Below are positions 1 to 64,000 of a stretch of DNA of 64,000 nucleotides, piece by piece (within the stretch, counting starts at the first letter, position 1; every line of letters begins with the position of its first letter). A program made the position numbers and the translations under genes. Source of the stretch: a virus. The notes beneath the pieces are model-generated. The model was not told where the DNA came from. It saw only the letters and a list, made by a program, of their open reading frames with translations, and made no database searches. Location of the stretch: the IMG/VR virus record IMGVR_UViG_3300023296_001674, one strand, 5' to 3'.

Positions 1-12
1 TCCGTTTTAATG

Positions 13-20
13 TATAAATA
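13..20 (+). promoter_or_regulatory. T4-type late promoter TATAAATA
   Basis: Exact TATAAATA upstream of vWA gene; (G/T)ATAAATA recurs before genes at 2844, 5264, 18240, 18364, 20870, 27456, 42236, 55103 and on minus strand at 2786, 11752. Confidence 0.6.
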
Positions 21-112
21 AAAGTATGGTGTCAATAACGACACTTATAAGTTAGGCAGATAAGCCTTGACATGATGGTCAAGCAGTTAAGTCCTACAAC
101 GGAGAAGAAAAA

Positions 113-949
113 ATGGCTTTACAAATAGAAGACGCTATACCTGCGTCGAAAAAATCTAAAAAAACGAAAAAATCCACCAAATCATTATCAACTATTCGTC
201 TGCATTTCATATTGGATGAATCTGGCAGTATGGATGAATGCCGCCAATCGACTATTGATGGATTTAACGAATATATCAATGGTTTACGGAAAGATACGAA
301 CAAATATTATGTTTCCTTGACTAAGTTTGAGGGTGGCAATATCAAAACTGTATTTGGTGATGTCAATCTTAAAAATGTTCGCAATATAACCAATGACGAT
401 TTTATTCCTGATGGAATGACTAATCTTAACGATGCAATTGGTGAAACAATCACAAAAATGCAAAATTCAAATATAAAAACACCACATAGTACATTGATTG
501 TTATTTTGACTGATGGTAAAGAAAATGATTCGCGCAAATGGACGCGTGATGGTGTGGCAGAGTTGATTAAAATCACTGAAAAAGATGGTTGGACTGTCAC
601 CTTTCTTGGTGCTAATATTGACACTCAGGCAGTGAGTCGTGGATATGCTATTAGTGCGGATAATGCACGATCATATACAACGAAAGGTATGCGTAACACT
701 ATGAGAAATCTCAGTGAAGCAACTGTGATGTATGCAGCCAGTGCATCTAGAGGTATATCTACAATGGATATGTTTAGTGCGGAAAATACTGGTATGTCTG
801 AAGCGGATTGGATGGAAGAAGATGCAGCATCTATAGATAAATTGGCTGCGACTATTGATTCAAATGGACATAATATTGATGGTTCATTGAAACCAGAATT
901 GAAAGATATTATTATTGGTGCAAATCAAGGAGACACTAAAAATGTCTGA
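113..949 (+). CDS. von Willebrand factor A domain protein
   Basis: MIDAS motif FILDESGSM, T-x-L-x-DAIG, ILTDG; GGAG RBS. Confidence 0.85.
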   Translation: MALQIEDAIPASKKSKKTKKSTKSLSTIRLHFILDESGSMDECRQSTIDGFNEYINGLRKDTNKYYVSLTKFEGGNIKTVFGDVNLKNVRNITNDDFIPDGMTNLNDAIGETITKMQNSNIKTPHSTLIVILTDGKENDSRKWTRDGVAELIKITEKDGWTVTFLGANIDTQAVSRGYAISADNARSYTTKGMRNTMRNLSEATVMYAASASRGISTMDMFSAENTGMSEADWMEEDAASIDKLAATIDSNGHNIDGSLKPELKDIIIGANQGDTKNV

Positions 950-1859
950 TTATCAAGTAGAAGTATTGGTTCGTGGTCGTCCTGTAAAAGTTTTTAAACA
1001 TAAAGGCGATCAATTCATAGAAGGTAGAAACGGTTCATCGTTTGAACTTCGCTTAACTAACAACACATGGCACCAAGTTGAAATGGTTGCCAGTGTTGAT
1101 GGGTTAAGTGTTACAGATGGTGAAGAATGTGGTTCTGAATCGATTGGTTATATTGTCCCTCCAAAAGAATCTGTTACGATTCCGGGATGGAAGTTGCCAA
1201 ATAATAAAGCTGCTGAATTTGTATTTGAAGACAAGAGAAATAGTTATTCAAACCAAGTTGGCAAAGGCACGCAAAATGTTGGTGTTATTGGATTTATGGT
1301 ATTTGCTGAAAAACCGCCAGCACCACCGACGCCACCGCCTACTAGAAGCGTTAGAGGTGGCTTTCCAAATCCTTACCAGCCAACTACGCCGTGGAAACCA
1401 TTCCAACCAATGTGGGCGAGTAATCAAACGAAGGGTATGTCTAATAGTGCGGAAACACTTGAACTTAAAGGTGGAACCACGCGTGGCATGCAGGACACAA
1501 CACCATTGGGTGCTACAAATAATGTTATGGATTCGATGCAACATAGCGCTGTTAATATAAGTGCATCATGCTCGCCGTGCGATATAATATTTGAATCTGA
1601 TGAAGAAGGAACTGATAAGTTTGAAATCGGAACAGGTTGGGGTGATGAAATTGATCATAAGGTTGTTGTTATCGAGTTTGAACGAACTGATAAGTATAAT
1701 CCTGACACTATCATTACATTGTTCTATGATTCGAAAAAGGGATTAATTTCGAGGGGGATTGAAATCACAAAGACTAAAAAACGAAAAAATCCTAAACTAC
1801 CTAATGCATTTCCAACATATAATAATACTGGTTGTACGCCTCCACCGGGTTGGAAATAG
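942..1859 (+). CDS. hypothetical protein (vWA-associated, Pro-rich linker)
   Basis: Long ORF, AGGAG RBS before ATG 942 overlapping upstream stop. Confidence 0.7.
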   Translation: MSDYQVEVLVRGRPVKVFKHKGDQFIEGRNGSSFELRLTNNTWHQVEMVASVDGLSVTDGEECGSESIGYIVPPKESVTIPGWKLPNNKAAEFVFEDKRNSYSNQVGKGTQNVGVIGFMVFAEKPPAPPTPPPTRSVRGGFPNPYQPTTPWKPFQPMWASNQTKGMSNSAETLELKGGTTRGMQDTTPLGATNNVMDSMQHSAVNISASCSPCDIIFESDEEGTDKFEIGTGWGDEIDHKVVVIEFERTDKYNPDTIITLFYDSKKGLISRGIEITKTKKRKNPKLPNAFPTYNNTGCTPPPGWK

Positions 1860-1863
1860 TATA

Positions 1864-1897
1864 AAAAAAGAGCACCTAATCGGTGCTCTTTTTCTTT
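1864..1897. terminator. bidirectional intrinsic terminator
   Basis: aaaaagagcacc-taatc-ggtgctcttttt between convergent genes. Confidence 0.75.
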
Positions 1898-2754
1898 TTA
1901 ACATGATTTTTTCTTTGCTCGGGCGTTAATGAAGCCCAATATTTTTTAACACCATCGCCTGATTTTTTTCGTCGTTCTTTTTTTTCTTGATTTGATAGAT
2001 TTTTATAATGATCGGAATATTTTTTTGCTGATTTCTTTTTTCTATTTGTTATTTCTTCTTTTGTTAGCAAATCTAAAGATTTTTGCTGACCTTTTTGTAT
2101 ATTTTTACCAACTTGAATTTTTTCTTTTTTTGTATAAGATGCCCATCTTTTTATATTTTCTTCTGTTCTTTGTGTAGAGTCTATATTATCGCTAATTTTT
2201 TTACCTTGTTCTTTTTTTCCTTCATCGGATAGAGAAACCCACCATTTGATATAACCATTTTTAAATTTTTCGATATGTTGATTGTGTTTTTCTTCGGTTA
2301 GACCATCCCAATATTTTTTATTACCTTTTTGTAGCCTATCGATTATGATTTTTTGTTCTTTATTTGATAATTTACCCCAATATTCATTACATTTTTGTCT
2401 TATTTTTTCATTTCTACTTTCTTTTTGTTCATCCGATAAAAATTTATAAGTATGACCACCTTTGCCACCGGGATTCATGTTATATCCATTTATACCAAAT
2501 GATTCGTGATGATGAATCCAAAATATTTCAAGATCGTTAAGTATATTTACATCGTCGCATTCATCTATGATTTCATATGTAAATTCGACGAACCCGTATT
2601 TTATTAGAGCATGATGAAATGCAAGTTCAGGGAGGTATTCACCAGTTCCGCGACGTTTATGGTATTTATATCTACGATTTTCTGATATAGGATGTATATC
2701 TTTCCCTATATATGATTTATTATTATTGTTATTAGTAAATTTATAAATGAACAT
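1876..2754 (-). CDS. GIY-YIG homing endonuclease
   Basis: MFIYKFTN..KSYIGK, E..WI, GYNM..GG; K-rich repetitive C-terminus; late promoter and GAGG RBS upstream. Confidence 0.85.
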   Translation of the reverse strand: MFIYKFTNNNNNKSYIGKDIHPISENRRYKYHKRRGTGEYLPELAFHHALIKYGFVEFTYEIIDECDDVNILNDLEIFWIHHHESFGINGYNMNPGGKGGHTYKFLSDEQKESRNEKIRQKCNEYWGKLSNKEQKIIIDRLQKGNKKYWDGLTEEKHNQHIEKFKNGYIKWWVSLSDEGKKEQGKKISDNIDSTQRTEENIKRWASYTKKEKIQVGKNIQKGQQKSLDLLTKEEITNRKKKSAKKYSDHYKNLSNQEKKERRKKSGDGVKKYWASLTPEQRKNHVKKKKSTD

Positions 2755-2878
2755 TTTAATATACCTCTTATTTCTATTCCTGCTGTATTTATCAAAAGGG
2801 GTGAAATATGGTGGTATTAGAAACAGTGCATTAATCATATTGTGATAAATATTAATATATGTTATAAGAAGGAATGTC

Positions 2879-3451
2879 ATGAAAATATATGAGTTATTTG
2901 AGACTAGTCAAAATACCGGATTTAAACTTTTCGTTGACCTTGATGGAGTCTTGGTCGACTTCGAAAAAGGTGTTTCTGCGTTTATGGCGGATGACATGTC
3001 GGATAAGGGTTATAAAAATTTACCGGTTATCCAAGGATATGCTATGGGCAATAATAAACAGAGTCGCGCATTCTGGAAGAAAGTTGAGATGATCGAAGAA
3101 TCGGATGCTATTGCATTATGGACAAATTTAGGATGGATGTCAGATGGTAAAAAACTTTGGGGTTATATCAATGGTTACAATCCAGTAATATTGAGTTCAC
3201 CGGGAACATCATCGAGACATATTATTGAAGCTGGTAAAAAAATATGGATTGATAGACATTTATCACCCAAGCCATCATATATATTTGAACCTGATAAGTT
3301 TAAGCACGCAAAAGGTAAACCCGGTATACAGCATATACTTATTGATGACAGTAAGAAGAAATTAGACCCATGGGAAGCTGCGGGTGGCATTGGTATATTT
3401 CATACATCTGCCTCTGATACTATAAAACAACTAAAAAATTGGGGTTTTTAA
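2879..3451 (+). CDS. HAD-family 5'(3')-deoxyribonucleotidase with MKIYELFE leader
   Basis: DLDGVLVDF, ILSS, LIDD..W.AAGGIGI motifs. Confidence 0.8.
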   Translation: MKIYELFETSQNTGFKLFVDLDGVLVDFEKGVSAFMADDMSDKGYKNLPVIQGYAMGNNKQSRAFWKKVEMIEESDAIALWTNLGWMSDGKKLWGYINGYNPVILSSPGTSSRHIIEAGKKIWIDRHLSPKPSYIFEPDKFKHAKGKPGIQHILIDDSKKKLDPWEAAGGIGIFHTSASDTIKQLKNWGF

Positions 3452-3452
3452 T

Positions 3453-4502
3453 ATGAGAGCATGGGAATTATATGAAAATCAAATAATAAATGAATTAAAT
3501 GTTGAATATCGCGGTGATACAGTCAATGATGAATCTTTTGATATTATTGTTCATCGTGGTAAAATATGGATGTATGATTCAAGTGATGATAATAATAATG
3601 AAGCACTTAAAAAGAGTATTATTGATAATTTAAAAATAAACATTGAAAGGCCAGAAGATTTAGACATTGAAGATTTGATGGCGCATGTTATGGAAGATCG
3701 ACCTGATATTATACATGGTCAAATTGTTGATGGTGATGATTTGTATTTAAGTAATCATGCCACTATCTCAAAAAGCCCACGTTCATCAAAAGCAATAAAA
3801 GATATAGTAAAACATTTCGATTTAAGCCGTGTTATGAAATCTGATACCACTGGAGAAAAAGAGGATGTTATACATCGCAGTGAAATGCAAGGAAAAGTGC
3901 CTGATATAGCATTTCACGGAACAAGTTCTGATAATATACGAAATATACTCAATAAAGGAATTATGCCTGTTGAACATGGTAATTTTGAAGATATAAAATT
4001 TCCCGATTTGGTTTTTGTTGCAACTGATCGAAATTTTGTTGATTATCATGCAACCAGTCAAGCGAAAGCAAAAGAGGCCACGCCAATTGTATTGAAATTA
4101 AAAATACCAGATAAAAATAAACTTGTATTAGATTTTGATGTAGCAGTGAGAATGTACGGAAGTGAGCATCCTGAATTAATTGATGCGGGTTATGATAATA
4201 TAGATAGTTCAGTATTTAATAACGAAGAAATGGCGAAGCATATACAGGCGGTTAATAAGGGAACAGATTTAAATACCGAGGTTGGTGTTTTTGGATATAA
4301 AGGACGTATTCCAGCAAATCATATATTAGAAATATATATAGCAGCCGATGCTGATTGGACAGTTGCACCAGATAGCGTAGAATGGATGGAAATGGATGAC
4401 AAATCGGAGTTGTGGAAAGCTCTTGATATGATAGATGCAATCGGATATTATGATCAACATGAACAAATCGAATGGGAAGATGATGAGGATGAAAACTTAT
4501 GA
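3453..4502 (+). CDS. MRAWELYE-tagged protein with ADP-ribosyltransferase/Tpt1-like C-terminal domain
   Basis: FHGTS..NI..IL.KGI.P, VFVA, VLKLKIP, GRIP..HI pattern. Confidence 0.6.
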   Translation: MRAWELYENQIINELNVEYRGDTVNDESFDIIVHRGKIWMYDSSDDNNNEALKKSIIDNLKINIERPEDLDIEDLMAHVMEDRPDIIHGQIVDGDDLYLSNHATISKSPRSSKAIKDIVKHFDLSRVMKSDTTGEKEDVIHRSEMQGKVPDIAFHGTSSDNIRNILNKGIMPVEHGNFEDIKFPDLVFVATDRNFVDYHATSQAKAKEATPIVLKLKIPDKNKLVLDFDVAVRMYGSEHPELIDAGYDNIDSSVFNNEEMAKHIQAVNKGTDLNTEVGVFGYKGRIPANHILEIYIAADADWTVAPDSVEWMEMDDKSELWKALDMIDAIGYYDQHEQIEWEDDEDENL

Positions 4503-4831
4503 GAGCATGGGAATTATATGAAGGTAAAAAACATGTTGGATATAAAGTTATGCGATATGAAAACGGCAATTTAATTGCTGGTGCGGACTCGCGTCAAATA
4601 TTTCCATCAAAAATAGGGTCTTCTATTCAAATGAAGGGTAATGGTATATATCTTGGAACCAATAAACAATATGTATTGGATTATTATTCTGGATTGGCGG
4701 ACGATGAACGATTGTTGACATTTGAATTTGATGAAGATGATATAACTACTGGAAACCTAACCGACCAACAGGTTGAAGTTAGTGTTTCTAATGCTATATT
4801 AAAGAATATAGAAGAGTTTGACCAACAGTAA
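4499..4831 (+). CDS. MRAWELYE-tagged hypothetical protein
   Basis: ORF with shared leader; stop is in frame with next ORF. Confidence 0.7.
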   Translation: MRAWELYEGKKHVGYKVMRYENGNLIAGADSRQIFPSKIGSSIQMKGNGIYLGTNKQYVLDYYSGLADDERLLTFEFDEDDITTGNLTDQQVEVSVSNAILKNIEEFDQQ

Positions 4832-5272
4832 TTGAGTGAATATAAAATGCACGACACTGACCAAGGCAAGGTGTTTCAAAATCCAACTTCATCGGGCATT
4901 GCTGGATTGTTGAATACGCATGGTATACTTAGGGGTATATTTTCAAATAACACATCTTGGGTCTGGAATGCATACAACTCGACGCATGATTATATGGGTG
5001 ATGAGCTAACTAATAGTGGATTTGATATAGCGCGGTTTGAAAATGATAGATTTGATTTTGTGATATCAAATAAGCCACAAGTTGACAATTTGGAAGAATG
5101 GGATAATATGCGTGAAGTGTCGGATGGTGTATGGTCACAAGTATATGGGGAAGATTTAAACGACGCGATGAAGAAAAAGCGTTTTTCTAAAATGTTTCCA
5201 AAACCAGTCGACGAAAATGAAAAAGTCGACCTTCCTGATATTGAAGTCGGTGATGAATTAAAAGATAAATAG
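4832..5272 (+). CDS. hypothetical protein (possibly 3' half of 4499 gene)
   Basis: Same frame directly after TAA; no clear RBS. Confidence 0.5.
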   Translation: MSEYKMHDTDQGKVFQNPTSSGIAGLLNTHGILRGIFSNNTSWVWNAYNSTHDYMGDELTNSGFDIARFENDRFDFVISNKPQVDNLEEWDNMREVSDGVWSQVYGEDLNDAMKKKRFSKMFPKPVDENEKVDLPDIEVGDELKDK

Positions 5273-5290
5273 TATTGGAGGTATGATGCT

Positions 5291-6112
5291 ATGAGATATT
5301 TAATATATGCACTTTTGAACCCAACAACTGACATGCCATTTTATATTGGATGGACTGACACTAAACAAAAAGGTATTAAACGACCATTTGAGCACTTTAA
5401 TGAAGAACGACGTCAGGGTGAAAAAATAACATCGGGAAATAGATTGAAGCTGAATACTATACGCAAAATGCGTAAAAATGACATAGAGCCGAGTGTTGAA
5501 GAGATATATTACACCGATGATTTTGATCATTCTTTAGATATAGAAAAAATGTTTATATCACATTGGGGCAGACGGGATAAAAACGAAGGAATATTAACCA
5601 ATCTAACCGATGGTGGGCAAGGAACGGTGGGTGTAAAAGATTCGTTGGAAACACGGCGAAAAAAATCTATCGGTAGAATAGGAAAAAAGCATACTGAATA
5701 CTCCAAGCAGTTAATCAAAGAAAAAAGAAAACTTCAATCGCCGACAATATATTCGGATGAAACTAGAAAACAAATGAGCAAGAATGCTTGGATGCGCAAT
5801 AATAAAGGAAAAACATATGAAGAGATGTATGGCATAAATAAAGCAAACGAAAAGAAAAAAAATCAATCTGATTATCTTCGTTTATATAGAGCGAATGAAG
5901 AAAATGAAGAAAAGCGTAAACTTGCTCATAGGTTGACATGGATTAAAAAAATGAAAAATGTTTATATTGATATATTTAGGTTATTAGACGATGGTATTAA
6001 ACAGTATATTATTGTTGATATGTTAAATGTAAGCGTTGATACTGTTCGTAAGGCGAGATTGAATCGCGCTGATATTGAGCATGATATTAATATTATAACA
6101 ATCGAGGGTTAA
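5291..6112 (+). CDS. GIY-YIG homing endonuclease with NUMOD3-like repeats
   Basis: YLIYAL..PFYIG, GILTNLTDGGQG, HTEYSKQLI; GATAAATA and GGAGG upstream. Confidence 0.85.
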   Translation: MRYLIYALLNPTTDMPFYIGWTDTKQKGIKRPFEHFNEERRQGEKITSGNRLKLNTIRKMRKNDIEPSVEEIYYTDDFDHSLDIEKMFISHWGRRDKNEGILTNLTDGGQGTVGVKDSLETRRKKSIGRIGKKHTEYSKQLIKEKRKLQSPTIYSDETRKQMSKNAWMRNNKGKTYEEMYGINKANEKKKNQSDYLRLYRANEENEEKRKLAHRLTWIKKMKNVYIDIFRLLDDGIKQYIIVDMLNVSVDTVRKARLNRADIEHDINIITIEG

Positions 6113-6118
6113 ATAACT

Positions 6119-6829
6119 ATGCGTGCATGGGAAATATTAGAGAATGATGATGTATTAAATTTAAATCCGATAAAAACTGGTGATACCGTTTATGTTGGAA
6201 AATTTAAAAATCGCAAAGCTGAAGTAAAGGGGTTTGAAACGGATGATCATGGTCAGCCCGTACTCAATACAACCAAAGGAAAGCATAAATTATTTAAACC
6301 AAGAATTGATAAACTTAAACCTAAAAACTTGGACGAAGGTAGCCACGAAGACGACGCTGAAGCCTATGCCGCACAACATGGATTAGAGATCGCTGGATGG
6401 GAAGGAAGTGGTGATATGGGTGAGGCTTATGTCACTAATAAGAATACCATTATTAAAGTAACTACTGACAAAACTGAAATGGCAATGGCAGCAAAGTTGG
6501 TTGGTCAAACATTGTCCAATGTTGCTGATGTATACGATGTTCAAGACCATATTATACATATGGAATACTTGGACACCACGGGCGTAGATGATGTATATGG
6601 TGAAGTATCACAATATGATAACGGTGATGGCGTAGAATACATCGATGCCGATGAACATGAAGGTATAAGCGAAGAAGCCATAAAAATGATACAAGACCTT
6701 AGTTATGGAATACATGAACTTGGTAGGAATGGCATTCAAAATCTTGATATCAAGGATGATAATATCGGCAAGAAACCAAATGGTGATTATGCGATGTTTG
6801 ATATGTCGGATGCTAAAAGAGGTGCATGA
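6119..6829 (+). CDS. MRAWEILE-tagged protein kinase-like protein
   Basis: GSGDMGEAY, IIKVT, MEYL, DIKDDNI, FD motifs after a small N-terminal GKFKN domain. Confidence 0.65.
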   Translation: MRAWEILENDDVLNLNPIKTGDTVYVGKFKNRKAEVKGFETDDHGQPVLNTTKGKHKLFKPRIDKLKPKNLDEGSHEDDAEAYAAQHGLEIAGWEGSGDMGEAYVTNKNTIIKVTTDKTEMAMAAKLVGQTLSNVADVYDVQDHIIHMEYLDTTGVDDVYGEVSQYDNGDGVEYIDADEHEGISEEAIKMIQDLSYGIHELGRNGIQNLDIKDDNIGKKPNGDYAMFDMSDAKRGA

Positions 6830-6831
6830 TA

Positions 6832-7752
6832 ATGAGAGCATGGGAACTTTTTGAAAATGAAATAAACGTGAAAGTTAAAGATGCGTCAGATACATTTGGT
6901 AGAGATGGTGCAGAGCAAGTGTTTTATACTGATACTGCGACAAAATCGCGTATAATAATCGCACGTAATCATAGACCTGATGGTTATGCATCAGTTGTGG
7001 AATTATTAGTTCCAGAAGAATTTAGAGGGACGGGCATTGGTAAAAAATTATTAGATAGAGCGATGCAAGATAATCCAAAGATTATGGGTCAAGTGTCATC
7101 AAAAGCGGCGGCAGTTAATGCTTATAAGGCTGGACGTCGACCATATGAGCAACCAGACGCATCATTAGATGATGTATTTAAATCGATAGATCAAGATTCG
7201 TCGGTTAATCTAATGACTAATGAATCCGCCGCACATTATAATGATTATTTTGATGCTAACGCATTAAAAGACCCATCAAAGACAAAATATGGCTCGAATG
7301 AAAAACTTATTACGATGACGCCTGATGAATTTTTAAGTATGGCTGAACATATACCGGCTGGTGCTTCTACTGATAAAGCAGAAAAAGTTAAGGGGTTGAT
7401 AGATTCTGGTACGAAATTTGATTCTGTGCCACATATAGGCTTTACACATGATGGTAACGGTGTAGCCACCGCAGTAGGACACGAAGGTCGTCATAGAGTG
7501 ATGGCACTTAAATCTTTAGGAATAAATGAAATACCAGTATTGTTAACATCTATAGGTGGCGGAGGTGGCAAAATACGATGGGATCAACAATCAGAAAAGA
7601 CTCGCGATACAATAGAAGGTGTTTGGCCTACGGTACTTAAAGGCGAAAGTGGTGGTTCTATAAACTTTCCAATACCAGATATGAGACAGGCGAATGAATC
7701 ATTGACAGTTTTGTCGCCACATGATAAATTAACGAACAATAGATACAGTTAA
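6832..7752 (+). CDS. MRAWELFE-tagged GNAT acetyltransferase / ParB-like fusion
   Basis: VPEEFRGTGIGKKLL (GNAT motif A); HEGRHRVMAL (ParB/Srx-like). Confidence 0.65.
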   Translation: MRAWELFENEINVKVKDASDTFGRDGAEQVFYTDTATKSRIIIARNHRPDGYASVVELLVPEEFRGTGIGKKLLDRAMQDNPKIMGQVSSKAAAVNAYKAGRRPYEQPDASLDDVFKSIDQDSSVNLMTNESAAHYNDYFDANALKDPSKTKYGSNEKLITMTPDEFLSMAEHIPAGASTDKAEKVKGLIDSGTKFDSVPHIGFTHDGNGVATAVGHEGRHRVMALKSLGINEIPVLLTSIGGGGGKIRWDQQSEKTRDTIEGVWPTVLKGESGGSINFPIPDMRQANESLTVLSPHDKLTNNRYS

Positions 7753-7763
7753 AGGATAGTGAT

Positions 7764-9026
7764 ATGAGAGCATGGGAATTATATGAAAATGCAGGCGGCG
7801 ATGCATTGCCATCAGAACAGATGGATTTGTTTCAGTCGTTGCTGACTAAACCCGTAACGGATATTGGCGCGTTGTATAAGAATGCAGGGCATGATTTCCG
7901 TTTTGTTGGTGGTAGCGTTCGTGATTTATTTTTAGGTAAAACACCAAAAGATAAAGATTTTTCCACGACTGCTACACCACAAGAAAGTAGCAAGTTGCTG
8001 CGCGATGCAGGATACACCACTATCGAAAACGAAAATCAATTGGCGCATGGAACTATCATTGTTAAAATCAAAGGCGAAGATGATTTTGAAATCACCACTT
8101 TGCGTGCTGATGAAGAAACTGATGGTCGTCATGCGACTGTAAAGTTTGTAACTGATTGGAAAACCGATGCAGCAAGACGTGATTTGTCTTATAATGCAAT
8201 GAGTCTGGATTTGGAAGGCAATCTTTATGATTATTTTCATGGTGTAGATGATTTGAAAAAAGGAACATCTAATTTTGTTGGCGATTCTGATCAAGATTCT
8301 GAGCAACGCGCTACGCGCCGTATTGAAGAAGACTATCTTCGTACACTGCGCTATTTTAGATTCCAAGGTAGATTGCCAAAACCGCAGTTTGATGAAGGTA
8401 TTTTAAAAGCAATTAAGAACACTGCGTATGGTTTGAACCAATTGTCTGGTGAGCGCGTTTGGGATGAAATGCAAAAAATCTTAAGTGGTGATCATACTCG
8501 TAAAATCTTGGATATGATGCATAAAACAACGGTTGATGAGAATATCGGTTTGCCTCTTAGATATATTGATAATATTGATGTTGTAAAAAAGCATACCAAT
8601 AACTCTGCCACAATTTTGGCATCATTGATTAAGGATGAAGATCAGTTGAGAGAAATCGCTTCTACTGATGGATGGGCACTGTCTAATACTGCTGAAAACA
8701 TCATCTTGTTTATTATCAATCATCGTAAAAATGATATGTCTTATACAGATGTGAAAAATATGTGGTTCAATCCAAAAGTTGATAATATGTATATCAGCGA
8801 GTTGATGAAATATATGGGAAAAGATGGAATACTTAATAAATTACATCAAGAGAAGGTTGAAAAGTTTCCAGTTGCGGGTAAAGATTTAATTGCAGCAGGA
8901 TTGACACCAGGTCCACAAATGGGCGCATTGTTAAATGATCTTAATAAAGAATGGGTAAAATCTGGACACACTAAAACTTGGACTGATGATGAAATATTGG
9001 ATATTGTGAGGAAGGCACAAAAATGA
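7764..9026 (+). CDS. cca: CCA-adding tRNA nucleotidyltransferase (class II), MRAWELYE-tagged
   Basis: VGGSVRD..PKDKDF, EITTLR, DAARRDLSYNAM, EDYLRTLRYFRF, SGERVWDE. Confidence 0.92.
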   Translation: MRAWELYENAGGDALPSEQMDLFQSLLTKPVTDIGALYKNAGHDFRFVGGSVRDLFLGKTPKDKDFSTTATPQESSKLLRDAGYTTIENENQLAHGTIIVKIKGEDDFEITTLRADEETDGRHATVKFVTDWKTDAARRDLSYNAMSLDLEGNLYDYFHGVDDLKKGTSNFVGDSDQDSEQRATRRIEEDYLRTLRYFRFQGRLPKPQFDEGILKAIKNTAYGLNQLSGERVWDEMQKILSGDHTRKILDMMHKTTVDENIGLPLRYIDNIDVVKKHTNNSATILASLIKDEDQLREIASTDGWALSNTAENIILFIINHRKNDMSYTDVKNMWFNPKVDNMYISELMKYMGKDGILNKLHQEKVEKFPVAGKDLIAAGLTPGPQMGALLNDLNKEWVKSGHTKTWTDDEILDIVRKAQK

Positions 9027-10105
9027 GAGCATGGGAATTATATGAAAATAGTGATTACGATGGTGGTGGATGGTTAAATGTGAAATCTAAAACATTTATC
9101 CCCACCAAAGGGTGTTATCACGTTCTTGCTATATTTCATAACATGGAAAAATTTGGGTTAACTCCAGAAAAAATGAAATCTATTCCAGCCTTTTCCAAAT
9201 GGTTTGAATTGGACTGGGCAAATATAACTGGTAACAACGATCCAGAAGATTTGAAGTCGTGGTGGATGGATTTAGACCCACATGGCAAGATTCCAACTTT
9301 AAGTGGAAATGGGGTAGAACATAATGCGGATGGTAATGAATATTTACTCGACGGTGATATGGAAATTATTGAATGGATGAATAATCAAGGATGGGTTAGA
9401 ACAATACGCCATAAAGATATGGGTAAAATGGAAACATCTATTCAAGGTAAAGATTTGAAACAAATTCAACGTGCGGCAAATTTTTTTGATAAAGAATATG
9501 GAATTGAAACATTATATTATGATACTAATAATTTAAGAGACGGAAAAGAATTAAATGGATATGAATTAAACCATTTTTTGAAATATGGAAATATTAATTT
9601 TAGAAAAATGGATGAAGGTGATATAGTATTATCAAATGCTGAAAAGCAATGGATTAATCCATCTTCCAAAAATTTGGTGGTTGTTTCATCGACTATGCAT
9701 CACACACAAATGGCACATGCATCACCTGAAAAGTTCGGACTTTCTGGAAATCTATTTAAAGATTATGAATATCCAATAGACGACAATGGAAAACCGGCGC
9801 AATTCGATGTTAATGTAGCAACAAAAATGTTTGATGCTGGTTGGGTAAGAACAAGAACATCTGCCGCTGGGTTTGGTATGGGGGCAGATGTTCATTGCAT
9901 TGAATTAAACGTCGCCGCTATGGCATTGCGCATGCTTAAAGAAAAATTCAATCATTTATCTGTAGCCACCATAGAGTTAGGATATGACACCACTCCTACA
10001 AATACAACACATGAACTTAGAAACGATGAAAATGGTCGTGGGCCACTTAAGACATTTATGAAAACTGGTAAAATCGTAAAGCCGTCTAGGATGAATAATT
10101 TTTAA
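9023..10105 (+). CDS. MRAWELYE-tagged hypothetical protein with two GWVR repeats
   Basis: W.N..S/K...H...P/EKFGL...GWVR occurs twice. Confidence 0.7.
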   Translation: MRAWELYENSDYDGGGWLNVKSKTFIPTKGCYHVLAIFHNMEKFGLTPEKMKSIPAFSKWFELDWANITGNNDPEDLKSWWMDLDPHGKIPTLSGNGVEHNADGNEYLLDGDMEIIEWMNNQGWVRTIRHKDMGKMETSIQGKDLKQIQRAANFFDKEYGIETLYYDTNNLRDGKELNGYELNHFLKYGNINFRKMDEGDIVLSNAEKQWINPSSKNLVVVSSTMHHTQMAHASPEKFGLSGNLFKDYEYPIDDNGKPAQFDVNVATKMFDAGWVRTRTSAAGFGMGADVHCIELNVAAMALRMLKEKFNHLSVATIELGYDTTPTNTTHELRNDENGRGPLKTFMKTGKIVKPSRMNNF

Positions 10106-10122
10106 AATAAAAGGATAATAAT

Positions 10123-10839
10123 ATGTTATTAATGGCTAATGGGTGTAGCAATACACACGGTATGGATTCATATAACGGCGAGGTGTGCGACGAGAATAGG
10201 AATCTTGCATTTCCTAAGCATATTGCCGATCATTTTGATATGGATTATCTTAATATAGCACATCCATGTGTTAGTAATGAATATATTGCACATACCACTA
10301 TTGATTGGATCGAAAATTGGATTGAAGACGGTGGCACATGTGAAGAATTGTTTATAGTAATTGGTTTGACCGCTAGCGTTAGAAAGACGTTAGTTAGTGA
10401 TGAATATGGAATATATACATGGAATACTGGTGTAAAAAATGGCGGAATTAGTGCATTTACTGCTGAACAATTTGATATTGTAGAAGATTATTTTAAATTG
10501 TGGTTAGAGTGTGATACAAGTTCTGATTATCACAACTCAACAAGTTACCATCACGTTAATTATTTGCATTTATATTTGAAAGAAAAAAATATAAAACATT
10601 TCATGATCAACACTTGTAATATGTTCACTGATTATTTACCAGAAAATAGACAATATATGAAAAAATTAGCTACGTATGTAGAATGTGCATCTTATAACGA
10701 TAGAGGATGTAATATGTATCCATATTACAAAAATTATAAACCCGCCCCTAGAGGACATATAACGGGTGAGACACATGGTTTATTAGGTCAAAAATGCATT
10801 GAATATATTACAAATCATGAATTATTGATTGACAAATAA
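10123..10839 (+). CDS. SGNH-hydrolase-like protein (DUF6071-like)
   Basis: ANGCS.T.G, N.A....SN, GH...TH; paralog at 48472. Confidence 0.6.
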   Translation: MLLMANGCSNTHGMDSYNGEVCDENRNLAFPKHIADHFDMDYLNIAHPCVSNEYIAHTTIDWIENWIEDGGTCEELFIVIGLTASVRKTLVSDEYGIYTWNTGVKNGGISAFTAEQFDIVEDYFKLWLECDTSSDYHNSTSYHHVNYLHLYLKEKNIKHFMINTCNMFTDYLPENRQYMKKLATYVECASYNDRGCNMYPYYKNYKPAPRGHITGETHGLLGQKCIEYITNHELLIDK

Positions 10840-10879
10840 CACCAGCATGATATAATCTATTTTTGATGAAGGATTAATA

Positions 10880-11689
10880 TCATGGGCGATTTTTACAGTT
10901 CTCATTGTGCCATCGATTTAGATTCCCCAAATTCGCCTCTTTATCACAATATTTACATTTTATCTTGATATGTTTTTTGCCATAAAAGCCATTTTTTTCG
11001 CCTTTGGTTGCTTCGCTTAACTTTTTTCTTGTTTCTTCAGAAGCATGTTTGCCTTTTTTTGCTTCACTCATTTTTTTAAGAATTTCATCAGAATAAACAT
11101 CGGTTCTTCCTTTATTCCATGGTATACAATTCTTATGTGCGTCGCTTTGTTTTTTACGAGTTTCTGTTGATGTCGATTTGCCATAATTGGGATTTTTCAC
11201 ACCTTTGGTTGCTTTACTTATTTTTTGTTTAGTTTTCTCAGAATGATAGTTGCCTTTCGATGCTTCACGCATTCTTTTAATAGATTTTTTTGTGTGCTTT
11301 CTACCCTTGAGTGCTTTGCTTATTTTTTTACAAGTTTCGTTTGAATGTGATTTTCCTTTTTGTGATTCGTTTAGATTTTTTCTATTTACTTCATATAATT
11401 TTGCATTAATATATCTTTTATGTTTATTTTTATTTGACACGCCCATCATATTAAACGCAAATATCATTTTACGCTTATTATTCCCTTCGGTGAATTTTGT
11501 TAATAGACAATGACAAATGAAATGCTCACGGGCAGTCAGGATGGCGATGTTGATTTTATCATTATTTCCACCTAAAGATTTTGGTATAATGTGATGTTTT
11601 TCGGTATAGATATTTTCTGATAATGTTCTTGACTTAGCACTATTGATTATATTATAATACCACTTGGTATATTTATTTTGTAAATACAT
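10880..11689 (-). CDS. HNH homing endonuclease with NUMOD3 repeats
   Basis: EKHHIIPKSLGG..N...LTAREHFICH; repeated HSEETKxKIS-type motifs. Confidence 0.9.
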   Translation of the reverse strand: MYLQNKYTKWYYNIINSAKSRTLSENIYTEKHHIIPKSLGGNNDKINIAILTAREHFICHCLLTKFTEGNNKRKMIFAFNMMGVSNKNKHKRYINAKLYEVNRKNLNESQKGKSHSNETCKKISKALKGRKHTKKSIKRMREASKGNYHSEKTKQKISKATKGVKNPNYGKSTSTETRKKQSDAHKNCIPWNKGRTDVYSDEILKKMSEAKKGKHASEETRKKLSEATKGEKNGFYGKKHIKIKCKYCDKEANLGNLNRWHNENCKNRP

Positions 11690-11828
11690 ATGCTGTAACT
11701 CCGTTTAGTTATAGTGTAGTTGGATGTTGGAAGCATCGTGAACTACATTAGTATTTATCATAATTCCTTGACAAATTTGCTTCACTGGGGTATTATTAGT
11801 CAGTATTTTTTATTGAAGGATATTTGTT

Positions 11829-12728
11829 ATGGGTGGAAATGCATTTAAATCATTAGAGTTATCAAGAATCAATCGCGATGATGTTGCGGCTACGGTGGAG
11901 TATATTGTCAAAATTTTGGATATTGATGGTTTCACTAAAGAATATGCAATGTCATCATTAATGGGAAGTACCGGAAAATCTAAAAATAGCGGCGATATAG
12001 ATTTTTGTATGAATACGCATGAAGCACAGTTCATCGATGATGATGTGCGTCCGATATTTGACAAGCACGCAATGTTAAAGCGGTTGCGCGAAGTATTACC
12101 AGTGGAACGAGTTAATACGCAGACTTTAAAAATGGGAAATATTATGACTGTTTTTCCGATTGCAAGCAACGAAGCTAATGGGCTTATTCAGGTCGATTTT
12201 GTATTTGGTCATTTTGACCTATTGCAGTTTACCCATTATAGCCCAGGTGAGGAATCAGAGTTCCGGGGTGTGTTTATTAGTCAATCTTTCGGAATTTTAG
12301 CAAAGATGCTTCATAAATATTACGATGCAACTGACCCTGAAACTGGCGAACGAACAGGTCGTGTAGGATTGCATCTAAATCTTGAACAAGGATTGTATTG
12401 TCGTTGGGAATCGCGCCGTAAACCAGGAATGGGCTGTAGTGTAACTACGGCAGACGAATTTGAAACAAGATTTGATTGTCCTAGATATCCACGACTTGGA
12501 TATATTACAAATCCTGATGTAATTGTTTCAATTATTCTCGGCGATGATGTGACACACAGCCAAGTGAATACATTTGAGAAAATTGTCGAATATGTTCGGG
12601 TGAATTTACCTGATCGGTATGAAGAATATTATGAACGGTTCATGATGTCTGCTGGTGGTTCAAGTATCGCCAAGCAAAACGGTTATGATCCAGATGATAT
12701 CGCAAATCATCCAATTTGGAAAAGATAA
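11829..12728 (+). CDS. Pol-beta-like nucleotidyltransferase fold protein
   Basis: MGGNAF, GSTGK...GDID, QVDF motifs. Confidence 0.6.
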   Translation: MGGNAFKSLELSRINRDDVAATVEYIVKILDIDGFTKEYAMSSLMGSTGKSKNSGDIDFCMNTHEAQFIDDDVRPIFDKHAMLKRLREVLPVERVNTQTLKMGNIMTVFPIASNEANGLIQVDFVFGHFDLLQFTHYSPGEESEFRGVFISQSFGILAKMLHKYYDATDPETGERTGRVGLHLNLEQGLYCRWESRRKPGMGCSVTTADEFETRFDCPRYPRLGYITNPDVIVSIILGDDVTHSQVNTFEKIVEYVRVNLPDRYEEYYERFMMSAGGSSIAKQNGYDPDDIANHPIWKR

Positions 12729-12752
12729 AGGGTGGCAAACGTGCCACCCTTT
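12727..12752. terminator. bidirectional terminator
   Basis: aaagggtggca-aacg-tgccacccttt between convergent genes. Confidence 0.75.
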
Positions 12753-12763
12753 GTTAATTAAAT

Positions 12764-12988
12764 TTACTTACAACTGGTGCAAGTGCATGGATTGCATGTG
12801 CAATCTGGACATTCGCATAATCCTTCAGATACAAACAAATTAAGTTTGTTGGCTTCTGACATTATTTCTTCCATTGATGGTTCATAATTTGCAGGTTGTA
12901 TGCCGATGCCGATAACTATTCTATTACTTAATGTAGTAGCGACAAGTTGTAATAATTCTAGACGGATTTCGTAGGGAGTTTTACTCAT
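12764..12988 (-). CDS. small phage protein with Cys-rich (metallothionein-like) tail
   Basis: MSKTPYEIRLELL start with GAGG RBS; C-terminus CECPDCTCNPCTCTSCK. Confidence 0.7.
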   Translation of the reverse strand: MSKTPYEIRLELLQLVATTLSNRIVIGIGIQPANYEPSMEEIMSEANKLNLFVSEGLCECPDCTCNPCTCTSCK

Positions 12989-13045
12989 AATATATTTCCT
13001 CATTGTGTGTTTGTGTGTATGAATGTCTAATGCATTCATTACTAT

Positions 13046-13915
13046 TTAGTCGGGAAATATACTATCGGCTATTGATTTTGCTTCCATTTTCTCAGATACA
13101 TGCTTCAACCTTTCTTCGGCTAATAAAACATATTCTGGATTGAGTTCAAAACCAATGAAATTTCTACCCATTTCTTTGGCTACTGCTGCGGTTGTGCCGC
13201 TACCCATAAACGGATCAAGAACTATGCCATCTTTTGGACAGCCAGCATCTATTGGATCATGTAAAAGTTCAGGTGGAAAAACTGCGGTATGTGATCCTGC
13301 ATATTGACCTGTGTTGATACTCCATACAGTGCGTTTGTTTCTTGTATTACCATCAGCACCAATTTCTAATTGCTGCTTGAATGCATATTTTTTATTTTTT
13401 ACAAAAAAGAAGATGGGTTCGTAATCACGTGTAAATCTATCTTTAACTGTTTCAGGTTTTACATTTGGCTTATGCCATATTATTTGATTTCGCAAAGTCC
13501 AATTTTGACTTTTTATCATTTCAATAGCGAATCGTTCTGGAATCATCATTAATGATTTTGCATTAACATCTTCATCTATGTCAGGTTTCTTATCAAAGGT
13601 AAAACTTTCTTTAGACTTATCTGTCTCTTCCGTTCTGCCACCCCAAGCCCCTTTTCCACTACCTGCGTATGTGTCACCAATGTTAACCCAACACGTTCCA
13701 GTAGGCTTTAAAACGCGATGTATTTTATCAAATAAAACCATGAGTTTTTCAACAAATAGATCGGCAGTTTTTTCTAATCCGATTTGTGTATCAGTTCCAT
13801 AGTCGCGCAAAGCCCAATATGGAGGAGACGTGATAACGCAATCAATGGATTCATCATCTAATAAATCTAACCCATCAAAGCAATCTATATTATGTATTTT
13901 GTTTATTTCAATCAT
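13046..13915 (-). CDS. DNA methyltransferase (N4-C/N6-A, beta class)
   Basis: TSPPY catalytic motif precedes DPFMGSGTT. Confidence 0.92.
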   Translation of the reverse strand: MIEINKIHNIDCFDGLDLLDDESIDCVITSPPYWALRDYGTDTQIGLEKTADLFVEKLMVLFDKIHRVLKPTGTCWVNIGDTYAGSGKGAWGGRTEETDKSKESFTFDKKPDIDEDVNAKSLMMIPERFAIEMIKSQNWTLRNQIIWHKPNVKPETVKDRFTRDYEPIFFFVKNKKYAFKQQLEIGADGNTRNKRTVWSINTGQYAGSHTAVFPPELLHDPIDAGCPKDGIVLDPFMGSGTTAAVAKEMGRNFIGFELNPEYVLLAEERLKHVSEKMEAKSIADSIFPD

Positions 13916-13951
13916 GGCGCAATTATACTATGGCGCAGACGGTAAGTCAAA

Positions 13952-14401
13952 TTACTTTAGATTTACATAAAGTGCGCCACTGCCACCATGATGTGGTGCA
14001 GCGATAGACCAAGAACGTGCTATATTTGATACTTCCAACCATAGAGGTACTTTTCGTTTCAATATTCCTGCCCCATCGCCACCTTTTCCATGACCCTTGC
14101 CAGTTATAACAAGAACACGATTAGAACCACGCATTTTTTCCGTGCATAAGAACGTTTCTAATGCTTTGTGTGCCTCGTTTCTTGTCATACCATGGAGATC
14201 AAGTTTAGCATCGTAACTATTACGGGACTTTTTGATCTTTTTGCGTTCAGAGATTTTAACAGTGTTATCGATATAATCATTTATATCAATTATTGGTGGA
14301 CTTTTATATCCAGGAGACGCAGGACTGCCTACTGGAGATATGTTCTTTACATACTCTTTCCACAGTTTCAAGTCGGCTCTTGTTATTTTTTTATCCATCA
14401 T
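13952..14401 (-). CDS. Smr domain endonuclease
   Basis: LDLHGMT, VITGKG, HGGSGALYV. Confidence 0.9.
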   Translation of the reverse strand: MMDKKITRADLKLWKEYVKNISPVGSPASPGYKSPPIIDINDYIDNTVKISERKKIKKSRNSYDAKLDLHGMTRNEAHKALETFLCTEKMRGSNRVLVITGKGHGKGGDGAGILKRKVPLWLEVSNIARSWSIAAPHHGGSGALYVNLK

Positions 14402-14499
14402 GGTTATATTTATTACATTATATTATCATTTTGTCAAGAAAAACCTTGACGATTGTGCTATTTTGATATAATATATGCATAATTATAAAGGAGTGTAAT

Positions 14500-16221
14500 A
14501 TGTATATGTTTAAAGAAGTCCACGATTCTATCATTACTGCGCTATATGCAACGTTCGCTATTGATGAGAGTAAAACGAATGTTCATAAAATCACAGTAGA
14601 TATGTCGCGCAAAGCCAATAGTGGCGATCTTGCGACCAATGTTGCTATGGTGATAGCCAAAACATATGATATGGAACCAATGGCGTTTGCTGAACGATTA
14701 CTTCCGAGAATAAAAACAATTCATGGTGTTGAATCATGTGTAATTGCACAACCAGGTTTTATTAACCTTACAATGGAACCAATGTGGTGGCTTAAAAATT
14801 TGATGAATATTATGAAAAACGAATCAAATTGTGGAACACGTTCTAAATATAATTCCGCGCATTTTGAATATGTTTCAGCCAATCCAACAGGGCCACTTCA
14901 TGTTGGTCATGCTCGTGGTGCAATCATTGGTGACGTTCTTGCATCTATTTATGATAAATGTGGATATCACGTAACGCGTGAATATTACGTTAATGATGCT
15001 GGAGGTCAGATCGATGTATTGGTTAATTCTGTATATCATGAATATTTAAAATTGAATAACGTAACTGATATCATCATACCACAAGTATACAAAGGTGAAG
15101 TTATTGAATTCCTAGCAAAAGCGTGGAATATGTTTATTAAAGATGAATATATCAACCAAATGCGTGACAACTGGCAAGAGCCATTGCGCGAGTTTGTGTT
15201 GCCGTTAGTTATGGATCGAATCAAAAGTGATCTGAATATGATGGGCGTTAAACATGATGTATTTACACATGAAAGCGAAATTGTGGATAATGGAGGTGTC
15301 GTCGAAGCACTTCATATATTACGTGCACAAGATTTGACATATAAAGGAGTTCTTCCACCACCAAAAGGTAAAGAAGATGCAGCCTATGACAGCCGTAAAC
15401 AACTTTTGTTTAAGTCTACCGAATTCGGCGACGACGTTGATCGTCCATTAAAGAAAGCAGACGGATCGTGGACTTACTTTGCAACAGATATTGCATATCA
15501 TGCTGATAAATTTAAGCGTGGACATAAAAATATGATTAACATCATGGGTGCCGATCATGCCGGTTATACATCACGTATATCCGCCGCAGTTCGTGCAGTT
15601 AGCCATAAGCAAGCCAGAGTTGATACAGTTCTTTGCCAAATGGTCAATCTTGTTGATAATGGCGAAAAAGTAAAACAATCCAAACGTGATGGCACATATG
15701 TCACCGTCGAAGATGTTGTTAATAAAGTGGGTAAAGATGCATTGCGTTTCACAATGATGACTCGTAAAGCAGATGCACATCTGGATTTTGACTATCAAAA
15801 AGTGGTCGAAGAAACTAAAGATAATATGGTATATTATGTTCAGTATGCACACGCACGTGCTCATTCTGTTTTAAATAAAGCAGTCGAACGACCCGAATTT
15901 GAAGATATTTGCGTGGAAACACTATCTCGTTTAAATAATGAAAACGAAATGTCCATTGTGAAACACTTATCAACATGGGGTGATATCTTGCAAAAAGCAG
16001 CAGATAAAAAAGAACCACATCATATTACATATTATCTATATGAACTTGCTGGATTGTTTCATTCATTACACAGTAAAGGCAATAACGATAAACAATTACG
16101 TTTCTTGATTGAAAATGACGATGAACTACAAATGGCGCGATTAATACTTGTGCAAAGTGTAGCACATGTGTTAAAATCAGGACTTGACGTATTGGGTGTA
16201 TCAGCACCAACAAAAATGTAA
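14500..16221 (+). CDS. argS: arginyl-tRNA synthetase
   Basis: EYVSANPTGPLHVGHARG, REYYVNDAG, GADH.GY, YVQYAHAR; TTGACG..TATAAT promoter upstream. Confidence 0.97.
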   Translation: MYMFKEVHDSIITALYATFAIDESKTNVHKITVDMSRKANSGDLATNVAMVIAKTYDMEPMAFAERLLPRIKTIHGVESCVIAQPGFINLTMEPMWWLKNLMNIMKNESNCGTRSKYNSAHFEYVSANPTGPLHVGHARGAIIGDVLASIYDKCGYHVTREYYVNDAGGQIDVLVNSVYHEYLKLNNVTDIIIPQVYKGEVIEFLAKAWNMFIKDEYINQMRDNWQEPLREFVLPLVMDRIKSDLNMMGVKHDVFTHESEIVDNGGVVEALHILRAQDLTYKGVLPPPKGKEDAAYDSRKQLLFKSTEFGDDVDRPLKKADGSWTYFATDIAYHADKFKRGHKNMINIMGADHAGYTSRISAAVRAVSHKQARVDTVLCQMVNLVDNGEKVKQSKRDGTYVTVEDVVNKVGKDALRFTMMTRKADAHLDFDYQKVVEETKDNMVYYVQYAHARAHSVLNKAVERPEFEDICVETLSRLNNENEMSIVKHLSTWGDILQKAADKKEPHHITYYLYELAGLFHSLHSKGNNDKQLRFLIENDDELQMARLILVQSVAHVLKSGLDVLGVSAPTKM

Positions 16222-16233
16222 GAGGAGAAATAA

Positions 16234-16740
16234 GTGTCTTATACCGCGATTTATAAATTAGGCGACGACGAACAAGAACTGGCGAATTTAAAAAATTCAC
16301 ACCGTGGTGCTATGTATATATGGAACGATTTTGCCATTCGATACTTTGGGTTAGACCGATTTCCAATGTTCGATATGGATGAAGCTAATGAAATATGGAA
16401 TGCACAGTCTATTAAAGATATTCCAGAACATGAAGCAATCGTTATGCGAACAACTATGGATAAAGCAACCGTCGACAGTCAAGGCGTGGGCGCAGTTATC
16501 GCCGCACTAAAACAATATGGCGAAGAACATCCAACCAGTAATTTTTCAGAACAAGCACAGATCATCGAAGATGCTGCCATTAGTGGAGACAGTTATATTG
16601 CATGGCATCAAACATCAACATCAGAGTTTTGGGGCGAAGGGTCTGTATACGACGACGATGAAGACGATTATGTATACACATTATATAATCCAAATACCGA
16701 TGAAGGCAATCATTTCGACGTTATAAAGAATGAAGATTAA
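16234..16740 (+). CDS. hypothetical protein
   Basis: GAGGAG RBS, GTG start. Confidence 0.7.
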   Translation: MSYTAIYKLGDDEQELANLKNSHRGAMYIWNDFAIRYFGLDRFPMFDMDEANEIWNAQSIKDIPEHEAIVMRTTMDKATVDSQGVGAVIAALKQYGEEHPTSNFSEQAQIIEDAAISGDSYIAWHQTSTSEFWGEGSVYDDDEDDYVYTLYNPNTDEGNHFDVIKNED

Positions 16741-16758
16741 AATTTAAAAGGATTTACA

Positions 16759-17175
16759 ATGGGATTATTTGAGAAACAACGAAACAGTACGTTTAACTCG
16801 CTAACAGAAGATTTATCAAAAAAAGACGCTGATTATTATTATGATATTTTCGAATATTTTAGTAATGTTAATAGTAGCGGATTGACGCTTGTAGAGTCGT
16901 TGCCTGCGTTACATGTTATTTCACGTTCTGGTGTTTCTATTCACGCTAATAAACTTATAAAATATACAATTGAAGCATTTAAGAATATGGATGCTAATAT
17001 GAAATATACAATAAAGTCCGACGATCAACAAGCTAATGCAATGTCATTGATGACTCGTGATATACTAATTATGTGCGGCGACAATGTTGCTGCACAATTA
17101 ATACAAGTCGAAGTGGATAAAGAACTCCAGAAAATTGAAGATTTTAAGTCGACATTTGACGATATAAGCATTTAA
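16759..17175 (+). CDS. hypothetical protein
   Basis: AAGGA RBS; ORF. Confidence 0.7.
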   Translation: MGLFEKQRNSTFNSLTEDLSKKDADYYYDIFEYFSNVNSSGLTLVESLPALHVISRSGVSIHANKLIKYTIEAFKNMDANMKYTIKSDDQQANAMSLMTRDILIMCGDNVAAQLIQVEVDKELQKIEDFKSTFDDISI

Positions 17176-17579
17176 TGTCACAATTATCATTATCAAATGA
17201 ACCAGGATTCATAATGTCATATGCTGATTTATTAGACGATGAACAATATACAGATAAATTCATTGATATCGCCAACGAAGTCGATGATATAAATTTAATA
17301 GGAATAGCCGTTGATATTATAAATGATATCGGTGATGATAAATCTAATGAAGATATAGTGCATGCTATTTTTACTGTATGCCATTCCGAAGAAGTATATA
17401 GCGAATTCGCTAACGATGGACTCATCGATGATAAAATAATGCAACTGTGTGATATATTAATTAATATATATACAATGCTAGATTTACCATTGTTATGCAA
17501 TGATTATCGCGAATTAAAAAAAGATTTAATAGAAGAAATTAACAACACAAAATCGTTTTTTGACGATATAAGCACTTAG
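17175..17579 (+). CDS. hypothetical acidic protein
   Basis: Translationally coupled ORF. Confidence 0.7.
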   Translation: MSQLSLSNEPGFIMSYADLLDDEQYTDKFIDIANEVDDINLIGIAVDIINDIGDDKSNEDIVHAIFTVCHSEEVYSEFANDGLIDDKIMQLCDILINIYTMLDLPLLCNDYRELKKDLIEEINNTKSFFDDIST

Positions 17580-17589
17580 GAGAAATATT

Positions 17590-18201
17590 ATGACAACAGT
17601 GGCACAATTATTAAGACATGTATTTAAAGAAAAAAATTATGATATAGAAGTCATTGAATGTACCGGCGATGACGTTGATCCTATGAATTTCGAGCCTCTA
17701 TATGGAAAATTGAAATTTAAATGCGGTGAAAAAATGTTAAACGGTATAGGAACTAATGCTGATGATAAAAATCCTCATGATCATGATCGTAATGACGTAG
17801 CGGAGATTGCTGCGGCGTTATTACAAGAAATAGAATATACATTGGTGGATGAATTTTTGAAAGAAAATAAACCAGTAAAGACGCCGCGATTAGCAAAACC
17901 AAACAACGTGATGCAATTGATAGAAGATAGGTTTTATGATCGCGGTTATAGTGATATCAATGTGAATATAGAACGCACCGACGACGATGTTAATATATTG
18001 AAGTTTAGTATAGGCACTTATGTGTTTGATGTGACCGCTAAGAATTTCGCTCTTGATATTATCACACCATATTATAAAGGTCGTGACATCTCCAATAAAA
18101 AAATTTGGAACACAATGGTAGTAGAAGTTGCAGCAGCAGCCGTGGAAGAATTGGAATATGAAATGAGACATAACTTTTTAAACAAAAATAAAAAAGTTTA
18201 A
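17590..18201 (+). CDS. hypothetical protein with internal duplication
   Basis: QL....F....YxDI and E.AAA...E.EY.....FL each occur twice. Confidence 0.7.
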   Translation: MTTVAQLLRHVFKEKNYDIEVIECTGDDVDPMNFEPLYGKLKFKCGEKMLNGIGTNADDKNPHDHDRNDVAEIAAALLQEIEYTLVDEFLKENKPVKTPRLAKPNNVMQLIEDRFYDRGYSDINVNIERTDDDVNILKFSIGTYVFDVTAKNFALDIITPYYKGRDISNKKIWNTMVVEVAAAAVEELEYEMRHNFLNKNKKV

Positions 18202-18439
18202 GTTTTTATTTGACAATCGAATATCATTATGTTATAAATGATAAATACAATTGATGAAGTGATGAACACACTTCGCTAAAACGTTGAAAATCAGCGGTTT
18301 TTTAAAAAAGTTCGATAAAATCGAAAAAAAGAGTTGACAAAAAACCAATTTTAGAGTAGATTTTATAAATAGATATTACAAAACAAAGTCATCACATGGT
18401 GTGATCGGCGGCAATTTATAGGAAGAAGTGAGTTCAAAA

Positions 18440-18562
18440 ATGTATACTTATTTACTATCATTATTACCACAGCCTAGTAGCGCATTGGAGCAATCCAGTG
18501 AACGTCTCTATGCGGCGGAATATGCCCCGAGACAAGCCGGTGATGGAGGTTTAGCAATCTGA
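18440..18562 (+). CDS. 40-aa leader peptide (putative attenuator)
   Basis: MYTYLLSLLPQPSSALEQSSERLYAAEYAPRQAGDGGLAI; covers the antiterminator arm. Confidence 0.5.
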   Translation: MYTYLLSLLPQPSSALEQSSERLYAAEYAPRQAGDGGLAI

Positions 18563-18606
18563 ATATATTGCAAACCACATAAAAATCTAAAAGGATTTTT
18601 TTACCC

Positions 18607-18641
18607 ACCGGCTACCTAAATATAGGTTAGCCGGTTTTTTT
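18607..18641 (+). terminator. intrinsic terminator with competing antiterminator
   Basis: accggcta-ccta-aata-tagg-t-tagccggt followed by T run; 5' arm also complementary to 18535-18542. Confidence 0.8.
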
Positions 18642-18765
18642 GTATCTTTTTTTAGATACGCAACGTTAAAAGGAGTGAAAACGAACTAAAATGTTAAACG
18701 ACGACATGCAATAGGCGGTTGAAGTTTGATGAAGCATCAATCGCCGTAATAAAGAGGATGATGCT

Positions 18766-19029
18766 ATGGTTAGTTATAGAGTGGAAGAATTTTCGGCATA
18801 TCACGGTTTAAGAAAAATTGTTTTTAATAGTGATAAACCAGACGAAGTAAAAAAAGTAGCAGAACGAGTTTTAAATGATAAAATCTTATTTAAACAATTC
18901 GTTCAAAACAAAGTTGATAAAAAAATCGCCATCCAAGAAAAAAAAGTTTTGGAAAATGCAAAAAAAGACTTGACAGGATGGAAAAAGTGGTTTAAAATGA
19001 TTTTGCCCCGTAGTTTAATTATAGGGTAA
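18766..19029 (+). CDS. hypothetical protein
   Basis: GAGGA upstream; ORF. Confidence 0.5.
   Translation: MVSYRVEEFSAYHGLRKIVFNSDKPDEVKKVAERVLNDKILFKQFVQNKVDKKIAIQEKKVLENAKKDLTGWKKWFKMILPRSLIIG
18970..18998 (+). promoter_or_regulatory. sigma70-like promoter
   Basis: TTGACA-17nt-TAAAAT upstream of ncRNA/tRNA array. Confidence 0.7.
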
Positions 19030-19256
19030 GATCGAAACAGGAGACCAATCTGTTTAGTGCAAAACGCGGAACGAGGCTGCGGGTAAAGCACTTAAAAAAA
19101 CACCCAAACGGGCGCGTCGTGGATGGATTTCCTTTTGTGGAATGAAAAAAACGAAGGTAGGAAGCAATGCGACCTACTAGGGAAAGCGACATATGCTTTC
19201 CTGATTGTCAATAGTTTTGTAGTGGGGTGATTTCGGTTGCCCCACTATAAAACAAC
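19030..19256 (+). ncRNA. structured RNA of unknown family
   Basis: Series of hairpins: gtagg/cctac, ggaaagc/gctttcc, gttttgtagtgggg/ccccactataaaac. Confidence 0.45.
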
Positions 19257-19261
19257 TTTAT

Positions 19262-19332
19262 GGGGCAGCTTGTGGGCTGGACGAAACATTTGCAATGTTT
19301 TAGGCGGGGTTCGATTCCCCGTTGCTCCACCA
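19262..19332 (+). tRNA. tRNA-Ala(UGC), short D arm
   Basis: G3:U70, aaaca-TT TGC AA-tgttt, GTTCGATTC, ACCA. Confidence 0.75.
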
Positions 19333-19340
19333 ATACTAAT

Positions 19341-19509
19341 TAAGTGTCCCTACATGCCGGAATTGGTATACGGGGGTGTGGCTAAGTCAATATGGATAGG
19401 AAAGCAAATACTAATAACTTTCTTTGTGCCCACGGCGTTAACCACCTTACTATGACGAGCACAACCGAACATAGTTATGCAGGATCATACCCTGCTGTGG
19501 AGACACTTA
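19341..19509 (+). ncRNA. tRNA-like RNA with ~100-nt insert replacing anticodon arm
   Basis: D-arm ccggaattggtatacgg, T-like arm gcagg-atcatac-cctgc, closing stem taagtgt/acactta. Confidence 0.55.
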
Positions 19510-19516
19510 ATAATAT

Positions 19517-19596
19517 GGGGGATTAGCTCAGTCTGGGAGAGCGCCTGCCTTGCACGTAGGGTCATTGCATCAGTTCAAATCTGATATTCTCCACCA
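19517..19596 (+). tRNA. tRNA-Ala(UGC)
   Basis: Cloverleaf, G3:U70, CT TGC AC loop, CCA. Confidence 0.9.
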
Positions 19597-19614
19597 ATTT
19601 ATAATAACAACGAT

Positions 19615-19689
19615 GTCCGTCTAGTCCAACTGGCAGGAGACACGAGACTTAAAATCTCGACAGTGTGGGTTCGAATCCCACGGCGGATA
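19615..19689 (+). tRNA. tRNA-Leu(UAA), short variable loop, no encoded CCA
   Basis: cgaga-CT TAA AA-tctcg; GTTCGAATC. Confidence 0.9.
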
Positions 19690-19694
19690 CGAAT

Positions 19695-19772
19695 GCCTGT
19701 GTAGTCCAACTGGAAGGAGACACTAGATTTAGATTCTAGACAGTATCGGTTCGAATCCGATTACAGGTACCA
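19695..19772 (+). tRNA. tRNA-Leu(UAG)
   Basis: ctaga-TT TAG AT-tctag; CCA. Confidence 0.9.
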
Positions 19773-19783
19773 ATTAACTATAT

Positions 19784-19862
19784 GCCCGTTTACGCCAATC
19801 AAGGTAGAGCGATGATATTTAAAATTTCATGGATGTCGGTTCGAATCCGATGACGGGTACCA
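19784..19862 (+). tRNA. tRNA-Leu(UAA)
   Basis: TT TAA AA loop; one stem mismatch; CCA. Confidence 0.8.
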
Positions 19863-19918
19863 ATTAGTGTCCGCAAGGGAATTAAATTACGGGTAGCGTA
19901 AGCTAATTTTACATCAAT

Positions 19919-19996
19919 GTCAGCGTAGTCCAACCGGAAGGAGACACTTGTTTCAAAAGCAAGACAGTGTGGGTTCGAATCCCACCGCTGACACCA
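19919..19996 (+). tRNA. tRNA-Leu(CAA)
   Basis: cttgt-TT CAA AA-gcaag; CCA. Confidence 0.9.
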
Positions 19997-20008
19997 ATAA
20001 TATTTCAT

Positions 20009-20096
20009 GTGGATATGGTGGAATGGTAGACACGCAAGGTTTTGTAATGTTGTGGGAGATATCCCGACGCAGGTTCGATTCCTGTTATCCACACCA
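20009..20096 (+). tRNA. Leu-type tRNA body with irregular anticodon loop (undetermined)
   Basis: Acceptor gtggata/tatccac, long variable arm, A73-CCA, 8-nt loop ttttgtaa. Confidence 0.6.
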
Positions 20097-20100
20097 ATAA

Positions 20101-20247
20101 GAATTGAAGTTCCATCAATAGACTGCCAAGCTGAAAATGCTACGGGTGAGGTGAGTTCTTTATGCGGTTTTCCAGTATCCGCGTCAAACTGGAAAGAAGT
20201 ACGGTGCAGAGCGTGAGAAATCACGCAAGGACGGGTCTCTTCTTTAA
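20101..20247 (+). ncRNA. pseudoknot-containing structured RNA
   Basis: atgcgg/ccgcgt crossed with tttccagt/actggaaa; gcgtga-gaaa-tcacgc. Confidence 0.45.
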
Positions 20248-20263
20248 TAAAAGGTCCGGTTTT

Positions 20264-20351
20264 GGAAGGTAAAGCAGCCAGGGCGCTGCGGGGGGTTGCT
20301 AACCCTTTCGTACTCTAGTAGTGTTCGGTTCGAGTCCGATGCCTTCCTCCA
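20264..20351 (+). tRNA. tRNA-Ser(GCU), extended D stem
   Basis: TT GCT AA loop, long variable arm, CCA. Confidence 0.8.
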
Positions 20352-20353
20352 AT

Positions 20354-20447
20354 GGAAGATTAACCTCGCAGGGTCGGGGGACCGTTTTGAAAGCGGATCG
20401 CACGTGTTAGTAGCATGTGTAGATTTCGAGTATCTAATCTTCCGCCA
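20354..20447 (+). tRNA. tRNA-Ser(UGA), extended D stem
   Basis: ggaagat/atcttcc, TT TGA AA, long variable arm, G73-CCA. Confidence 0.8.
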
Positions 20448-20457
20448 ATTTTAAGAA

Positions 20458-20617
20458 TTAACTGAAGTGCAAAAGCGGACACCAATATTAACGTTTGCGG
20501 TGAATGTGACAGCATAGACTCCGTGGAGGAGTTCCGAAGGGTAAGATAGTGCTAGTTAGATTAATTACCTAACTTACACATTCAAGTGTTGGTGGTAATG
20601 TCCAGCCGGTTATACCA
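20458..20617 (+). ncRNA. structured RNA ending in ACCA
   Basis: taactg/cggtta closing stem, ggacaccaatatt/agtgttggt..gtcc, 3' tatACCA. Confidence 0.4.
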
Positions 20618-20622
20618 AATAT

Positions 20623-20696
20623 TGCGGGTTGCTACAGGTGTGGCACCATGGCGTTGAACCATGGGATGGTGGGATCGTTACCTACACCCGCAGCCA
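20623..20696 (+). tRNA. tRNA-Gln(UUG), atypical (G33, altered T loop)
   Basis: tgcgggt/acccgca G CCA; catgg-CG TTG AA-ccatg. Confidence 0.65.
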
Positions 20697-20703
20697 ATTT
20701 TAA

Positions 20704-20777
20704 CGGAGTATAGTAGAGTGGCACTACCCCTGACTCGGACTCAGGTAACGGGGATTCGATTTCTCCTACTCCGACCA
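20704..20777 (+). tRNA. tRNA-Pro(CGG)
   Basis: cctga-CT CGG AC-tcagg; C1:G72 A73 CCA. Confidence 0.85.
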
Positions 20778-20784
20778 ATAATAT

Positions 20785-20859
20785 AGCGGGTTCGTCTAAT
20801 GGCTAAGACGGGTGTTTTTGGTACACCAAATCAGGGTTCGACTCCTTGACCTGCTGCCA
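20785..20859 (+). tRNA. tRNA-Gln(UUG)
   Basis: ggtgt-TT TTG GT-acacc; G73 CCA. Confidence 0.88.
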
Positions 20860-20906
20860 ACAATATAATGATAAATACTTTCAACCGTTAATAGGAGTTG
20901 AAAGCC

Positions 20907-21329
20907 ATGAAAATATGCAGTATGTGTGAAAAAAACAAAAAACTAACAGATTTTAATATCAATAAAACAAAATCCAGTGGATATCAATCAATGTGTAGTG
21001 ATTGTAATAAAGAATATCAAAAAAAACATTATTTAGAAAATAGAGATGCGTATATAAAACGAAAAATAGATAGAAGACTAGCAATACGTGAATGGTTTTC
21101 AGAATTTAAATCTGTATTGAAATGTGAAATTTGTGGTGAAGATCATCCATCGACATTTGATTTTCATCATATCGATCCTTCGATTAAAGAAATGACTGTA
21201 TCAAAAGCAGTGTATGAAGGATATAGTATATCAAAAATAAAAAAAGAAATCGAAAAATGTCAAGTTTTTTGCGCTAATTGCCATCGAAAACATCATTGGG
21301 AAGAGCGGAATATATTAAAAGACATATAG
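20907..21329 (+). CDS. HNH endonuclease
   Basis: CxxC motifs, FDFHHIDP..K, EIEKC..CANCHR.HH; late promoter at 20870. Confidence 0.85.
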   Translation: MKICSMCEKNKKLTDFNINKTKSSGYQSMCSDCNKEYQKKHYLENRDAYIKRKIDRRLAIREWFSEFKSVLKCEICGEDHPSTFDFHHIDPSIKEMTVSKAVYEGYSISKIKKEIEKCQVFCANCHRKHHWEERNILKDI

Positions 21330-21345
21330 TATATTATTTAATTAT

Positions 21346-21420
21346 AGTGGATTCGTATAGTGGTTATTACCCAACACTCTGAATGTTGCGACGAAAGTTC
21401 GATTCTTTCATCCGCTGCCA
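21346..21420 (+). tRNA. tRNA-Gln(CUG)
   Basis: caaca-CT CTG AA-tgttg; G73 CCA. Confidence 0.88.
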
Positions 21421-21431
21421 ATTGATCATAA

Positions 21432-21509
21432 CAGAGTGTGGGAAAGTCTAGTAAATCCGCCGGTTTTGGAAACCGGAGAACGTTGGAGCGAAGCCAACCA
21501 TTCTGACCA
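21432..21509 (+). tRNA. tRNA-Pro(UGG), altered T loop
   Basis: ccggt-TT TGG AA-accgg; T loop AGCGAAG; ACCA. Confidence 0.8.
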
Positions 21510-21556
21510 ATTAATAATATTGACACCATACATTGATTAATGTATATTACAGTTAA

Positions 21557-21652
21557 CGAGCGATGGCGAAAATAGTAGACGCGGCATCCATATGGGATGT
21601 CGGTGGATAAATCAACACCACCGTGCAGGCGCAAATCCTGCTCACTCGACCA
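21557..21652 (+). tRNA. tRNA-like gene, Pro-type acceptor, long variable arm, aberrant anticodon loop
   Basis: cgagcga/tcactcg A CCA; self-complementary loop ccatatgg. Confidence 0.6.
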
Positions 21653-21672
21653 ATTTTTAAGTGGAATACAAA

Positions 21673-22023
21673 ATGAAAGATATAATATTACATCAATATC
21701 CAACTAATATAAAATTGCCTGAATTTGGATTTTGGGATACATTAAAAGGTAAAAAACATCCAATAGATTATTTCGCACCAGACGATACTATGTGTCTTTA
21801 TATACAAAAACAGTTTGTAGTAGAACTTGAGATGGAAATATTGGATATAAAAGAACGTTTTGGTGATTGTATTGTTGATAAAATAGTTTCAACATCTGAA
21901 GACGAATTGATTGATTTTGTAACTACGTATTATTTACGCTTTGATGATGAAGGGGTATATGATGCATATGTAAGATATTATGGTGAATGTATTTTTGATC
22001 GATATAGCGATGAGAAAGAATAA
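21673..22023 (+). CDS. hypothetical protein
   Basis: ORF between tRNAs. Confidence 0.65.
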   Translation: MKDIILHQYPTNIKLPEFGFWDTLKGKKHPIDYFAPDDTMCLYIQKQFVVELEMEILDIKERFGDCIVDKIVSTSEDELIDFVTTYYLRFDDEGVYDAYVRYYGECIFDRYSDEKE

Positions 22024-22196
22024 TGACATTTAATAGAGAAGCTAAAAGACGTGAAGAGGTTTCTAAACCAAAAGATATTGTAAAACGTTTGCGATTTACT
22101 GATTGTAAAGTGCGCAACGATGCTGCATTAGAAATTGAACGGTTAAGAGATATATTATTACAGCATGATATTGTTGTGGATGGTATAATAAAATAA
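22023..22196 (+). CDS. small phage protein (DIVKRLR..AALEIERLR)
   Basis: Coupled ATG at 22023; 57 codons. Confidence 0.55.
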   Translation: MTFNREAKRREEVSKPKDIVKRLRFTDCKVRNDAALEIERLRDILLQHDIVVDGIIK

Positions 22197-22206
22197 ATAA
22201 AGTTAA

Positions 22207-22284
22207 CGGGGTGTAGCTCAGTCTGGTCAGAGCGCCGCGTTTGGGACGCGGAAGTCGTATGTTCGAATCCTATCACCCCGACCA
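22207..22284 (+). tRNA. tRNA-Pro(UGG)
   Basis: Canonical cloverleaf, TT TGG GA, CCA. Confidence 0.92.
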
Positions 22285-22289
22285 ATTAA

Positions 22290-22382
22290 CAAGCGATGGC
22301 GGAAACAGTAGACGCAGGTCCATTACGGGACTGGGTGGGTTAATTGCCCATCGTGGAGGTGCAAATCCTTCTTGCTTGACCA
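22290..22382 (+). tRNA. tRNA-like gene paralogous to 21557, aberrant anticodon loop
   Basis: caagcga/ttgcttg A CCA; ggtcc-attacg-ggact; long variable arm. Confidence 0.6.
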
Positions 22383-22500
22383 AATTAAATCATTAATAAT
22401 GATTGACACTAGTGTGCAGATGATGTATACTTGAAAAATAAGAAGACCTAAGTGTTTCTACAGTTGTTGTTGATATTTACAACAAAGAAGGAGAAATATT

Positions 22501-22815
22501 ATGGATCATTTACACGGTAAACGGTTTGGTTTTTATGGCGTTGACGGCAATTGTTTCAAGTTAGGCAGAGATGTTTACGAGGCAATTGAAGATGAGGACG
22601 ACGGCTACCGTTCTTATTTGAATAGCATTGAGAAGGTTGATTTCGACGGGATTTTTTTCAAGCAACCCTTGGGAACTATTGAGGTGAAAATGACTGACGA
22701 TTGGTATTATTTAGAAGACGTTAAGGATGGACACATCTGGTTGAGAGTAGGCACAGATGATACGGATGATTATTATCCATATTTCGTATTTGATTATCAA
22801 CCGAAAAAAATGTAA
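22501..22815 (+). CDS. hypothetical protein
   Basis: AAGGAG RBS, TTGACA..TATACT promoter. Confidence 0.75.
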   Translation: MDHLHGKRFGFYGVDGNCFKLGRDVYEAIEDEDDGYRSYLNSIEKVDFDGIFFKQPLGTIEVKMTDDWYYLEDVKDGHIWLRVGTDDTDDYYPYFVFDYQPKKM

Positions 22816-22819
22816 TTTA

Positions 22820-22848
22820 AAGTGTCCCGGATAATGGGGCACTTTTTT
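22820..22848 (+). terminator. intrinsic terminator
   Basis: aaagtgtccc/ggggcacttt plus T run. Confidence 0.6.
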
Positions 22849-22851
22849 AAT

Positions 22852-22934
22852 GGGGAAGGAAAGCCAGTGGCTCTGGCACCGAGTCTGTAAAACTCGTCTT
22901 CACGGGAGTGGATCGAAACCACACTTCCCCACCA
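22852..22934 (+). tRNA. tRNA-Tyr(GUA), atypical D/T arms
   Basis: cgagt-CT GTA AA-actcg; T loop ATCGAAA; ACCA. Confidence 0.8.
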
Positions 22935-22950
22935 ATTTTCATACAATAAT

Positions 22951-23033
22951 GGGAGAGGAAAGTCAGTGGCTCTGACATCGCGTCTGTAAAACGCGTCCTA
23001 ACGGGAGTGGATCGAAACCACACTCTCCCACCA
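22951..23033 (+). tRNA. tRNA-Tyr(GUA), second copy
   Basis: cgcgt-CT GTA AA-acgcg; compensatory changes relative to first copy. Confidence 0.8.
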
Positions 23034-23034
23034 A

Positions 23035-23083
23035 TTTATACGGATTAGCGCATAAAATCATTTTATACGGATTAGCGCATAAA
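23035..23083 (+). repeat. 22-nt direct repeat x2
   Basis: tttatacggattagcgcataaa at 23035 and 23062. Confidence 0.85.
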
Positions 23084-23110
23084 CCAACGTTATCTTTGGA
23101 GGATAATCAA

Positions 23111-23448
23111 ATGACGATGCAGGTAGCAAGAAGCGGCTAAAGAAAACGCCGCTACATATAACTGCGACCACACCTGATAACAAGTGTGTAGTTGCTGGAT
23201 TTTTTAAATTAGTAGATGGTGAAGGTATACCATTAACGATTGTATTGGGTTATTTAAATGATAAAAATTTATTACCTGATTGGATTGATTTTTTAGAAAG
23301 TTCAGTTCATCGAAAATGGAATTTAAAATCCACGATAGTAAAGATTGATCAGGCTTGTTTTGAAGTTTACGGTCCTGAACATCGTGATAATGTAATAATA
23401 AGAATTAAGCAATGGGTCATTAAGCAGTGGCCTACTTATGGGATATAA
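23111..23448 (+). pseudogene. frameshifted gene with AlaRS-helix-like motif
   Basis: GGAGG+ATG at 23111 stops after 9 codons; an alternative frame reads ...GFFKLVDGEGIPLTIV...PDWIDF to 23448. Confidence 0.45.
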
Positions 23449-23514
23449 TGTAAGGATTAGCATCAGAGTCTTGGATACTCTTCGACATGGGTTTGAGTCC
23501 CAGTTTCCCGACCA
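23439..23514 (+). tRNA. tRNA-Pro(UGG), degenerate
   Basis: agagt-CT TGG AT-actct; stem mismatches; ACCA. Confidence 0.6.
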
Positions 23515-23625
23515 ACATAGAGCTTCAGAGTTGTCGATCAGTGCGAACGTGGCATTGAATGTGGACAATAGCCCAATAGGGTTGGATTATCTTTAAGATG
23601 AATCGTATGCTGTGGACGAATTTAT

Positions 23626-23736
23626 ATGAAAGTGGACTTAATGGTAGGTCGCTGTACGGAAGAATCGGCTATGATATGGGAAACCTATTAGTCGTAAGCA
23701 TACGCAGAAGTGTTGGTTCGAGTCCAGCCTTTCATA
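23626..23736 (+). ncRNA. tRNA-like RNA with ~40-nt insert in anticodon arm
   Basis: atgaaag/ctttcat, D arm gactt/aggtc, T arm gttgg-TTCGAGT-ccagc. Confidence 0.65.
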
Positions 23737-23743
23737 CTAATAA

Positions 23744-23827
23744 CGGGCATGACCGACTACTGGGATGGTCGCTAGGCTTTCAACCTAGTCCTTTAGGTGA
23801 AGGGTTCGATTCCCTCATGCCCGACCA
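23744..23827 (+). tRNA. tRNA with UUC (Glu) anticodon, long D stem and variable arm, C1:G72/A73
   Basis: cgggcat/atgcccg A CCA; ctagg-CT TTC AA-cctag. Confidence 0.7.
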
Positions 23828-23833
23828 ATTTAT

Positions 23834-23930
23834 CTTGTAGAGTTGGGAAATTCGATGACTTCATAATGGTGTGGGGGTGCCCGGTCAACATTATGAAATA
23901 GAATTAGCGAGTTCGACTCTCGTCTGCAAG
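23834..23930 (+). ncRNA. tRNA-like RNA (acceptor and T arm, long internal hairpin)
   Basis: cttgtag/ctgcaag, gcgag-TTCGACT-ctcgt, ttcataatg/cattatgaa. Confidence 0.55.
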
Positions 23931-23990
23931 CCTATTTTATTGACAAACGGTAGTGTTTTGTATATTATGGTTCTTTGAGGAGAGAAGAAA

Positions 23991-24254
23991 ATGTATATAG
24001 ACAATTTTACAAAAAACAAAGATTTAATAAATGTGTATCAATACACAATGCATTTAAAAGATGGTATGAAAGTATATTCTATCCATCATGATAAACGGAC
24101 CATTGTGATTCAATTAGATACGCAATTGCCATCAACGCACACATTTTCTAAAAAAGTTTTTACTGATGTATTAAGTACGCATCATTATGAAGGCGATTTA
24201 GAAGTTGCTGCTACAATGGTTTTTGAAAAATTAATAGATGGAGATATGATATAA
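23991..24254 (+). CDS. hypothetical protein (paralog of next gene)
   Basis: MYxDxFTK, HHD, YxGxLExAATxVFE shared. Confidence 0.75.
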   Translation: MYIDNFTKNKDLINVYQYTMHLKDGMKVYSIHHDKRTIVIQLDTQLPSTHTFSKKVFTDVLSTHHYEGDLEVAATMVFEKLIDGDMI

Positions 24255-24508
24255 TGTATATGGATTATTTTACTAAAGTTTCAGAAACTGAAGAAATATA
24301 TGGATTTAAAGCGCATCAAATAGCGGGAATTCGTTCATATATAATACATCATGATAATCACAGGATTGTGGTTCAATCAGAAGATGAAGTTTTGGAAACA
24401 CATACATATGACGGAAATTTAGAAGATGCTGCGACATTTGTATTTGAAGAATTATTAGATGAGACACCAGCAGGGACTGTTTTGCTTCCGATAAAAAGTA
24501 ATGAATAA
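24254..24508 (+). CDS. hypothetical protein (tandem paralog)
   Basis: As above. Confidence 0.75.
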   Translation: MYMDYFTKVSETEEIYGFKAHQIAGIRSYIIHHDNHRIVVQSEDEVLETHTYDGNLEDAATFVFEELLDETPAGTVLLPIKSNE

Positions 24509-24777
24509 TGTTTTTAAATGATGAAGTAATAGATTGGTTGTATATGGCATCATGTGTAGCATTGCCATTATTATATATGCCATCAATGTATTTCTCATCA
24601 ATGTTTTTGATAGGAATGGGCATTGCAACACTTATAAAAATGTTTTTTCCATCGCATCGATTAGTGATATTGAGATGGATAAGATGTTTAATAGATTATG
24701 GCGGAGTGATGGTAAGTTTATCATTGCTATATAAAAGGATAAAAATATGGACTACGATTTATCAGCGCAGCAAGTAG
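24508..24777 (+). CDS. small membrane protein
   Basis: Hydrophobic coupled ORF. Confidence 0.5.
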   Translation: MFLNDEVIDWLYMASCVALPLLYMPSMYFSSMFLIGMGIATLIKMFFPSHRLVILRWIRCLIDYGGVMVSLSLLYKRIKIWTTIYQRSK

Positions 24778-25907
24778 AAGCAAAGGATGAGATACTTAAA
24801 TGGTGGAATGACGAATATTCTGACCAAGTGTTTTACCTTGCAGGATATGCTGGTTCTGGAAAGACGACATTAATTAAGTATCTATTGCCATATATGGATT
24901 TAGATATTTCAAATGAATATGATGTCACATTTGGTGCATATACGAATAAAGCATCTATTGTTATGCGTAGAACTGGTATATTAACAGCCAATACGATACA
25001 TAGTATGATTTATCATCCAGAAGAACAGGATGATGGAACAGTTTTATTCAAAAAGAATCGTGATAGCATCGCAAAAGACACAAGTTTGATTGTATTAGAT
25101 GAGTGTTCTATGATTGACGATGACATGGCGAATGACTTGGACAGTTACGGCACAAAAATTTTAGTTTTAGGTGATCCGGGTCAACTTCCACCAATTAAAG
25201 GTGAAGGGCATTATACAAAACGCAAGCCTGATTACTTTTTGACTGAAATTCATAGACAGGCGGAAGGAAATCCGATTATTCAGTTATCCATGTTAGCACG
25301 CCAAGGTCAATTTTTGAAATTGGGTGAATATGGTGATGGTGTTCGGGTTGTTGATTCTGACGATATGGAATTTGAAGATTTTTTAAAGGCAGATCAAGTT
25401 TTGTCTGGTAAAAATGTCACAAGACAGTTTTTGAATAAAAACATGAAAGAAGAATATGGTTTCAATGATGTTTTACCAATGGATAAGGGCATCAAGTTGA
25501 TTTGTTTAAAAAACCAAAAGAAAATTGGTTTATACAATGGAATGATGTTTGAATCTATGTTTGATAGAAGCCATGTTCATCTTGGTCGTGGTAATAAGTT
25601 TTTCACACAATCAGTAATGAATGACGAAGGATTTGTTTACGACACGCTTGACATATCGGCTGGACCATTTAACGATTATAAATCTCAGCGCGATGCTGCA
25701 ACGATTCAATTGGATCGTAAGAACAATAGAAACCATAGCGAATTTGATTATGGTTATGCTATTACAGTTCACAAATCGCAGGGTAGTCAATGGGAAAATA
25801 TTATTATTTATGATGATGATTTTGGAATGTGGGACAAACTTCTTCGTGCAAGATGGCTTTATACAGGCATCACACGCGCCCAAACGGGTATGATAATAAT
25901 ACGATAA
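24747..25907 (+). CDS. SF1B helicase (Dda/RecD2-like)
   Basis: GYAGSGKTT, DECSM, GDPGQLPP, YAITVHKSQGS, YTGITRA. Confidence 0.92.
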   Translation: MDYDLSAQQVEAKDEILKWWNDEYSDQVFYLAGYAGSGKTTLIKYLLPYMDLDISNEYDVTFGAYTNKASIVMRRTGILTANTIHSMIYHPEEQDDGTVLFKKNRDSIAKDTSLIVLDECSMIDDDMANDLDSYGTKILVLGDPGQLPPIKGEGHYTKRKPDYFLTEIHRQAEGNPIIQLSMLARQGQFLKLGEYGDGVRVVDSDDMEFEDFLKADQVLSGKNVTRQFLNKNMKEEYGFNDVLPMDKGIKLICLKNQKKIGLYNGMMFESMFDRSHVHLGRGNKFFTQSVMNDEGFVYDTLDISAGPFNDYKSQRDAATIQLDRKNNRNHSEFDYGYAITVHKSQGSQWENIIIYDDDFGMWDKLLRARWLYTGITRAQTGMIIIR

Positions 25908-25999
25908 GAATAGTGAAGGCTGCACTTCTCGAGAAGATGCAGGAAGTAGCAGTATGATATTATTACTGTGAAGTAGGTGAAATCCCTACCCAAATTCTT
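25906..25999 (+). ncRNA. small multi-hairpin RNA
   Basis: aagaat/attctt closing three hairpins. Confidence 0.4.
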
Positions 26000-26002
26000 T
26001 AT

Positions 26003-26078
26003 GCCCCGGTCTTCTAATGGTTCAGGAAACTGGTTTTTCATTCCAGCAATCGGTGTTCGATTCACCGTCGGGGTACCA
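26003..26078 (+). tRNA. tRNA-Glu(UUC)
   Basis: gccccgg/tcggggt, TT TTC AT loop, CCA. Confidence 0.85.
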
Positions 26079-26154
26079 AATTAGAACTTAAGAGTTGTTA
26101 TTGACAATTTTTCATAATGTGTTAATATAATATTTTATCATAAAGGAGTATGTT

Positions 26155-26397
26155 ATGACTAAAGTAAATGACACGACGATGTTTGCACATAAAATACGAT
26201 CCGCATTGATTGTTCAAGCAGAAATTGATTTATTGACCGAAGGGTTGGAGCAGTTATTTGACGACCTAGCAAAAAACGGTGATCGAAGCCGCGATGTTTA
26301 TGTGGATGCATTTAAATCAATATACGAAAAATCGAAAAAGGATAAAATCGCAGACGTTTCAGTGTTATCAGTTGAGGGTATTCTCAACATGATGTAA
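26155..26397 (+). CDS. hypothetical protein
   Basis: Promoter and AAGGAG RBS. Confidence 0.7.
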   Translation: MTKVNDTTMFAHKIRSALIVQAEIDLLTEGLEQLFDDLAKNGDRSRDVYVDAFKSIYEKSKKDKIADVSVLSVEGILNMM

Positions 26398-26422
26398 ATT
26401 TAGAATAGAAAGGATTAGTAAC

Positions 26423-26977
26423 ATGATAAACGATATATACGGAGTACCAGTAGTGTACGTTCCTGATTATTGTGACTATGATGTTGACAAATTATGGGAT
26501 GAATTGCCTTTTGATAGAAGGGAATCAACCCCAAGAACGGAATGTTGGATGAATGACTATGGAGACCCATATACGTATGGTGTTGGCAGAGGTGAAAGAA
26601 CTTATATTCCCGATGCTTGGAATGTCGTAGTTGATGGAATTAGAAATTGTTTAAATGAAGATTATAATGCATCATTTGATTGTTGCTTTTGCAATGGTTA
26701 TTTGGATGCAAATGATCAGTTAGGTTGGCACGCGGATGACAGTCCAGAAATGGATATGGATCACCCAATCGTGTCAATTTCGTTTGGTGCTGAAAGAGAT
26801 ATATGGTTTAGAAAGACCGGCGTTAAGGGTATGGCTACAAAAGGTGTTACCATGGGCGATGGATCAATGACCATGATGAATGCTGCTATGCAGGCAACGT
26901 GGGAACACAGGATACCTAAACACAGCGCACCATGCGGTAAAAGAGTTAGTTTGACTTATAGGAAATTAGTCAAATGA
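26423..26977 (+). CDS. alkB: AlkB-family 2OG-Fe(II) dioxygenase
   Basis: N.Y...D.LGWHADD, SISFGAER, H.IPK, RVSLTYR. Confidence 0.9.
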   Translation: MINDIYGVPVVYVPDYCDYDVDKLWDELPFDRRESTPRTECWMNDYGDPYTYGVGRGERTYIPDAWNVVVDGIRNCLNEDYNASFDCCFCNGYLDANDQLGWHADDSPEMDMDHPIVSISFGAERDIWFRKTGVKGMATKGVTMGDGSMTMMNAAMQATWEHRIPKHSAPCGKRVSLTYRKLVK

Positions 26978-27294
26978 ATAATAATAGTACACCATGGTAT
27001 AATATAGAATCAAGAGAAGACCGTCTTTTGAGGCAACAAGCTAAACAAATTAGAAATTTAGAATATGCTAGTCGCCATAATTGTACTTCGGATATAGCTG
27101 ATTTGATTCTCAATCATGGACGAATTGATTTGGAGCGGAAACTTGATATTGCGCGTTGGAATGAAAGGTTTGCCGAAGGTGAAAAAATCGCCCTTGAAAA
27201 TCGCCAAAAATCTGAAAAAATCGCAAAAAATGCACCAAAATCAATGACTGTAAATGAAAAAATGCAACAATTATTATCTATGGTCAGAAAGTAA
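26974..27294 (+). CDS. hypothetical protein
   Basis: Coupled ORF. Confidence 0.6.
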   Translation: MNNNSTPWYNIESREDRLLRQQAKQIRNLEYASRHNCTSDIADLILNHGRIDLERKLDIARWNERFAEGEKIALENRQKSEKIAKNAPKSMTVNEKMQQLLSMVRK

Positions 27295-27301
27295 ATAAAA
27301 T

Positions 27302-27373
27302 GGGCTTATAGTGTTAATGTCGCACGCCCCTATTGGGGGGTAGTCGAGGGTTCGTTACCCCGTGAGTCCACCT
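27302..27373 (+). pseudogene. pseudo-tRNA with G3:U70 acceptor and shortened anticodon arm
   Basis: gggctta/tgagtcc, D arm, GGTTCG T arm, ends ACCT. Confidence 0.5.
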
Positions 27374-27512
27374 ATTTTTATGTTGCATTGCGAAGGTATG
27401 CGTTTTATGCAACCCTCTAATGCGTTAAAAACATTGGATTTTATGGTCTAAGTATGATAAATATATATGATGTTGCATTGCAGCATTTTATAACATACAA
27501 GGAGACTTAAAA

Positions 27513-27776
27513 ATGAACAACGAAATAGACTTTGACTTAGCAGTACGAAACGCACACCGTGAACAAGCAGTAGTAATGGGTGCAGCAATTCTTTCATTGC
27601 TTAAAATGATTGGTAATGCTTTGGGTGCTGTATTTGGTTCTATTGCATCTGCAATTGAATTTAAACGTGCATTCAACGAACTTGATGCTTTGACAGATAC
27701 GCAGTTGCGTGATATCGGTGTAAACCGTGGTGAAATCGCACACTTGATTATGAACCGCCATACACTTGCTGAATAA
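27513..27776 (+). CDS. DUF1127 (YjiS-like) protein
   Basis: ELDALTDTQLRDIGVNRGEI. Confidence 0.85.
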   Translation: MNNEIDFDLAVRNAHREQAVVMGAAILSLLKMIGNALGAVFGSIASAIEFKRAFNELDALTDTQLRDIGVNRGEIAHLIMNRHTLAE

Positions 27777-27777
27777 A

Positions 27778-27851
27778 ATGCTCCCGAACGGGATCATTTA
27801 AACGAAAATTACAGAATAAAGATAATATGCTCCCGAACGGGAGCATTTTTA
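27778..27851 (+). terminator. duplicated hairpin; second copy is a terminator
   Basis: atgctcccgaacggga twice; second followed by gcattttt. Confidence 0.65.
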
Positions 27852-27890
27852 TTGACATGGTGTGAAAATCATGTATAATACAAATATTAT

Positions 27891-27966
27891 TGCGGGGTGG
27901 AGAAGTCCGGTCATCTCATCGGCCTCATAAGTCGAAATTCGCAGGTTCAAATCCTTGCTCCCGCAA
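27891..27966 (+). tRNA. tRNA-Met(CAU), initiator-like body
   Basis: tcggc-CT CAT AA-gtcga; no CCA; sigma70 promoter upstream. Confidence 0.8.
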
Positions 27967-28070
27967 CTTATACTACGAAATTAGTTTTTGGAGTGTGAAG
28001 GCAACCAAGAACATTTGGCGGCGATGGCTGTTCAGAGGGATGAAAGTTCCCACCAAACTATAAATATTAA

Positions 28071-28146
28071 TGCGGGATAGAGAAGTGGTCATCTCACAAG
28101 TCTCATAATCTTGTAATCGGAGGTTCGAATCCTTCTCCCGCATCCA
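28071..28146 (+). tRNA. tRNA-Met(CAU)
   Basis: CT CAT AA loop; CCA. Confidence 0.85.
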
Positions 28147-28182
28147 ATATTGGAAGAAAAAGAAAAACATTGAATAATTTAT

Positions 28183-28267
28183 CGCGGGGACAAGCACCGG
28201 GCGCTGATGAGGCTCATAACCTTATGTCTTACGACAAAGTTGGTTCGATTCCAACCCACCGCAACCA
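28183..28267 (+). tRNA. tRNA-Met(CAU) with C1:A72 mismatch and long variable arm
   Basis: tgagg-CT CAT AA-cctta; tgtc-ttac-gaca arm; ACCA. Confidence 0.7.
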
Positions 28268-28314
28268 ATTCATTTATTGACAATTCCATCTAAAATCTAT
28301 ATTATATGATATAT

Positions 28315-28390
28315 GCCCCGGTCTTCTAACGGTTCAGGAAACTGGTTTTTCACATCAGCAATCGGAGTTCGATTCTCCGTCGGGGTACCA
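28315..28390 (+). tRNA. tRNA-Glu(UUC)
   Basis: Near-duplicate of 26003; TT TTC AC; CCA. Confidence 0.88.
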
Positions 28391-28409
28391 ATTATTATGC
28401 GAGGATATT

Positions 28410-28733
28410 ATGTCTACAGAGAATGAAGATACGCTGCTAAGAATACAAATTGGTGAATTTTTCGATTATTATTCTGGTGGTGGCGAAGAAATTATAGAAA
28501 AACTCGCAAAAGATACTGGTGTTACAGTAGAGGCTTATCGTTATAATATGTTTATGGATCATATACATGGCGGGTTGGTTGAAACATCAAGAAATCTTTA
28601 TGAAGAAATGATGATAGACCTTGAAAATGATTTTGATGATTTATGTGACGATGATATGGATTTGGTATTTACATCAGATGAAGATGAAGATGAATATGTT
28701 CCATGGTACAAGAAATTTTTAGGATTAAAATAA
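28410..28733 (+). CDS. hypothetical acidic protein
   Basis: GAGGA RBS. Confidence 0.7.
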   Translation: MSTENEDTLLRIQIGEFFDYYSGGGEEIIEKLAKDTGVTVEAYRYNMFMDHIHGGLVETSRNLYEEMMIDLENDFDDLCDDDMDLVFTSDEDEDEYVPWYKKFLGLK

Positions 28734-29341
28734 TGAACAACATACCATTTCACATGATTAAGAATGTAAAAACCGCCTATCAAGTGGCAGAGCCAGTAAT
28801 GTTAGACACTGATATTAATGCGACATTATTATCAGAAACAGTGTTAAAATTATTAAAACTTCAACCGTTAGAAACCAACAGTAATCAGTTATGCTTAACG
28901 CACAAAAAGGGATCAGCCGATGTATGGCATGAAGGTTCTGGATCGTTGGCTTACGTAGGTGATGCTGGCGAAGATGAAAAGAACGGACATAAATCACAAG
29001 TTGGATTTTTTAATGCTGAAAGTGCATATACCGAATTGAATGATGAAGTCAAAGGCACTGAAATAGAACATGTTTATAATGAAATGACTAAACATTATTC
29101 TATTGGAAGATTTAGAGTGATGGGTTTACTACCGAATACATGTTTGGCATGGCATAGAGACACCAGCCCAAGAATACATGTGGCAGTTAAAACATCAGAA
29201 GCATGCAAGTTTGCAATACAAAACAGTTTATTTCACATTCCCGCTGATGGGCATGCGTATTATGTTGACACCACAAAAGATCATTCGGTTTTTAACGGCA
29301 GCAATGAATTACGATTGCATATAGTTGGAACAATAATATAA
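28733..29341 (+). CDS. Asp/Asn beta-hydroxylase-like 2OG-Fe(II) oxygenase
   Basis: WHRD..RIH, H.VFN...RLHIV. Confidence 0.75.
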   Translation: MNNIPFHMIKNVKTAYQVAEPVMLDTDINATLLSETVLKLLKLQPLETNSNQLCLTHKKGSADVWHEGSGSLAYVGDAGEDEKNGHKSQVGFFNAESAYTELNDEVKGTEIEHVYNEMTKHYSIGRFRVMGLLPNTCLAWHRDTSPRIHVAVKTSEACKFAIQNSLFHIPADGHAYYVDTTKDHSVFNGSNELRLHIVGTII

Positions 29342-29350
29342 AGGATAACA

Positions 29351-29704
29351 ATGTCAGAAGATACTTTTTCAAATTGTGTAGCGATAAAACTACAAGAAGG
29401 CACGAAAGTTAATATAATATGTGAGCGATTATATGATTATTTAGATGCATCAAATAACACAAAAGATTATAGCGTGCAATCCGGCAATGACTTTATTGCA
29501 TTTTATAGCAAAAACGAAGATCATTACGGTATTACACGTGTTGGCGATCCAAATTACGAATTCATAAATATTTGGAGAAGTTTGATGGATATATGCTATG
29601 AATTAAAAATTCCTGTTAATACATATGTTCCTAAATATTATACTGATTTTTGGTATAATGGCAGCGATTGTAATTCAGAGGGAATGGATTGGAAGGATTT
29701 ATAA
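29351..29704 (+). CDS. hypothetical protein
   Basis: AAGGA RBS. Confidence 0.65.
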   Translation: MSEDTFSNCVAIKLQEGTKVNIICERLYDYLDASNNTKDYSVQSGNDFIAFYSKNEDHYGITRVGDPNYEFINIWRSLMDICYELKIPVNTYVPKYYTDFWYNGSDCNSEGMDWKDL

Positions 29705-30147
29705 TGGAAAAACTTACAGACACGTGCTATTATTATGAAGACAAAGGTGTGGCGATAGTAATGCCAGAGCATTCTAATATATGGATTGTTATTTCAAAAG
29801 CGGGTAAATATTTATTTTCAGCAAAAGATTACGACATGTGTGAAAATTTTGTAAAGGATATAAAAATGAAAAAGCACGCAACTTCAATAACTGGATTTGA
29901 TACGTTGAATGATGCAGCCCAAGAGATTGGAAAGTTGCGCTATGATGCACTATCTAAGTTTTTAGAATGTCTAGCAGAAGAAATGTCAAGACAACAAGTT
30001 AAAGACCGCAATGCCGGAAAGAGAAAATTAGCCGGTCATGCAGGGATGATGATTTCTGAATTATATCGCGCACGCACCGCTACTAAAATGTTGTTCGACA
30101 AATATAAGTGTTTCATGAAGGAAGAATTGGATGCCGAAAAAAGTTAA
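29704..30147 (+). CDS. hypothetical protein
   Basis: ORF. Confidence 0.6.
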   Translation: MEKLTDTCYYYEDKGVAIVMPEHSNIWIVISKAGKYLFSAKDYDMCENFVKDIKMKKHATSITGFDTLNDAAQEIGKLRYDALSKFLECLAEEMSRQQVKDRNAGKRKLAGHAGMMISELYRARTATKMLFDKYKCFMKEELDAEKS

Positions 30148-30778
30148 AAAAGTTTTAGCAGTTGGTGCACATCCTGATGATATAGAATTAGGTTGCGCTG
30201 GAACTTTGTCTAAATTGCATAATGAAGGATGGGAGATAACATGTTTAATCATGATTCCACCATCTACATTAGATATTGCACGACCTAAAGACGTTGTATA
30301 TTCAGAATTTTTTGATTCATTTGAAGTGTTGGATATTGAAAATTATAATATAGTGAATTATACACCACTCCATACGAGATATAATTTAAATAATGATTGC
30401 ACTACTATTACAGAGTTTGAAAAAATCGCAAATTGGTATAGCACAGAGTGGGATTTAGTTATTACACATAGCGACGGAGATAGCCATCAAGACCATGTCA
30501 ATACATTTAATATTGTTTATAGTTTTTGTAGAAAAAACGTAAAAGAGTTGTGGTGCATGGAGTCTGGATTGTATTTTAATCGAAACCGAAACTTTAAGCC
30601 AAACGTATTTGTTGGTATCGATGATCATTTTCAAAAAAAGATGGAATCATTGGGGTGTTATAGTTCATATATGAATGACGAAAGATTGAGTTTGGTTAAA
30701 TCGTTGGCTATTATGCGTGGTGGAATGACTACACATAAATACGCAGAGGCATTTCAACAAATGCATAGAATAATATGA
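30131..30778 (+). CDS. PIG-L/LmbE family deacetylase
   Basis: GAHPDDIELG, TH..D.HQDH, YAEAF. Confidence 0.88.
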   Translation: MPKKVKKVLAVGAHPDDIELGCAGTLSKLHNEGWEITCLIMIPPSTLDIARPKDVVYSEFFDSFEVLDIENYNIVNYTPLHTRYNLNNDCTTITEFEKIANWYSTEWDLVITHSDGDSHQDHVNTFNIVYSFCRKNVKELWCMESGLYFNRNRNFKPNVFVGIDDHFQKKMESLGCYSSYMNDERLSLVKSLAIMRGGMTTHKYAEAFQQMHRII

Positions 30779-31677
30779 AAATAGTGTTGGCGGGATGTGG
30801 ACTTATTGGTCATAACGTAGTTAGTAAATTACTTGAAATATATGACGACGTTTATATCATAAATCAATCAAAAATATTTCCAGAACGTTATGCAATGTTC
30901 TCTAAATCGCCCACACAAGTGTTTATAAGAAGGACTGAAGTGTTTGATTATGTAATTGATGATGTTGATGCTTTATTTTATTTTGCATCCATCACTGATG
31001 CCAAATTAGGGCCAAAACATATGGATATTATCTCAAATGATATGTTAGTTGGAACAAAAAATTTAATAGAACGAATAAAACCAAAGCATTTCATTTATGC
31101 GAGTTCAAGTATGGCGTATGGTGAATTTAACGGAAAATCACCAAGTGAAATAACATTAAAAAGTCCAATTGAACCTTATGGCATGTTAAAAAGCATTAGC
31201 GAAGAAACTGTTAAATTTTACTGCCAACAAAATGATATAAATTATACTATTGTTCGCCCATCTGCGGTTTATGGACCAAGGGCAACATATAAAAATGTAA
31301 TAGATCACTTTATAATCAATGCGATGAATGATAAACCATTAATTTTACATGGTGATCACACATTAGATTTTACACATGCTGAAGATGTGGCAGATGGCGT
31401 TATAAGTATGTTGAATAATGAAAAAGCAATCAACCAAACATTTAATATGACTGCTGGACGGGCTAGATCATTGACCGAAGCAGCAAATATAGTTATAGAT
31501 GTTGTAGGCAAGGGTGAATATATATTGGAAGATCATAATGAGTTTTATCCCAAACGCGGTGCATTGGATATATCCAAAGCAAAGTTGTTATTGGGGTATG
31601 AACCAGCATATGATTTAGAAACTGGAATATTTAAATATGTTGAATATCTTAAAAGTAAGAATATAACAAAATGGTGA
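30775..31677 (+). CDS. NAD-dependent epimerase/dehydratase
   Basis: G.GLIG, ASSS..YG, YGMLK, VYGP, DFTHAEDVA. Confidence 0.88.
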   Translation: MKIVLAGCGLIGHNVVSKLLEIYDDVYIINQSKIFPERYAMFSKSPTQVFIRRTEVFDYVIDDVDALFYFASITDAKLGPKHMDIISNDMLVGTKNLIERIKPKHFIYASSSMAYGEFNGKSPSEITLKSPIEPYGMLKSISEETVKFYCQQNDINYTIVRPSAVYGPRATYKNVIDHFIINAMNDKPLILHGDHTLDFTHAEDVADGVISMLNNEKAINQTFNMTAGRARSLTEAANIVIDVVGKGEYILEDHNEFYPKRGALDISKAKLLLGYEPAYDLETGIFKYVEYLKSKNITKW

Positions 31678-31928
31678 CAACTGTTGTTCACTGCAAAAAG
31701 CGACCATACGATGTTTATATAGGTCGCCCTGAAAAATGGGGAAACCCATTCACTATAGGCAAAGATGGAAATCGTGGCGATGTTATTGAAAAATATATTG
31801 ATTGGTTGATGAACCAACCCGTGTTATTAAACGATGTTCATGAGTTGAAAGATAAAATATTAGGTTGTTGGTGCCATCCAAAATCATGCCATGGCGATAT
31901 ATTAGCGGAGATAGCAAATAAATTATGA
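31671..31928 (+). CDS. DUF4326 protein
   Basis: YIGRP.KWGNPF, LGCWCHP..CHGD. Confidence 0.85.
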   Translation: MVTTVVHCKKRPYDVYIGRPEKWGNPFTIGKDGNRGDVIEKYIDWLMNQPVLLNDVHELKDKILGCWCHPKSCHGDILAEIANKL

Positions 31929-32188
31929 AAGATATGTACGACCAAAACCCAAATGACGTCAAAAAAGTATCATATGAAGATTTTTTATTGATGTTTGGAT
32001 TATATGGCACTTATTATATGACATGCGATGAACGACATTCTATAGTCGGGTTGCGGCACAAAGCATTAACTGCAATGCTAGGATATGAAATGGCAATGAG
32101 CATTATTGGTGTTCAGCCAATGGCTGGACCAGTTGGGCAAATTTTTACATTAAAAACAAAATATGGTGGTTCGATCAATAAGAATTGA
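31925..32188 (+). CDS. small protein carrying T4-like major capsid (gp23) motif
   Basis: IIGVQPMAGPVGQIFTLK. Confidence 0.65.
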   Translation: MKDMYDQNPNDVKKVSYEDFLLMFGLYGTYYMTCDERHSIVGLRHKALTAMLGYEMAMSIIGVQPMAGPVGQIFTLKTKYGGSINKN

Positions 32189-32757
32189 TCCATTCGTTTA
32201 TTCTACTGAACGCTATTTCGTTTCCTTGTTTTGTGAAATGATTTACATCGCCACGATGTTGTTGAAAGATATCAAATAATCCTATATATGGTGTAAAATT
32301 ATATATGTTGGAATAATCAAATCCAGAAACATGTAGAATGTTTTTACTTGAAGTAATATCATCTATTTCTTTGCATAATAATTGATGCATATGTAAATAA
32401 TATTCTTCATCGAATATATATGTTGGAATAATCCACAGCGACCTGTGCTATTTTTGATTCACGGCGCATGTTGGATACATCTGTAAATATTAAGTCAGAA
32501 TTTGCATATTCATCGTCGTGTATTTTACCGTTAAAATAAACACGATTGGGTGATGTATGACCGATTATGATTTTATCATAATCTTCGATATTCACTGATT
32601 GTAATTGCTTCAATATTTTATACTCGGAACATCCACGTTGTGCAATATTCGTTATGTTGTATATTTTATCATCGAATAATCGATTCCAACTTTTATTGTT
32701 GTGTGCATCGAATTCTGCGACGAAACTATCACCAATTAATAGTATGTTTATTGACAT
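32175..32757 (-). pseudogene. frameshifted SGNH-like gene
   Basis: GDSF..N.AQ.GCSEYKI in first ORF, NHF..GN in second; frame break near 32420. Confidence 0.6.
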
Positions 32758-32860
32758 ATATAATCTCTTATGTTACATTATTTACACTTATTTAGTACAA
32801 AATAATTAGTCGAGTATTCTCCATTTATCAACAAAACACCAATTAGCGCTAAATATATGT

Positions 32861-33439
32861 ATGGATATTAAACAAGAAATACTGCATTGGATTAAATCAT
32901 TTGTGGAAACACCACACCCTATGTGGGGTGATTTACCACCGTGTCCGTATGCTAGATCGGCAAGAATTAATGGCGAACTTGATATACAAGTGCAAGATGA
33001 TTCTTCATATTATGATTTTTTAGATCAACAAATTGAAACTTTTTATGAAACTGAGTTTGATACGAGGTTGGTTGTTGCTAAAAATAAAGATGATATTGAT
33101 ATAGAAACGTATCGCAACTATATACATGAAAAAAATAAACACGTGATTGAGTTTAATTTAATATTGTTAACTGATCATCCTGATGTTTCGGAATATAATC
33201 ATGGCGTAAATGTCCAACAAGGATCATATGTGATTACGTTCATTCAACGAACAAATAAATTGTTAGATGCTTCAAAAAAATTGCACATTAATACTGATTA
33301 TTATAATGGATGGGATGAGAATATTTATAAGACGGTTGTTCTTGATCGTTTTGATAAAACTGAAACTTATATAAATGGTTTAATAGACGGACCAATCATA
33401 ATTCACGATAAACCAACATGGATGAAACAAAAGAAGTAA
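32861..33439 (+). CDS. hypothetical protein (PPCPYA motif)
   Basis: ORF after CTAAATA. Confidence 0.7.
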   Translation: MDIKQEILHWIKSFVETPHPMWGDLPPCPYARSARINGELDIQVQDDSSYYDFLDQQIETFYETEFDTRLVVAKNKDDIDIETYRNYIHEKNKHVIEFNLILLTDHPDVSEYNHGVNVQQGSYVITFIQRTNKLLDASKKLHINTDYYNGWDENIYKTVVLDRFDKTETYINGLIDGPIIIHDKPTWMKQKK

Positions 33440-33444
33440 TTTAG

Positions 33445-33547
33445 GGATGGTTTACTTTCCGTTGTAAGAGCGCCATGGCAGTACTTACAGCGTCAGCACA
33501 AACGGAAGGTAGTCTGACATGGCGAGTGACGCCCCAATCATCCACCA
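33445..33547 (+). ncRNA. CCA-ended pseudoknotted RNA
   Basis: ggatggtt/aatcatcc A CCA; tactttccgtt/aacggaaggta; loop cgccatggcag pairs with ctgacatggcg. Confidence 0.6.
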
Positions 33548-33549
33548 AC

Positions 33550-33837
33550 TTAACCTAGCGATGGATCATCAGACCAACGGATCATAGCAAATGTTACTTC
33601 TAATATAGCATCTTCTGGCGTTAGATCAAACCACTCACCCGACACTTTTTTGCGTGCATTAGCGTGGTGTATCTTTTTTTCAAGCAATCGAACATGTTCT
33701 TTTCGAACTTCTTGTTTGTGATGAATTTTTAATTTTTGTGGATTACCAGTTTGAATGGAAGACAGTCGTTTTTCGACATCTTGGCTAAATCCAATTTTTT
33801 GTGACCCTGATTCGGGTCCGATTACATATATAAACAT
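33550..33837 (-). CDS. T5orf172/GIY-YIG domain protein
   Basis: FIYVI..KIGFS..KRL..IQTGNP, GEWF. Confidence 0.85.
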   Translation of the reverse strand: MFIYVIGPESGSQKIGFSQDVEKRLSSIQTGNPQKLKIHHKQEVRKEHVRLLEKKIHHANARKKVSGEWFDLTPEDAILEVTFAMIRWSDDPSLG

Positions 33838-33920
33838 AATGTATTTAGTATGTAAAAATCATGAATTATAAACCGACAAAAGTCAGGCGGAAATCATGAA
33901 AAAACGATTGTATTATGAGT

Positions 33921-34001
33921 TGTACTGTGGAGGAAGCGGAATACTCATTGGTTTGCAAAACCGACGCCGAAAGGATTGCAGGTTCGAGTCCTGCCGAGAA
34001 G
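33921..34001 (+). pseudogene. pseudo-tRNA, GCA (Cys) anticodon, unpaired acceptor
   Basis: ttggt-TT GCA AA-accga and gcagg-TTCGAGT-cctgc intact; acceptor not paired. Confidence 0.55.
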
Positions 34002-34031
34002 GAATAATACCCTAGAACATAATACAACCAC

Positions 34032-34108
34032 GCGCTTGTGGGCAAATGGCAAAGTCGCTGCATTAAGACCGCAGAGTTATGGAGGTTCGAGTCCTCTCAG
34101 GCGCACCA
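34032..34108 (+). tRNA. tRNA-Leu(AAG)
   Basis: gcgcttg/caggcgc A CCA; TT AAG AC loop. Confidence 0.8.
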
Positions 34109-34120
34109 ATTATAAATTAT

Positions 34121-34192
34121 ATGGCTGTAGCGTAGAGTTTAGTTACTTCGTATTAGGAACGACTGGGACAGGTTCGAATCCTGTGCATCGCA
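34121..34192 (+). pseudogene. degenerate tRNA
   Basis: acagg-TTCGAAT-cctgt T arm, tcgt/acga stem; acceptor broken. Confidence 0.4.
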
Positions 34193-34341
34193 TGCGCGGT
34201 GTTAGTGTAGGGGTAGCACAGTAAAATCTCTAAATTCGATATTTTCTCAGCCTGTAATAAATCGTAATATATGTTGACTTTACAATACCTTAATATAATG
34301 TTAAATTGCGTGCAATGCAGCATAAATACTGGAGTATGAAA

Positions 34342-35169
34342 ATGAAACAACGAACAATACAAAATCAAATTGAAATAAGTGGTCGAGGATTGCATGGCGG
34401 CTTAGATAACACTATGGTATTGAAACCATCTGGTGTTAATAGTGGTATTGTGTTTGTTTTGAATGGTTTTAGAGTGCCAGCATTATATACGAATGTTCGT
34501 AACACTATGTTATCGACTGGTATTAACACTAATGATGCTGCTATTAACACAATTGAACATATGATGGCTACTTTGTCAGCATTTGGTGTAGATAACGTTG
34601 ATATAACGTTAGAAAATTCCGAAGTTCCGATTCTTGATGGATCGGCTATGGATTTAGTGAATATATTGACGAAATGTGGTATAAAAGTGCAATCAGCCGA
34701 CAAGCGATGTTATCGTTTTGATTATAATGAATTTAAATCAGAGCATAAATCAATTGTTGTGCATCCATCCGATGAATTAACGATTGAAATGAATATAGAT
34801 TTTGATGGTTTCATCGGCAAACAATCTCGCACTTATAAACATACATTGAATAATTTTATAACTGAACTTGCACCCGCAAAAACGTTTTGTCGTGAAGTAG
34901 ACATTGATAATATGCGTGACGCAGGGTTGATAAAGGGTGGTTCTGTTGATAATGCCGTTATTTACGGTGATAATGGCGCACTTAATGATGTTCGGTTCGT
35001 TGATGAGCCTGTTCGCCATAAGATACTTGATTTTGTTGGTGATTTGTATACAATGGGTTGTATGTCGTTAGGTCATTTTGTCATTCATTCAACGGGTCAT
35101 GAATATACCAATAAATTTTTACGATATGTATTAGACGCCAAACCTTTTGTGTTGCATCCACTTATATAA
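34342..35169 (+). CDS. lpxC: UDP-3-O-acyl-GlcNAc deacetylase
   Basis: QRTI..G.GLHGG, TIEHMMA, EVPILDGSA, RF.DEPVRHKILDFVGDL, GH. Confidence 0.93.
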   Translation: MKQRTIQNQIEISGRGLHGGLDNTMVLKPSGVNSGIVFVLNGFRVPALYTNVRNTMLSTGINTNDAAINTIEHMMATLSAFGVDNVDITLENSEVPILDGSAMDLVNILTKCGIKVQSADKRCYRFDYNEFKSEHKSIVVHPSDELTIEMNIDFDGFIGKQSRTYKHTLNNFITELAPAKTFCREVDIDNMRDAGLIKGGSVDNAVIYGDNGALNDVRFVDEPVRHKILDFVGDLYTMGCMSLGHFVIHSTGHEYTNKFLRYVLDAKPFVLHPLI

Positions 35170-35208
35170 TAAATATATCTATGAACTATTCACGATAAGG
35201 TTGGTTAA

Positions 35209-35613
35209 ATGAAAATTTTTATTATAGACGACGACAGTTTAATAACAATCATGTTAAAATCTATATTAGAAAAAATCGATCCATTAGTTGAGATTGAATT
35301 TCGTGATTTCGATGTAAATGTAATAGATCAATTTATGTTATTTCTACCGGATGTTGTGTTTTGCGACATATTCATGCCACATAAAGATGGTTTTGATATA
35401 ATGAGTGATATATCAAGACACTTAGAAGGTAATAATGCATATCCTAACGGCGTTAGATTTATTATCATGTCAGGGCAAAATCCAAAATATTTAAAATATT
35501 CAGAACAGTTGTCAAAGATTTTGAATGTAAATGTAGTCCAAACAATGGAAAAACCATTGGATTACAATGTTATCAACAAAATAATGAAGCCATTATTAAA
35601 ATTAATTATGTAA
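35209..35613 (+). CDS. single-domain response regulator (CheY-like)
   Basis: IIDDD, DIFMP.KDG, MSG, KP. Confidence 0.85.
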   Translation: MKIFIIDDDSLITIMLKSILEKIDPLVEIEFRDFDVNVIDQFMLFLPDVVFCDIFMPHKDGFDIMSDISRHLEGNNAYPNGVRFIIMSGQNPKYLKYSEQLSKILNVNVVQTMEKPLDYNVINKIMKPLLKLIM

Positions 35614-35618
35614 AATGA

Positions 35619-35646
35619 GTCCCGGTCGTCTATCGGTTTAGGATAT
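35619..35646 (+). pseudogene. truncated 5' fragment of a tRNA-Glu-like gene
   Basis: gtcccgg-tc-gtct-atcggttt-agga, then abuts next tRNA. Confidence 0.55.
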
Positions 35647-35722
35647 TACCCTATCGTCTAAAGGTAAGGACGCAAGATTCTCAATCTTGAAATGCTCGGT
35701 TCAAGTCCGGCTAGGGTTGCCA
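35647..35722 (+). tRNA. tRNA-Glu(CUC)
   Basis: caaga-TT CTC AA-tcttg; GCCA. Confidence 0.82.
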
Positions 35723-35724
35723 AG

Positions 35725-36417
35725 TTATAGATGTTTTTCATACAGCTCGAATATTTTATTTTGATTTTTGTTATAAGATTTTTTGATATAATCAAATATG
35801 GGTAACATTTCTTTGCGTTGTAAAACTTTTACAGATGGATTTTGATCACTCTTGGCTTTGGATACAACGTCCATATAACCTTTTATCTCCACTAACTCGT
35901 TATTAGTTATAAAATCTGGATAATATTTGCGGATTGTATTAGTGTTAGGATTGATATATAATAATGGTGTAGTATTTCGTTTTATCGAAATATTATGATC
36001 TAAACAATATATAACATAAGCCAACTCCCAAGAGGAATCGCATAATATAGAGTTGTATATACCTTTTTTTCCATGGCGATAACTCTCAGCTCTTAGACCG
36101 CCGCTCTTGACGCATGATGTTGAACAATGAACACGAGGTGAAGATTTAAGTGTAGAAAATATAGATTTACAGGTTGGGCAGACCGATTTTTTATACTTTG
36201 ATGGATCACCAGAAAAACTTAATGATCTGTCTTTATTAAATCCTGTTGGGTTTTTATGAGCATATTCTCTATTTTCTTGTTTTCGTTGTTCAGACATAGA
36301 ACCACGGCTATTGGCACACGAACGCGAACAGTATTTGGGTGTATATCCCCATTTTATTTTTTTAGTGAATGATTTTTGACATTTGGGACAAGTCCCTGTA
36401 TAAATACTATTAGACAT
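35725..36417 (-). CDS. putative homing endonuclease (Zn fingers and PD-(D/E)xK, TnsA-like)
   Basis: CPKC..YCSRSC, DSSWE, YYPDF..VEIKG. Confidence 0.75.
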   Translation of the reverse strand: MSNSIYTGTCPKCQKSFTKKIKWGYTPKYCSRSCANSRGSMSEQRKQENREYAHKNPTGFNKDRSLSFSGDPSKYKKSVCPTCKSIFSTLKSSPRVHCSTSCVKSGGLRAESYRHGKKGIYNSILCDSSWELAYVIYCLDHNISIKRNTTPLLYINPNTNTIRKYYPDFITNNELVEIKGYMDVVSKAKSDQNPSVKVLQRKEMLPIFDYIKKSYNKNQNKIFELYEKHL

Positions 36418-36680
36418 TATTGATACTCCCATATCTGTATTGTTTAGAAACCGCTTATGTGTTGATGCACATGGCGGTTTTGTTATATATATTTATTATT
36501 TTTATTGATTTTTTGGATTATTTCATATATACTAAATATTAATAGAAGTCAATTTGAGTGTGTAAACCACCCCGAGACTATGATCTCAATCGATTGAGTT
36601 AGTTTGAACAACAGGGGACGAGATTTAATTATTTCTTTAGGGAACTTCCATTTTGATCAACATAACAAGGAGTGTATATT

Positions 36681-36779
36681 ATGATTAAAGAAACACAAGG
36701 TATAACGAAAACACCCGGCGGTGGCGGTGGTGCGATTGATCTTCGCGAAGGATTAATTGAAGGAACGCATACACCATGA
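36681..36779 (+). CDS. 32-aa microprotein (GGGGGAI)
   Basis: AAGGAG RBS. Confidence 0.55.
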   Translation: MIKETQGITKTPGGGGGAIDLREGLIEGTHTP

Positions 36780-36862
36780 TTGATTTAATGATTTCAGCAA
36801 ACGGCATTCGTGGACCCTTTATTGGTGGCGCAGATGGTGCTATATCGGACGAAAAACCATGA
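36776..36862 (+). CDS. 28-aa microprotein (IGGADGAI)
   Basis: ATGA overlap, GAAGGA RBS. Confidence 0.5.
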   Translation: MIDLMISANGIRGPFIGGADGAISDEKP

Positions 36863-36881
36863 TTTTAAAAAGGATAATATT

Positions 36882-37049
36882 ATGAAAACATCTACAGAAA
36901 CAATGATTGGTGGATTAGGTGATGTAATGGAAGACCCTATAGACACGGTTCATATTGAAGACCCATTGGGTCGCATTGGTGGACAAGATGGCGCAATCGG
37001 CGCGGATCAATATATAGATGCTAAAAAGCCACACGATCAAGATTTATAA
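36882..37049 (+). CDS. 55-aa microprotein (IGGQDGAI)
   Basis: AAGGA RBS. Confidence 0.6.
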   Translation: MKTSTETMIGGLGDVMEDPIDTVHIEDPLGRIGGQDGAIGADQYIDAKKPHDQDL

Positions 37050-37056
37050 AAAATAT

Positions 37057-37143
37057 GGAGGGTAAAATGAGCAGGGACTCGTTGCCGCATGGAACGCGGT
37101 TGGTACCATAGAGTATTCGTTTCGATTCCAATTCTTTCCGCCA
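37057..37143 (+). tRNA. tRNA-Ser(GGA), degenerate T arm
   Basis: ccgc-AT GGA AC-gcgg; long D stem; GCCA. Confidence 0.55.
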
Positions 37144-37287
37144 TATTAAGTGAAGACCACTATTTTGACCCAGTGGTCTATAAAGATGAAGCCGCTATCA
37201 TTAAGTTGAATAGTGAGTGAGGTCGCAGTGTCCGTTTATCGAGGAATCATGGATTTGAAATATCGGTTGTTAGAAACTGCCTAACAT

Positions 37288-37374
37288 GGAAGATTAACCA
37301 GTCAGGGTACTGGGACCGTTTCGAAAGCGGATCGCACCTCACGGTGTAGATTTCGAGTATCTAATCTTCCGCCA
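37288..37374 (+). tRNA. tRNA-Ser(CGA)
   Basis: Paralog of 20354; TT CGA AA; GCCA. Confidence 0.8.
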
Positions 37375-37448
37375 ATATAAGTGCTTGACAATCATCCAAA
37401 TATCTATTATTATCAGCCATAGTGAAACTTTTTGAAGGAGTTAATATT

Positions 37449-38042
37449 ATGGCTGATTTTTTGATTTGGGGTTTAGTATTTTTTGTGTTGGTATTTTTGC
37501 TTTGGCGGGTATTTAAAGCACCTACTGAAAAAACGACTCCTGATATGGAAACGTTGCGTTCCAAGCGACCTGTTCCTACCACTACCCTTATTCGACCCAA
37601 ACGTGGCCCAATGCGCAGACAGCGAAACCGCAGCAATGGTGGTGGTTATTATCCGGCTGATTATGATGGACCGTATGATGAAAACGAACTATTGGTTGAT
37701 TATTTAGTTTGGAGTATAGTTGTTGCTGAAATGACTGACGATGAACGTGATCGTTATGGCGAAACATACGATGAAACATATGATGAGTCACCCATGGACG
37801 ACGTAGAACAAGAACAAGATGTATATGTCGATGAGTTAGAAAGCGATGAACCGGAACCAGTTTCGGTTGGACCATCCTCGGAAACTTCTTTTGTTCCAGC
37901 ACCGGAGCCTGAACCCGAACCGTATGTAGAACCAGAGTCTACTTCGTTTGAACCGGAGCCTGAGCCAGAACCTAGACCAGCACCTGCGCCGGAGCCAGAA
38001 CCAGAACCTGAACCGGAGCCAGAACCAGATAACGACGATTAA
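37449..38042 (+). CDS. membrane-anchored protein with Pro-Glu repeats
   Basis: N-terminal TM, (PE)n tail; AAGGAG RBS. Confidence 0.75.
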   Translation: MADFLIWGLVFFVLVFLLWRVFKAPTEKTTPDMETLRSKRPVPTTTLIRPKRGPMRRQRNRSNGGGYYPADYDGPYDENELLVDYLVWSIVVAEMTDDERDRYGETYDETYDESPMDDVEQEQDVYVDELESDEPEPVSVGPSSETSFVPAPEPEPEPYVEPESTSFEPEPEPEPRPAPAPEPEPEPEPEPEPDNDD

Positions 38043-38045
38043 TTT

Positions 38046-38333
38046 ATGGAAAAATTTAATTTAATCTTACCGGATGATTTATCCGAAATATTAGCAGACG
38101 TAGAACCAATTATTGTGCCAAATTGCACCAATAGGGACGACAATGGAAAACTTTATGCCCCTAAAAATTGGATTAAGTATGCCAATGTGTTGGTTAATGA
38201 AAATACGACTGATATAACCATTGAAGATTTGGCTAACATTATATCAATGGCGAAAGTTGGAAAAATAACAGGTTTGCCGCACTATTTAAAATACGCGGTG
38301 AACTTAAAGGACGTGTTGTGTAGTAACAACTAG
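38046..38333 (+). CDS. hypothetical protein
   Basis: ORF. Confidence 0.55.
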   Translation: MEKFNLILPDDLSEILADVEPIIVPNCTNRDDNGKLYAPKNWIKYANVLVNENTTDITIEDLANIISMAKVGKITGLPHYLKYAVNLKDVLCSNN

Positions 38334-38526
38334 TTGGTGTGATGCCACCAATGATGAGAAGCGAGGTTACAGTCGCAAAAAACCATTCAAATAATGATGC
38401 TCATAATTTATTTGTATACGATGAGTCGTAGATTGGACTGCGTTAGTTGTAGAGGGTGGAGAGTTTTACTCGGTGAAGCCGTTATGCGACATTCAATGTT
38501 TTTTAATATACGATAAGGTGTGCCAT

Positions 38527-39870
38527 ATGTATGAAATAACACTAGTTACTATTTTATTTCTTTTATTTGGTGTAGCAGTAGGAACATTTTCTGGATTGCT
38601 TCCGGGTATAGGAGCAACAGTATCGCTTCTTTCTTTATATCCATTCCTTATCCACGTCGAACCAATGAATATTATTATTTTTTATATCGCTCTACTGAGT
38701 ACCAGTCAATATATGGGTTCAGTTAGTTCCACGGTGTTGGCTATTCCTGGTGAACTGAGTAGCCTACCTGCCGTCACAGAAGGGCATAACTTATATTTGC
38801 AAGGGAAAGGTGCATACGCTATATCGGGAACTGCCATTGGCTCTTGGGTGGGTTCATTTTTCTCTGTTATATTCGTGTTGTTTATTAGTTCATATTTGGT
38901 GAATTTTGTATTTTTTTATAGCACAATTTTTCAAAGTGTGTTGTTGTTATCGGTTTGTGCATTGTTTATAGTTACTGGACATAATAGGTGGTACATTAAT
39001 GCATTGTTATGCGCTGTTGGGTATTTTCTTGGTGCTATAGGAACGCACTCGATAACACAACAATCGTTTTTGGTTTTTGGAATACCGGAACTTATTCAAG
39101 GATTGCCGTTATTTCCTATATTGATAACATTATATATAATACCAGAAATCGTAAAAGGTTTTAATAAACAACATTATAATAATGTCGATTTTTCATATCA
39201 AAGCCAACCAATGATGAGTCATATTAAAGTTGCTCTGAATAATTTTGGTTCTATTTTAAGAGGATCATTTATAGGTTTTTTTGCAGGATTGATACCATAT
39301 TTAACTACGATTGTCGCTTCTAATTTGAGTTATTCTATAGAAGTGTGGTTGGAGAAAAGAAAAAACACATATTCGGTTGGTAATTTACCGTCTTTGATTT
39401 CCTCTGAAACTGCCAATAATGCAGCAGCATTGAGTAGTTTATTGCCATTGTTGTTATTGGGCCTACCAATAACTTCGTCTGAAGCAATACTTTCTAATAT
39501 ATTGTCATATTCTGGACATTTTTTTATGTTAGAAAGTTTTACAGGATTGTTTATTTCTATCGCGATTTGTTTGGTGATTATAAACAGTTTGGCATTAATT
39601 TTATCGTGGCCCATTGTTAAATATTTTCGATTTTTTTATAAAATAGATATGAAAAGTTTATATACATTCATTATTGCGTTGTTGTTTTCATTGATGATAT
39701 ATAATGGGTTATATAACGAACGAGTAATTTATTATATATTGATAACAGTGACGATGGCACCATTGAGTTTTATATTACGTAAAACAAACACGATGCCATT
39801 GATTTTCGTTTTCATGATGCAAAATGAAATAGAATCAAATTTATTTAGACTGCCATATTTGCTGTTTTGA
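38527..39870 (+). CDS. tctA: tripartite tricarboxylate transporter TctA-like permease
   Basis: GLLPGIG, QY.GS...IPGE, ETANNAAA..PLL.LG.P; many TMs. Confidence 0.85.
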   Translation: MYEITLVTILFLLFGVAVGTFSGLLPGIGATVSLLSLYPFLIHVEPMNIIIFYIALLSTSQYMGSVSSTVLAIPGELSSLPAVTEGHNLYLQGKGAYAISGTAIGSWVGSFFSVIFVLFISSYLVNFVFFYSTIFQSVLLLSVCALFIVTGHNRWYINALLCAVGYFLGAIGTHSITQQSFLVFGIPELIQGLPLFPILITLYIIPEIVKGFNKQHYNNVDFSYQSQPMMSHIKVALNNFGSILRGSFIGFFAGLIPYLTTIVASNLSYSIEVWLEKRKNTYSVGNLPSLISSETANNAAALSSLLPLLLLGLPITSSEAILSNILSYSGHFFMLESFTGLFISIAICLVIINSLALILSWPIVKYFRFFYKIDMKSLYTFIIALLFSLMIYNGLYNERVIYYILITVTMAPLSFILRKTNTMPLIFVFMMQNEIESNLFRLPYLLF

Positions 39871-39935
39871 TATTGACCATTAGTTCAAATGTGTGGTATA
39901 AATAATGCACTTATTATAATTGAAGGAATATATTA

Positions 39936-40817
39936 ATGAAAAATATTATACTCACTATGGCAGTCGTATTGCTTTCTATGAACGTCGCACAAGCAAAGGA
40001 TTCATTGCAATTTATTGTTCCAGGAGATGGAACCGGATCATTTAAACCACGGATACAAGAATTAAAGCAACAATTATCAGAATCTTATGGTGCAGATGTA
40101 GATGTTAGATGGGTTGGCAATTGCGCAAAAGCAAAGCAAATCATACAATCAACCGTGCATCCTACTATAACTATTTGGGATGCTGGTTGGAATACCACAA
40201 CTGAATGCAAATTTGATGTTTCAACTTCTAACATTATCGCAGTTGAAACAAATTACATGCGTTTTTGTGCAAGTAATGTTGCAGTGAATACTAGTGGTGC
40301 ACTTATTGCCATTTCTGGTGGGTTTAAAGTTGGTCACAGCACGCCACACACAGCCTATTCCAAATGGTTTGATAAGTTCAACCATGCAGCAAAGACAAAC
40401 CTATCACCTGTTCCTTATGGATCAAGCGGAAGGGCACGTCGTGGCATGTTGGCTGGTGATGTAGATTATATTTTTGTTAGTCCGTCCAACGCTAACAAGG
40501 TAATGAAAAATGGCGGCAAATGCGATTACAGCACTGCGCCAAATGGTGAACCAAAATACAATCTTGCTGCATTGCGCACAGTTGTCGACTTTCCAGAAGC
40601 GACTATTAATCAAGCATATTTTTATAGTTCTAAAAATGTTTCAGAAGCAGATTTGTTTGCATTGCGTGATTTATTCAGTTTCATTGCTGATGATAAAACA
40701 AGCAATTATAATGTGTGGGCAGACACCAAAGATATTTCGTTGTCTGGAATAAGTAAACTCGATACTGATGAAATGTTAACATTGGTGGAAACCACTGTTG
40801 AACTTTGGTCAAATTGA
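39936..40817 (+). CDS. periplasmic substrate-binding protein (TctC-like)
   Basis: Signal peptide; VPYG.SG...MLAGDVD; adjacent to tctA. Confidence 0.65.
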   Translation: MKNIILTMAVVLLSMNVAQAKDSLQFIVPGDGTGSFKPRIQELKQQLSESYGADVDVRWVGNCAKAKQIIQSTVHPTITIWDAGWNTTTECKFDVSTSNIIAVETNYMRFCASNVAVNTSGALIAISGGFKVGHSTPHTAYSKWFDKFNHAAKTNLSPVPYGSSGRARRGMLAGDVDYIFVSPSNANKVMKNGGKCDYSTAPNGEPKYNLAALRTVVDFPEATINQAYFYSSKNVSEADLFALRDLFSFIADDKTSNYNVWADTKDISLSGISKLDTDEMLTLVETTVELWSN

Positions 40818-40820
40818 TTG

Positions 40821-41816
40821 ATGGAACCACAGACGCCGAATAAAGATATATATTGGTTATCAAATGGAAAAAAGTTTTATCATAAATTGGATGCGTGGGA
40901 TCATACTGATTGTTTAATTGAACCAACGTTTTATCATTTCGATAAAGAATATGATGCTTATGATTGGAACATAGAACCATCTGAATCATTCAATACATTA
41001 TGTAAATATCGTGCTGAACAGTTGCGCGATCAATATGATTATTTGAGATTTTGGTATAGCGGTGGGTCTGATTCACACACTGCATTATTGGCTTTTGTTG
41101 AAAACAATGTACATATTGATGAAATAGTGGTATGGAGAATGAGTCCGTCCGACAATTTCGAAGGTGGTGGCAATGCAGAATCTAACGAGATTGCATTACC
41201 ATATATAAAACAATTAGATTTATCAAAAACAAAAATAACGATACTTGATTTGGGTGAAGCGTATTATCAATGGTTTTACAATCATGAAAATTGGACTCGT
41301 TTAACCACCAATTATGAATTTAGACCAAATAATCTTAATACCATTTATGAATGGAATAATGATTTGTTTAGAGATGATACATTTTGTGATATAATTGGTG
41401 GTGAAAAACCTAAAATAAACATCGATGAAAATTCCACTATGTTTTGGGATAGTAACAGAGATTATCAATTGGGTTCATATTTTGTCGAAGATTTTTTCAT
41501 AACCCCCAATTTAATAGATTTGCACTGTAAGCAATCACATTTGGCATTGCAAGCATTGCAGCAATATGACGCAAAAAGTAAAAAATATTTTGGTTCATTT
41601 AGAACATTATACAAACAAAATGAATCGTTGGGTAAATCTTGGGATATCTATACACCTAAATGCGTGTTTGCGATAGAAGAAGCGACGGTTAAATTGTTAG
41701 ATAAATATTTTTCTGGTCTTGAAATCGAAGGTCGTTATAATAAACATCGTTTCAATAAAGAAGATATTAAACATAAAATTAGAGGTACTTCCACTAAGTT
41801 ATATAGAATGAAATAA
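40821..41816 (+). CDS. PP-loop-like (SGGSDS) protein
   Basis: YSGGSDS. Confidence 0.6.
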   Translation: MEPQTPNKDIYWLSNGKKFYHKLDAWDHTDCLIEPTFYHFDKEYDAYDWNIEPSESFNTLCKYRAEQLRDQYDYLRFWYSGGSDSHTALLAFVENNVHIDEIVVWRMSPSDNFEGGGNAESNEIALPYIKQLDLSKTKITILDLGEAYYQWFYNHENWTRLTTNYEFRPNNLNTIYEWNNDLFRDDTFCDIIGGEKPKINIDENSTMFWDSNRDYQLGSYFVEDFFITPNLIDLHCKQSHLALQALQQYDAKSKKYFGSFRTLYKQNESLGKSWDIYTPKCVFAIEEATVKLLDKYFSGLEIEGRYNKHRFNKEDIKHKIRGTSTKLYRMK

Positions 41817-41865
41817 TATAGTTAAAACGCTTGACACATCTATATATATGTAGTATAAATACAGT

Positions 41866-42186
41866 ATGGAAATAGAAAAGAAAGTGAAAATTATAGAGGA
41901 ATTTTATGGCAGTTGTGCGGAAATCCTCGGTACAGAGCATGAATTTAGAGATCATGTTCCAAGGCCAAGAATGAGTAGAACCGGTGAAATATATACACCA
42001 GATACATCACATACAAGATGGAATAGACCGCTTGGAAATGGAAGATTTCCGGGTTATGGTTCAATTAGATTATTTTGGCCTGATACGGTTATATTTTCAT
42101 TAACGAAACCAAAAACGGTTACAAAGACGATCAATGGTAGAGAAAAAGCATTGGAGTTTTTGCGTGAGGTGGTGAAAAATGGTTAA
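41866..42186 (+). CDS. hypothetical protein
   Basis: TTGACA..TATAAA promoter; ORF. Confidence 0.7.
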   Translation: MEIEKKVKIIEEFYGSCAEILGTEHEFRDHVPRPRMSRTGEIYTPDTSHTRWNRPLGNGRFPGYGSIRLFWPDTVIFSLTKPKTVTKTINGREKALEFLREVVKNG

Positions 42187-42223
42187 TACATGGTTTACAA
42201 GCGACATGCACTTAGGTCATTAA
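42179..42223 (+). pseudogene. orphan 5' remnant of metallophosphoesterase
   Basis: MVNTWFTSDMHLGH* with GAGG RBS, truncated by endonuclease cassette. Confidence 0.8.
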
Positions 42224-42272
42224 ATCGCCGATTTTGATAAATACTATATATAATGATTATATAGGATTGAAT

Positions 42273-43154
42273 ATGACAAAAATAGAGTTAATATGCCCAA
42301 ACTGCAAATCCGTTTTTAATAGATATAAATCTACGATTAGAAAAAATCAAAAATATGTTTATTGTAGTAAAAAATGCAAAGGTGAATATGAAAAATCTAA
42401 TAAATTGTTGCATGGGGAAAATAACCCCAACTATGGTAAAACATGGTCAACACAACAACGCAAGTTAGCATCCAATAAAATGGTGGGTAACAATAAAGGT
42501 AAATCATATGAGGATTTATACGGTAAATGTCGTTCCGATGACTTGAAAAATCAACGTAGTGTATCAATGAAAGAACATCGATCAAAGAACCCGATATCTG
42601 GAATTGATAATCCTTTTTTTGGTAAAACACATGATGAAAAAACAAAACGTATAATAGGTGAAAAATCGAAAGATAAATTCACTGATGATTATATGACAAA
42701 ATATAGAACAGTGATGGAGAATGCTGGTCATTGGATTCCGTTAAAGGATAAATCTGATTATGAAATATATTTTAAACAGGCGGAATGGTGTGAAAAAATG
42801 TTTGATCGCGCATCCGATGTTGAAATATTATTATTGCGTGAATATGGTGTTTTCAACAATAAAACAAACACGAAGGGTGTAGTAAGAGATCATATATATT
42901 CAAGAAAGAGTGGGTTTGAGAATGGGGTGTTTCCTATATTATTAAGACATCCAGCTAATTGTGGCATTATTACTCATTCTGATAATGTTAAAAAGAAAAC
43001 ATCGAGGTATATCGATAAAGATGGTCATACTATTGATGAGTTGTTTTTACGCATAGAAACCTATAAAAATAAATGGATTGAACATGATGATTGTTTAATG
43101 TTAATAGATGATTATATTAATGGAAAACGATGGAAACGAGAGGAGGAATTATAA
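42273..43154 (+). CDS. homing endonuclease (NUMOD3 and HNH-like)
   Basis: CPNC..YCS..C, NPFFGKTH, RDHIYSR..HPANC; late promoter 42236. Confidence 0.8.
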   Translation: MTKIELICPNCKSVFNRYKSTIRKNQKYVYCSKKCKGEYEKSNKLLHGENNPNYGKTWSTQQRKLASNKMVGNNKGKSYEDLYGKCRSDDLKNQRSVSMKEHRSKNPISGIDNPFFGKTHDEKTKRIIGEKSKDKFTDDYMTKYRTVMENAGHWIPLKDKSDYEIYFKQAEWCEKMFDRASDVEILLLREYGVFNNKTNTKGVVRDHIYSRKSGFENGVFPILLRHPANCGIITHSDNVKKKTSRYIDKDGHTIDELFLRIETYKNKWIEHDDCLMLIDDYINGKRWKREEEL

Positions 43155-43155
43155 A

Positions 43156-43715
43156 ATGAAACAGAATGTATACTTTACATCTGATCTTCATTTAGGTTAG
43201 CCTTCGGGCTAATTTATGAAGGACATACTAATATTATTAAATATTGCAATAGACCATATGTGGATGCCGACGAAATGGATGCCGCACTTATAAACAACTG
43301 GAACTCCGTGGTACAACCGGACGACATTGTTTATAACTTGGGCGATTTTACTTTTTCAAGAAATGCTGAAAAATACCTAGCACGATTGAATGGAGTGAAG
43401 CACTTAATCAAAGGCAATCACGACAAACAACCTAGCCCAAGTCAGGGATGGGCAAGCGTCAATGATTACCGTGAAGTGCGTGTAGAAGGACAATTCATTG
43501 TTCTTATGCATTATTCTATGAAAGTTTGGAATAAATCACACGGCGGCGCTTGGCAATTGTTTGGTCATTCGCATAATACCCTCCCTGATGATCCAAATGC
43601 ATTATCTATCGATGTAGGCGTAGATGCTCATGGTTACTTTCCGATTTCTTTTAGAGATGTGAAAAGAATTATGGCAAAGAAAAACTACAAACCGGTTGAT
43701 CATCATGGAAGATAA
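43156..43715 (+). CDS. calcineurin-like metallophosphoesterase interrupted by a 26-nt coding gap (43198-43223)
   Basis: TSDLHLG | HTNII..RP, LGDF, GNHD, H, GHSH, DVGVD; AGGAGG RBS. Confidence 0.85.
43193..43223 (+). other. candidate translational bypass element (T4 gene 60-like)
   Basis: GGT-TAG-CCTTCGGGCTA hairpin ... GGA landing codon. Confidence 0.7.
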
Positions 43716-44048
43716 ATGTTAAATTTTTTAAAACGTATATTCGAAATAAAGAAAGAACCAATGGGATTGATTCATGAAGTTATTGTTGATAATGGCACAC
43801 TTATTATAAGAAAATCTATTATTCCAATAAGTAAAGTATTGGGGTTGAGTATACGCCATTCACGTCCAGGAGCGATTGATAATGTTTTGCGCGTTGATTT
43901 GACGATTGAGAAACCAGAATCGCAACGCACACCATATGGATTAGGAAGTTATCGGTTATATATTGGAAGTACGAATGCATCAGATAAAAAAGTAAACGAC
44001 ATGGAAAATGTATTTCGTGGTATAGGTATTAGGGTATCACACATTTAA
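43716..44048 (+). CDS. hypothetical protein
   Basis: ORF. Confidence 0.6.
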   Translation: MLNFLKRIFEIKKEPMGLIHEVIVDNGTLIIRKSIIPISKVLGLSIRHSRPGAIDNVLRVDLTIEKPESQRTPYGLGSYRLYIGSTNASDKKVNDMENVFRGIGIRVSHI

Positions 44049-44062
44049 AAGGAGTATATAAT

Positions 44063-44311
44063 ATGAAATTGTTTGATTATATAAAGAATTTTTTTAACTA
44101 TAAATATTTTGTCATTGAAAAACATGGTGGTTATATGGTGTATTTAAAAAAAGGATTTTTTATCATTAAACATCAACATTATTGGACCGAGTTATATGCA
44201 TGTGAAAATGGTAACAGGTGGATAAAAGAATATACATTAATAGATTTTTTAAAAAGGGAGAAATATAAAATGAAAACGTATAGGCACGCTCAGGAGGGCG
44301 GAACCTCCTAA
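44063..44311 (+). CDS. hypothetical protein
   Basis: AAGGAG RBS. Confidence 0.55.
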   Translation: MKLFDYIKNFFNYKYFVIEKHGGYMVYLKKGFFIIKHQHYWTELYACENGNRWIKEYTLIDFLKREKYKMKTYRHAQEGGTS

Positions 44312-44347
44312 CTGTAAATATTGAAACAGATAAGGAGAACTTTTGTT

Positions 44348-44533
44348 ATGAGTGTTCGTGATAAAAGGGACGGGCATCTTAGTAGACGCTTTAAGGCTAT
44401 CAAAAATATGCATGGCATTATGCTTGATAGACAGATTCGTGAAGAACGAAGAATGCTTAAGAAGGCAATGAGTAAAAGAAGTCGAAAACATGACCGTCGT
44501 GAACTAAAAGAATCTATGGATGACATAGAATAA
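44348..44533 (+). CDS. small basic protein
   Basis: AAGGAG RBS; R/K rich. Confidence 0.55.
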   Translation: MSVRDKRDGHLSRRFKAIKNMHGIMLDRQIREERRMLKKAMSKRSRKHDRRELKESMDDIE

Positions 44534-44536
44534 AAG

Positions 44537-44569
44537 AAAGGGATGAAGAGCAATCTTCATCCCTTTTTT
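44537..44569 (+). terminator. intrinsic terminator
   Basis: aaagggatgaaga-gcaa-tcttcatcccttt plus T run. Confidence 0.85.
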
Positions 44570-44628
44570 ATTGACTTGTTGTAGACTTTTGTTCATACTG
44601 ATAGAATGGATTAACAGAAAGGTGATAT

Positions 44629-45561
44629 ATGAAACAAAAAACATTTGATGATATTAGAACTCTTACTAAAAGCGATTTTAAATCGTTAACACAAAAAGCA
44701 TTAAAATCTTGTGAAGAAGTAGGCGAGTTAGCAAAAGTTGTTTTGCCGTTTGAAAATGCGTATGCTACAACGCATCGATTTGTCGACAAAGATAAAATAC
44801 TTGAAGAAGTTTGTGATGTTGTACTCACGACTCTTTCTGTTGCATATGAACTTGAATTCAATGATGATGATATAGATGCTATGTTAAATCGAAAAATAAA
44901 AAAATGGGCAGAAATGCAACATCGTGAAACAAAGGCTGACTATCCAGTCCCATATGAAATACACATTACTGTTACAACTGATGACATTCCAAAATTTAAA
45001 AATATATGCGATGATATTGGCGTAAAGCCGATTGTGATAGATTTACAAAACCGTAGTGGCGTTTCGATAATGGATGATGTTATGACTTCATCGACGCATG
45101 TGGGCAATAATAATAGCGTATATATTGAGATGAAACGCATATCTGATGCAATGGTTGAATATGGTTTGACCGTACTTCGCGAGAAGATAGAAACTGTTCC
45201 ATGGCATCCTGCTGCCCCATCGAATGACCATGCGGATAAAACTATGCCAAAAGATTGTTATTTTGAAGCACATTTTGGTGTATTATGCACAAATGAAACA
45301 TTACCGAAGTTGGGCAAATTAGCCAAAAATACGGGTTCTCATTTATCAAGAAATGCATTTAAGAAACATGATGATGGTCGTGTTACGATGATGATCACTC
45401 ATCGCCGAAAGGATTGCACTTCTGAAACCTTCGCAAACGCTGTTGAAGCCATAAAACAAACGCTGGCTGAAGAATTTGAAGTTAAAAAAGTTATTGTAGA
45501 GTTTTCAGTATTTGATACAAAGGTGAATCATGATGCAACTTGGATAACGAATAATACATAG
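44629..45561 (+). CDS. MazG-like nucleotide pyrophosphohydrolase fused to unknown domain
   Basis: K..EEVGEL...EEVCDV; C-terminal EIHIT/YFEAH repeats. Confidence 0.75.
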   Translation: MKQKTFDDIRTLTKSDFKSLTQKALKSCEEVGELAKVVLPFENAYATTHRFVDKDKILEEVCDVVLTTLSVAYELEFNDDDIDAMLNRKIKKWAEMQHRETKADYPVPYEIHITVTTDDIPKFKNICDDIGVKPIVIDLQNRSGVSIMDDVMTSSTHVGNNNSVYIEMKRISDAMVEYGLTVLREKIETVPWHPAAPSNDHADKTMPKDCYFEAHFGVLCTNETLPKLGKLAKNTGSHLSRNAFKKHDDGRVTMMITHRRKDCTSETFANAVEAIKQTLAEEFEVKKVIVEFSVFDTKVNHDATWITNNT

Positions 45562-45571
45562 GAGAGTAAAA

Positions 45572-46219
45572 ATGACTGACGTAAAAACAGAAGAATTGCT
45601 GTTCTCAGAAACATTGTTTAACTATAAAAAACGTCGTTCTGCGATGCGTTATTATTTACAGGGTCGTGGATATTTTATCGCATTAAAAGCGATGAACTTT
45701 GCTGATGCTCATCATAAAGGAACTAGAAAAGATTTAATCACACCGGCTTTTGACCATCAAATACGCATTGCGCATTTTGTTCGAACGCTACCAGATTTAT
45801 TATATCAAGAGGAAACGATTGCTACAGTGTTGTTACATGATACGCCTGAAGATTATGACGTTGGTCATGATGAAATAGAACTCAAATTTGGTTCCATTGT
45901 TTCAGTTGCAACAGAACTTGTCACCAAAGTGCATCGCGGTGATAAAAAACACATGCCGACATACTTTGATCAAATAGCAACCGATCCGATTGCAAGTATT
46001 GTTAAGGGTGCTGATCGTGTTCATAACCTACAGTCGATGGTTGGTGTATTTGATGAGAAAAAACAACTTCAATATATGGATGAAGTGCGTCGATTTTTCT
46101 TACCGATGTTAAAGAAGGCAAGACGAAATTTTCCAGAGCAAGAAGCAGCATATGAAAATATAAAACATATGTTGGTGTCACAATTGGAATTGTTGGAAGT
46201 TATTAATGGGAGCAAATAA
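45572..46219 (+). CDS. HD-domain (p)ppGpp hydrolase (small alarmone hydrolase-like)
   Basis: H.G.RK, LLHDTPED, VTK, VK.ADRVHNL. Confidence 0.85.
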   Translation: MTDVKTEELLFSETLFNYKKRRSAMRYYLQGRGYFIALKAMNFADAHHKGTRKDLITPAFDHQIRIAHFVRTLPDLLYQEETIATVLLHDTPEDYDVGHDEIELKFGSIVSVATELVTKVHRGDKKHMPTYFDQIATDPIASIVKGADRVHNLQSMVGVFDEKKQLQYMDEVRRFFLPMLKKARRNFPEQEAAYENIKHMLVSQLELLEVINGSK

Positions 46220-46722
46220 TGATAAAAAAAACACATAGTCAAATAGAAAAAATGAATGAAGACATAGATCGAATCTACCGACTTGGAAAAATGTTGGATA
46301 AAAAAACGCGAGAATTAAAAGACCAAAAGAAAAGAAAAATTGAAGAAACTAAAAAATTGGTTGATTGGGCATTGGTTACTGATAATGAAAATGTAAAAGA
46401 CCTGCGTGAACAGTGGTTGATGGCTGCTACACTTATATATGATAAAAACGAAGCAAAACAAGAACTAGAATCAAAAGAATTCAACATATCCGACACGCTT
46501 GGTCCTACACAGGTCTTAAGTCAAGACGATATTGATGGTTTGTTGGGTTTTGACGATGAAGTGGTCGATGATGATGAGGAAGATGGTGATTTAGCCGCCG
46601 AATGGGAAATCATGATGGGTGGTGATATAGACGAGAATGATGATTATCTTAATCCTAATATATCAGACTCACTTGAGATGACCGTGGAATCTATTCGTCG
46701 AACGCTACAACGAAATCACTAA
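46219..46722 (+). CDS. hypothetical protein with FliM-N-like motif
   Basis: VLSQDDIDGLLGFD, LAAEW. Confidence 0.65.
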   Translation: MIKKTHSQIEKMNEDIDRIYRLGKMLDKKTRELKDQKKRKIEETKKLVDWALVTDNENVKDLREQWLMAATLIYDKNEAKQELESKEFNISDTLGPTQVLSQDDIDGLLGFDDEVVDDDEEDGDLAAEWEIMMGGDIDENDDYLNPNISDSLEMTVESIRRTLQRNH

Positions 46723-46792
46723 CGATGAGATAATGATTGACTGATATTAATAAACAAAGTATAATAAGGATTAAATTAAAGAGGAGTATGTT

Positions 46793-47572
46793 ATGATAGG
46801 TGCAGTTATTGGTGATATTATTGGTTCTGTTTATGAAATGCATAATCATTTTTCAAAAGATTTTCCATTATTCAATGGTGGAAATTCAATGACCGACGAT
46901 ACAGTTTGCACAGTTGCTATTGCGGATTGTTTGATGAACGGAAACGATGATTTCGATGTATATCTTCGTAAATACTGTTTAGAGAACATCCATGCTGGTT
47001 ATGGTGGAATGTTTATCAAATGGCTTAAGGATGATTCCATTGGCGCATATGATAGTTGGGGTAATGGTGGCGCAATGCGTGTTAGTTCAGTGGCTTATGT
47101 TGCCACTACGTTAGAAGAAGCAATGGATATGGCAAAGCGTACATGTATGGTGACACATAGCCATCCAGAGGGCATAAAAGGCGCACAAGCATTGATATCT
47201 GCAATGTGGTTCGTTAAGGAAGGTCATAACGCTGAAAATATCGAATTAATGATAGAAAATGAATTTGGATATGATTTAAATCAAACAATGGAAGATTTGT
47301 GGAAGACATATGGCGAGTTTGATGTATCTGCTGCTGGCAGTGTGCCGCAAGCTATTATTTGCGCACTACGTTCGACTAGTTATGAAGATGCCATAAGAAA
47401 CGCGGTTTCTATTGGTGGTGATTCTGATACCATTGCGTGTATGGCTGGAGCAATTGCTGAGTTGATGTATGATGGCGTTCCAGATGAGATAAAAGATAAA
47501 GCATTTAGGGCATTGCCGCCTAAATACATTGCAGTTATTGATCAATTTACAAAAAAGTATAATAATGTATAA
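46793..47572 (+). CDS. ADP-ribosylglycohydrolase (DraG/ARH family)
   Basis: GDIIGS, TDDT, GNGGAMR, TH.HPEG, GGDSDT. Confidence 0.93.
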   Translation: MIGAVIGDIIGSVYEMHNHFSKDFPLFNGGNSMTDDTVCTVAIADCLMNGNDDFDVYLRKYCLENIHAGYGGMFIKWLKDDSIGAYDSWGNGGAMRVSSVAYVATTLEEAMDMAKRTCMVTHSHPEGIKGAQALISAMWFVKEGHNAENIELMIENEFGYDLNQTMEDLWKTYGEFDVSAAGSVPQAIICALRSTSYEDAIRNAVSIGGDSDTIACMAGAIAELMYDGVPDEIKDKAFRALPPKYIAVIDQFTKKYNNV

Positions 47573-47738
47573 CGTTATAAAAAATACACCAGTATCTATA
47601 TTTGTGATATTGCTTTTATGGTATATGGCATTGAATTCTGTTATTGTGTTAATGCCATTCGCTATAATTAGTGTTATAATGGCGACGTTTATTATGAAAA
47701 CTGAAATACAAAAAGAAATAGCAATTATAAGGGCATGA
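47565..47738 (+). CDS. small membrane protein
   Basis: Hydrophobic ORF. Confidence 0.5.
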   Translation: MYNVIKNTPVSIFVILLLWYMALNSVIVLMPFAIISVIMATFIMKTEIQKEIAIIRA

Positions 47739-47744
47739 TTATAA

Positions 47745-48485
47745 ATGAGTGACTTAGAAAAGATGCGTGCTGCTGGAAAATTGGCAGCACAAACGTTAGA
47801 TTATCTTAAACATCGTGTTGTTGACGGTATAACCACAAATGAAATTAATAAAGTAGTTCATGACTTCACAATTGACCACGGTGCGATTCCTGCACCTTTG
47901 AATTATAAAGGATTTCCAAAATCTGTATGCACATCAGTTAATCATGTAGTATGTCATGGCATTCCAAGTGATAAGGTGTTGCACGATGGCGATATAGTAA
48001 ACATTGATGTTACAACAATATTAGATGGGTGGCATGGTGATACCAGTAGAACATTTTTGGTGGGAAAACCATCAATTAAAGCAAAGAAATTAGTTGAAAC
48101 AACACGCGAAGCCATGATGCGTGGTATTGAAGTGATAAAACCCGGTGCTACCACTGGCGACATTGGTCATGCAATAGAAAGTTTCGTAAATGGAAAATAT
48201 GGAATAGTTAAAGATTATTGTGGTCATGGTATTGGTGAGGAATTTCACACCAATCCACAAATATTTCATCACGGACAATCAGGAACAGGAACTACTTTGA
48301 TAGAAGGTATGTTTATAACTGTAGAGCCAATGCTTAATATAGGTAAAGACGCAGTAAAAGAGTTATCGGATGGTTGGACGGTTGTTACGCGTGATCGCAG
48401 TTTAAGTGCGCAATTTGAGCATACTATAGCAGTTGTTGCTGATGGTTATGAAATATTAACACTGTCCGACAATGACCGCATTTAA
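47745..48485 (+). CDS. map: methionine aminopeptidase type I
   Basis: CTSVN.VVCHGIP, DVT..GWHGDTS, GHGIG, EPM, SAQFEHT. Confidence 0.96.
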   Translation: MSDLEKMRAAGKLAAQTLDYLKHRVVDGITTNEINKVVHDFTIDHGAIPAPLNYKGFPKSVCTSVNHVVCHGIPSDKVLHDGDIVNIDVTTILDGWHGDTSRTFLVGKPSIKAKKLVETTREAMMRGIEVIKPGATTGDIGHAIESFVNGKYGIVKDYCGHGIGEEFHTNPQIFHHGQSGTGTTLIEGMFITVEPMLNIGKDAVKELSDGWTVVTRDRSLSAQFEHTIAVVADGYEILTLSDNDRI

Positions 48486-49215
48486 AATATTACTTGCAAA
48501 TGGCTGTAGTGTAGCACATGGAACTGAAATGGTTGATTGTCCAATAATAGACGAATATATTGACGGTAATCCCAGTAAATTTGCATGGCCTCAGTTGTTA
48601 GGTGACGAATTATTATTAGAAACCAAAAATATATCCAAACCTGGTGGTAGTAATGAGCGAATATCACGAACTACTATTGAACATGTGTTGACATTGTTAA
48701 AACAATATAAAAATGATGAAATATTGGTTGGTATCATGTTTTCACATATGAATAGATTTGAATATCCCGACGACGGATCGAATTTTTGGAATACTTATGG
48801 TCATTGGTATATTGATAATAAAATCGACGAAAAATTTGTAGAACGTATAATATTAAACGATTATTATATGATTTATAAAACATTGCAGTCAATTCATGCG
48901 TTGCAGATGTTTTTGCATAACCACAATATATGTTATTTTATGAGTTTTATTAAATCGAGTGTTACGCATGGCGAAAACAATCACATGAGTTTTATGTCTG
49001 AATTAGATTTTGAATATTTATTCGATGATATAGATTGGGATAAATTTTTTTATGTAGTGGGTAAAAATAATAAAAATATTTCTATTATGAATTTAGGTAG
49101 TGATAATAAAATGAAAAGAGGCCCATATAATCATTTTCTTGAAGACACGCACAAATTATACACCGATCATCTTATTCCTTGGGTTAAAAATAGATTTATT
49201 GACAAAATCACTTGA
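48472..49215 (+). CDS. SGNH-like protein (DUF6071-like)
   Basis: ANGCS, GGSNERISR, H...TH. Confidence 0.65.
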   Translation: MTAFKILLANGCSVAHGTEMVDCPIIDEYIDGNPSKFAWPQLLGDELLLETKNISKPGGSNERISRTTIEHVLTLLKQYKNDEILVGIMFSHMNRFEYPDDGSNFWNTYGHWYIDNKIDEKFVERIILNDYYMIYKTLQSIHALQMFLHNHNICYFMSFIKSSVTHGENNHMSFMSELDFEYLFDDIDWDKFFYVVGKNNKNISIMNLGSDNKMKRGPYNHFLEDTHKLYTDHLIPWVKNRFIDKIT

Positions 49216-49248
49216 CAAATAACTGTAATATGGTATAAATATCTATAA

Positions 49249-49362
49249 GATTGATTTGAATGGGTTCCGGCGTAACGGATAACTGCCCTAAAGGATACTT
49301 TGTTGTGCACGATAAAGAGTGTTTAAGTTCCGACTATAGCAGAGGTAGACTTCAAGTTAATT
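49249..49362 (+). ncRNA. structured RNA candidate
   Basis: gattgatttgaa/ttcaagttaatt closing stem; downstream of a TTGACA promoter. Confidence 0.35.
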
Positions 49363-49369
49363 TTACTAT

Positions 49370-49473
49370 GTGACCGTGGTGGAAAGTTGGTATACACGGC
49401 CCTTCAAGATTAATTACGTCTTGAAAGAGTCCCTGAGTATTCAGGTTTGAAGGTTCGATGCCTTTCGGTTACA
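49370..49473 (+). ncRNA. tRNA-like RNA with elongated anticodon stem
   Basis: gtgaccg/cggttac, D arm, ttcaaga/tcttgaa extension, variable arm cctga/tcagg, T arm. Confidence 0.65.
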
Positions 49474-49518
49474 CATATTTAACCCGTTGTTGAAAATTAC
49501 AGAAAGTGTTAATGAAAT

Positions 49519-50067
49519 ATGGCAAAATTTATAAAGATAGACCAGATTGACGTTCTGGAAGCAGCAGAGTTTGTCGCACCGTTATATGTAATGGTAGCTG
49601 GCGGCATGGGTGCAGGAAAATCGTTCATTATGGAAAAACACGTCAAATCATTAACTATGGTCGACATTGATGAAGTTATGGTTAAATTAGGATTCACCGA
49701 ATATACCCCGGCTCAATTTGCGATTGCCATGAAAACAGTTTCTGAACAAATGTATAGGCATATGAAAAAATTCACTAGCGTTATAGCGATGGGAACAGCC
49801 AGTAAACTACCAACCGCAATCAACCGCTTATATGATGCAAAGAATAAAGGATATGAAACTGTATTAGTTCATGTTGACACACCAATTGATCAAGCAGTCA
49901 TGCAAAATAGAACTAGACTTGTATATGGCACACATGGTGTTTCCGATGAAAATGAATATAAGATTAGACAAACCGCAATCGGTGCTGCTAACACAGTAGC
50001 AACGTTACGCGAAACAAATTTGGTTGATTATTTTGTGTTTTACGATAATACTAGAAAGGATTTTTAA
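49519..50067 (+). CDS. P-loop kinase (zeta-toxin/AAA_33-like)
   Basis: AGGMGAGKS, D.DE, A..QN.R. Confidence 0.7.
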   Translation: MAKFIKIDQIDVLEAAEFVAPLYVMVAGGMGAGKSFIMEKHVKSLTMVDIDEVMVKLGFTEYTPAQFAIAMKTVSEQMYRHMKKFTSVIAMGTASKLPTAINRLYDAKNKGYETVLVHVDTPIDQAVMQNRTRLVYGTHGVSDENEYKIRQTAIGAANTVATLRETNLVDYFVFYDNTRKDF

Positions 50068-50069
50068 TA

Positions 50070-51281
50070 ATGAATGAGTTATGGGTATTATTTTTACAAG
50101 TATTTGATATGACGTTTTTTGGCATGACCACTTCGCATATATTGGGTGGTTCCATTGTGTTGTTATTGTTTATTGTTTTGCGAAAATTGTTCGCGAAAAC
50201 AGTTGTTGCATATTTGACTAAAATGGCTAAAAAAACTAAAAATGAATATGATGATCAAGTCCTAGAAGCGATAACTGAACCCATTAAATTGGTTCCTATT
50301 GTCTTTGGTATATTCTTTTTAACGCAATGGTTCGCGCTTCCGGTTGATATCGTAACGATGTTGCTCAATTTGACAAAATCTATGATTGCATTTGCGTTAT
50401 TTTGGGCGGTATATAATTTATTGGAACCATTCACTGTGTTATTGGAGAGTGTTTTGACTAAAATAACCGCAGACAACGAAACATTATATGCAGAAGAATT
50501 TACAGGATTGATTGTCAAAGGATTGCGCATCACTGTAGTGGGTGTTGGTGGCATCATCGTCCTATCACAATGGGGCGTGGATGTTATGCCTGTATTGGGC
50601 GGATTGGGTATTATGGGCATGGCTTTTGCTTTTGGTGCACAAGATTCTATTGCTAATATTTTTGGCGGTGTAAAGATTTTGCTGGATGGTCAATTTAAAC
50701 GGGGAGATTGGATTAAAACGCCAGATATTGAAGGAACTGTAATGGAGATTGGTATCGCAACCACAAAAGTTCGTGAGTTCGACAAAGCGGTTACATCTAT
50801 TCCTAATAAGCAGTTATCTGATGCGACAATCAAAAATTATAGTAAAATGACCAATCGTCGAGTTAAGATGACATTGGGTCTTGAATATAGTTCTACTGCA
50901 AATCAATTAGAGAATGTAGTTGACCGTATTAAAGAATATTTGCAAAACAATCCCACGGTAGCCCAACCTGGCATCGATAAGGTTGTTCAGATGGTGCATT
51001 TGGTGAACTTTGCTGGTTCCTCTATTGATATTAGTTTGTATTACTTTACCAAAACGATAAAATGGACTGAATGGCGTGAAAACGTTCAAGATGATATGTT
51101 GGCATTCAAGCGAATCGTTGAAAAAGAGGGTGCAGCCTTTGCCTTTCCTAGCCAAAGTATGTATCTTGAATCAACGCCAACCAAACCTAAATCGGTTGAA
51201 GACGTTCCACGATTGGCGTATGTTGGTAAGAAAAATGTGGCACAGGCGGGTGATGATGAAGAAGGTGACGGAGATGGCTAA
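50070..51281 (+). CDS. mscS: small-conductance mechanosensitive channel
   Basis: AFGAQD.IAN.FGG, GDWI, EG.V.EIG..TT, IPN, FAFPSQ. Confidence 0.92.
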   Translation: MNELWVLFLQVFDMTFFGMTTSHILGGSIVLLLFIVLRKLFAKTVVAYLTKMAKKTKNEYDDQVLEAITEPIKLVPIVFGIFFLTQWFALPVDIVTMLLNLTKSMIAFALFWAVYNLLEPFTVLLESVLTKITADNETLYAEEFTGLIVKGLRITVVGVGGIIVLSQWGVDVMPVLGGLGIMGMAFAFGAQDSIANIFGGVKILLDGQFKRGDWIKTPDIEGTVMEIGIATTKVREFDKAVTSIPNKQLSDATIKNYSKMTNRRVKMTLGLEYSSTANQLENVVDRIKEYLQNNPTVAQPGIDKVVQMVHLVNFAGSSIDISLYYFTKTIKWTEWRENVQDDMLAFKRIVEKEGAAFAFPSQSMYLESTPTKPKSVEDVPRLAYVGKKNVAQAGDDEEGDGDG

Positions 51282-51320
51282 TAAATATAATTGTAAATTT
51301 AATTGGAGTGTCAATACTAA

Positions 51321-52481
51321 ATGGAAGACGAATCTATAAACAAATATAATTCATGGTGTAAATGGCATCCTCTTAAGACGGTTATGTTGGGAAGATCATA
51401 TTATCCTGAATATTATCGTGATATAAAAAATGCAAAAATCAAAGATTGTCTTGTTCGCATCGCAGAAGAAACAGAAGAAGATTTTTTGAATTATAAAAAA
51501 GTGCTTGAGGATTTCGGCTGTGATGTTATTAGGCCAGATTTGAATATATCCGATTCCATTATGGATGATATGGATAATGGTAAAATACAAACACTTCAAC
51601 GACCTCCAGCGCAAGTTCGAGACGCACAGTTGGTAATTGGCAATGAACTTGTTTATACATCAAGAGATCATCCTGCGATTCGTGAAAAATTGCAAGAATA
51701 TAATAATTCCGACGTTAATGATTGTTATGAAAAATTCAAATTTATTAGACGAGACAGTTATCATTCAAAAATGACGAACGAATGGCCTTCTTATGATGAT
51801 TACATGGCTGATAATTTTGGCACAATTGACGACAGTGCATTAAAAGAAATTAACGAATTCATTCGTGATATAAATCGTAGATATAATTTTTCTGGACCAC
51901 ATATGACATGTGTTGGAAATCGAATATATTTAGACACCAAAGAAGTTCACAAAGAAGTATGGGACACGTTAATCGCTGATTATCCAGATCATGAATTTGT
52001 ACAAGTTAAGATTGGCGGTCATAATGATGCGTGTTTTCATACATTGAAAGAAGGTGCCATATTATCACTACATCGGTATGAAGATTATTCAGAGACATTT
52101 CCTGGTTGGGACGTATGCTATCTACCGAACCAATCATGGGATTTGGTTAAACCATTTCGTGATTTAAAACGACAAAATTCTGGAAAATGGTGGCTACCAG
52201 GTGAAGAAAAAAACGATGATTTTACTAATTTTGTTGAGGCTTGGCTACAAGAATGGGTTGGATATTGTGAAGAAACCGTTTTTGATGTTAATGTATTGAT
52301 GCTTGATGATAAGCATGTATGTGTCAATAATTATAATAAAACAGTATTTGATTATCTAAAAAAACATAATATAGAACCCATTATTTCTCCATTTAGGCAT
52401 AGATTTTTTTGGGACGGTGGGTTGCATTGTATCACGTTGGATTTATTTCGTGAAGGATCGATGGAAAATTACTTTAAATGA
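51321..52481 (+). CDS. amidinotransferase-family protein
   Basis: W.PL..V.LG, GGH.D, F.DGGLHCIT. Confidence 0.75.
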   Translation: MEDESINKYNSWCKWHPLKTVMLGRSYYPEYYRDIKNAKIKDCLVRIAEETEEDFLNYKKVLEDFGCDVIRPDLNISDSIMDDMDNGKIQTLQRPPAQVRDAQLVIGNELVYTSRDHPAIREKLQEYNNSDVNDCYEKFKFIRRDSYHSKMTNEWPSYDDYMADNFGTIDDSALKEINEFIRDINRRYNFSGPHMTCVGNRIYLDTKEVHKEVWDTLIADYPDHEFVQVKIGGHNDACFHTLKEGAILSLHRYEDYSETFPGWDVCYLPNQSWDLVKPFRDLKRQNSGKWWLPGEEKNDDFTNFVEAWLQEWVGYCEETVFDVNVLMLDDKHVCVNNYNKTVFDYLKKHNIEPIISPFRHRFFWDGGLHCITLDLFREGSMENYFK

Positions 52482-53713
52482 AATCAAATTTTTGTATACT
52501 TCCATGGATACATTCTTACACCGATAATTCAGGAAACAGGCGGCTATGTTGCAAGAGTAATGCCAATATCGGAACGGTTGATACACCGCTAAAAGAGTTT
52601 TGGCATGGTGATGAAATGAAAGATATACGAACGCGTATTCTAAACAATGAGCGCATAGATGAATGTAAAAGTTGTTGGATATCTGAAGACAAAGGTTTGA
52701 TATCTATGCGTCAGGTTCAAACCAATGAGTGGGCTACAGAAGTTTCATTAAAACCAGAAGCAGCGTTAATAACACCCATTGAAGATATTGAAGTTATAAC
52801 ACCACAAATGCCGTTTGTGTTTTTAATCGGTGCAGGATCGTTATGCAATTTAAAATGCAGAATGTGTGGTCCCAATAATAGCAATCTCATAGAAAAGGAA
52901 ATGAAAATACATTTCCCAACAGAACAGTATTTCAATAAAACGGGCAAAGAAGAATGGTTTAACGATCAAGACACCAGAGATGAAATGCTCGATATAATGT
53001 CAAACAATACCTATAATTTTATAGAATTGGTCGGCGGAGAGCCATTATTGAATCCGTTGATAATAGATTTTTTGAATTCATGTGTTAAAACTAGAATATC
53101 CGAAAAGACCGTTATCAAAATTGTTACAAATGGTACAATTGTATCAACGGAATTATTGAATATATGTGAAAAATTTTATAGATGTAAAGTGTCTTTTAGT
53201 ATAGATGGCGTCGAAGCAGAACAAGAATATATAAGATTCCCATCAAGATGGAGTAAGGTATCTACAAATTTAATAACAGTTATGAAATATTTTAAAGACA
53301 AACCTCATTGTTCAATGAAAATCGGATGTACCGTTCAATTGTTTAACATTTTAAATTTGGATAAATTTTTATTATGGTTAGAAGTTTTGAAAAAAGATCA
53401 TGATTTAGAGGCAACAATAGGACTTAGTATATTACAGTTTCCCGAAATGTATAGATTGGAAATGCTGCCGATAGAAACAAGAAAAATGATAGCCGATAGA
53501 TTACAGCCGTTTGTGAATAGTGAATATTTAATACAGCAACATTCAAGACCTCTATCTGATTTGGTCGATTGGCTCAGAACACACGATAAGTGCATATATG
53601 ATGAAAACAAAGATCGTTTTTGGTTCAAATCGAATACAATGGACAGAGTAAGAAAGCAAGATATTAAAACGGCATTACCAGAACTATATAATATATTAAA
53701 AAATCAAGATTGA
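52478..53713 (+). CDS. radical SAM protein with twitch/SPASM domain
   Basis: FC.LPW, CC, CNLKCRMC, GGEP, TNGT, SIDG. Confidence 0.88.
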   Translation: MKSNFCILPWIHSYTDNSGNRRLCCKSNANIGTVDTPLKEFWHGDEMKDIRTRILNNERIDECKSCWISEDKGLISMRQVQTNEWATEVSLKPEAALITPIEDIEVITPQMPFVFLIGAGSLCNLKCRMCGPNNSNLIEKEMKIHFPTEQYFNKTGKEEWFNDQDTRDEMLDIMSNNTYNFIELVGGEPLLNPLIIDFLNSCVKTRISEKTVIKIVTNGTIVSTELLNICEKFYRCKVSFSIDGVEAEQEYIRFPSRWSKVSTNLITVMKYFKDKPHCSMKIGCTVQLFNILNLDKFLLWLEVLKKDHDLEATIGLSILQFPEMYRLEMLPIETRKMIADRLQPFVNSEYLIQQHSRPLSDLVDWLRTHDKCIYDENKDRFWFKSNTMDRVRKQDIKTALPELYNILKNQD

Positions 53714-55035
53714 TTCATCTCTTTCATTTCTGGGCATAGTTCAAAATAATTTTGATTTCGTTCTTTATCTAGCATGTTTGTATACGAGTTGAATTGCTCG
53801 ATCATTTTTTGATCTTTGGATACATTGTTGTGAAGATATTCAATCGTTGCTTTGATGTTTTGTATATTTTGATTGTAAACATGGGTATATTCTTCGGTTA
53901 CATCGTATTGTGTTTGTAGAATAATTTCCAAACGTTCGATAGCCTTTTGGCGCAAGTTGTCTGTTAATATATTCACGCATAGATATGGCGGATTCATTAA
54001 TAAATTTAGATTTATACGCATTTTATTTTTTATGATAAAATCGAGGAATTTATCAAGATATAAAACAGTGTACATATTTACAGTGCATACCACCGTAAAT
54101 CCGAATTTAGATGTTCCGTGTTTTTCCTCGAGATTTGCATATGTCAACATGTGCTTTTTTATAGTATCCCAATTGCTTGGATATCTTGAATATTCTTGAA
54201 TATCACCATAACCATCAACTGATCCACACGCCCATACCGCTTTAAATTGTTGTATTAAATCTAAAAATGATGGTTTGATGTTTGTAAGGTTTGATACAAA
54301 CACGAATTCGAGATTGTCAGCATAACCTTTGTCGACACACGACTGCAATAAATCGTGCAATGGTTTAATCAAACTTGGTTCACCACCAGTTGCTTCTAAT
54401 CTACGGATATTGGGTAAATGTTCGTGTATTTCTTCCCATACCCTTGGATTTTCAACCCATGAATTTATTTCTTCATTTTGACCTTCATATATTTTATTAG
54501 ATGACAATAACGGCATGGATTCGGTTAAAGTTGGATATTTTTTTTGTAACGTCAGTGTTTCTTTTAGTATTTCACTACTAGATATGCCGTCGCATATTCT
54601 ACATTTTAAGTTACATAAATTACCGAGTTTCAAGTCGAATTGTATTGGCAGTTTATCGGTGTGTCCAGTTTCGGATGTTTGTTCCACTAATGTGTTTATT
54701 TCGTCGTCGGTATAACGATCATTGCTTCTGTTTCGTGCACTATATTTACCAGATTCTTCTTCGGTGTAACATCTTTTACACCAATCCAGTTTTTCACCTG
54801 AAAGCATTTTTAATCTTGCTTCCTTCATTGCATCTGCATTCCAATATTCTTTTAAGGTATGTGTGTTCCAGTTGAACGCTTTAGTGTGTTTTGTTATTGG
54901 TTCTATGTTTTCTGGCATTCCACCTTCTGCAATAGTTCCTTCGTTGCTATGACAGCACAATCTAAAGTTTCCATTAGGGCGATGTGTGGTATAAACCCAC
55001 GGTACGGTACAGAATGTTTTATTTGAATCGTCCAT
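53704..55035 (-). CDS. radical SAM protein with twitch/SPASM domain
   Basis: FC.VPW, CNLKCRIC, GGEP, SVDG..EY.RYPS.W. Confidence 0.88.
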   Translation of the reverse strand: MDDSNKTFCTVPWVYTTHRPNGNFRLCCHSNEGTIAEGGMPENIEPITKHTKAFNWNTHTLKEYWNADAMKEARLKMLSGEKLDWCKRCYTEEESGKYSARNRSNDRYTDDEINTLVEQTSETGHTDKLPIQFDLKLGNLCNLKCRICDGISSSEILKETLTLQKKYPTLTESMPLLSSNKIYEGQNEEINSWVENPRVWEEIHEHLPNIRRLEATGGEPSLIKPLHDLLQSCVDKGYADNLEFVFVSNLTNIKPSFLDLIQQFKAVWACGSVDGYGDIQEYSRYPSNWDTIKKHMLTYANLEEKHGTSKFGFTVVCTVNMYTVLYLDKFLDFIIKNKMRINLNLLMNPPYLCVNILTDNLRQKAIERLEIILQTQYDVTEEYTHVYNQNIQNIKATIEYLHNNVSKDQKMIEQFNSYTNMLDKERNQNYFELCPEMKEMNQS

Positions 55036-55115
55036 TTTTATCTCGTTATTAATAGTTTAAATGTATGTGTAATTATATCATATATTTGTCATTATAGTCA
55101 ATGATAAATATATTT

Positions 55116-55916
55116 ATGGATATGGATAATGATGCTGATTTTTTAATAACTGAACACAACTGGATGTATAATGATGGCATACCTCATGGTCAAATGGGGG
55201 GTGCAAAAATTCGTAAATGGTCTGGTCCTGATTCTGAAAAAAACTTTAATAAAAACAAACCAGCCGGTTGGACTAAAGATAGTATAACATACGAATATAA
55301 TCAACATGGTTATAGATCAATTGATTTTGTGGAAAACGATAATTTCACAGTTGCTAGTTATGGGTGCAGTTATGTGGTTGGTGTAGGAATAAAACAAGAA
55401 GACACTTGGGCGCAAAAATTATGTAACAAAATTGAACACCATGATGATATACCAGTAAATAATTTTAATTTTGGAATTGGTGCATCTAGTATGGATATGA
55501 TATGTAGAACTATGTATAAATCATTACCTATCATAAAACCTGATTTAGTAACAATATTGTTTACTACGCCATATAGATTTGAATTACATGATGACGATGG
55601 TTACGCGAGACAACTATCTTCGGGTGGAACAAGGAAAAAAATATTTGAAATAATTGGCAATTATAATTCATGTCAAAATAATTTCGATAAGAATTTTATC
55701 GCTATTGATGCATTAATGCATAATTTAAACATTCCATGGATGTTTTCGATTTGGGGTTCTAAAAAACCAGCATTGGAAAGTCATATAAATTTTGTAGAGT
55801 ATTTTGATAAGCATTACGATGGAGATGATATGGCACGCGATTTACAGCATCCCGGAGTATTGCGAAATGATAGAATGGCAGAAAATTTCTTCCAAAAATA
55901 TAAGCAAAGAGATTGA
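55116..55916 (+). CDS. SGNH-like protein
   Basis: N..GYRS, GCS...G.G, ARDL.HPG. Confidence 0.7.
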   Translation: MDMDNDADFLITEHNWMYNDGIPHGQMGGAKIRKWSGPDSEKNFNKNKPAGWTKDSITYEYNQHGYRSIDFVENDNFTVASYGCSYVVGVGIKQEDTWAQKLCNKIEHHDDIPVNNFNFGIGASSMDMICRTMYKSLPIIKPDLVTILFTTPYRFELHDDDGYARQLSSGGTRKKIFEIIGNYNSCQNNFDKNFIAIDALMHNLNIPWMFSIWGSKKPALESHINFVEYFDKHYDGDDMARDLQHPGVLRNDRMAENFFQKYKQRD

Positions 55917-55919
55917 GAT

Positions 55920-56948
55920 ATGAATGATGATTATTCTAAAGGGCATTATTGGGCACTCAACGAAGTGCCACAAACTAAATTTGCTGGATTAAACGACCAA
56001 CAATGGTTGTCGACTGATTCCGAGTCCGCGTTTGATAAAAATAAACCAAATGGTTGGTCCAAAGATAGTATAACATATAATTTGAATAAACATGGTTATA
56101 GATCAGATGAATTTATCGATGATGAACGATTTACTATTGTGAATTATGGGTGTAGCAGCACACTGGGCGTAGGCGTGAAGCACGAAGATGTATGGACGCA
56201 TAAACTATCAACTAAAATTCAATCACGGAACGGGGTGGATGTTAAAACTTATAATTTGGGTGTTGGTGGTGCCAGTATGGATATGATATGTAGAACTATA
56301 TATCAAACACTGCCTATCTTAAAACCAGATTTAATTTTTGTGTTATTTACAAATCCATATAGATTTGAATTTCAAGACGATGATGGATTTGTTGCTCAAA
56401 TAATAGCACCCGATAAAGATACCGAAAAATTATACGAAACCGTCGCAAATCAATATTCATGTGAAAATAATTTTTATAAGAATTTTTACATAATGGAAGC
56501 AATGTTTGCGAGATATAATAAACCGTGGTTGTTTTCATCAACTATTGAGCAATCAGATATATTGAGCACACATGATAATTTTGCAGGATATTTCGATGAT
56601 CATTATAAAACTAATGACTATGCCAGAGATTTACGTCATGCTGGTATAAAAACCCATGACAATATGGCAGAAAATTTCTTTAATACATATAAACAATTTG
56701 ATAAAATGGATAATGCAAAAAAAATAATTGATTTTTTGACGAATTATATCGGAGAAGAATGGTTAAAACACAACAATATAACGATATCAAAAGAAACAAC
56801 ATTTTCTGAGTTGAATTTTGATTTATTTGACGAATCTGCTACAATAAGGTTTTTGCGAACCGGTGATTATTGTATGTATTATGAAAATAATGAATGGTTT
56901 CATGCGGTGAGCGATTTGATAGATTATGTTATAGGAAATAAATCATGA
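55920..56948 (+). CDS. SGNH-like protein with C-terminal ACP-like domain
   Basis: Tandem paralog of 55116; tail ETTFSELNFDLFD..VSDLIDYV. Confidence 0.65.
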   Translation: MNDDYSKGHYWALNEVPQTKFAGLNDQQWLSTDSESAFDKNKPNGWSKDSITYNLNKHGYRSDEFIDDERFTIVNYGCSSTLGVGVKHEDVWTHKLSTKIQSRNGVDVKTYNLGVGGASMDMICRTIYQTLPILKPDLIFVLFTNPYRFEFQDDDGFVAQIIAPDKDTEKLYETVANQYSCENNFYKNFYIMEAMFARYNKPWLFSSTIEQSDILSTHDNFAGYFDDHYKTNDYARDLRHAGIKTHDNMAENFFNTYKQFDKMDNAKKIIDFLTNYIGEEWLKHNNITISKETTFSELNFDLFDESATIRFLRTGDYCMYYENNEWFHAVSDLIDYVIGNKS

Positions 56949-57790
56949 ATGCTGATATTGTGTTAAATTATGACAAATTTGTTTTTGTATTATATCAAGA
57001 TGCGTGTTGTGGGCAACTGATTAGTCGATTGTTGATGCTATCAGATGATGTATTAAAGCCAAATGATGAGAACTATGACCCATATGTGTTTACGGTGGAT
57101 GAAACAAGGTTGGAAAACAATTTCATAGCAGATTTAGATTTAATTCAAGATAAAGGAATAGATTCGCATTATGAAGAAGGCTTTTTTTATAATACATCCG
57201 GTATAAATGGAAAATATGAAAAATTATTTGTTTGTAAGGTCAATAAAACCCGATTTACCAAATCAGAGCACATTGAAGATGATAAAAACTATGTATTTGA
57301 ACACACGTTAAAAAATCCCACAAAATGGGTGCTAAATGCTATACAAGACAATAAAACCATCGCAACACGCGGTCATAACGCATTTGGTGCATTCATGATG
57401 CCAAAATTGAAGACATTGGAAATTGATATCACCGGAATCGAAGAAAAAATATCCAGATGGCACTTTCAAAAAATGCCAGCACCAGAGAATATCAATAGAT
57501 ATAGCCAAAACAGGAATGACGCAAGAAAGTTTTTTGCTGGAAAAATACAACTATACGAAGATCAACATTTTCACTTTAAACACCATGCAGGATATGATGT
57601 TCCGCAAACAAGATATAAAATATTATTAAAAGAAATATTAGAAGGTAATTACGTATACTATTGTGAAATTTGTGATATACTTAATATAAATCACTGTAAG
57701 AGAGAAAATTTCGATTTATTGATTAATACATATATGTCATACGAGTGGAAACGCCCGAATATTATACACGAAAGGATACGCAATGGATAA
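56945..57790 (+). CDS. hypothetical protein
   Basis: Coupled ORF. Confidence 0.65.
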   Translation: MNADIVLNYDKFVFVLYQDACCGQLISRLLMLSDDVLKPNDENYDPYVFTVDETRLENNFIADLDLIQDKGIDSHYEEGFFYNTSGINGKYEKLFVCKVNKTRFTKSEHIEDDKNYVFEHTLKNPTKWVLNAIQDNKTIATRGHNAFGAFMMPKLKTLEIDITGIEEKISRWHFQKMPAPENINRYSQNRNDARKFFAGKIQLYEDQHFHFKHHAGYDVPQTRYKILLKEILEGNYVYYCEICDILNINHCKRENFDLLINTYMSYEWKRPNIIHERIRNG

Positions 57791-58697
57791 AAGAGTACCA
57801 TTAGAAAAATTTAACATCAAAACATCGTTTTCTCCTATGGAAGATATGGGGTTTTTTGTTAATCATGAACATCATCCATTTGATGCATTTGAGGATAAAT
57901 TTTCTGCCACGAATGCGTGGTGGATGGCTGATCATTCGCGCTTGGCGTATGTTAAAGATCAAGAACATGTTATTCTTGAACTGGCTGACGCTGGTTTTGA
58001 AGATGTGGAATTTATTTGGGATAAAAAATCTGGAACAAAGGTGTATGTAACATGGAATAACGTGTATACAGTTATTTCATTCACCGGAACAGAACCAGAA
58101 AACGGAGCCAGTGACTATTTAACTGATTTAAATTTAATACCAAAAAAATCAGGACAGGGCGGCGTTGTTCATTCTGGATTTAAAAAAGCATTTGAAACTG
58201 TGTGGGATAAAGTCAATGATATATTACACCGTCCCGATGTACCATCAACCGTTTGGATAACAGGGCATAGTTTGGGCGGCGCATTAGCTACGCTAGCAGC
58301 AAGCCGTATCGCAGCTAGAGGGTGTTACACTTTCGGTTCACCGCGTGTGGGCAGCAAGTCATTTAATAAAACAATAGAAACATCGATATATAGAGTAGCA
58401 AAGAATAATGATATAGTTACCCGTGTACCAACTCCACCCGTTTATATCCATAATGGTGATATGTATTTTGTAACCGATGACCAACGCGTGTTGGAAAACC
58501 CACGATGGATTACTATGTTCAGAGAACGTCTTGGTGGAAATGAATTGGCTATGCTTTTGTTATTGATTAAAATAGTTGTATTAAGATCACCAATAGATTT
58601 TATATTAAGTTATTTTCATGGTCATAGCCCATATAATTATTCCGTGTTCATGTGGAATAATATAGAAAAATTTATTGTAAGAACTAGAAAAACCTGA
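57783..58697 (+). CDS. class 3 lipase
   Basis: VHSGF, TGHSLGGALA, TFGSPRVG, DIVTRVP. Confidence 0.9.
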   Translation: MDKRVPLEKFNIKTSFSPMEDMGFFVNHEHHPFDAFEDKFSATNAWWMADHSRLAYVKDQEHVILELADAGFEDVEFIWDKKSGTKVYVTWNNVYTVISFTGTEPENGASDYLTDLNLIPKKSGQGGVVHSGFKKAFETVWDKVNDILHRPDVPSTVWITGHSLGGALATLAASRIAARGCYTFGSPRVGSKSFNKTIETSIYRVAKNNDIVTRVPTPPVYIHNGDMYFVTDDQRVLENPRWITMFRERLGGNELAMLLLLIKIVVLRSPIDFILSYFHGHSPYNYSVFMWNNIEKFIVRTRKT

Positions 58698-58813
58698 TAT
58701 TATAATATATTGGTCACAGAAGCGATGCTATGCAAAAAATGCGGCGTATTGGGTATGACACCATATGGTTATGTGAAAGTCTGTGATACACTTAACTTTT
58801 AAAAAGGATTAAA

Positions 58814-59050
58814 ATGAATCTATTTACTAAACATCCAACATCCGTGGGTGAAACATATTTTGAACATATGATTACTGCATCAATTTTTTCTTTAATATTT
58901 TTATACGCTGGCGCTATTAGTTTGATACACGCCATCTTCCCTTTCTTGTTTACAAAGACTGGAAGTTCTGTTATAATAAAACTTCATAATAAAATGGTCG
59001 ATAATAGATCAAATAAGGAAAAACCGCCAATATGGTTTTATGATATTTAA
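58814..59050 (+). CDS. small membrane protein (DUF6356-like)
   Basis: HP.SVGETYFEH, IHAIFPFLF. Confidence 0.7.
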   Translation: MNLFTKHPTSVGETYFEHMITASIFSLIFLYAGAISLIHAIFPFLFTKTGSSVIIKLHNKMVDNRSNKEKPPIWFYDI

Positions 59051-59433
59051 TGAGGTATATGATGAAAACACTTATATTATTGTTTGCGCTTTTGATTGTA
59101 GGAATTTCTCCGTCTTATGCAGCAACCGATATACCAAATTATATGTTGAAATGTTTTGGCTGTCATACGTTCTATGAAGGCGAAAAAAATAAAATTGGCC
59201 CCAATCTTTTTGGCGTAATGAATAGAAAAGCCGGTTCGGTGAGAAGTTATACAAAATACCGTGCAATGAAAGATGTCGGATTTACATGGACTGATGGTTC
59301 AATGAATTTATGGCTAAAAGATTCAAGAAAATTTGCTTCTAGCGTTCTAGGATCAAGATCACAAATGATTATTAAAATTAAAGACGTAAATAAAAGAAAA
59401 CAAATAATCGATTTTCTTAATACACTAAAATAA
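59050..59433 (+). CDS. class I cytochrome c (c2-like)
   Basis: Signal peptide, CFGCH, IGPNLFGV..RKAG, distal M. Confidence 0.88.
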   Translation: MRYMMKTLILLFALLIVGISPSYAATDIPNYMLKCFGCHTFYEGEKNKIGPNLFGVMNRKAGSVRSYTKYRAMKDVGFTWTDGSMNLWLKDSRKFASSVLGSRSQMIIKIKDVNKRKQIIDFLNTLK

Positions 59434-59443
59434 GGAGAATGAT

Positions 59444-60136
59444 ATGAATTATTCAAATAGTACATCTAGAATCGCAACACGAGGTGACGAAACAGTTAAT
59501 GAATACATGACTCGTGTATACAATTATATGACAATAGGTTTATTGATATCAGGATTGACCGCGTGGTTTGTTTCTGTTACACCCGCTTTGATGAGCGTTG
59601 TCTTCAGTGCGCCGTTGATATGGATTATTATGTTTGCGCCACTAGTAATGATTTTCTTTTTTAGTAATACGCTAAATAACGCATCACCAGCAGGTGCTCA
59701 ACTTTGGTTTTGGATATTTGCGTTTTTGGAAGGATTGATGCTTTCATCTATCGCATTGCATTATACAGGTGAATCAATTATCACAGTATTTTTCATTACA
59801 TCTGCTATGTTTGCTAGTTTAAGCCTATATGGATTAACCACTAAAAAAGACATGAGTGGATGGGGTAAGTTTTTGTTTATGGCACTAATCGGACTAATAA
59901 TCGTTATGGTAATTAATATTTTCGTTGCCAACGCAATGATGCAAATATTGATTTCTATTGCAGGTGTGTTGTTATTTTCCGCACTTATCGCATATGATAC
60001 ACAGCGCATCAAAGATGAATTTATTTCATATGGTGATATTAATAATTCCGCAGTTCAAGGTGCATTGAGTTTGTATTTAAATTTCTTGAATATGTTCTTA
60101 TTTTTGTTGCAATTATTCGGCTATAAGAACGATTGA
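59444..60136 (+). CDS. Bax inhibitor-1/YccA family membrane protein
   Basis: VYNYM..GL, YG.TTKKD, AYDTQRIK, ALSLYL.F.N.F. Confidence 0.9.
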   Translation: MNYSNSTSRIATRGDETVNEYMTRVYNYMTIGLLISGLTAWFVSVTPALMSVVFSAPLIWIIMFAPLVMIFFFSNTLNNASPAGAQLWFWIFAFLEGLMLSSIALHYTGESIITVFFITSAMFASLSLYGLTTKKDMSGWGKFLFMALIGLIIVMVINIFVANAMMQILISIAGVLLFSALIAYDTQRIKDEFISYGDINNSAVQGALSLYLNFLNMFLFLLQLFGYKND

Positions 60137-60140
60137 TCAT

Positions 60141-60575
60141 ATGAATATTGTATTAGAAAAATTCGCAAGAGATACATTGAAGTCTGACCTTTTGATGCTA
60201 CCAGATGCGTGGCAATTAACGTTCAAGCGTATGTATGCCGGTGGCGACTTGGATAAATATATCACCGATGTCGTCGATGAAATGCATTATACTAAATTAG
60301 ATGCAGCAATGTTTCAAGTCCAGAACTCATTAACTAAAGTTAATGTCACAGGATGGCAACCCATAGCTACTGCACCCAAAGACGGAACTAAAATCCTTTT
60401 ATGTGTTCCATCTTTTCGTGATGATCACGACGATGAAATTATGTTATGTTGGTGGAATGACCACGGTACACCACAGCAAGACTATTCAGCATGGGAATGG
60501 GGCAATGATTATATCAATATCCAACCAGAAGACCCTACGCATTGGATGCCACTACCAATGTTACCAAAAAAATGA
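60141..60575 (+). CDS. DUF551-like protein
   Basis: WQPIATAPKDGT...PTHWMPLP. Confidence 0.75.
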   Translation: MNIVLEKFARDTLKSDLLMLPDAWQLTFKRMYAGGDLDKYITDVVDEMHYTKLDAAMFQVQNSLTKVNVTGWQPIATAPKDGTKILLCVPSFRDDHDDEIMLCWWNDHGTPQQDYSAWEWGNDYINIQPEDPTHWMPLPMLPKK

Positions 60576-60739
60576 GAATAGAAGAGCATATAATTGATGG
60601 TTGGCAAAAAACATGGGATTGGTGTAATAATAATCTTACAGCCGATCAATGGGACATGATATATAAGCAAGAAACAGATGTCGTGTTTTCCGTGGACGAA
60701 ACCGTGTATATGGATTTTTATGATCGCAATGCGTTATGA
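60572..60739 (+). CDS. hypothetical protein
   Basis: Coupled ORF. Confidence 0.5.
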   Translation: MRIEEHIIDGWQKTWDWCNNNLTADQWDMIYKQETDVVFSVDETVYMDFYDRNAL

Positions 60740-60863
60740 GCAAAGAAGAAGTATTAACACGATTTATATATGAAATAGGACGATGTAATACATCCACTGT
60801 TGATGCATACTTAGCATTATACGCGATGCATTTGTATTTGAAAAATGAAAAAGGAGAATAATT

Positions 60864-61235
60864 ATGAGCTATATTGCATTCGAATTGGATAAAAAATCAA
60901 GAAATATTCTTAAACAGCAATTCCCGCCAAAATATGCTGATTTTATTGGTCATCATATCACTTATAATCCTGGTGCTAAAAAAACTGATAAAATTCCACA
61001 TGAACCAAAGTCCGTGGTTGTTGTAGGATACGCAGACGATGGCGAAAGCATTGAAGCATTGGTCGTTGAAGTTAACGGTAAAGCATTGCGTCCAGATGGA
61101 AAAGCATATCATATAACATGGTCAATTGACCGTAGTAAAGGTCGTAAACCAGCCCATTCAAATGCATTGGTTGCTCAAGGATTCGAAACAGTAGCACCAA
61201 TCGGAATTAAAGCTAAACCAGATATATTTAAATGA
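60864..61235 (+). CDS. 2H phosphoesterase-like protein
   Basis: Two HxT motifs (HHITY, YHITW). Confidence 0.65.
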   Translation: MSYIAFELDKKSRNILKQQFPPKYADFIGHHITYNPGAKKTDKIPHEPKSVVVVGYADDGESIEALVVEVNGKALRPDGKAYHITWSIDRSKGRKPAHSNALVAQGFETVAPIGIKAKPDIFK

Positions 61236-61579
61236 TACACTTGGATAACGAAGCCAAAATATTATTAGATTTATCCGAAGAAATACACGACGAAATGGAC
61301 GATGAATACGGATTGGATTATTTGATATATCGATTCTATGATACGCTGAGTGATGTGCAAAATATTAAAGAGTCGTGGTTTCATAGAACGTTTAATATTG
61401 ACCCTACATTAACAATGCTCAATGGAAATAAAATGGAAACTTTAACCAAAACTGAACTTATAGAACGCCACGAACATAGCGCAGAACGCCTAAGAAAATA
61501 CGTCGAACGACACGACGTCGATAGCATAGATGTAACCGAAATGACACGCGAAGAACGCAGAAATTTACTAATATCATAA
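61232..61579 (+). CDS. hypothetical protein
   Basis: Coupled ORF. Confidence 0.6.
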   Translation: MIHLDNEAKILLDLSEEIHDEMDDEYGLDYLIYRFYDTLSDVQNIKESWFHRTFNIDPTLTMLNGNKMETLTKTELIERHEHSAERLRKYVERHDVDSIDVTEMTREERRNLLIS

Positions 61580-61590
61580 GGATAACAATA

Positions 61591-62004
61591 ATGTCAGAAC
61601 TACCAGAATTAAAAATAGGCGACTTGATATATCTATATCACGAAGATGTTAGAGAACATCCCCCAATAGCATGGTATGATTTTTGGAGTGAATCATTAAA
61701 TGAATCATTTGAACTACGACTTCGTGTAGTCAGTGTTTCCGACGATGGTGAAAATATTGAATGTTCTGGCATCGCTTTTAATCATGAAGGTGAAAGCGGA
61801 CCAATCGTCCGTTCTCTTAAATTCTGGTATAAAAAACATTTGAGTATTTGGTGTTTGGGTGATGTAGGCAATCGTATGATAATAGGGCGTTCCGGTAAAG
61901 AATTATACAACGAAACATATCAGACACAAGAACAATATAAAGACATGAAATTATTTAAATATTTACACGGTATGACTTCAGAATTACCAGAAGGTTGTTC
62001 TTGA
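61591..62004 (+). CDS. hypothetical protein
   Basis: AAGGA RBS. Confidence 0.6.
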   Translation: MSELPELKIGDLIYLYHEDVREHPPIAWYDFWSESLNESFELRLRVVSVSDDGENIECSGIAFNHEGESGPIVRSLKFWYKKHLSIWCLGDVGNRMIIGRSGKELYNETYQTQEQYKDMKLFKYLHGMTSELPEGCS

Positions 62005-62068
62005 TAACCGCTACCCGAGTTTACTAAATAACCCTAGACGCGTTTTAACTATTTCATAGGGTGATCAA

Positions 62069-62317
62069 ATGAGTTATATGATAATGTCAAAAGAATTTCT
62101 AGAAGATGTTATGTTTTTAGATTATAAAGGTTCACGAGTTCGCATAACCGACGTTAAAATGATCGAGTATGATGGCGAACAACACGTGTATATGGAAGTG
62201 TCAGGCGACGACCTACCAGATGAAAAATTAAGAATAAGAAAAACAAGAGAGGCTGTTGAATCAACACATAAATTTGTGACCGAAACTGAAATATTAACAT
62301 ATCCTCCAGTTGCTTAA
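62069..62317 (+). CDS. hypothetical protein
   Basis: ORF. Confidence 0.55.
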   Translation: MSYMIMSKEFLEDVMFLDYKGSRVRITDVKMIEYDGEQHVYMEVSGDDLPDEKLRIRKTREAVESTHKFVTETEILTYPPVA

Positions 62318-62326
62318 TCACATACA

Positions 62327-62527
62327 GTGCCAAATAAATGTAAATCCTGCGATGGAGATACGATAGTTCGCAATTTCTTGGTCTACACCAAAACAGATGA
62401 TGGTGAATATATCAATAAAGGTGCCTGCCAAGGCCCATTTTGTAGTGATTGCTATTATCAACTACAAGATATTATTTTCGGCAAACCAGACCAATTAATA
62501 CAAGAACACACAAAATTAAATAAATAA
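62327..62527 (+). CDS. small Zn-finger protein
   Basis: CKSC..CSDC. Confidence 0.45.
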   Translation: MPNKCKSCDGDTIVRNFLVYTKTDDGEYINKGACQGPFCSDCYYQLQDIIFGKPDQLIQEHTKLNK

Positions 62528-62634
62528 CTTATAAGCGGTGTTAAAGAATGCTCGACACATTCGATAACGCGATGACAACGAGAGTGATCATCTGCCGCGT
62601 GAAGTATTTATAACACTTAAACGAGAAAAGTCAA

Positions 62635-63420
62635 ATGAAAAATTATCATCTATATATTATCACCAATAAGGTGAACGATAAGAAATACGTCGGGATAACC
62701 AAGAAAGGGTATCAATATAGATTTAACTGGCATCTTGATGATGCACGACGGCATTCTCCAAAGCAAAATAATATAGTATTATATCATGCTATTAGAAAAC
62801 ATGGATCAGAAAATTTTGTAGTAGCATTATTAGAAGAAGGTGATTCATGGAAACATTTATGTGACTTGGAACGTGCTGCTATTATAAAACATAATACATT
62901 TATGGGTGTCAAAAAATCGCATGGGTATAATATGACTAAAGGTGGTGATGGCGTTAGTGGCATGACTTGGAAATGGTCAGAAGAACAAAAATTAGATTTT
63001 AAGAACCGCGTTGTTAATACTAAAGAATACAGACAAAAAATCAGCGATAATAACGCTAGATATTGGTTTGGAAAAACGGTAAGCGATGAAAAGAAAGCAC
63101 AAATATCTAAAAAGCTGAAAGGTGTTTGTGGTAAAAAATGTATAATTGATGGCGTAATATATGATTCGGCATTAACTGCGTCTAAAGCATTATCATTGCA
63201 TGTTGAAACGGTACGCAAGCGATGTCGACAAAAATATAAAGATTATAGATTTGTTGCGGGATATAATGACACATGTGGCACACCGCGACCATGTATAATA
63301 GATGATAAGCGGTATGAATCAATAACCGCCGCATCTAAAGGATTAAATTTGAAGACCGCTACTATACGAAAGCGGTTGAATGATGAGGAATTGGTTGATT
63401 ACAATTATGTTATTGACTAA
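62635..63420 (+). CDS. GIY-YIG homing endonuclease with NUMOD1-like tails
   Basis: LYIITN..KKYVGIT, HAIRKHG, GYNMTKGG, IIDG..Y.S...AS repeats. Confidence 0.88.
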   Translation: MKNYHLYIITNKVNDKKYVGITKKGYQYRFNWHLDDARRHSPKQNNIVLYHAIRKHGSENFVVALLEEGDSWKHLCDLERAAIIKHNTFMGVKKSHGYNMTKGGDGVSGMTWKWSEEQKLDFKNRVVNTKEYRQKISDNNARYWFGKTVSDEKKAQISKKLKGVCGKKCIIDGVIYDSALTASKALSLHVETVRKRCRQKYKDYRFVAGYNDTCGTPRPCIIDDKRYESITAASKGLNLKTATIRKRLNDEELVDYNYVID

Positions 63421-63475
63421 TAGGCAATCTTGAGGTAAGATTGTTTTTTAATTACTAAAAAAGGAGACCATTATT

Positions 63476-63985
63476 ATGGCTAAAGAAGAATTTTCGCGTG
63501 ACAAGCCACACGTTAACATTGGTACAATCGGTCAACTGGCTGCGTAATCTAGTAATAGATTAATGAAAACACCTTTAATTGCTGGAACCTCTAAACAAGT
63601 AATGTTGTAGACAATCAGCAGCCAAGCCCATACATGGGAAGGTTCAACGACTAGTCGAAAGACGTAGGCTCAAATGAGTCGAAACGGGGTGCATCTTACA
63701 GAGATGAAGATATAGTCTGATCTATATGGAAACATATAGCAGGGTTAAGACCCGGATTAGAAATTAATGAATCTGATCGAACATCAAATGCACGTTGACC
63801 ACGGTAAGACAACTCTTACCGCCGCAATTACCAAAGTTATGGCTGAGAACGGTGGAGGTGAATTTACAGATTTCGCCGATATCGATAATGCTAAAGAAGA
63901 AAGAGACCGTGGAATTACTATTTCAACGTCGCACGTTGAATATGAAACTGAGAAGTCTCATTTTGCGCACATAGATTGCCCGGGT
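63476..63985 (+). CDS. tuf: elongation factor Tu, exons 1 (63476-63532) and 2 (63791-63985); continues past window
   Basis: [19 protein letters not shown]|[36 protein letters not shown]. Confidence 0.95.
63533..63790 (+). mobile_element. group I intron (258 nt, no ORF) in tuf
   Basis: 5' exon ends U, intron ends G; core aattgctggaa, aatcagcag, gttcaacgactag, aagatatagtct; splicing restores GHVDHGKT. Confidence 0.92.
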
Positions 63986-64000
63986 CAAATGGCTCCGTAA
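63986..64000 (+). mobile_element. probable 5' end of second group I intron in tuf
   Basis: DCPG|caaatggctccgtaa resembles first intron start caactggctgcgtaa; expected His absent, in-frame stop. Confidence 0.7.

Follow-up and report, generated by a model that had tools for sequence, protein, structure and literature searches.

The 64,000-nucleotide stretch of the IMG/VR virus record IMGVR_UViG_3300023296_001674 analysed here (the window) carries an array of mutually unrelated enzymes that share an N-terminal leader of eight residues. We consider it rather probable that this leader is a capsid targeting sequence (CTS) of the T4 type, that its cargo is packed, cut and injected, and that the array is a late operon of leader-bordered cassettes. 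The capsid-targeting reading is supported by sequence comparison: as the leader resembles the head-loading and cleavage signal of T4, the virion probably takes up the tagged enzymes and injects them together with its DNA. The source phage is an uncultured giant T4 relative of the Rak2/Phosso type.

A leader shared by seven genes

As the original prediction had it, six ORFs on the plus strand start with MRAWE(L/I)(Y/F/L)E, namely MRAWELYE at 3453, 4499, 7764 and 9023, MRAWEILE at 6119 and MRAWELFE at 6832; the seventh ORF of the array, at 2879, starts with MKIYELFE. The 24 nt said to be identical in four of these genes are indeed exact, with ATGAGAGCATGGGAATTATATGAA found at 3453, 4499, 7764 and 9023; it recurs with 3 mismatches at 6832, and the copy at 6119 differs in its codons from the others. 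No match to ATGAGAGCATGGGAATTATATGAA occurred in any of 100 shuffles (0 expected by chance), and a genome-wide motif search found MRAWE only in the array within the 194-kb record. Given the same eight residues and the genome's own codon usage, the chance of the same codons is 0.047 per gene, and hence ~1e-4 for three further genes with identical codons. Sequence similarity between the array genes ends abruptly at codon 8 or 9, and a comparison of the 5' flanks of the leader copies found them unrelated, with nothing conserved upstream of the ATG. Further leader-type N-termini are found elsewhere in the genome on small late genes, for instance MRAYEFIKE 20 nt past TATAAATA, and on a small gene between the portal and the protease.

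The arrangement recalls the T4 internal proteins, in which a very short N-terminal leader likewise stands on unrelated proteins and is DNA-identical between genes: in the T4 record ipII and ipIII have 30 identical nt in common, encoding MKTYQEFIAE, while ipI starts with MKTFKEF and Alt with MELITELFDE. The two forms of the leader, M-R-A-W4-E-L6-Y7-E8 and M-K-I-Y4-E-L6-F7-E8, resemble T4 M-K-T-Y4-Q-E-F7-I-A-E10 in that position 4 is aromatic and positions 6-7 are hydrophobic or aromatic. Residues 6-8 of all seven leaders read L-Y-E, I-L-E or L-F-E, which is the L/I-x-E motif of the gp21 protease. In T4, targeting by the CTS depends on residues 4 and 7 while cutting is directed by residues 8 and 10; the gp21 motif is L/I-X-E, propeptides range from 7 to 65 residues in length, and heads can take up large foreign proteins (PMC9026906). 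The T4 proteins from which gp21 removes the CTS are, as summarised in later accounts, IPI, IPII, IPIII and Alt (Mullaney and Black, 1996, via PMC9026906 and PMC3012670).

The phage, like T4, encodes a gp21-type protease, recovered by profile search as Peptidase_S77 (PF03420, 78 bits; G000 50596-51252). Its gene belongs to a T4-type head module and has portal, scaffold and gp23-type capsid genes as neighbours, and the protease is present in 4/4 complete relatives of 405-608 kb. The capsid protein of the phage has L-M-E/S aligned with the T4 gp23 cut site L-T-E/A (the slash marking the position of the T4 cut). Two features of the leader speak against capsid targeting: it has 8 residues, as against 10 in T4 and 9 in most relatives (M-R-A-x-E-F-I-x-E), and its likeness to the T4 CTS is one of pattern rather than of demonstrable homology.

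Promoters and layout of the array

The MKIYELFE gene had been placed directly after a late promoter, and a late-promoter-like GATAAATA does stand at 2844-2851 (+), with 27 nt between it and the start codon at 2879. Of all 7-mers, ATAAATA shows the strongest enrichment in front of the genes of this genome (36 observed versus 4.2 expected), among them those for the portal, sheath and tube and small ones of the head module; a point against capsid targeting is that the motif is short, with an unconstrained first base. A second copy of the late-type motif in the array (GATAAATA) lies at 5265-5271, 19 nt 5' of 5291. A search for a strong sigma-70-like site before 2879 found none; one at 7702-7730, ahead of the CCA gene, could add early expression, a further point against capsid targeting. 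Between 2879 and 10839 no terminator-like site was detected except a weak 5-bp stem within the CCA gene (7809-7824, +), and the array reads as one putative operon over this interval. Its last ORF (10123-10839, +) is untagged and has no assigned function; that this gene and the ORF at 4832 are without the leader counts against capsid targeting.

Beyond the putative operon lies an untagged Pol-beta-type nucleotidyltransferase-like gene (11829-12728, +), preceded by two sigma-70-like promoters at 11629-11658 and 11768-11796 with 11/12 matches each. The same family closes the array in L160 and L148 as well, and in other phages it is either tagged (MRAHEFLLEQ in L128) or forms the C-terminal domain of ~1000-aa leader proteins.

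The proteins behind the leader

The bodies had been described as unrelated, and they belong to five different folds or families (HAD, ART, kinase-like, GNAT and Pol-beta). The assignments made from the sequence alone (a nucleotidase, an ART-like, a kinase-like and a CCA-adding enzyme, and a GNAT+ParB protein) were upheld by profile or structure comparison, the CCA-adding enzyme at the level of a CCA-adding type, with the exception of the ParB part, as detailed below.

In the gene at 2879-3451 (+), the leader (2879-2902) is followed by an NT5C/HAD-type phosphatase with a DxDGVL motif, which matches PHROG 2643 (5'-3' deoxyribonucleotidase, 2.6e-21) and, weakly, 5'(3')-deoxyribonucleotidases in the PDB. 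Relatives have this phosphatase either behind a leader (MRLRELME in L160) or as a fusion with the CCA enzyme. At 7764-9026 (+), the leader (7764-7787) and an 11-aa linker precede a class-II CCA-adding-type nucleotidyltransferase that begins at a retained Met20 (7821). It matches PolyA_pol (4.3e-29), PolyA_pol_RNAbd (4.6e-10) and the NCBIfam CCA tRNA nucleotidyltransferase model NF009814 (3.7e-47), the latter with 161 bits, below the 290-bit equivalog cut-off. By these matches, which do not separate CCA-adding, A-adding and poly(A) specificity, we class the enzyme as CCA-adding-type. Tagged CCA orthologues start with MRAWELFE in L148, MRAFELYE in L160 and MLINEV in L102, L104 and L112, and in three related contigs the CCA enzyme and the phosphatase are fused behind one leader. 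The Phosso homologue of the phosphatase begins right at the catalytic motif and the Phosso CCA orthologue at the position of Met20, both without a leader. Judged from these sequences, with the ancestral Met kept here, the leader is a graft onto existing genes.

The gene at 3453-4502 (+; leader 3453-3476) encodes an ADP-ribosyltransferase (ART)-fold enzyme, as judged by AF2 (pLDDT 91.3) and by Foldseek, which matched ART catalytic domains, DarT1 and Tpt1 included, with probability 1.0; its family profile matches Tpt1/KptA at 0.0025. The family comprises 398 representatives, and 43 of the 150 listed fit the strict leader pattern while many more start similarly. The next gene (4499-4831, +) has the MRAWELYE leader and a 110-aa body, for which family and homologue searches returned no match, and ends with a TAA at 4829-4831. 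In the same frame follows 4832-5272 (+), either an in-frame continuation or an untagged ORF, the last 19 residues of which (5207-5263) are a fragment of a KOW-like module: over 19 aa, the match to the module start of P0035 is 74% identical, and a match to P0028 covers 33 aa with 55% identity. Inserted in the array at 5291-6112 (+) is a candidate GIY-YIG-like homing endonuclease, recognised by motif only (IYALLNP...PFYIGW at the N-terminus); further paralogues are present in this genome and in relatives, and a Pfam search gave no match.

The gene at 6119-6829 (+) combines its leader with a basic KOW/SH3-like module (6152-6316), nearly invariant among 143 viral-contig relatives, and a mini protein-kinase-like domain (6338-6826), the Atlas structure of which has a TM of 0.62-0.83 to Pkinase/ABC1/APH clusters, with a weak Pkinase match (0.1). 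Its orthologues bear MRAWELYE or MRAYEF... leaders. In the gene at 6832-7752 (+) the leader is followed by a GNAT domain (6853-7236; pLDDT >90, Foldseek probability 1.0), with 52-73% identity to modules found within proteins that bear ART-PolyVal as well, and by a second module (7240-7680) with 52% identity to part of P0009. The GNAT half of the predicted GNAT+ParB protein is hence firm; the ParB half stays at motif level, since the structure model is of low confidence and the assignment draws on a GHEGRHR motif of the ParB/Srx-like type. The last tagged gene (9023-10105, +) encodes a two-module protein, for which a fold search gave no match. Its orthologue P0004 (65%) has the same leader, and its halves each occur singly behind a leader of their own, in P0005 (MRAYEFLLE) and P0006 (MRAWELNE).

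Leader and cassette turnover in related phages

Comparison of the locus across related phages made gain and loss of cassettes between related arrays visible: in metagenomic relatives, orthologues and shuffled modules alike retain a leader, and similar arrays hold other cassettes. In P0004, P0006, P0028, P0029, P0035, P0040 and the eight tagged genes of the L160 array, the leader is kept at the protein level with other codons, and the variants MLINEV and MKINEI have the residue pattern in common with it and not the bases. Among 80 related contigs, 153/2634 ORFs start with M[RK]..E, as compared to 0.67% at internal Met; position 6 of these starts is I, F, L or V in 97%, and Glu is over-represented at positions 8-9. 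Arrays in these contigs reach 7-9 tagged genes. Were ~5-10% of regional genes tagged, this would mean many protein species for one head, a point against capsid targeting. The KOW-module gene and the 9023 protein occur in no isolate of the phage collection searched.

A Pfam search with 82 leader proteins of the related contigs recovered lysozymes, polyvalent-protein domains, NUDIX, NT5C and CCA enzymes, and no core protein of replication or transcription; among these proteins the tag was not found on clearly early non-virion ones. The relatives also have leader proteins of ~700-1460 aa.

Other explanations for the leader

An unlikely alternative is that the leader is no packaging signal and instead serves for docking to, or recognition by, some partner that is not the head core, such as a chaperone, a multi-enzyme assembly or a radical-SAM/SPASM maturase. 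G000 has four radical-SAM/SPASM paralogues, and in 18/80 related loci such genes stand between leader genes and in the same orientation, in several cases as the immediate upstream neighbour of one; this allows for a different leader partner and to that extent weighs against capsid targeting. However, the radical-SAM gene closest to the array in G000 is ~42 kb away and has neighbours without the leader, a Ser-rich client tag of about 16 residues (FVSNSSS type) occurs in no frame of G000, 62/80 loci have no radical-SAM/SPASM gene within 10 kb, and L160, with its eight tagged genes, has no such enzyme. The acidic eight-residue leader, moreover, offers no core rich in Cys, Ser or Gly for modification, and a docking role explains neither why the L/I-x-E ending is conserved nor the precedent of T4. 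A signal for stability or timing, such as an N-degron or a cellular-protease site that keeps possibly toxic enzymes short-lived in the cell that makes them, appears very improbable: the ART, kinase, GNAT and possible nuclease bodies could damage that cell, and the leader is modelled with low confidence and apart from the fold, yet the data contain no hint of a degradation pathway, the leader pattern is that of substrates of the phage's own encoded protease, and harmless small late proteins and a head-module protein bear the same type of leader.

We give equally little credence to the idea that the 24 nt act in the mRNA, as a translation-initiation enhancer or an operator for a repressor of the RegA kind, with the peptide incidental. 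The four DNA-identical copies do exceed what codon bias predicts (~1e-4), and A-rich codons stand immediately after the start; but 6119, 6832 and all eight L160 leaders keep the residues and change the codons, as MLINEV and MKINEI match in residue pattern and not in bases, and the region upstream of the ATG lacks conservation. The hydrophobic position 6 and the recurrent Glu at 8-9 likewise emerged in the related contigs although only M[RK]..E had been imposed. That the shared start is a mere relic of the tandem duplication of one ancestral gene is scarcely credible: the genes are adjacent, co-oriented and alike in their first 8 codons, but their bodies have different folds, the similarity stops at codon 8-9 and the Phosso orthologues are without the leader. 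A T4-type capsid targeting sequence remains the reading that we prefer.

Relation to known systems and proposed mode of action

The array has further parallels in T4, where one cargo, Alt, is also an ADP-ribosyltransferase and the internal-protein loci vary between related phages. It differs in that the cargo consists mostly of 20-48-kDa enzymes, seven in one operon, in place of small basic proteins; that the ART is of another clade than Alt (R-S-E type), with an HGT motif and Tpt1/PARP as its nearest kin by profile; and that the phage is a distant jumbo relative known from its sequence alone. Close T-even relatives reportedly have polymorphic internal-protein loci encoding small anti-restriction-type proteins; in the outline given of them, these loci resemble the array in having variable cargo genes bordered by a conserved leader sequence.

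Polyvalent proteins combine 2-15 effector domains per chain, and the prediction is that they enter the host together with the DNA (Iyer, Burroughs, Anand, de Souza and Aravind, 2017; PMC5512222). The array matches their repertoire, which takes in ART, kinase without C-lobe, GNAT, DdrB-like ParB (here by motif only), Pol-beta nucleotidyltransferase and LPD domains (PMC5512222): the ART, mini-kinase and GNAT folds are found in it, homologous modules adjoin PF18760 elsewhere, and leader proteins with LPD23 and ART-PolyVal are present in relatives. In contrast to polyvalent proteins, those of the array have one or two domains each, as separate polypeptides with their own leader, and the loading proposed here is by T4-type CTS and protease rather than by MuF, portal fusions or zincin-like peptidases.

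For core binding, cleavage, packaging and ejection, as for the enzyme targets and the recombination mechanism, we infer the following. The seven tagged genes would be transcribed late, as one operon. MRAWELYE and MKIYELFE would be a short form of the T4-type CTS, forming an N-terminal amphipathic turn, with the aromatic residue at position 4 and hydrophobic ones at 6-7, that may bind the scaffold core during prohead formation. The gp21-type protease would then cut after L/I-x-E (residue 8), and the trimmed enzymes would be left beside the DNA inside the head and would accompany it into the next host. Their ensemble may be viewed as an unbundled polyvalent-protein tool-kit of ART, mini-kinase, GNAT and perhaps ParB-like domains, with the phosphatase/CCA pair in addition. 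The leader and the conserved basic KOW-like module would mark the borders at which recombination gains, loses and homogenises cassettes.

T4 Pnkp, the 3'-phosphatase of which is of the HAD class, and Rnl1 repair tRNA against PrrC. Unlike that system, the array has no ligase beside the CCA enzyme, and whereas known phage tRNA-repair enzymes are made after infection, the CCA enzyme here bears a packaging-type leader. CCA-adding enzymes are encoded by jumbo phages (PMC7824862); in the present jumbo phage, in line with phage tRNA repair, the CCA-adding-type enzyme is paired with a DxD-type HAD phosphatase, and the two probably heal tRNA 3' ends. As the enzymes of the array would enter the host with the DNA, they would act before any phage gene is expressed.

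A common leader on an array of unrelated proteins

The window carries an array of seven tagged ORFs, all in one orientation (2879-10105, +), of which six begin MRAWE(L/I)(Y/F/L)E (starts at 3453, 4499, 6119, 6832, 7764 and 9023) and one begins MKIYELFE (start at 2879). The shared tag pointed out in the original prediction is a solid observation. At the nucleotide level, the 24-mer ATGAGAGCATGGGAATTATATGAA is found exactly at four ORF starts, as had been claimed, and with 3 mismatches at a fifth, against 0 matches in 100 shuffles; the 6119 leader encodes the same type of peptide with different codons. The similarity runs from the ATG to codon 8 or 9, with no relationship among the upstream flanks. 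Given identical residues and this genome's own codon usage, identical codons are expected with p = 0.047 per gene, or ~1e-4 for three further genes. The four identical 24-mers therefore reflect recent copying or homogenisation, beyond codon bias alone. A genome-wide motif search confined MRAWE to the array, with no occurrence in the rest of the parent 194-kb record. Likewise, a search of IMG/VR with the exact 24-mer and the degenerate peptide MRAWEL(Y/F)E recovered 0 matches beyond the window's own record.

The proteins behind the leader are unrelated, and profiles or models uphold the predicted nucleotidase/phosphatase, ART, kinase-like, GNAT and CCA-type assignments. The 2879 product is an NT5C/HAD-type phosphatase (PHROG 2643, 2.6e-21). 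The 3453 product adopts the ADP-ribosyltransferase (ART) fold (AF2 pLDDT 91.3; Foldseek probability 1.0 to ART catalytic domains) and belongs to a large family of 398 representatives, whose profile matches the RNA 2'-phosphotransferases (Tpt1/KptA) at 0.0025. The 6119 product combines the leader with a basic KOW/SH3-like module and a 165-residue protein-kinase-like domain (Atlas structure TM 0.62-0.83). In the 6832 protein the leader is followed by a GNAT domain and a second module with a GHEGRHR motif; the AF2 model of this second half has pLDDT < 50, and its earlier designation as ParB was not confirmed. The 7764 product is a class-II nucleotidyltransferase nearest to the CCA-adding enzymes; it scores below the NCBI equivalog cut-off and is a candidate for CCA addition. 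Neither a family nor a homologue was found for the 4499 body, the Atlas search returned no fold for the 9023 protein, and nothing informative came from single-sequence PDB searches with the ART, GNAT and phosphatase proteins.

The published repertoire of polyvalent proteins, for which packaging and injection are predicted, includes ARTs, C-lobe-less kinases, GNATs beside ARTs, ParB domains of the DdrB-like type, and Pol-beta NTases (PMC5512222). The array draws on the same tool-kit, and the GNAT module of 6832 shows 52-73% identity to modules within polyvalent-type proteins.

The phage and its relatives

The window is the final 64 kb of a 194-kb IMG/VR record (35% G+C). Genes for a gp21-type prohead protease (parent record 50596-51252), a scaffold (51265-52500), a portal and a gp23-type capsid protein are arranged there in the T4 order. 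The capsid protein shares 79.5% identity with its counterpart in Sinorhizobium phage Phosso (469 kb) and 66-69% with those in Vibrio phage 2.275.O, Atu_ph07, PA5oct, GAP32 and CBB, which are Rak2-like jumbo phages distantly related to T4. The closest arrays lie on contigs of 247,918 bp and 570,750 bp; the presence of array proteins on the latter suggests that the 194-kb record is probably a fragment of a far larger genome. A protein search recovered the prohead protease, at 44-61% identity, from all four complete relatives of 405-608 kb; none of five fragmentary relatives with completeness of 16-72% gave a Peptidase_S77 match.

Among isolated phages, neither megablast with the array nor tblastn with the 9023 and KOW-module proteins gave a match, and a related-locus search with the 9023 protein as query returned none. 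The 6832 GNAT protein has no match in the genomes of Phosso or Vibrio phage 2.275.O, and in neither of these is an N-terminal 5-mer common to three or more unrelated ORFs; only four CTS-like N-termini occur in Phosso. Elsewhere, the window encodes an MscS-type mechanosensitive channel (50070-51281) and a vWA-domain protein (113-949).

The leader resembles the T4 capsid targeting sequence

In the T4 record, ipII and ipIII have 30 identical bases encoding the capsid targeting sequence (CTS) MKTYQEFIAE, while ipI starts MKTFKEF and Alt starts MELITELFDE. The first 10 residues of IPIII are sufficient for packaging, residues 4 and 7 of the CTS serving in targeting and residues 8 and 10 in processing; gp21 cleaves after L/I-X-E, with propeptides of 7-65 residues, and foreign proteins up to the size of beta-galactosidase have been packaged in T4 (PMC9026906). 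These sources bear out the premise that the T4 internal proteins carry a leader cut off by the prohead protease after (I/L)-x-E. The leader of the array presents the corresponding features: MRAWELYE has Trp4, Leu6, Tyr7 and Glu8, giving an L-x-E ending, and MKIYELFE has Tyr4, Leu6, Phe7 and Glu8. The capsid protein of this phage has L-M-E/S aligned with L-T-E/A of T4 gp23, and the consensus of the relatives, M-R-A-x-E-F-I-x-E, matches E-F-I-A-E of T4. The array differs from the T4 internal-protein system in its shorter leader, in having whole enzymes in an exchangeable operon as cargo, and in its setting in a large clade of uncultured giant phages. By analogy with T4 and from comparative genomics, capsid targeting is the best-supported reading of the leader and probably the correct one.

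Other leader-type N-termini are found in the same genome. These include MRAYEFIKE on a 69-aa gene 20 nt after TATAAATA, MKLSEFVPKE on a small gene between portal and protease, and MKITELIKE, MKLWEL..., MLLSELFDD and MLISELLDN on late genes. The last two belong to small late-region proteins (parent record 106662-106973 and 112770-113180) and are close to MELITELFDE of T4 Alt, with Asp in place of the cleavage Glu. In a T4 leader, Asp at the cleavage position is reported to permit targeting and to block cutting (PMC9026906).

The leader is an add-on conserved across related contigs

In Phosso the homologues of the phosphatase and the CCA enzyme lack a leader, the enzyme body beginning at the first residue. 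The 7764 CCA enzyme, on the other hand, has the leader and an 11-residue linker ahead of a retained Met that aligns with the Phosso start. Judged from these alignments, the leader is an add-on to the array enzymes. Orthologues on other contigs start with MRAWELYE (P0004, P0028, P0040), MRAWELNE (P0006, P0035) or MRAYEF... (P0005, P0029), and each half of the 9023 protein occurs alone elsewhere behind a leader. In the ART family the strict leader pattern is seen in 43 of the 150 listed representatives; many further listed starts are similar (e.g. MRARDFLIEM), and members from KVP40-like vibriophages start MKNLKSFMEE.

Using the KOW-like module as query, we obtained 80 IMG/VR loci with arrays of up to 7-9 consecutive leader genes, many of them having tail and head genes in common with the window's genome. 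When only M[RK]..E was imposed, 153 of 2634 distinct ORFs in these loci began with it, against 0.67% at internal Met used as a control; 97% of these starts have I/F/L/V at position 6, and positions 8 and 9 show an enrichment of Glu. Pfam searches with 82 distinct leader proteins of related contigs recovered cell-wall hydrolases (Glyco_hydro_19 with PG_binding_1; Phage_lysozyme2), the polyvalent-protein domains LPD23 and ART-PolyVal, and NUDIX, NT5C, GNAT, amidoligase, CCA enzymes and several DUFs. The tag was also sought on clearly early, non-virion proteins, and Pfam detected no replication or transcription core protein among the 82.

The KOW/SH3-like module itself (window 6152-6316; ~55 residues; core GKFKNRK...KLFKPR) is nearly invariant in at least 143 viral contigs, where it lies directly after the leader or at the C-terminus of otherwise differing proteins. 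It is highly basic, has no relative in isolated phages and may bind DNA or the core. Separately, two JGI contigs of 189 kb and 61 kb (48-49% G+C) encode a 121-123-aa protein starting MRAWELYE (L155:1033-1398, L164:1080-1451), the C-terminal part of which is 52-57% identical to the small head-module protein between portal and protease. The neighbours in L155 are a serine recombinase, a tyrosine integrase and a methylase-like gene; these loci may represent an island or satellite with a leader-tagged prohead-core-like protein.

We considered whether the leader might instead belong to a radical-SAM enzyme. The genome encodes four radical-SAM paralogues with an N-terminal SPASM domain (window 52478-53713, +, and 53704-55035, -; parent record 628-1938 and 72172-73515), and radical-SAM genes are interleaved with leader genes in 18 of the 80 related loci. 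However, the nearest such gene is ~42 kb from the array, L160, a related locus with eight tagged genes, has none, and the Ser-rich tag of the radical-SAM tag system is absent here. Such a system is a poor fit for the window, and we reject it. In the 18 loci, the radical-SAM gene several times lies directly upstream of a leader-tagged gene. A role of the conserved 24 nt at the mRNA level is unlikely, as the relatives conserve residues rather than codons, and common descent of the array bodies is excluded by their different folds.

Cassette turnover within a conserved frame

Scanning metagenomes with the tag pattern gave 31 matches, about one third of them chance hits inside high-GC bacterial ORFs and the others pieces of related phages. 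One of these relatives, L160 (5.8 kb, 39% G+C), has eight consecutive tagged genes: a phosphatase (MRLRELME), a zinc-ribbon protein, a KOW module with another domain, a 90-aa protein, a CCA enzyme (MRAFELYE) and three others (MRAWELFE, MRAYELTE, MRAYELTE). After them comes an untagged Pol-beta-like gene, the one with which the window's array ends as well. In L148 the order is CCA enzyme (MRAWELFE), a small tagged gene and the same closing gene. Taken together, these orders point to a conserved frame, with the phosphatase first, then the KOW gene, the CCA enzyme and the closing NTase, within which the inner cassettes differ; the proposed exchange of cassettes between related arrays is visible as turnover.

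A possible trace of such exchange lies inside the array. Only one TAA stands between the tagged ORF 4499-4831 and the next ORF in the same frame, 4832-5272, whose end (5207-5263) is a 19-residue piece of the KOW module lying just before an endonuclease gene at 5291; the intact module restarts downstream of that gene behind the recoded leader of 6119. For the segment 4829-5272, a split gene, a nonsense mutation and a scar left when a cassette was replaced with the help of the endonuclease are all conceivable, and the fragment beside the endonuclease looks like such a scar. Two GIY-YIG-like genes were not recognised by Pfam. Given the identical 30 nt in T4 and the homogenised 24-mers here, it is plausible by analogy that the leader DNA itself acts as the crossover point.

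The closing gene (window 11829-12728) encodes a Pol-beta-type nucleotidyltransferase-like protein with a GS...GDIDF motif. It is untagged and lies behind two sigma-70-like promoters, as in L160 and L148. In L128 a member of this family carries the leader, and in other contigs leader proteins of ~1000 aa have such a domain at the C-terminus. These contexts suggest two alternatives for the enzyme, early synthesis or delivery.

Putative promoters of the array

Of the 7-mers upstream of genes, ATAAATA shows the strongest enrichment (36 seen against 4.2 expected); it also precedes the portal, sheath and tube genes. A late-promoter-like motif is present at the place predicted ahead of MKIYELFE, with GATAAATA 27 nt before the ATG at 2879; a second copy lies 19 nt before the inserted endonuclease gene. 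The scan found no strong sigma-70-like site before 2879, and no terminator-like site was listed in 2879-10839 except a weak 5-bp stem in the CCA gene (7809-7824, +). A sigma-70-like site before 7764 could provide added early expression of the CCA enzyme. Overall, the scan counted no more sigma-70-like sites than shuffles did. The T4 ip genes have both kinds of promoter. At the array end, a perfect sigma-70 consensus (TTGACA, 16 nt, TATAAT, upstream TG; 10829-10856, +) is directed into the antisense of an HNH/NUMOD3 endonuclease gene (10880-11689).

A putative packaged tRNA-repair pair

The array is of particular interest for its tagged phosphatase and CCA enzyme. Tagged CCA-type enzymes recur in L148 and L160, and in L102, L104 and L112 with MLINEV leaders. 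In three further loci (L105, L118, L130) the phosphatase and the CCA enzyme are fused behind one leader in proteins of 688-810 aa, which argues that both act in one pathway. The simplest such pathway we can infer is tRNA 3'-end healing, wherein the phosphatase would strip a blocking phosphate from the tRNA 3' end and the CCA enzyme would then rebuild it. CCA-adding enzymes are known from jumbo phages and presumed to be repair enzymes (PMC7824862). Our search brought up no report of a packaged one; the text of the Atu_ph07 supplement has its CCA enzyme in annotation-table rows only, with no virion mass-spectrometry entry.

We also offer a wider scenario as a tentative and rather unlikely whole. 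The phosphatase and CCA enzyme would be packed in the capsid and injected with the DNA, and tRNAs with CCA ends trimmed, phosphorylated or otherwise blocked by abortive-infection toxins of the host would be healed before translation of the first phage protein. The ART, mini-kinase and GNAT would be unbundled, separately exchangeable polyvalent effector proteins, and the system would extend throughout a large clade of uncultured, 400-600-kb relatives of T4.

If the capsid-targeting reading holds, T4's way of loading three small T-even proteins would be no mere oddity. Giant phages of a large uncultured clade would use it as a general plug-in system that brings whole enzymes into the head, including protein modifiers, a pair for tRNA-end repair and perhaps a nuclease. 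A packaged CCA-adding enzyme would constitute a new kind of first-minute counter-defence. The polyvalent-protein repertoire would be tied to a defined loading mechanism, and a sequence rule, M-R/K-x-x-E-hydrophobic...E at the start, would predict injected counter-defence proteins from metagenomes. The leaders would also serve as short natural tags for packaging foreign proteins in phage capsids.

Follow-up and report, generated by a model that had tools for sequence, protein, structure and literature searches.

A candidate leader-peptide attenuator whose codons mirror the tRNA array behind it in a T4-type giant phage

The head of a tRNA array in a T4-type giant phage carries a segment (positions 18334 to 18642, + strand; all positions refer to the window, the 64,000-nt stretch of DNA analysed here) that we read, by a narrow preference, as a divergent multivalent leader-peptide attenuator adding read-through transcription to the first tRNA block. 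Its promoter yields a structured RNA of ~270 nt, which contains a conserved 40-codon ORF and ends at a strong terminator. As judged from the codons of this ORF, the leader probably gauges tRNA supply, with an atypical wiring. The reasons for phage tRNA arrays and the manner of their control are debated; among the proposals are compensation for codon usage, evasion of host defences that cleave tRNA, and the decay of tRNAs late in infection. If the present reading is true, the phage takes a direct measure of decoding and produces tRNAs as they are needed, leader-peptide attenuation extends from amino-acid and synthetase genes to tRNA genes, and ideas on the purpose of tRNA arrays become testable with simple reporters.

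The leader promoter comprises TTGACA (18334-18339), a 17-nt spacer, and TAGATT (18357-18362) on the + strand, and it precedes the short ORF at 18440-18562. An A-tract is located on its 5' side, as is also the case at the promoter at 18970 described below. A sigma70-type promoter is located further upstream (18210-18239, + strand), with TTGACA at 18210-18215, a 17-nt spacer, and TATAAA(T), in which TATAAA occupies 18233-18238; it was read directly from the sequence, having been missed by the automated scan because the last base of the -10 hexamer is A. A weak terminator-like hairpin followed by six T residues (18282-18302, + strand) may delimit a unit of ~55 nt from this first promoter. An earlier note on this DNA had placed promoters at 18210 and 18333; both exist, and the second TTGACA really starts at 18334. 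It had also reported late motifs at 18240 and 18364. The latter is an exact T4-late-type TATAAATA (18364-18371, + strand) that overlaps the early promoter, whereas the former matches at merely seven of eight positions, the candidates being TATAAATG at 18233-18240 or GATAAATA at 18240-18247. Since 26 copies of TATAAATA were observed on the + strand against ~26 expected from base composition, the late-type motif alone is not significant.

The leader ORF (18440-18562, + strand; protein P0004) was present as previously described, with 40 codons followed by TGA. It is probably translated, because its codon usage is gene-like and its start, frame, and stop are kept in a relative, P0005. The codon log-odds score of the leader was 0.18 per codon, compared with 0.31 +/- 0.18 for windows of real genes and -0.29 +/- 0.23 for spurious ORFs, just 2.1% of which reached the score of the leader. 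The GC content at codon positions 1, 2, and 3 was 0.55, 0.50, and 0.33, respectively. The ribosome-binding site is weak, as the spacer between the AGGA of a Shine-Dalgarno-like box (AGGAAG) and the AUG is 16 nt versus a genome mode of 8, and folding placed this box in a hairpin (18421-18459, + strand) with the AUG in the loop. A GGAGG (18545-18549, + strand) occurs 10 nt 5' of the stop codon (7 nt 5' of the last sense codon) and is part of the GDGG codons also found in the leader of phage CcrColossus. Read-through of the TGA was considered and dropped, since the extension would enter the terminator.

The ORF had been described as a mixed-codon leader. The leader is indeed present, but its codons are not merely mixed; they mirror the amino acids and anticodons of the array far beyond chance. 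The default tRNA calls represent seven amino acids, which account for 28 of the 40 leader residues, and an equally high score was found in 3 of 1,240 small ORFs. When the relaxed-threshold calls (two Tyr, Ser-UGA, and Ser-GGA) were added, the resulting set of eight amino acids covered 32 of the 40 residues, a composition matched by one of 2,103 control windows, which was a Pro-Glu repeat. An exact cognate codon was present in the leader for 14 of the 17 array anticodons (controls, 7.0 +/- 1.9), and with standard wobble the coverage rose to 16 of 17 (controls, 9.0 +/- 2.0); both values were equalled by one other region alone in the six frames of the 194-kb record. The enrichment persisted against GC-matched controls. 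The leader contains a regulatory run of 17 consecutive codons (codons 5-21; 18452-18502, + strand), all of them for Leu, Ser, Pro, Gln, Ala, or Glu, which is the joint longest run of its kind in six frames of the 194 kb, the sole equal being a Pro-Glu simple repeat. The peptide contains neither Lys nor Asn, each of which makes up ~6.5% of the phage proteome. These comparisons make it very probable that the ORF is a leader connected with the tRNA array. Codon-matched leaders were also sought before the later tRNA sub-clusters of the window, and none comparable was found there.

The relative P0005 encodes 39 amino acids, a length difference of one codon. The 30-residue core of the leader is 87% identical in the relative, compared with 68% for the neighbouring 87-aa protein, and the AGDGG codons, which form the antiterminator arm and the 3' strand of the long helix P1 described below, are unchanged. 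Of eight substitutions in the first 33 codons, seven remain within the eight-amino-acid set (p ~0.009, calculated using a set frequency of 0.40), and the unbroken regulatory run of the relative is 11 residues only. As judged from the two peptides, it is the composition of the leader, not its sequence, that is conserved in the variable N-terminal part. Further homologues were not obtained: no match was found in 50,697 phage records queried by blastn and tblastn with the region, its peptide, and the adjacent protein, no related locus in viral contigs searched with three flanking proteins and with an alignment, no match to degenerate patterns for both conserved peptides in viral and genome contigs, five chance matches only in a metagenome scan with a back-translated pattern, and no leader paralogue in the 194-kb record. 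A search against 1.84 billion representatives returned the leader peptide itself as the sole match.

The conservation of the core, which exceeds that of the 87-aa neighbour, would also be expected if the segment were a stand-alone micro-protein gene. According to this explanation, the 40-aa peptide is what the unit is there to make, the RNA structure stabilises the mRNA or controls its translation, the terminator does no more than close the transcription unit, the 87-aa gene is supplied by constitutive leakage, and the match to the tRNAs is coincidental, arising from an unusual composition of the peptide. The gene-like codon usage, the presence of a unit with its own promoter and strong terminator, the separate promoter of the tRNA block, and an antiterminator energy that is not special are all consistent with such a gene. 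However, the coincidence would have to extend to a composition and an anticodon coverage at the 1-in-1,000 level or rarer versus an independently defined tRNA set, to an N-terminal part that alters its sequence and retains its composition, and to the absence of Lys and Asn. Moreover, Pfam and ESM Atlas searches for a function of the peptide gave no family match above chance, and leaders of parallel design occur in the Dolichocephalovirinae. A micro-protein gene is accordingly judged unlikely, and the tie of the leader to the tRNA array is retained as the preferred reading.

The RNA of the segment is strongly structured between 18370 and 18645 (z = -5.97), and the leader region has a GC content of 46% in a genome of 35% GC. 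It ends at an intrinsic terminator (18607-18642, + strand) with a 12-bp stem containing one bulge (18607-18618 / 18623-18635), an AATA loop, and a run of seven T residues, with a stability of about -18 kcal/mol. The terminator previously placed at 18607-18641 is a strong one, with its T run ending at 18642. Two further observations of the earlier note were reproduced. The sequence CACCGGCT at 18606-18613 pairs fully with AGCCGGTG at 18535-18542, and the minimum-energy fold of a transcript ending at 18614 pairs these arms and encloses two hairpins (18548-18600, + strand), one at 18548-18576, which contains the stop codon, and the other at 18581-18600. None of the 17 other perfect-stem terminators in the record had an upstream complement of at least 8 nt, the maximum being 7. 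When the upstream RNA was replaced by dinucleotide shuffles, pairing over all 8 nt arose in 8 of 150 cases, and the energy gained by antitermination (-4.5 kcal/mol) was equalled in 52 of 150 and is thus not special. By these comparisons, the antiterminator pairing appears real but only marginally beyond chance.

The antiterminator arm (18535-18542) is a copy of the 3' arm of the terminator and belongs to R2 (18523-18546, + strand), the 3' strand of P1. Folding identified R1 (18389-18413, + strand) as the 5' strand of this long helix, located in the 5' UTR and forming a predicted anti-antiterminator. The pairing probability of R1 with 18536-18545 was 0.8-1.0, the partner of the arm being 18389-18400 with a probability of about 1, and an alternative self-fold of R1 pairs 18392-18396 with 18400-18404. 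The ORF also forms a long hairpin, H3 (18462-18522, + strand), which is capped by a GCAA tetraloop and is the most conserved part in the relative. The earlier note had considered the layout of ribosome-mediated attenuation to be established, and this did not stand up to analysis. The 5' strand of P1 lies in the 5' UTR, at a distance of 27 nt from the AUG, and therefore cannot be masked directly by a stalled ribosome; within the ORF, codons 8-10 alone can pair with the arm, and only weakly, over 7-8 bp that include G-U pairs; the stop codon does not precede the arm but follows it by 18 nt; and the antiterminator energy is ordinary.

The effect of a ribosome was modelled on these folds. A footprint masking codons 6-17 or 25-27 reduced the advantage of the terminator fold from 8.0 to 1.1-5.7 kcal/mol, and a ribosome at the stop codon gave an advantage of 9.8 kcal/mol, the largest modelled. 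At full length, the terminator fold was more stable for all ribosome positions modelled. According to the scheme proposed here, P1 would form when no ribosome is present or when the ribosome has run to the stop codon, which is placed inside the loop that the antiterminator must close, and the terminator would fire to give a short RNA. A ribosome lingering on codons 5-21 or 25-27, in the loop of P1, would melt H3, and P1 would close less readily. The freed arm would then pair with the 5' arm of the terminator, and RNA polymerase would traverse the 87-aa gene, which has no promoter, and go on to transcribe the first tRNA block, raising tRNA synthesis above the level provided by the promoter at 18970. 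The direction of this response, from stalling to read-through, is an inference.

The same RNA segments could be wired with the opposite sign. In that case, only translation through R2 would unzip P1, R1 would fold on itself, and the arm would pair with the 5' arm of the terminator behind the ribosome, so that good decoding leads to read-through and stalling or absence of translation leads to termination, the element serving as a licence or a timer and not as a sensor of shortage. This arrangement is in line with the finding that P1 (-27 kcal/mol) forms when RNA polymerase is still ~60 nt short of the terminator arm, that P1 stays uncovered by a stalled ribosome, that the arm trails the footprint of a stop-codon ribosome by 3 nt, and that the hairpin of R1 itself appears in the antiterminated fold. 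However, it is the stop-codon ribosome that gives the terminator its largest modelled advantage, the regulatory codons of the CcrColossus family sequester the arm as in the classical sign, and a benefit of positive feedback on the supply of tRNA is not apparent. The opposite sign is thus considered improbable, and stalling followed by read-through remains the direction adopted here.

The first gene reached by read-through encodes an 87-aa protein (P0002; 18766-19029, + strand). Its ribosome-binding site is good, and no promoter could be recognised for it. The sole TAAAAT in the interval 18643-18765 was rejected as a promoter of this gene, as it has a poor -35 and reads CAAAAT in the translated upstream region of the relative. 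The promoter of the first tRNA block (18970-18998, + strand) consists of TTGACA, a 17-nt spacer, and TAAAAT (11 of 12 consensus positions), and falls within the best-conserved part of the 87-aa gene; the caveat of the earlier note that a separate sigma70 promoter at 18970 could drive the array was therefore well founded, the promoter being both conserved and near-consensus. The block itself (19262-20859, + strand) comprises Ala, Ala, four Leu, a Leu-like RNA, Ser, additional relaxed-threshold calls for Ser-UGA and Gln, Pro, and Gln, and its first tRNA is 620 nt from the terminator, a distance that contains the 87-aa gene. At least eight further promoters are located inside the array (21520, 22403, 23940, 26101, 27852, 28277, 32751, and 37385). 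The array does not depend on read-through, as it has its own promoters, and among the downstream genes the 87-aa gene alone is without one. The interval 18650-20790 showed no terminator on the + strand, so that read-through transcripts would run into the first tRNA block. The most that the element would do is to add transcription to this block, and because the array has its own promoters, the switch would modulate, not gate, transcription of the array.

A codon-matched leader with an in-ORF copy of the 3' arm of the terminator, followed by a tRNA block, was also found in public genomes of Caulobacter and Brevundimonas phages (Dolichocephalovirinae). In the CcrColossus leader (L008:10649-10744), 12 of 13 residues are Val, Ile, Gln, Asn, or Arg, and exactly those tRNAs follow; a second leader of the same phage (L008:3765-3884) agrees with its own tRNA block (Pro, Lys, Leu, His, Ala, and Ser). 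Five relatives, Papperlapapp, Gurke, RB23, phiCbK, and Bajun, carry the leader together with the in-ORF arm, a conserved terminator, and an outer helix on GAUGG codons, with double changes at seven pairs. These leaders are unannotated or listed as 'hypothetical protein', and our search found no published account of codon-matched leaders before phage tRNA genes. The leader studied here resembles them in that its composition mirrors the tRNA block behind it, the in-ORF copy of the terminator's 3' arm is placed past the regulatory run, the regulatory codons are enclosed by an outer helix built with G-D-G codons (GAUGG), the final residues before the stop are GDGG plus three more, and a strong terminator follows 30-45 nt past the stop. 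It differs in that their arm is sequestered by regulatory codons, with codons 3-5 as the 5' strand of the outer helix, and in that 130-230 nt free of annotated genes separate their terminator from the first tRNA, versus the 620 nt and the 87-aa gene found here. There is no sequence homology to the leader and terminator beyond an 11-nt motif; what is shared is the motif GGYGAUGGAGGY and the register of GDGG, three residues, and the stop. The present phage, unlike the Dolichocephalovirinae, belongs to a T4-type lineage with 35% GC and a different host. The present instance thus brings the codon-matched leader design into a T4-type, AT-rich giant phage, with different wiring. Whether unrelated giant-phage lineages (the present T4-type phage and the Caulobacter/Brevundimonas siphoviruses) gauge decoding with a multivalent 'test peptide' gating tRNA-array transcription is, in our estimation, evenly poised; this would amount to a tRNA-pool sensor built on trp-style attenuation, realised here in a new geometry in which the ribosome occupies one of two competing RNA loops instead of masking a strand.

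Multivalent leader-peptide attenuators are known from thr and ilvGMEDA, and related leaders from trp, his, leu, pheA, and pheST (the pheM leader). As in these enterobacterial systems, a promoter-proximal short ORF rich in the codons being gauged is combined here with an intrinsic terminator, the 5' arm of the terminator has an alternative pairing, and a third segment sequesters its partner. In contrast, the product would be tRNAs and an 87-aa protein, not biosynthetic enzymes or a synthetase; eight amino acids and 16 anticodons are represented, where the enterobacterial leaders have runs of one to three amino acids; the sequestering strand belongs to the 5' UTR and the stop codon is downstream of the arm; and a strong promoter lies between the terminator and its target genes. 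T-box riboswitches are leader RNAs that sense tRNA directly, and they share with this element a terminator/antiterminator leader reporting the state of tRNA; in the present case, sensing would pass through a translated ORF, and Rfam searches of 18370-18650 gave no family match, T-box included, whether at gathering thresholds or with E relaxed to 10. ARAGORN and Rfam likewise detected no tmRNA or tRNA-like domain in this interval; a tmRNA or permuted tmRNA was rejected, as the partial hits at 19224-19379, of which the tmRNA-like one covers 19224-19332, belong to a tRNA-Ala-like gene and the permuted model does not extend. The mechanism of enterobacterial leader-peptide attenuation has been reviewed (PMC1183508). 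In Sinorhizobium meliloti, rnTrpL and peTrpL represent an attenuated leader RNA and its conserved leader peptide (PMC6614838, PMC7298713), and the present element shares with them a stable structured leader RNA ending at the attenuator terminator and a conserved leader peptide. Attenuator RNAs such as rnTrpL are able to act in trans (PMC6614838), and the z score, the GNRA-capped hairpin, the raised GC content, and the presence of an early promoter, a late-type motif, and a strong terminator would suit a non-coding or dual-function small RNA gene beside the phage tRNA genes, with a trans-acting ~270-nt RNA and an incidental ORF, but the retention of the ORF in the relative, codon usage in favour of coding, a composition that tracks the tRNA set, and the lack of an Rfam family or of a paralogue in the record make this very improbable.

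The spacer before the 87-aa gene contains a further hairpin (18714-18745, + strand), which is conserved in the relative. In the read-through translation of the upstream region of the relative, an A-to-G change produces a G-U pair in this hairpin, and one additional change is located in the loop.

The elements that an earlier note had placed upstream of the tRNA array (promoters, a short ORF, a terminator and a complementary arm) were all found, with small corrections. Both promoters are present on the plus strand, at 18210 and at 18334 (TTGACA, 17 nt, TAGATT; the latter had been given as 18333), and the late-type motif TATAAATA is exact at 18364 on the same strand, but the motif near 18240 matches at only 7 of 8 positions. 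The count of TATAAATA in the record was not above the expectation from base composition. The 40-codon leader ORF was located at 18440-18562, and the terminator comprises a stem from 18607 to 18635 followed by seven T.

As the principal result, the amino acid composition of the leader mirrors the tRNA array, which holds all tRNA genes of the record and lies inside the window, downstream of the leader unit. ARAGORN with default settings assigned Ala, Leu, Ser, Pro, Gln, Glu and Met to the array, and a relaxed threshold, which added two Tyr, Ser-UGA, Ser-GGA and others, extended this set of seven to eight amino acids. The leader has 28 of its 40 residues in the seven-amino-acid set and 32 in the eight-amino-acid set, against proteome frequencies of 0.36 and 0.40, respectively; 28/40 was matched by 3 of 1,240 small ORFs and 32/40 by none, and the enrichment persisted against windows of similar GC. 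Codons 5-21 form an uninterrupted run from the set, the joint longest in the six frames of the record, with a Pro-Glu repeat as its sole equal. Exact cognate codons were present for 14 of the 17 distinct array anticodons (controls, 7.0 +/- 1.9) and wobble-readable codons for 16 (controls, 9.0 +/- 2.0). None of the non-overlapping control windows reached 14 exact anticodons, and elsewhere in the record a single region equalled both values. The leader codons CTC, CCG, GCG, GAG, CAG, TTG and TCC are GC-rich for a 35% GC genome, and an isoacceptor of each is present in the array. In the 39-residue relative P0005, the N-terminal third differs in sequence, and 7 of 8 replacements within the first 33 codons remain in the set (p ~0.009 by our own arithmetic). 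Such composition-keeping replacements are what a leader with regulatory codons would predict, not what a conserved functional peptide would. The link between leader and array is well supported, both on statistical grounds and through analogy.

The relaxed ARAGORN run added plausible tRNAs (Ser-UGA, Gln-UUG, two Tyr-GUA, a third Met, Leu-UAG and Ser-GGA) at 20354-20447, 20623-20696, 22853-23033, 28182-28262, 34126-34191 and 37061-37143, together with doubtful calls within genes and on the minus strand.

The leader ORF is likely translated, judging from codon usage and conservation. It scored 0.18 per codon in a codon model without stop codons, which falls in the real-gene range (0.31 +/- 0.18) and was reached by only 2.1% of spurious ORFs. 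P0005, found on contigs as long as 247,918 bp, retains the start, frame and stop, and its core is identical at 26 of 30 residues, whereas the adjacent 87-aa protein shows 68% identity to its single relative. The AGGA-to-AUG distance of 16 nt, compared with a genome mode of 8, counts against translation.

The claimed 8-nt complementarity between 18535-18542 and 18606-18613 is exact, and in the minimum-energy fold of a transcript ending at 18614 this pairing closes a junction that holds both of the hairpins proposed to bring the arms together. An upstream complement of at least 8 nt was found for none of the 17 other perfect-stem terminators in the record. Full 8-nt pairing occurred in 5% of shuffles, and the antiterminator gains -4.5 kcal/mol, an unremarkable value that 52 of 150 shuffles equalled; against chance, the pairing is borderline. 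Between about 18370 and 18642 the RNA is strongly structured (z = -5.97). It includes P1, an interrupted long helix (18389-18413 with 18523-18546, -27 kcal/mol) that connects the 5' UTR with the final third of the ORF and encloses a hairpin with a Shine-Dalgarno-like box and a long GCAA-capped hairpin. The antiterminator arm is part of the 3' strand of P1, with a UTR-pairing probability of about 1, and in the full-length RNA the terminator fold (-82.4 kcal/mol) wins over the alternative (-74.4 kcal/mol). The leader RNA is thus predicted to offer three pairings that exclude one another, which resembles an attenuator except that strand 1 lies outside the ORF. After the upstream promoter at 18210 come a 6-bp hairpin with GUGAUGA and then a weak terminator (18246-18302); since GUGAUGA is complementary to UCAUCAC in the 5' strand of P1, transcripts from this promoter could alter leader folding.

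The textbook attenuation route that had been claimed is not available, because strand 1 is beyond the reach of a stalled ribosome, which cannot mask it. However, P1 closes a loop around the regulatory codons, and the antiterminator closes one around the stop codon. A ribosome that sits in either loop would melt its hairpins and should hinder its closing, so that stalling in the regulatory run would favour the antiterminator and a ribosome that reached the stop would tip the balance towards P1 and terminator formation. In footprint-masked folding, the terminator advantage of 8.0 kcal/mol without a ribosome fell to 1.1-5.7 kcal/mol with the P site at codons 6-17 or 25-27 and was 9.8 kcal/mol with a ribosome at the stop, which agrees in direction with this scheme. 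The opposite sign, in which P1 is unzipped by full translation only, is possible and stands as a rival reading. Of the claimed leader-peptide attenuator, the observation was confirmed and the interpretation found partial support. The putative switch in the leader RNA is plausible but atypical, and its reach is limited. We lean, if only slightly, towards the leader unit being an attenuator.

A similar arrangement was found in the Caulobacter phage CcrColossus (NC_019406.1, 57500-70000; positions within this locus are prefixed L008). Among residues 5-17 of a 31-codon ORF (L008:10649-10744), 12 are Val, Ile, Gln, Asn or Arg, and a 14-bp terminator and tRNAs for Val, Ile, Ile, Val, Gln, Gln, Asn, Arg and Arg follow downstream. 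A second ORF (L008:3765-3884) likewise mirrors the tRNAs of its own block (Pro, Lys, Leu, His, Ala and Ser). The first leader shows 68-93% nucleotide identity in five other aligned Caulobacter and Brevundimonas phages, where some leaders have Phe or Tyr residues with a matching tRNA in the block, not consistently. In the consensus fold of these leaders, the terminator is conserved, an inner hairpin pairs the regulatory codons with an in-ORF copy of the terminator's 3' arm, and an outer helix pairs codons 3-5 with the G-D-G codons; double changes occur at seven pairs. The window leader shares with them the in-ORF arm copy, an outer helix with a 3' strand of GAUGG-type codons, and a peptide end of GDGG, three residues and stop. 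With this ending, GGAGG stands 10 nt ahead of the stop codon in each case. No wider sequence similarity between the two was found, and a literature search turned up no account of tRNA genes controlled in this way. Three small CcrColossus ORFs (L008:2458-2523, L008:3765-3884 and L008:10649-10744) stand directly ahead of three tRNA blocks, and two clearly match the amino acids of their block. All begin Met-(Met)-Thr-Tyr/Phe and none is annotated as a leader, the Papperlapapp homologue being labelled 'hypothetical protein'.

Downstream of the terminator, a conserved hairpin precedes the 87-aa gene (18766-19029), which has a good ribosome-binding site but lacks its own promoter. Conservation appears higher in the spacer than in the protein. 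On indirect evidence, the spacer hairpin (18714-18745) is kept in a relative whose gene call (P0003) extends 31 codons upstream, and the implied changes keep the structure (A-to-G giving a G-U pair, and one other in the loop). The separate promoter claimed at 18970 is near-consensus and lies within the most conserved stretch of the 87-aa gene. At least eight more plus-strand promoters of the same family (TTGACA, 16-17 nt, TAtaaT), to which 18334 and 18970 also belong, were found in the array at 21520, 22403, 23940, 26101, 27852, 28277, 32751 and 37385. Given these promoters, read-through would not gate the first block (Ala, Leu, Ser, Pro, Gln) but would add to its synthesis. Ahead of later tRNA blocks in the window, no similar leader was found.

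The promoter family breaks the tRNA region up into numerous short transcription units. The 18970 promoter drives a structured leader of about 260 nt (z = -4.95) ending in a perfect 18-bp hairpin (19213-19252), directly followed by a 71-nt tRNA-Ala-like gene with G3-U70 and an encoded CCA (window 19000-19332). Rfam scores the T-arm and acceptor end of this gene as tmRNA ends (28.4 bits, below threshold); the gene is neither a full nor a permuted tmRNA. A 23-codon ORF with four Met (27380-27451) precedes the Met-Met-Glu tRNA block by 440 nt. Between the two come an 87-aa ORF, a terminator (27828) and a promoter (27852), an arrangement that does not amount to an attenuator.

The record (194,073 bp, GC about 35%, the window being its final 64 kb) is an IMG/VR virus labelled 'provirus' with an estimated completeness of 51%, and cultured phages provide only distant relatives of its proteins. 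Proteins of the leader locus are also carried by a 570,750-bp contig from elsewhere, and the phage genome may be far larger than the record.

Follow-up and report, generated by a model that had tools for sequence, protein, structure and literature searches.

Known tRNA-like RNAs and the four phage loci

Stable RNAs shaped like tRNAs occur in the tRNA clusters of phages T4 and T5; their existence has been known for decades, and to our knowledge they have yet to be assigned a function. In GenBank, T5 RNA1 (AY543070, misc_RNA) and RNA2 both carry the label 'tRNA-like stable RNA with unknown functions'; the T4 species 1 and 2 RNAs (rnaC and rnaD), located at the end of the T4 tRNA cluster, are entered as small stable RNAs. 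Both pairs provide a precedent for expression. In the tRNA-like domain of tmRNA and in mascRNA-type mimics (RF00023, RF01684), an acceptor/T minihelix comes with a D arm that is reduced or missing, and a helix occupies the anticodon-arm position. In the YrlA-type bacterial and phage Y RNAs (RF02553) a tRNA-like module is fused to another RNA domain, and the 5' and 3' ends lie in the Ro-binding stem, not in an acceptor stem. Finally, in the engineered 'tRNA scaffold' a foreign RNA is grafted in place of the anticodon arm and is processed and protected like a tRNA.

The window analysed here is a stretch of 64,000 nucleotides from an IMG/VR virus record (IMGVR_UViG_3300023296_001674), and the four loci, the alanine-type gene and the gene of the CCA-adding enzyme described below are on its plus strand. 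It contains four real tRNA-shaped elements without decoding ability, termed loci 1 to 4, which confirms the observation of the first-pass annotation. As had been claimed, all four keep acceptor and T arms, and an arm of 75, 56, 57 or 30 nt (loci 1 to 4, respectively) stands in the anticodon-arm position. The decoding arm of canonical tRNA (RF00005; 5-bp stem, 7-nt loop, U33, purine 37) is absent from all of them, and none has a usable anticodon loop. D arms, said to be mostly kept, are present at loci 1, 2 and 4, while locus 3 has none. The claim that the four form a single family did not hold at the level of sequence.

ARAGORN, with or without its intron option, made no call at any of the four loci, and neither did the Rfam tRNA model, even at E<=10. 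No described Rfam family matches them: no tmRNA model (RF00023 / RF04321) scored at threshold, and no YrlA/Y RNA match (RF02553) appeared even at E<=10. Standard tRNA finders miss such genes, and the 'intergenic gaps' of phage tRNA arrays deserve re-inspection. Our own scan required a 7-bp acceptor stem, an abutting 5-bp T stem and a TTCRANY loop. Loci 2 to 4 carry this canonical acceptor/T feature with perfect arms, locus 4 having the T loop TTCGATG. Locus 1 failed the scan for two reasons, a single C.A mismatch in the acceptor stem (2:71) and a T loop (AUCAUAC) that is atypical; it is nevertheless real, because homology proves it. In Markov-1 simulations about one match is expected by chance per 2x194 kb (388 kb), against which two matches (loci 2 and 3) fell inside a 5-kb tRNA array; the minus strand of the whole 194-kb record gave zero matches.

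The closest known examples are T5 RNA1/RNA2 and T4 species 1 RNA. T5 RNA1 also lies inside a phage tRNA region, shares 19 of 20 bases of the leucine-type D arm with locus 1, and is laid out alike: the acceptor and D arm are followed by a large insert where the anticodon arm would be, then by a class II variable hairpin and the T arm. T5 RNA2 resembles locus 2 in design, with a class I-like frame and a large insert. However, the T5 inserts have no sequence relationship with the inserts of loci 1 to 4, and T5 RNA1, unlike locus 1, was confined to T5-like phages in these scans. T5 RNA1 offers no function that could be transferred to the loci. T4 rnaC has a canonical T arm adjoining its 3' end and long extra hairpins, but the frames of rnaC and rnaD are not leucine-type, do not match our model R1 (see below) and showed no detectable homology to loci 1 to 4.

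The tmRNA/mascRNA design is shared by locus 3 and by an alanine-type, non-decoding tRNA-shaped gene adjoining locus 1 (19262..19332). This neighbour has G3:U70, A73 and an encoded CCA, and its anticodon-arm position is taken by a 6-bp stem closed by a 5-nt loop; it scored 28.4 bits with Rfam tmRNA, below the cut-off, and 25.6 bits as mascRNA-like. In contrast to tmRNA, loci 1 to 4 lack a tag reading frame, pseudoknots, a conserved G3:U70 and CCA. The earlier statement that no tmRNA tag is present was borne out, since reading locus 1 in three frames gave no plausible tag. Whereas the engineered scaffold is man-made, the loci would be natural counterparts built on the same principle.

A conserved RNA family at locus 1

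Locus 1 (19348..19503; earlier limits 19341-19509) genuinely belongs to a family of conserved structured RNA that is widespread among phages, as established by homology, model R1 and covariation. Its acceptor stem (19348-19354 / 19496-19502) is followed by a D arm (19357-19373), a conserved insert domain in the anticodon-arm position (19374-19448), a class II variable hairpin (19449-19478), the T arm (19479-19495) and discriminator A (19503). The insert of ~100 nt described previously thus resolves into a replaced arm of ~75 nt plus the variable hairpin.

Pattern scans and BLAST retrieved 11 other phage and metagenome sequences homologous to locus 1, drawn from IMG/VR, JGI/TARA metagenomes, Synechococcus phage S-CRM01 and Pseudomonas phage GP100. 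The RNA is present yet unannotated in the GenBank records of the two cultured phages, and the family has no match in Rfam. It spans a T4-like cyanophage (S-CRM01), a Pseudomonas podophage (GP100) and an uncultured megaphage. Members lie inside phage tRNA arrays, a few nucleotides from same-strand tRNAs, and share no conserved anticodon.

In the MAFFT alignment (A3), the fraction of cells that pair is 96.4%, and compensatory change is seen at 25 of the 39 pairs; none of 500 shuffles reached the observed values, and slid controls gave 7-11 pairs. The corresponding figures for the 12-sequence model-fitted alignment are 98.5% and 26/39. All 7 acceptor pairs covary, as do 4 of the 5 pairs of the T stem and both the variable and the insert hairpin. 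Hardly any variation is seen in the D arm or the core of the insert; the discriminator base and the acceptor sequence vary freely. Within the conserved insert we recognized a stem GGGUG.G/C.CACCU, a CUAAG..UAUGG segment and the covarying hairpin with its invariant loop UAAUNCUAAUAA. According to R1, only locus 1 among the four has these insert features. R1 was built here with locus 1 in its seed, hence the 154 bits of locus 1 are not independent; the non-seed members S-CRM01 and GP100 scored 136.6 and 130.9 bits.

Locus 1 also displays all features of what we call the leucine-frame type (Leu D arm, class II variable hairpin, T arm, replaced anticodon arm), which is not a curated family and whose D arm is defined as UGCCGGAAnUGGUAkACGGG or close. 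This 20-nt motif also retrieved T5 RNA1 homologues, one genuine tRNA-Leu(CAG), and elements whose inserts are unrelated. In different phages this D arm occurs with unrelated inserts, namely in T5 RNA1, in three further elements (L092, L100 and L102) and in the locus-1 type. With R1, T5 RNA1 scored 49.6 bits and locus 4 30.6 bits, as compared with 31-55 bits for genuine class II tRNA-Leu genes. Loci 2 and 3 are not of the leucine-frame type. The exchangeable inserts and the freely varying discriminator and acceptor sequences, together with the conserved and covarying insert of the locus-1 family, fit the earlier suggestion of a tRNA scaffold stabilising a functional RNA.

The copy in this phage deviates from its family in the T loop (AUCAUAC versus UUCGANN) and in the C.A acceptor mismatch, and could be a decaying copy.

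Loci 2 to 4 and their tRNA setting

Locus 4 (49370..49473) has a class II (Leu/Tyr-type) frame with an expanded arm, assigned by R1 (E 7e-7) and a syntenic homologue. It comprises an acceptor stem with G3:U70 (49370-49376 / 49466-49472), a D arm with a 3-bp stem that is related to the Leu type (49379-49397), the expanded arm of an 8-bp stem and a 7-nt loop UAAUUAC (49400-49429), a variable hairpin (49430-49448), a T arm with loop UUCGAUG (49449-49465) and discriminator A (49473). Its single homologue, L121, lies in the same context (MetAP ... P-loop kinase). Between the two, two acceptor pairs and one T-stem pair are compensatory, the variable hairpin has been re-made and an ACAUAU trailer is conserved; G3:U70 of locus 4 is G3:C70 in L121. 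The family has two members only, and their expanded arms differ in pairing. Locus 4 represents a second type, restricted to its lineage, whose frame is of the kind seen in locus 1.

Locus 2 (23626..23736), found by our own scan, has a class I-like frame: acceptor 23626-23632 / 23729-23735, D arm 23635-23650, a middle of 56 nt in place of the 17-nt anticodon arm (23652-23707), a T arm with loop UUCGAGU (23712-23728) and discriminator A. Its 20.8 bits with R1 amount only to generic tRNA likeness, and no homologue of it was found in GenBank phages or in a single IMG/VR pattern scan. Locus 3 (23834..23931), from the same scan, is an acceptor/T-arm minihelix with a long hairpin. An 8-nt linker, AGUUGGGA (23841-23848), replaces the D arm between the acceptor (23834-23840 / 23924-23930) and an irregular hairpin of 57 nt (23849-23905); the T arm with loop UUCGACU (23907-23923) and discriminator C complete the element. 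GenBank phages and a single GTDB-genome pattern scan gave no homologue. One match in the GTDB scan was rejected as a chance 21-mer. Both loci lie inside the tRNA array, have perfect acceptor and T arms with canonical T loops, and appear to be orphans of the same general design as loci 1 and 4; any selection on them is putative, as no homologues were found.

In comparisons between species, the earlier statement that pairing is preserved therefore stands for locus 1 and for the locus 4 frame. At locus 3 it holds within the sequence only (z -2.3), and it fails for the insert of locus 2, which folds no better than shuffled sequence (z -0.7). Covariation among homologues bears out locus 1 and, in part, locus 4.

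Of the 25 tRNAs and CCA-bearing tRNA-like genes in this set, 23 encode CCA directly after the discriminator. None of the 4 loci does; the triplets there are CAC, CUA, CUA and CAU for loci 1, 2, 3 and 4. The phage encodes a tRNA nucleotidyltransferase, or CCA-adding enzyme (7764..9026; phrog_2244, E 3.6e-51), whose gene neighbourhood recurs in a relative (PolyA_pol) and which could complete the four CCA-less transcripts. An arginyl-tRNA synthetase and more than 25 tRNA genes also belong to its tRNA biology.

Proposed function and alternative explanations

We consider it probable that the four loci are genes for non-decoding small stable RNAs on a tRNA frame, in which the insert is functional. 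The 'top half' of the tRNA, a 7-bp acceptor stem stacked on a 5-bp T arm, is kept, and loci 1, 2 and 4 retain a D arm with the G18 G19 elbow contacts as well. This half is the part recognized by RNase P, by RNase Z or 3' trimming enzymes and by CCA-adding enzymes. Loci 1 to 3 are flanked by same-strand tRNAs, locus 4 lies on the same strand as its flanking genes, and no terminator was found between the loci and these neighbours. The RNAs are therefore probably excised by the host tRNA-processing machinery. The end products would be compact, nuclease-resistant RNAs displaying a foreign domain in the anticodon-arm position, and the working part of locus 1 would presumably be its insert, through binding of a protein or an RNA. 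Expression, processing, stability and a functional insert are predictions from sequence, and 'scaffold' describes the architecture, its mechanism being putative.

More tentatively, the locus-1 type may be an undescribed, widespread phage ribonucleoprotein or riboregulator RNA, with the Leu frame as chassis, the insert with its UAAUNCUAAUAA loop binding a conserved bacterial target (e.g. a translation or RNA-processing factor), and loci 2-4 as further cargoes. If true, phages of unrelated hosts (cyanobacteria, Pseudomonas, marine bacteria and the megaphage host) share one RNA-based takeover tool.

Alternatively, the loci, mainly loci 2 and 3, might be decaying tRNA pseudogenes, that is, functionless dead copies with insertions in the anticodon arm, arising from rapid tRNA gene birth and death in a megaphage array. 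The array does hold visibly aberrant tRNAs and fragments, CCA is lost at all four loci, the insert of locus 2 lacks excess stability, and loci 2 and 3 have no homologues in the collections scanned (GenBank phages; IMG/VR for locus 2, GTDB for locus 3). Random decay, however, should strike acceptor and T stems as often as the anticodon arm, whereas loci 2 and 3 have both stems without a flaw and T loops of canonical sequence. For loci 1 and 4 decay is ruled out, because they are conserved with compensatory changes. Overall, we regard this explanation as unlikely.

It seems rather improbable that the RNAs soak up or block a host factor that recognizes tRNA shape, and so act as decoys for, or inhibitors of, host defences or toxins directed at tRNA. 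Phages are known to use tRNAs of their own against defences that cleave tRNA, this phage devotes much of its coding to tRNA functions (the synthetase, the CCA-adding enzyme and the tRNA genes above), and an intact elbow and acceptor/T minihelix would suit proteins that read the tRNA shape. But anticodon nucleases read the anticodon stem-loop, and a decoy for them, as put forward in the first-pass annotation, is without support and disfavoured because the anticodon loop is the very part missing. Since phages infecting cyanobacteria, Pseudomonas and marine hosts have the insert of locus 1 in conserved form, a general target is indicated rather than one host-specific defence; moreover, no defence or anti-defence gene consistently adjoins these elements. 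Factors that read the tRNA elbow or acceptor end may still be decoyed.

Little credence is given to processing punctuation or a cis-acting leader. On this view the sole role of the tRNA shape would be to guide RNase P/RNase Z cuts by which neighbouring mRNAs are separated or stabilised, with the RNA left over as a by-product. Such a role is most plausible for locus 4, which lies 45 nt upstream of the P-loop kinase start codon; the L121 element likewise lies directly upstream, at ~20 nt, and is preceded by a promoter TTGACA-17-TATAAA. Yet other homologues of the kinase have neither an upstream gap nor a tRNA-like element, loci 1-3 are flanked by tRNAs instead of mRNAs, and such a signal needs neither a conserved expanded arm nor the conserved 75-nt insert of locus 1.

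Intron-containing tRNA genes, whose inserts would be spliced out to give working tRNAs, can practically be dismissed: the inserts do occupy the position of tRNA introns and a real group I intron exists elsewhere in the window (63519-63739, 99 bits), but this is the sole Intron_gpI (RF00028) match, no Rfam intron model matches the loci, the inserts (13-58 nt longer than an anticodon arm) are too short for group I introns, as had been noted, ARAGORN intron mode found nothing, no segment can be removed so as to leave a U33-NNN-R37 loop on a 5-bp stem, searches of the 194-kb record found neither RtcB nor an RNA ligase, and the locus-1 family has no conserved anticodon.

Read as tRNA-framed stable RNAs, the loci show that such RNAs are not an oddity of T4 and T5 alone, and suggest that phages generally use a tRNA chassis to carry grafted RNA modules. 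With its strong covariation, and absent so far from both Rfam and the S-CRM01/GP100 annotation, the locus-1 type becomes a defined family with a testable structure, for which the cultured carriers S-CRM01 and GP100, plus T5 RNA1, are available for function study.

The aberrant tRNAs and fragments of the array include a Gln-like gene (20623-20695), in which position 33 is G33 and the T loop is odd. A Cys-like tRNA is represented by a 3' fragment at ~33921-34002 beside a homing-endonuclease gene, and two genes among the ARAGORN calls were typed as '???'.

tRNA frames with a replaced anticodon arm

The four loci, all on the + strand, are locus 1 (19348-19503), locus 2 (23626-23736), locus 3 (23834-23931) and locus 4 (49370-49473). 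None of them was called by ARAGORN, with or without its intron search, or by the Rfam tRNA model, even at E≤10. We used a purpose-written scanner with two demands only: a T stem of 5 bp closing a TTCRANY loop and, abutting its 3' side, a 7-nt strand able to pair without mismatch with a 7-mer located 55-260 nt upstream. Besides the known tRNAs, its + strand matches were loci 2 and 3; the - strand, scanned over the full 194 kb, gave none. Because Markov-1 simulated genomes gave about one match per 388 kb, two extra matches inside the 5-kb tRNA array are far beyond chance. Locus 4 passed the scanner when the final T-loop base was left unconstrained. Locus 1 failed it through a C.A mismatch and an AUCAUAC T loop, and its reality was settled by homology. 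Thus scanner and homology bear out the view of the first-pass annotation that acceptor and T arms are kept and the anticodon arm is replaced.

The replaced arms measure 75 nt in locus 1, 56 nt in locus 2, 57 nt in locus 3 and 30 nt in locus 4, as compared with 17 nt for a normal anticodon arm; the earlier estimate of ~100 nt for locus 1 is corrected accordingly, its class II variable hairpin being separate from the 75 nt. The D arms are mostly kept, as had been noted, except that locus 3 has none. Enforcing the tRNA stems cost loci 2-4 no more than 3 kcal/mol of folding energy relative to the unconstrained optimum. Compared with shuffled sequences, the inserts of locus 3 (z -2.3) and locus 4 (z -1.9) are moderately stable, and that of locus 2 (z -0.7) is not stable beyond its shuffles. 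The statement that pairing is preserved holds across species for locus 1, by covariation, and for the frame of locus 4; it holds within the sequence for locus 3, but not for the insert of locus 2. An encoded CCA after the discriminator sharply separates the true tRNAs from the four loci: it is present in 23 of 25 tRNAs and CCA-bearing tRNA-like genes and in 0 of the 4 loci, where the triplets are CAC, CUA, CUA and CAU (loci 1-4).

The locus-1-type RNA family

The D arm of locus 1 shares 19 of 20 bases with that of T5 RNA1, and the two RNAs have a common layout. A scan of IMG/VR with the D-arm 20-mer gave four kinds of match, namely T5-like RNA1 copies, one genuine 85-nt tRNA-Leu(CAG), several sequences with unrelated inserts (retrieved sequences L092, L100 and L102) and two whose insert could be aligned to locus 1 (L098 and L109). 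Since the genuine tRNA-Leu(CAG) carries the same 20-mer, the D arm is truly leucine-type. A second pattern, combining the D arm with the start of the insert, recovered more members from IMG/VR and the JGI/TARA metagenomes.

Ten distinct locus-1-type sequences were aligned with MAFFT over 187 columns (alignment A3). RNAalifold predicted 42 pairs on this alignment, and compensatory change was seen in 25. When the D stem was given its tRNA-Leu form, pairing extended to 96.4% of the cells and double changes occurred in 25 of 39 pairs; 0 of 500 shuffles reached any of these measures, and slid partners gave 7-11 double-change pairs. All acceptor pairs covary, as do the variable hairpin, an internal 7-bp hairpin of the insert and, for the most part, the T stem. 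Almost no variation was seen in the D arm, the insert's basal stem or the hairpin loop UAAUNCUAAUAA; the discriminator base is A, U or G. Locus 1 therefore has homologues with covariation, and Rfam holds no family that matches this RNA.

The covariance model R1, with locus 1 in its seed, scored family members at 131-166 bits, T5 RNA1 at ~50 bits, real class II tRNA-Leu genes at 31-55 bits, locus 4 at 30.6 bits and locus 2 at 20.8 bits, and gave no match to locus 3. BLAST found two members outside the seed, both in cultured phages: one in Synechococcus phage S-CRM01 (HQ615693, 135449-135603; 136.6 bits), located in an unannotated gap of the tRNA array, and one in Pseudomonas phage GP100 (LT986460, 4076-4230; 130.9 bits). 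With them, the D stem gains a compensatory change. The RNA is annotated in neither record, Rfam lacks it and the papers searched do not describe these RNA families, so the locus-1-type family appears to be undescribed. This analysis thus adds a specific, well-supported family with two cultured carriers.

The members lie within tRNA arrays, on the strand of the tRNAs and only a few bases away. As the T loop and pair 2:71 of locus 1 deviate from the consensus, this phage may carry a weakened copy. In several members (L110, L115, L116 and L098), a U run directly follows the acceptor 3' strand (e.g. U GUUUUUU), and the element may also terminate the array transcript. Locus 1 was rejected as a tmRNA: it has no tag frame, as the first-pass annotation had said, and no SmpB was found in the 194 kb examined. 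A GAAA-tetraloop-receptor in the CUAAG..UAUGG segment was rejected too, because the required flanking pairs are not kept across the family; RNAalifold paired the GCC of this segment with a distant GGY instead.

Homologues of loci 2-4 and reading of the frame

Just downstream of locus 4 lies a P-loop kinase gene (49519-50067; Zeta_toxin/AAA_33-like), for which no solved relative was found by sequence. A kinase-based search led to a 3.9-kb JGI contig, in which the 197-nt gap between MetAP and a kinase of 54% identity contains a 103-nt element with the length and plan of locus 4. The two elements share the D arm and the ACAUAU trailer, and both partners have changed in two acceptor pairs and one T-stem pair. 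The variable hairpin differs in sequence and remains a hairpin. The expanded arm keeps its 29-30 nt length and its basal UUCA/UGAA pairing, but not its upper stem. Covariation thus supports locus 4 in part, with stem pairs compensating in one homologue. Alanine identity was rejected, since G3:U70 of locus 4 is G3:C70 in the homologue; a non-tRNA interior fold that RNAalifold gave for the two sequences was not trusted. Three other kinase homologues have no locus-4-like element, which weakens the idea of an RNA-kinase module; the RNA therefore follows lineage, not kinase family.

The D-arm patterns of loci 2 and 4 gave no match in IMG/VR. The pattern scan for locus 3 returned only a chance 21-mer in a Desulfovibrio MAG, beyond which the similarity does not extend, and distant BLAST of loci 2-4 against GenBank phages matched only the T arm of a neighbouring tRNA. 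Hence loci 2 and 3 have no homologue in GenBank phages or the pattern scans (IMG/VR for locus 2, GTDB genomes for locus 3).

RNase P, RNase Z and CCA-adding enzymes read the parts retained in the loci, and the ribosome and anticodon nucleases read the part that is lost. One frame bears many inserts, at least one of them under its own selection, and this is how a natural tRNA scaffold would be built. Because of this architecture and its match to stable RNAs of T5 and T4, we favour, with some confidence, the reading that the loci are putative tRNA-framed stable RNAs with a cargo domain, in line with the scaffold role proposed in the first-pass annotation. RNA1 and RNA2, annotated within the tRNA region of T5 as 'tRNA-like stable RNA with unknown functions', and species 1 and 2 of T4 were seen experimentally as stable RNAs. 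This kind of RNA is old.

Loci 2 and 3 may, with low probability, be pseudogenes; any function of theirs is putative, and their perfect stems speak against plain decay. A decoy role independent of the anticodon and a role as processing signal are possible but unsupported, and the proposed decoy of anticodon nucleases is unlikely, since the arm that these enzymes read is the lost one. Spliced introns in tRNA genes are very unlikely, as the ARAGORN intron search calls none of the four and neither RtcB nor an RNA ligase was found in the 194 kb examined.

Apart from these tRNA-framed loci, the tRNA arrays of other phages contain more elements without annotation, 114-149 nt long, in which perfect acceptor and T arms enclose unrelated middles: L129 (S-CRM01) 3498-3611, and, in minus-strand positions of retrieved sequences, L098 6340-6488 (~3683-3831 in locus coordinates), L110 2195-2314 (~5864-5983) and L111 6576-6696 (~7258-7378). 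Such elements are a general phenomenon in phage tRNA arrays.

Phage setting and other RNAs of the window

The window is the final 64 kb of a 194-kb IMG/VR record. As a 570,549-nt ENA contig (ERZ27315719) includes an identical 21-kb stretch, this phage is a megaphage. ARAGORN finds 23 tRNA genes in the window, all on the + strand. An arginyl-tRNA synthetase (ArgRS) gene (14500-16221, Pfam listing) and a CCA-adding enzyme gene (7764-9026) are also present. The closest cellular ArgRS sequences belong to Rhodospirillales, a hint that the host is alphaproteobacterial. Megablast against GenBank phages gave no close megaphage relative, and IMG/VR no relative with helicase identity >42%. The best relative, the likely carrier of loci 2 and 3, shows synteny (ArgRS identity 66%), with a gene-free stretch at the expected array position; no tRNA array lies close by in the helicase relatives L003, L088 and L089, and L087 spans only the leader upstream of locus 1.

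This non-coding leader (19030-19260), which separates an 87-aa ORF from the first tRNA-like gene, is better conserved than that ORF in L087 (85% over 316 nt). Two hairpins compensate between window and L087, CAGG..CCUG against UAGG..CCUA and GGGAAAAC..GUUUUCC against GGGAAAGC..GCUUUCC. The leader is probably a structured RNA in its own right; it has no Rfam match, and leader-based pattern scans of IMG/VR and JGI returned nothing. The adjacent 'tRNA-Ala' of ARAGORN (19262-19332) is non-decoding, with a 6-bp stem and 5-nt loop. With G3:U70, A73 and an encoded CCA, it resembles the tRNA-like domain of tmRNA minus the mRNA part (Rfam tmRNA 28.4 bits, under cut-off); SmpB is encoded on the related phage contig L088 and was not found in the 194 kb examined.

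Four tRNAs at 19615-19996 have leucine anticodons (UAA, UAG, UAA, CAA), 74-76 nt before the CCA and a 5-nt variable loop where bacterial tRNA-Leu has a long arm. Within the window, only loci 1 and 4 have a leucine-type class II frame, and both are non-decoding. ARAGORN and Rfam missed two genes with encoded CCA: a tRNA-Ser(UGA) (20354-20446), whose variable arm has 22 nt and which is paralogous to the Ser(CGA) gene at 37288, and a 70-nt Gln-like gene (20623-20695) with U1:A72, G73, G33 and T loop AUCGUUA. Irregular anticodon loops lead ARAGORN to label two class II tRNA genes, each encoding its CCA, as '???'; that at 20009-20096, whose loop contains GUA, may be Tyr-like, and in that at 22290-22382 the loop has 5-6 nt and the T loop reads UGCAAAU. 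The 84-nt tRNA at 23744-23827 (anticodon UUC) combines an acceptor stem of 8 bp with a T stem of 4 bp and a variable region of 12 nt, its best Rfam model being tRNA-Sec (36.9 bits, cut-off 47). A Cys-like tRNA 3' part (~33921-34002), with anticodon loop UUGCAAA, a perfect T arm and no 5' acceptor strand to match, adjoins a T5orf172-type homing-endonuclease gene (33550-33837, minus strand) and may have arisen when a mobile element disrupted a tRNA gene. A group I intron lies at 63519-63739 (Rfam 99.2 bits, full model covered).
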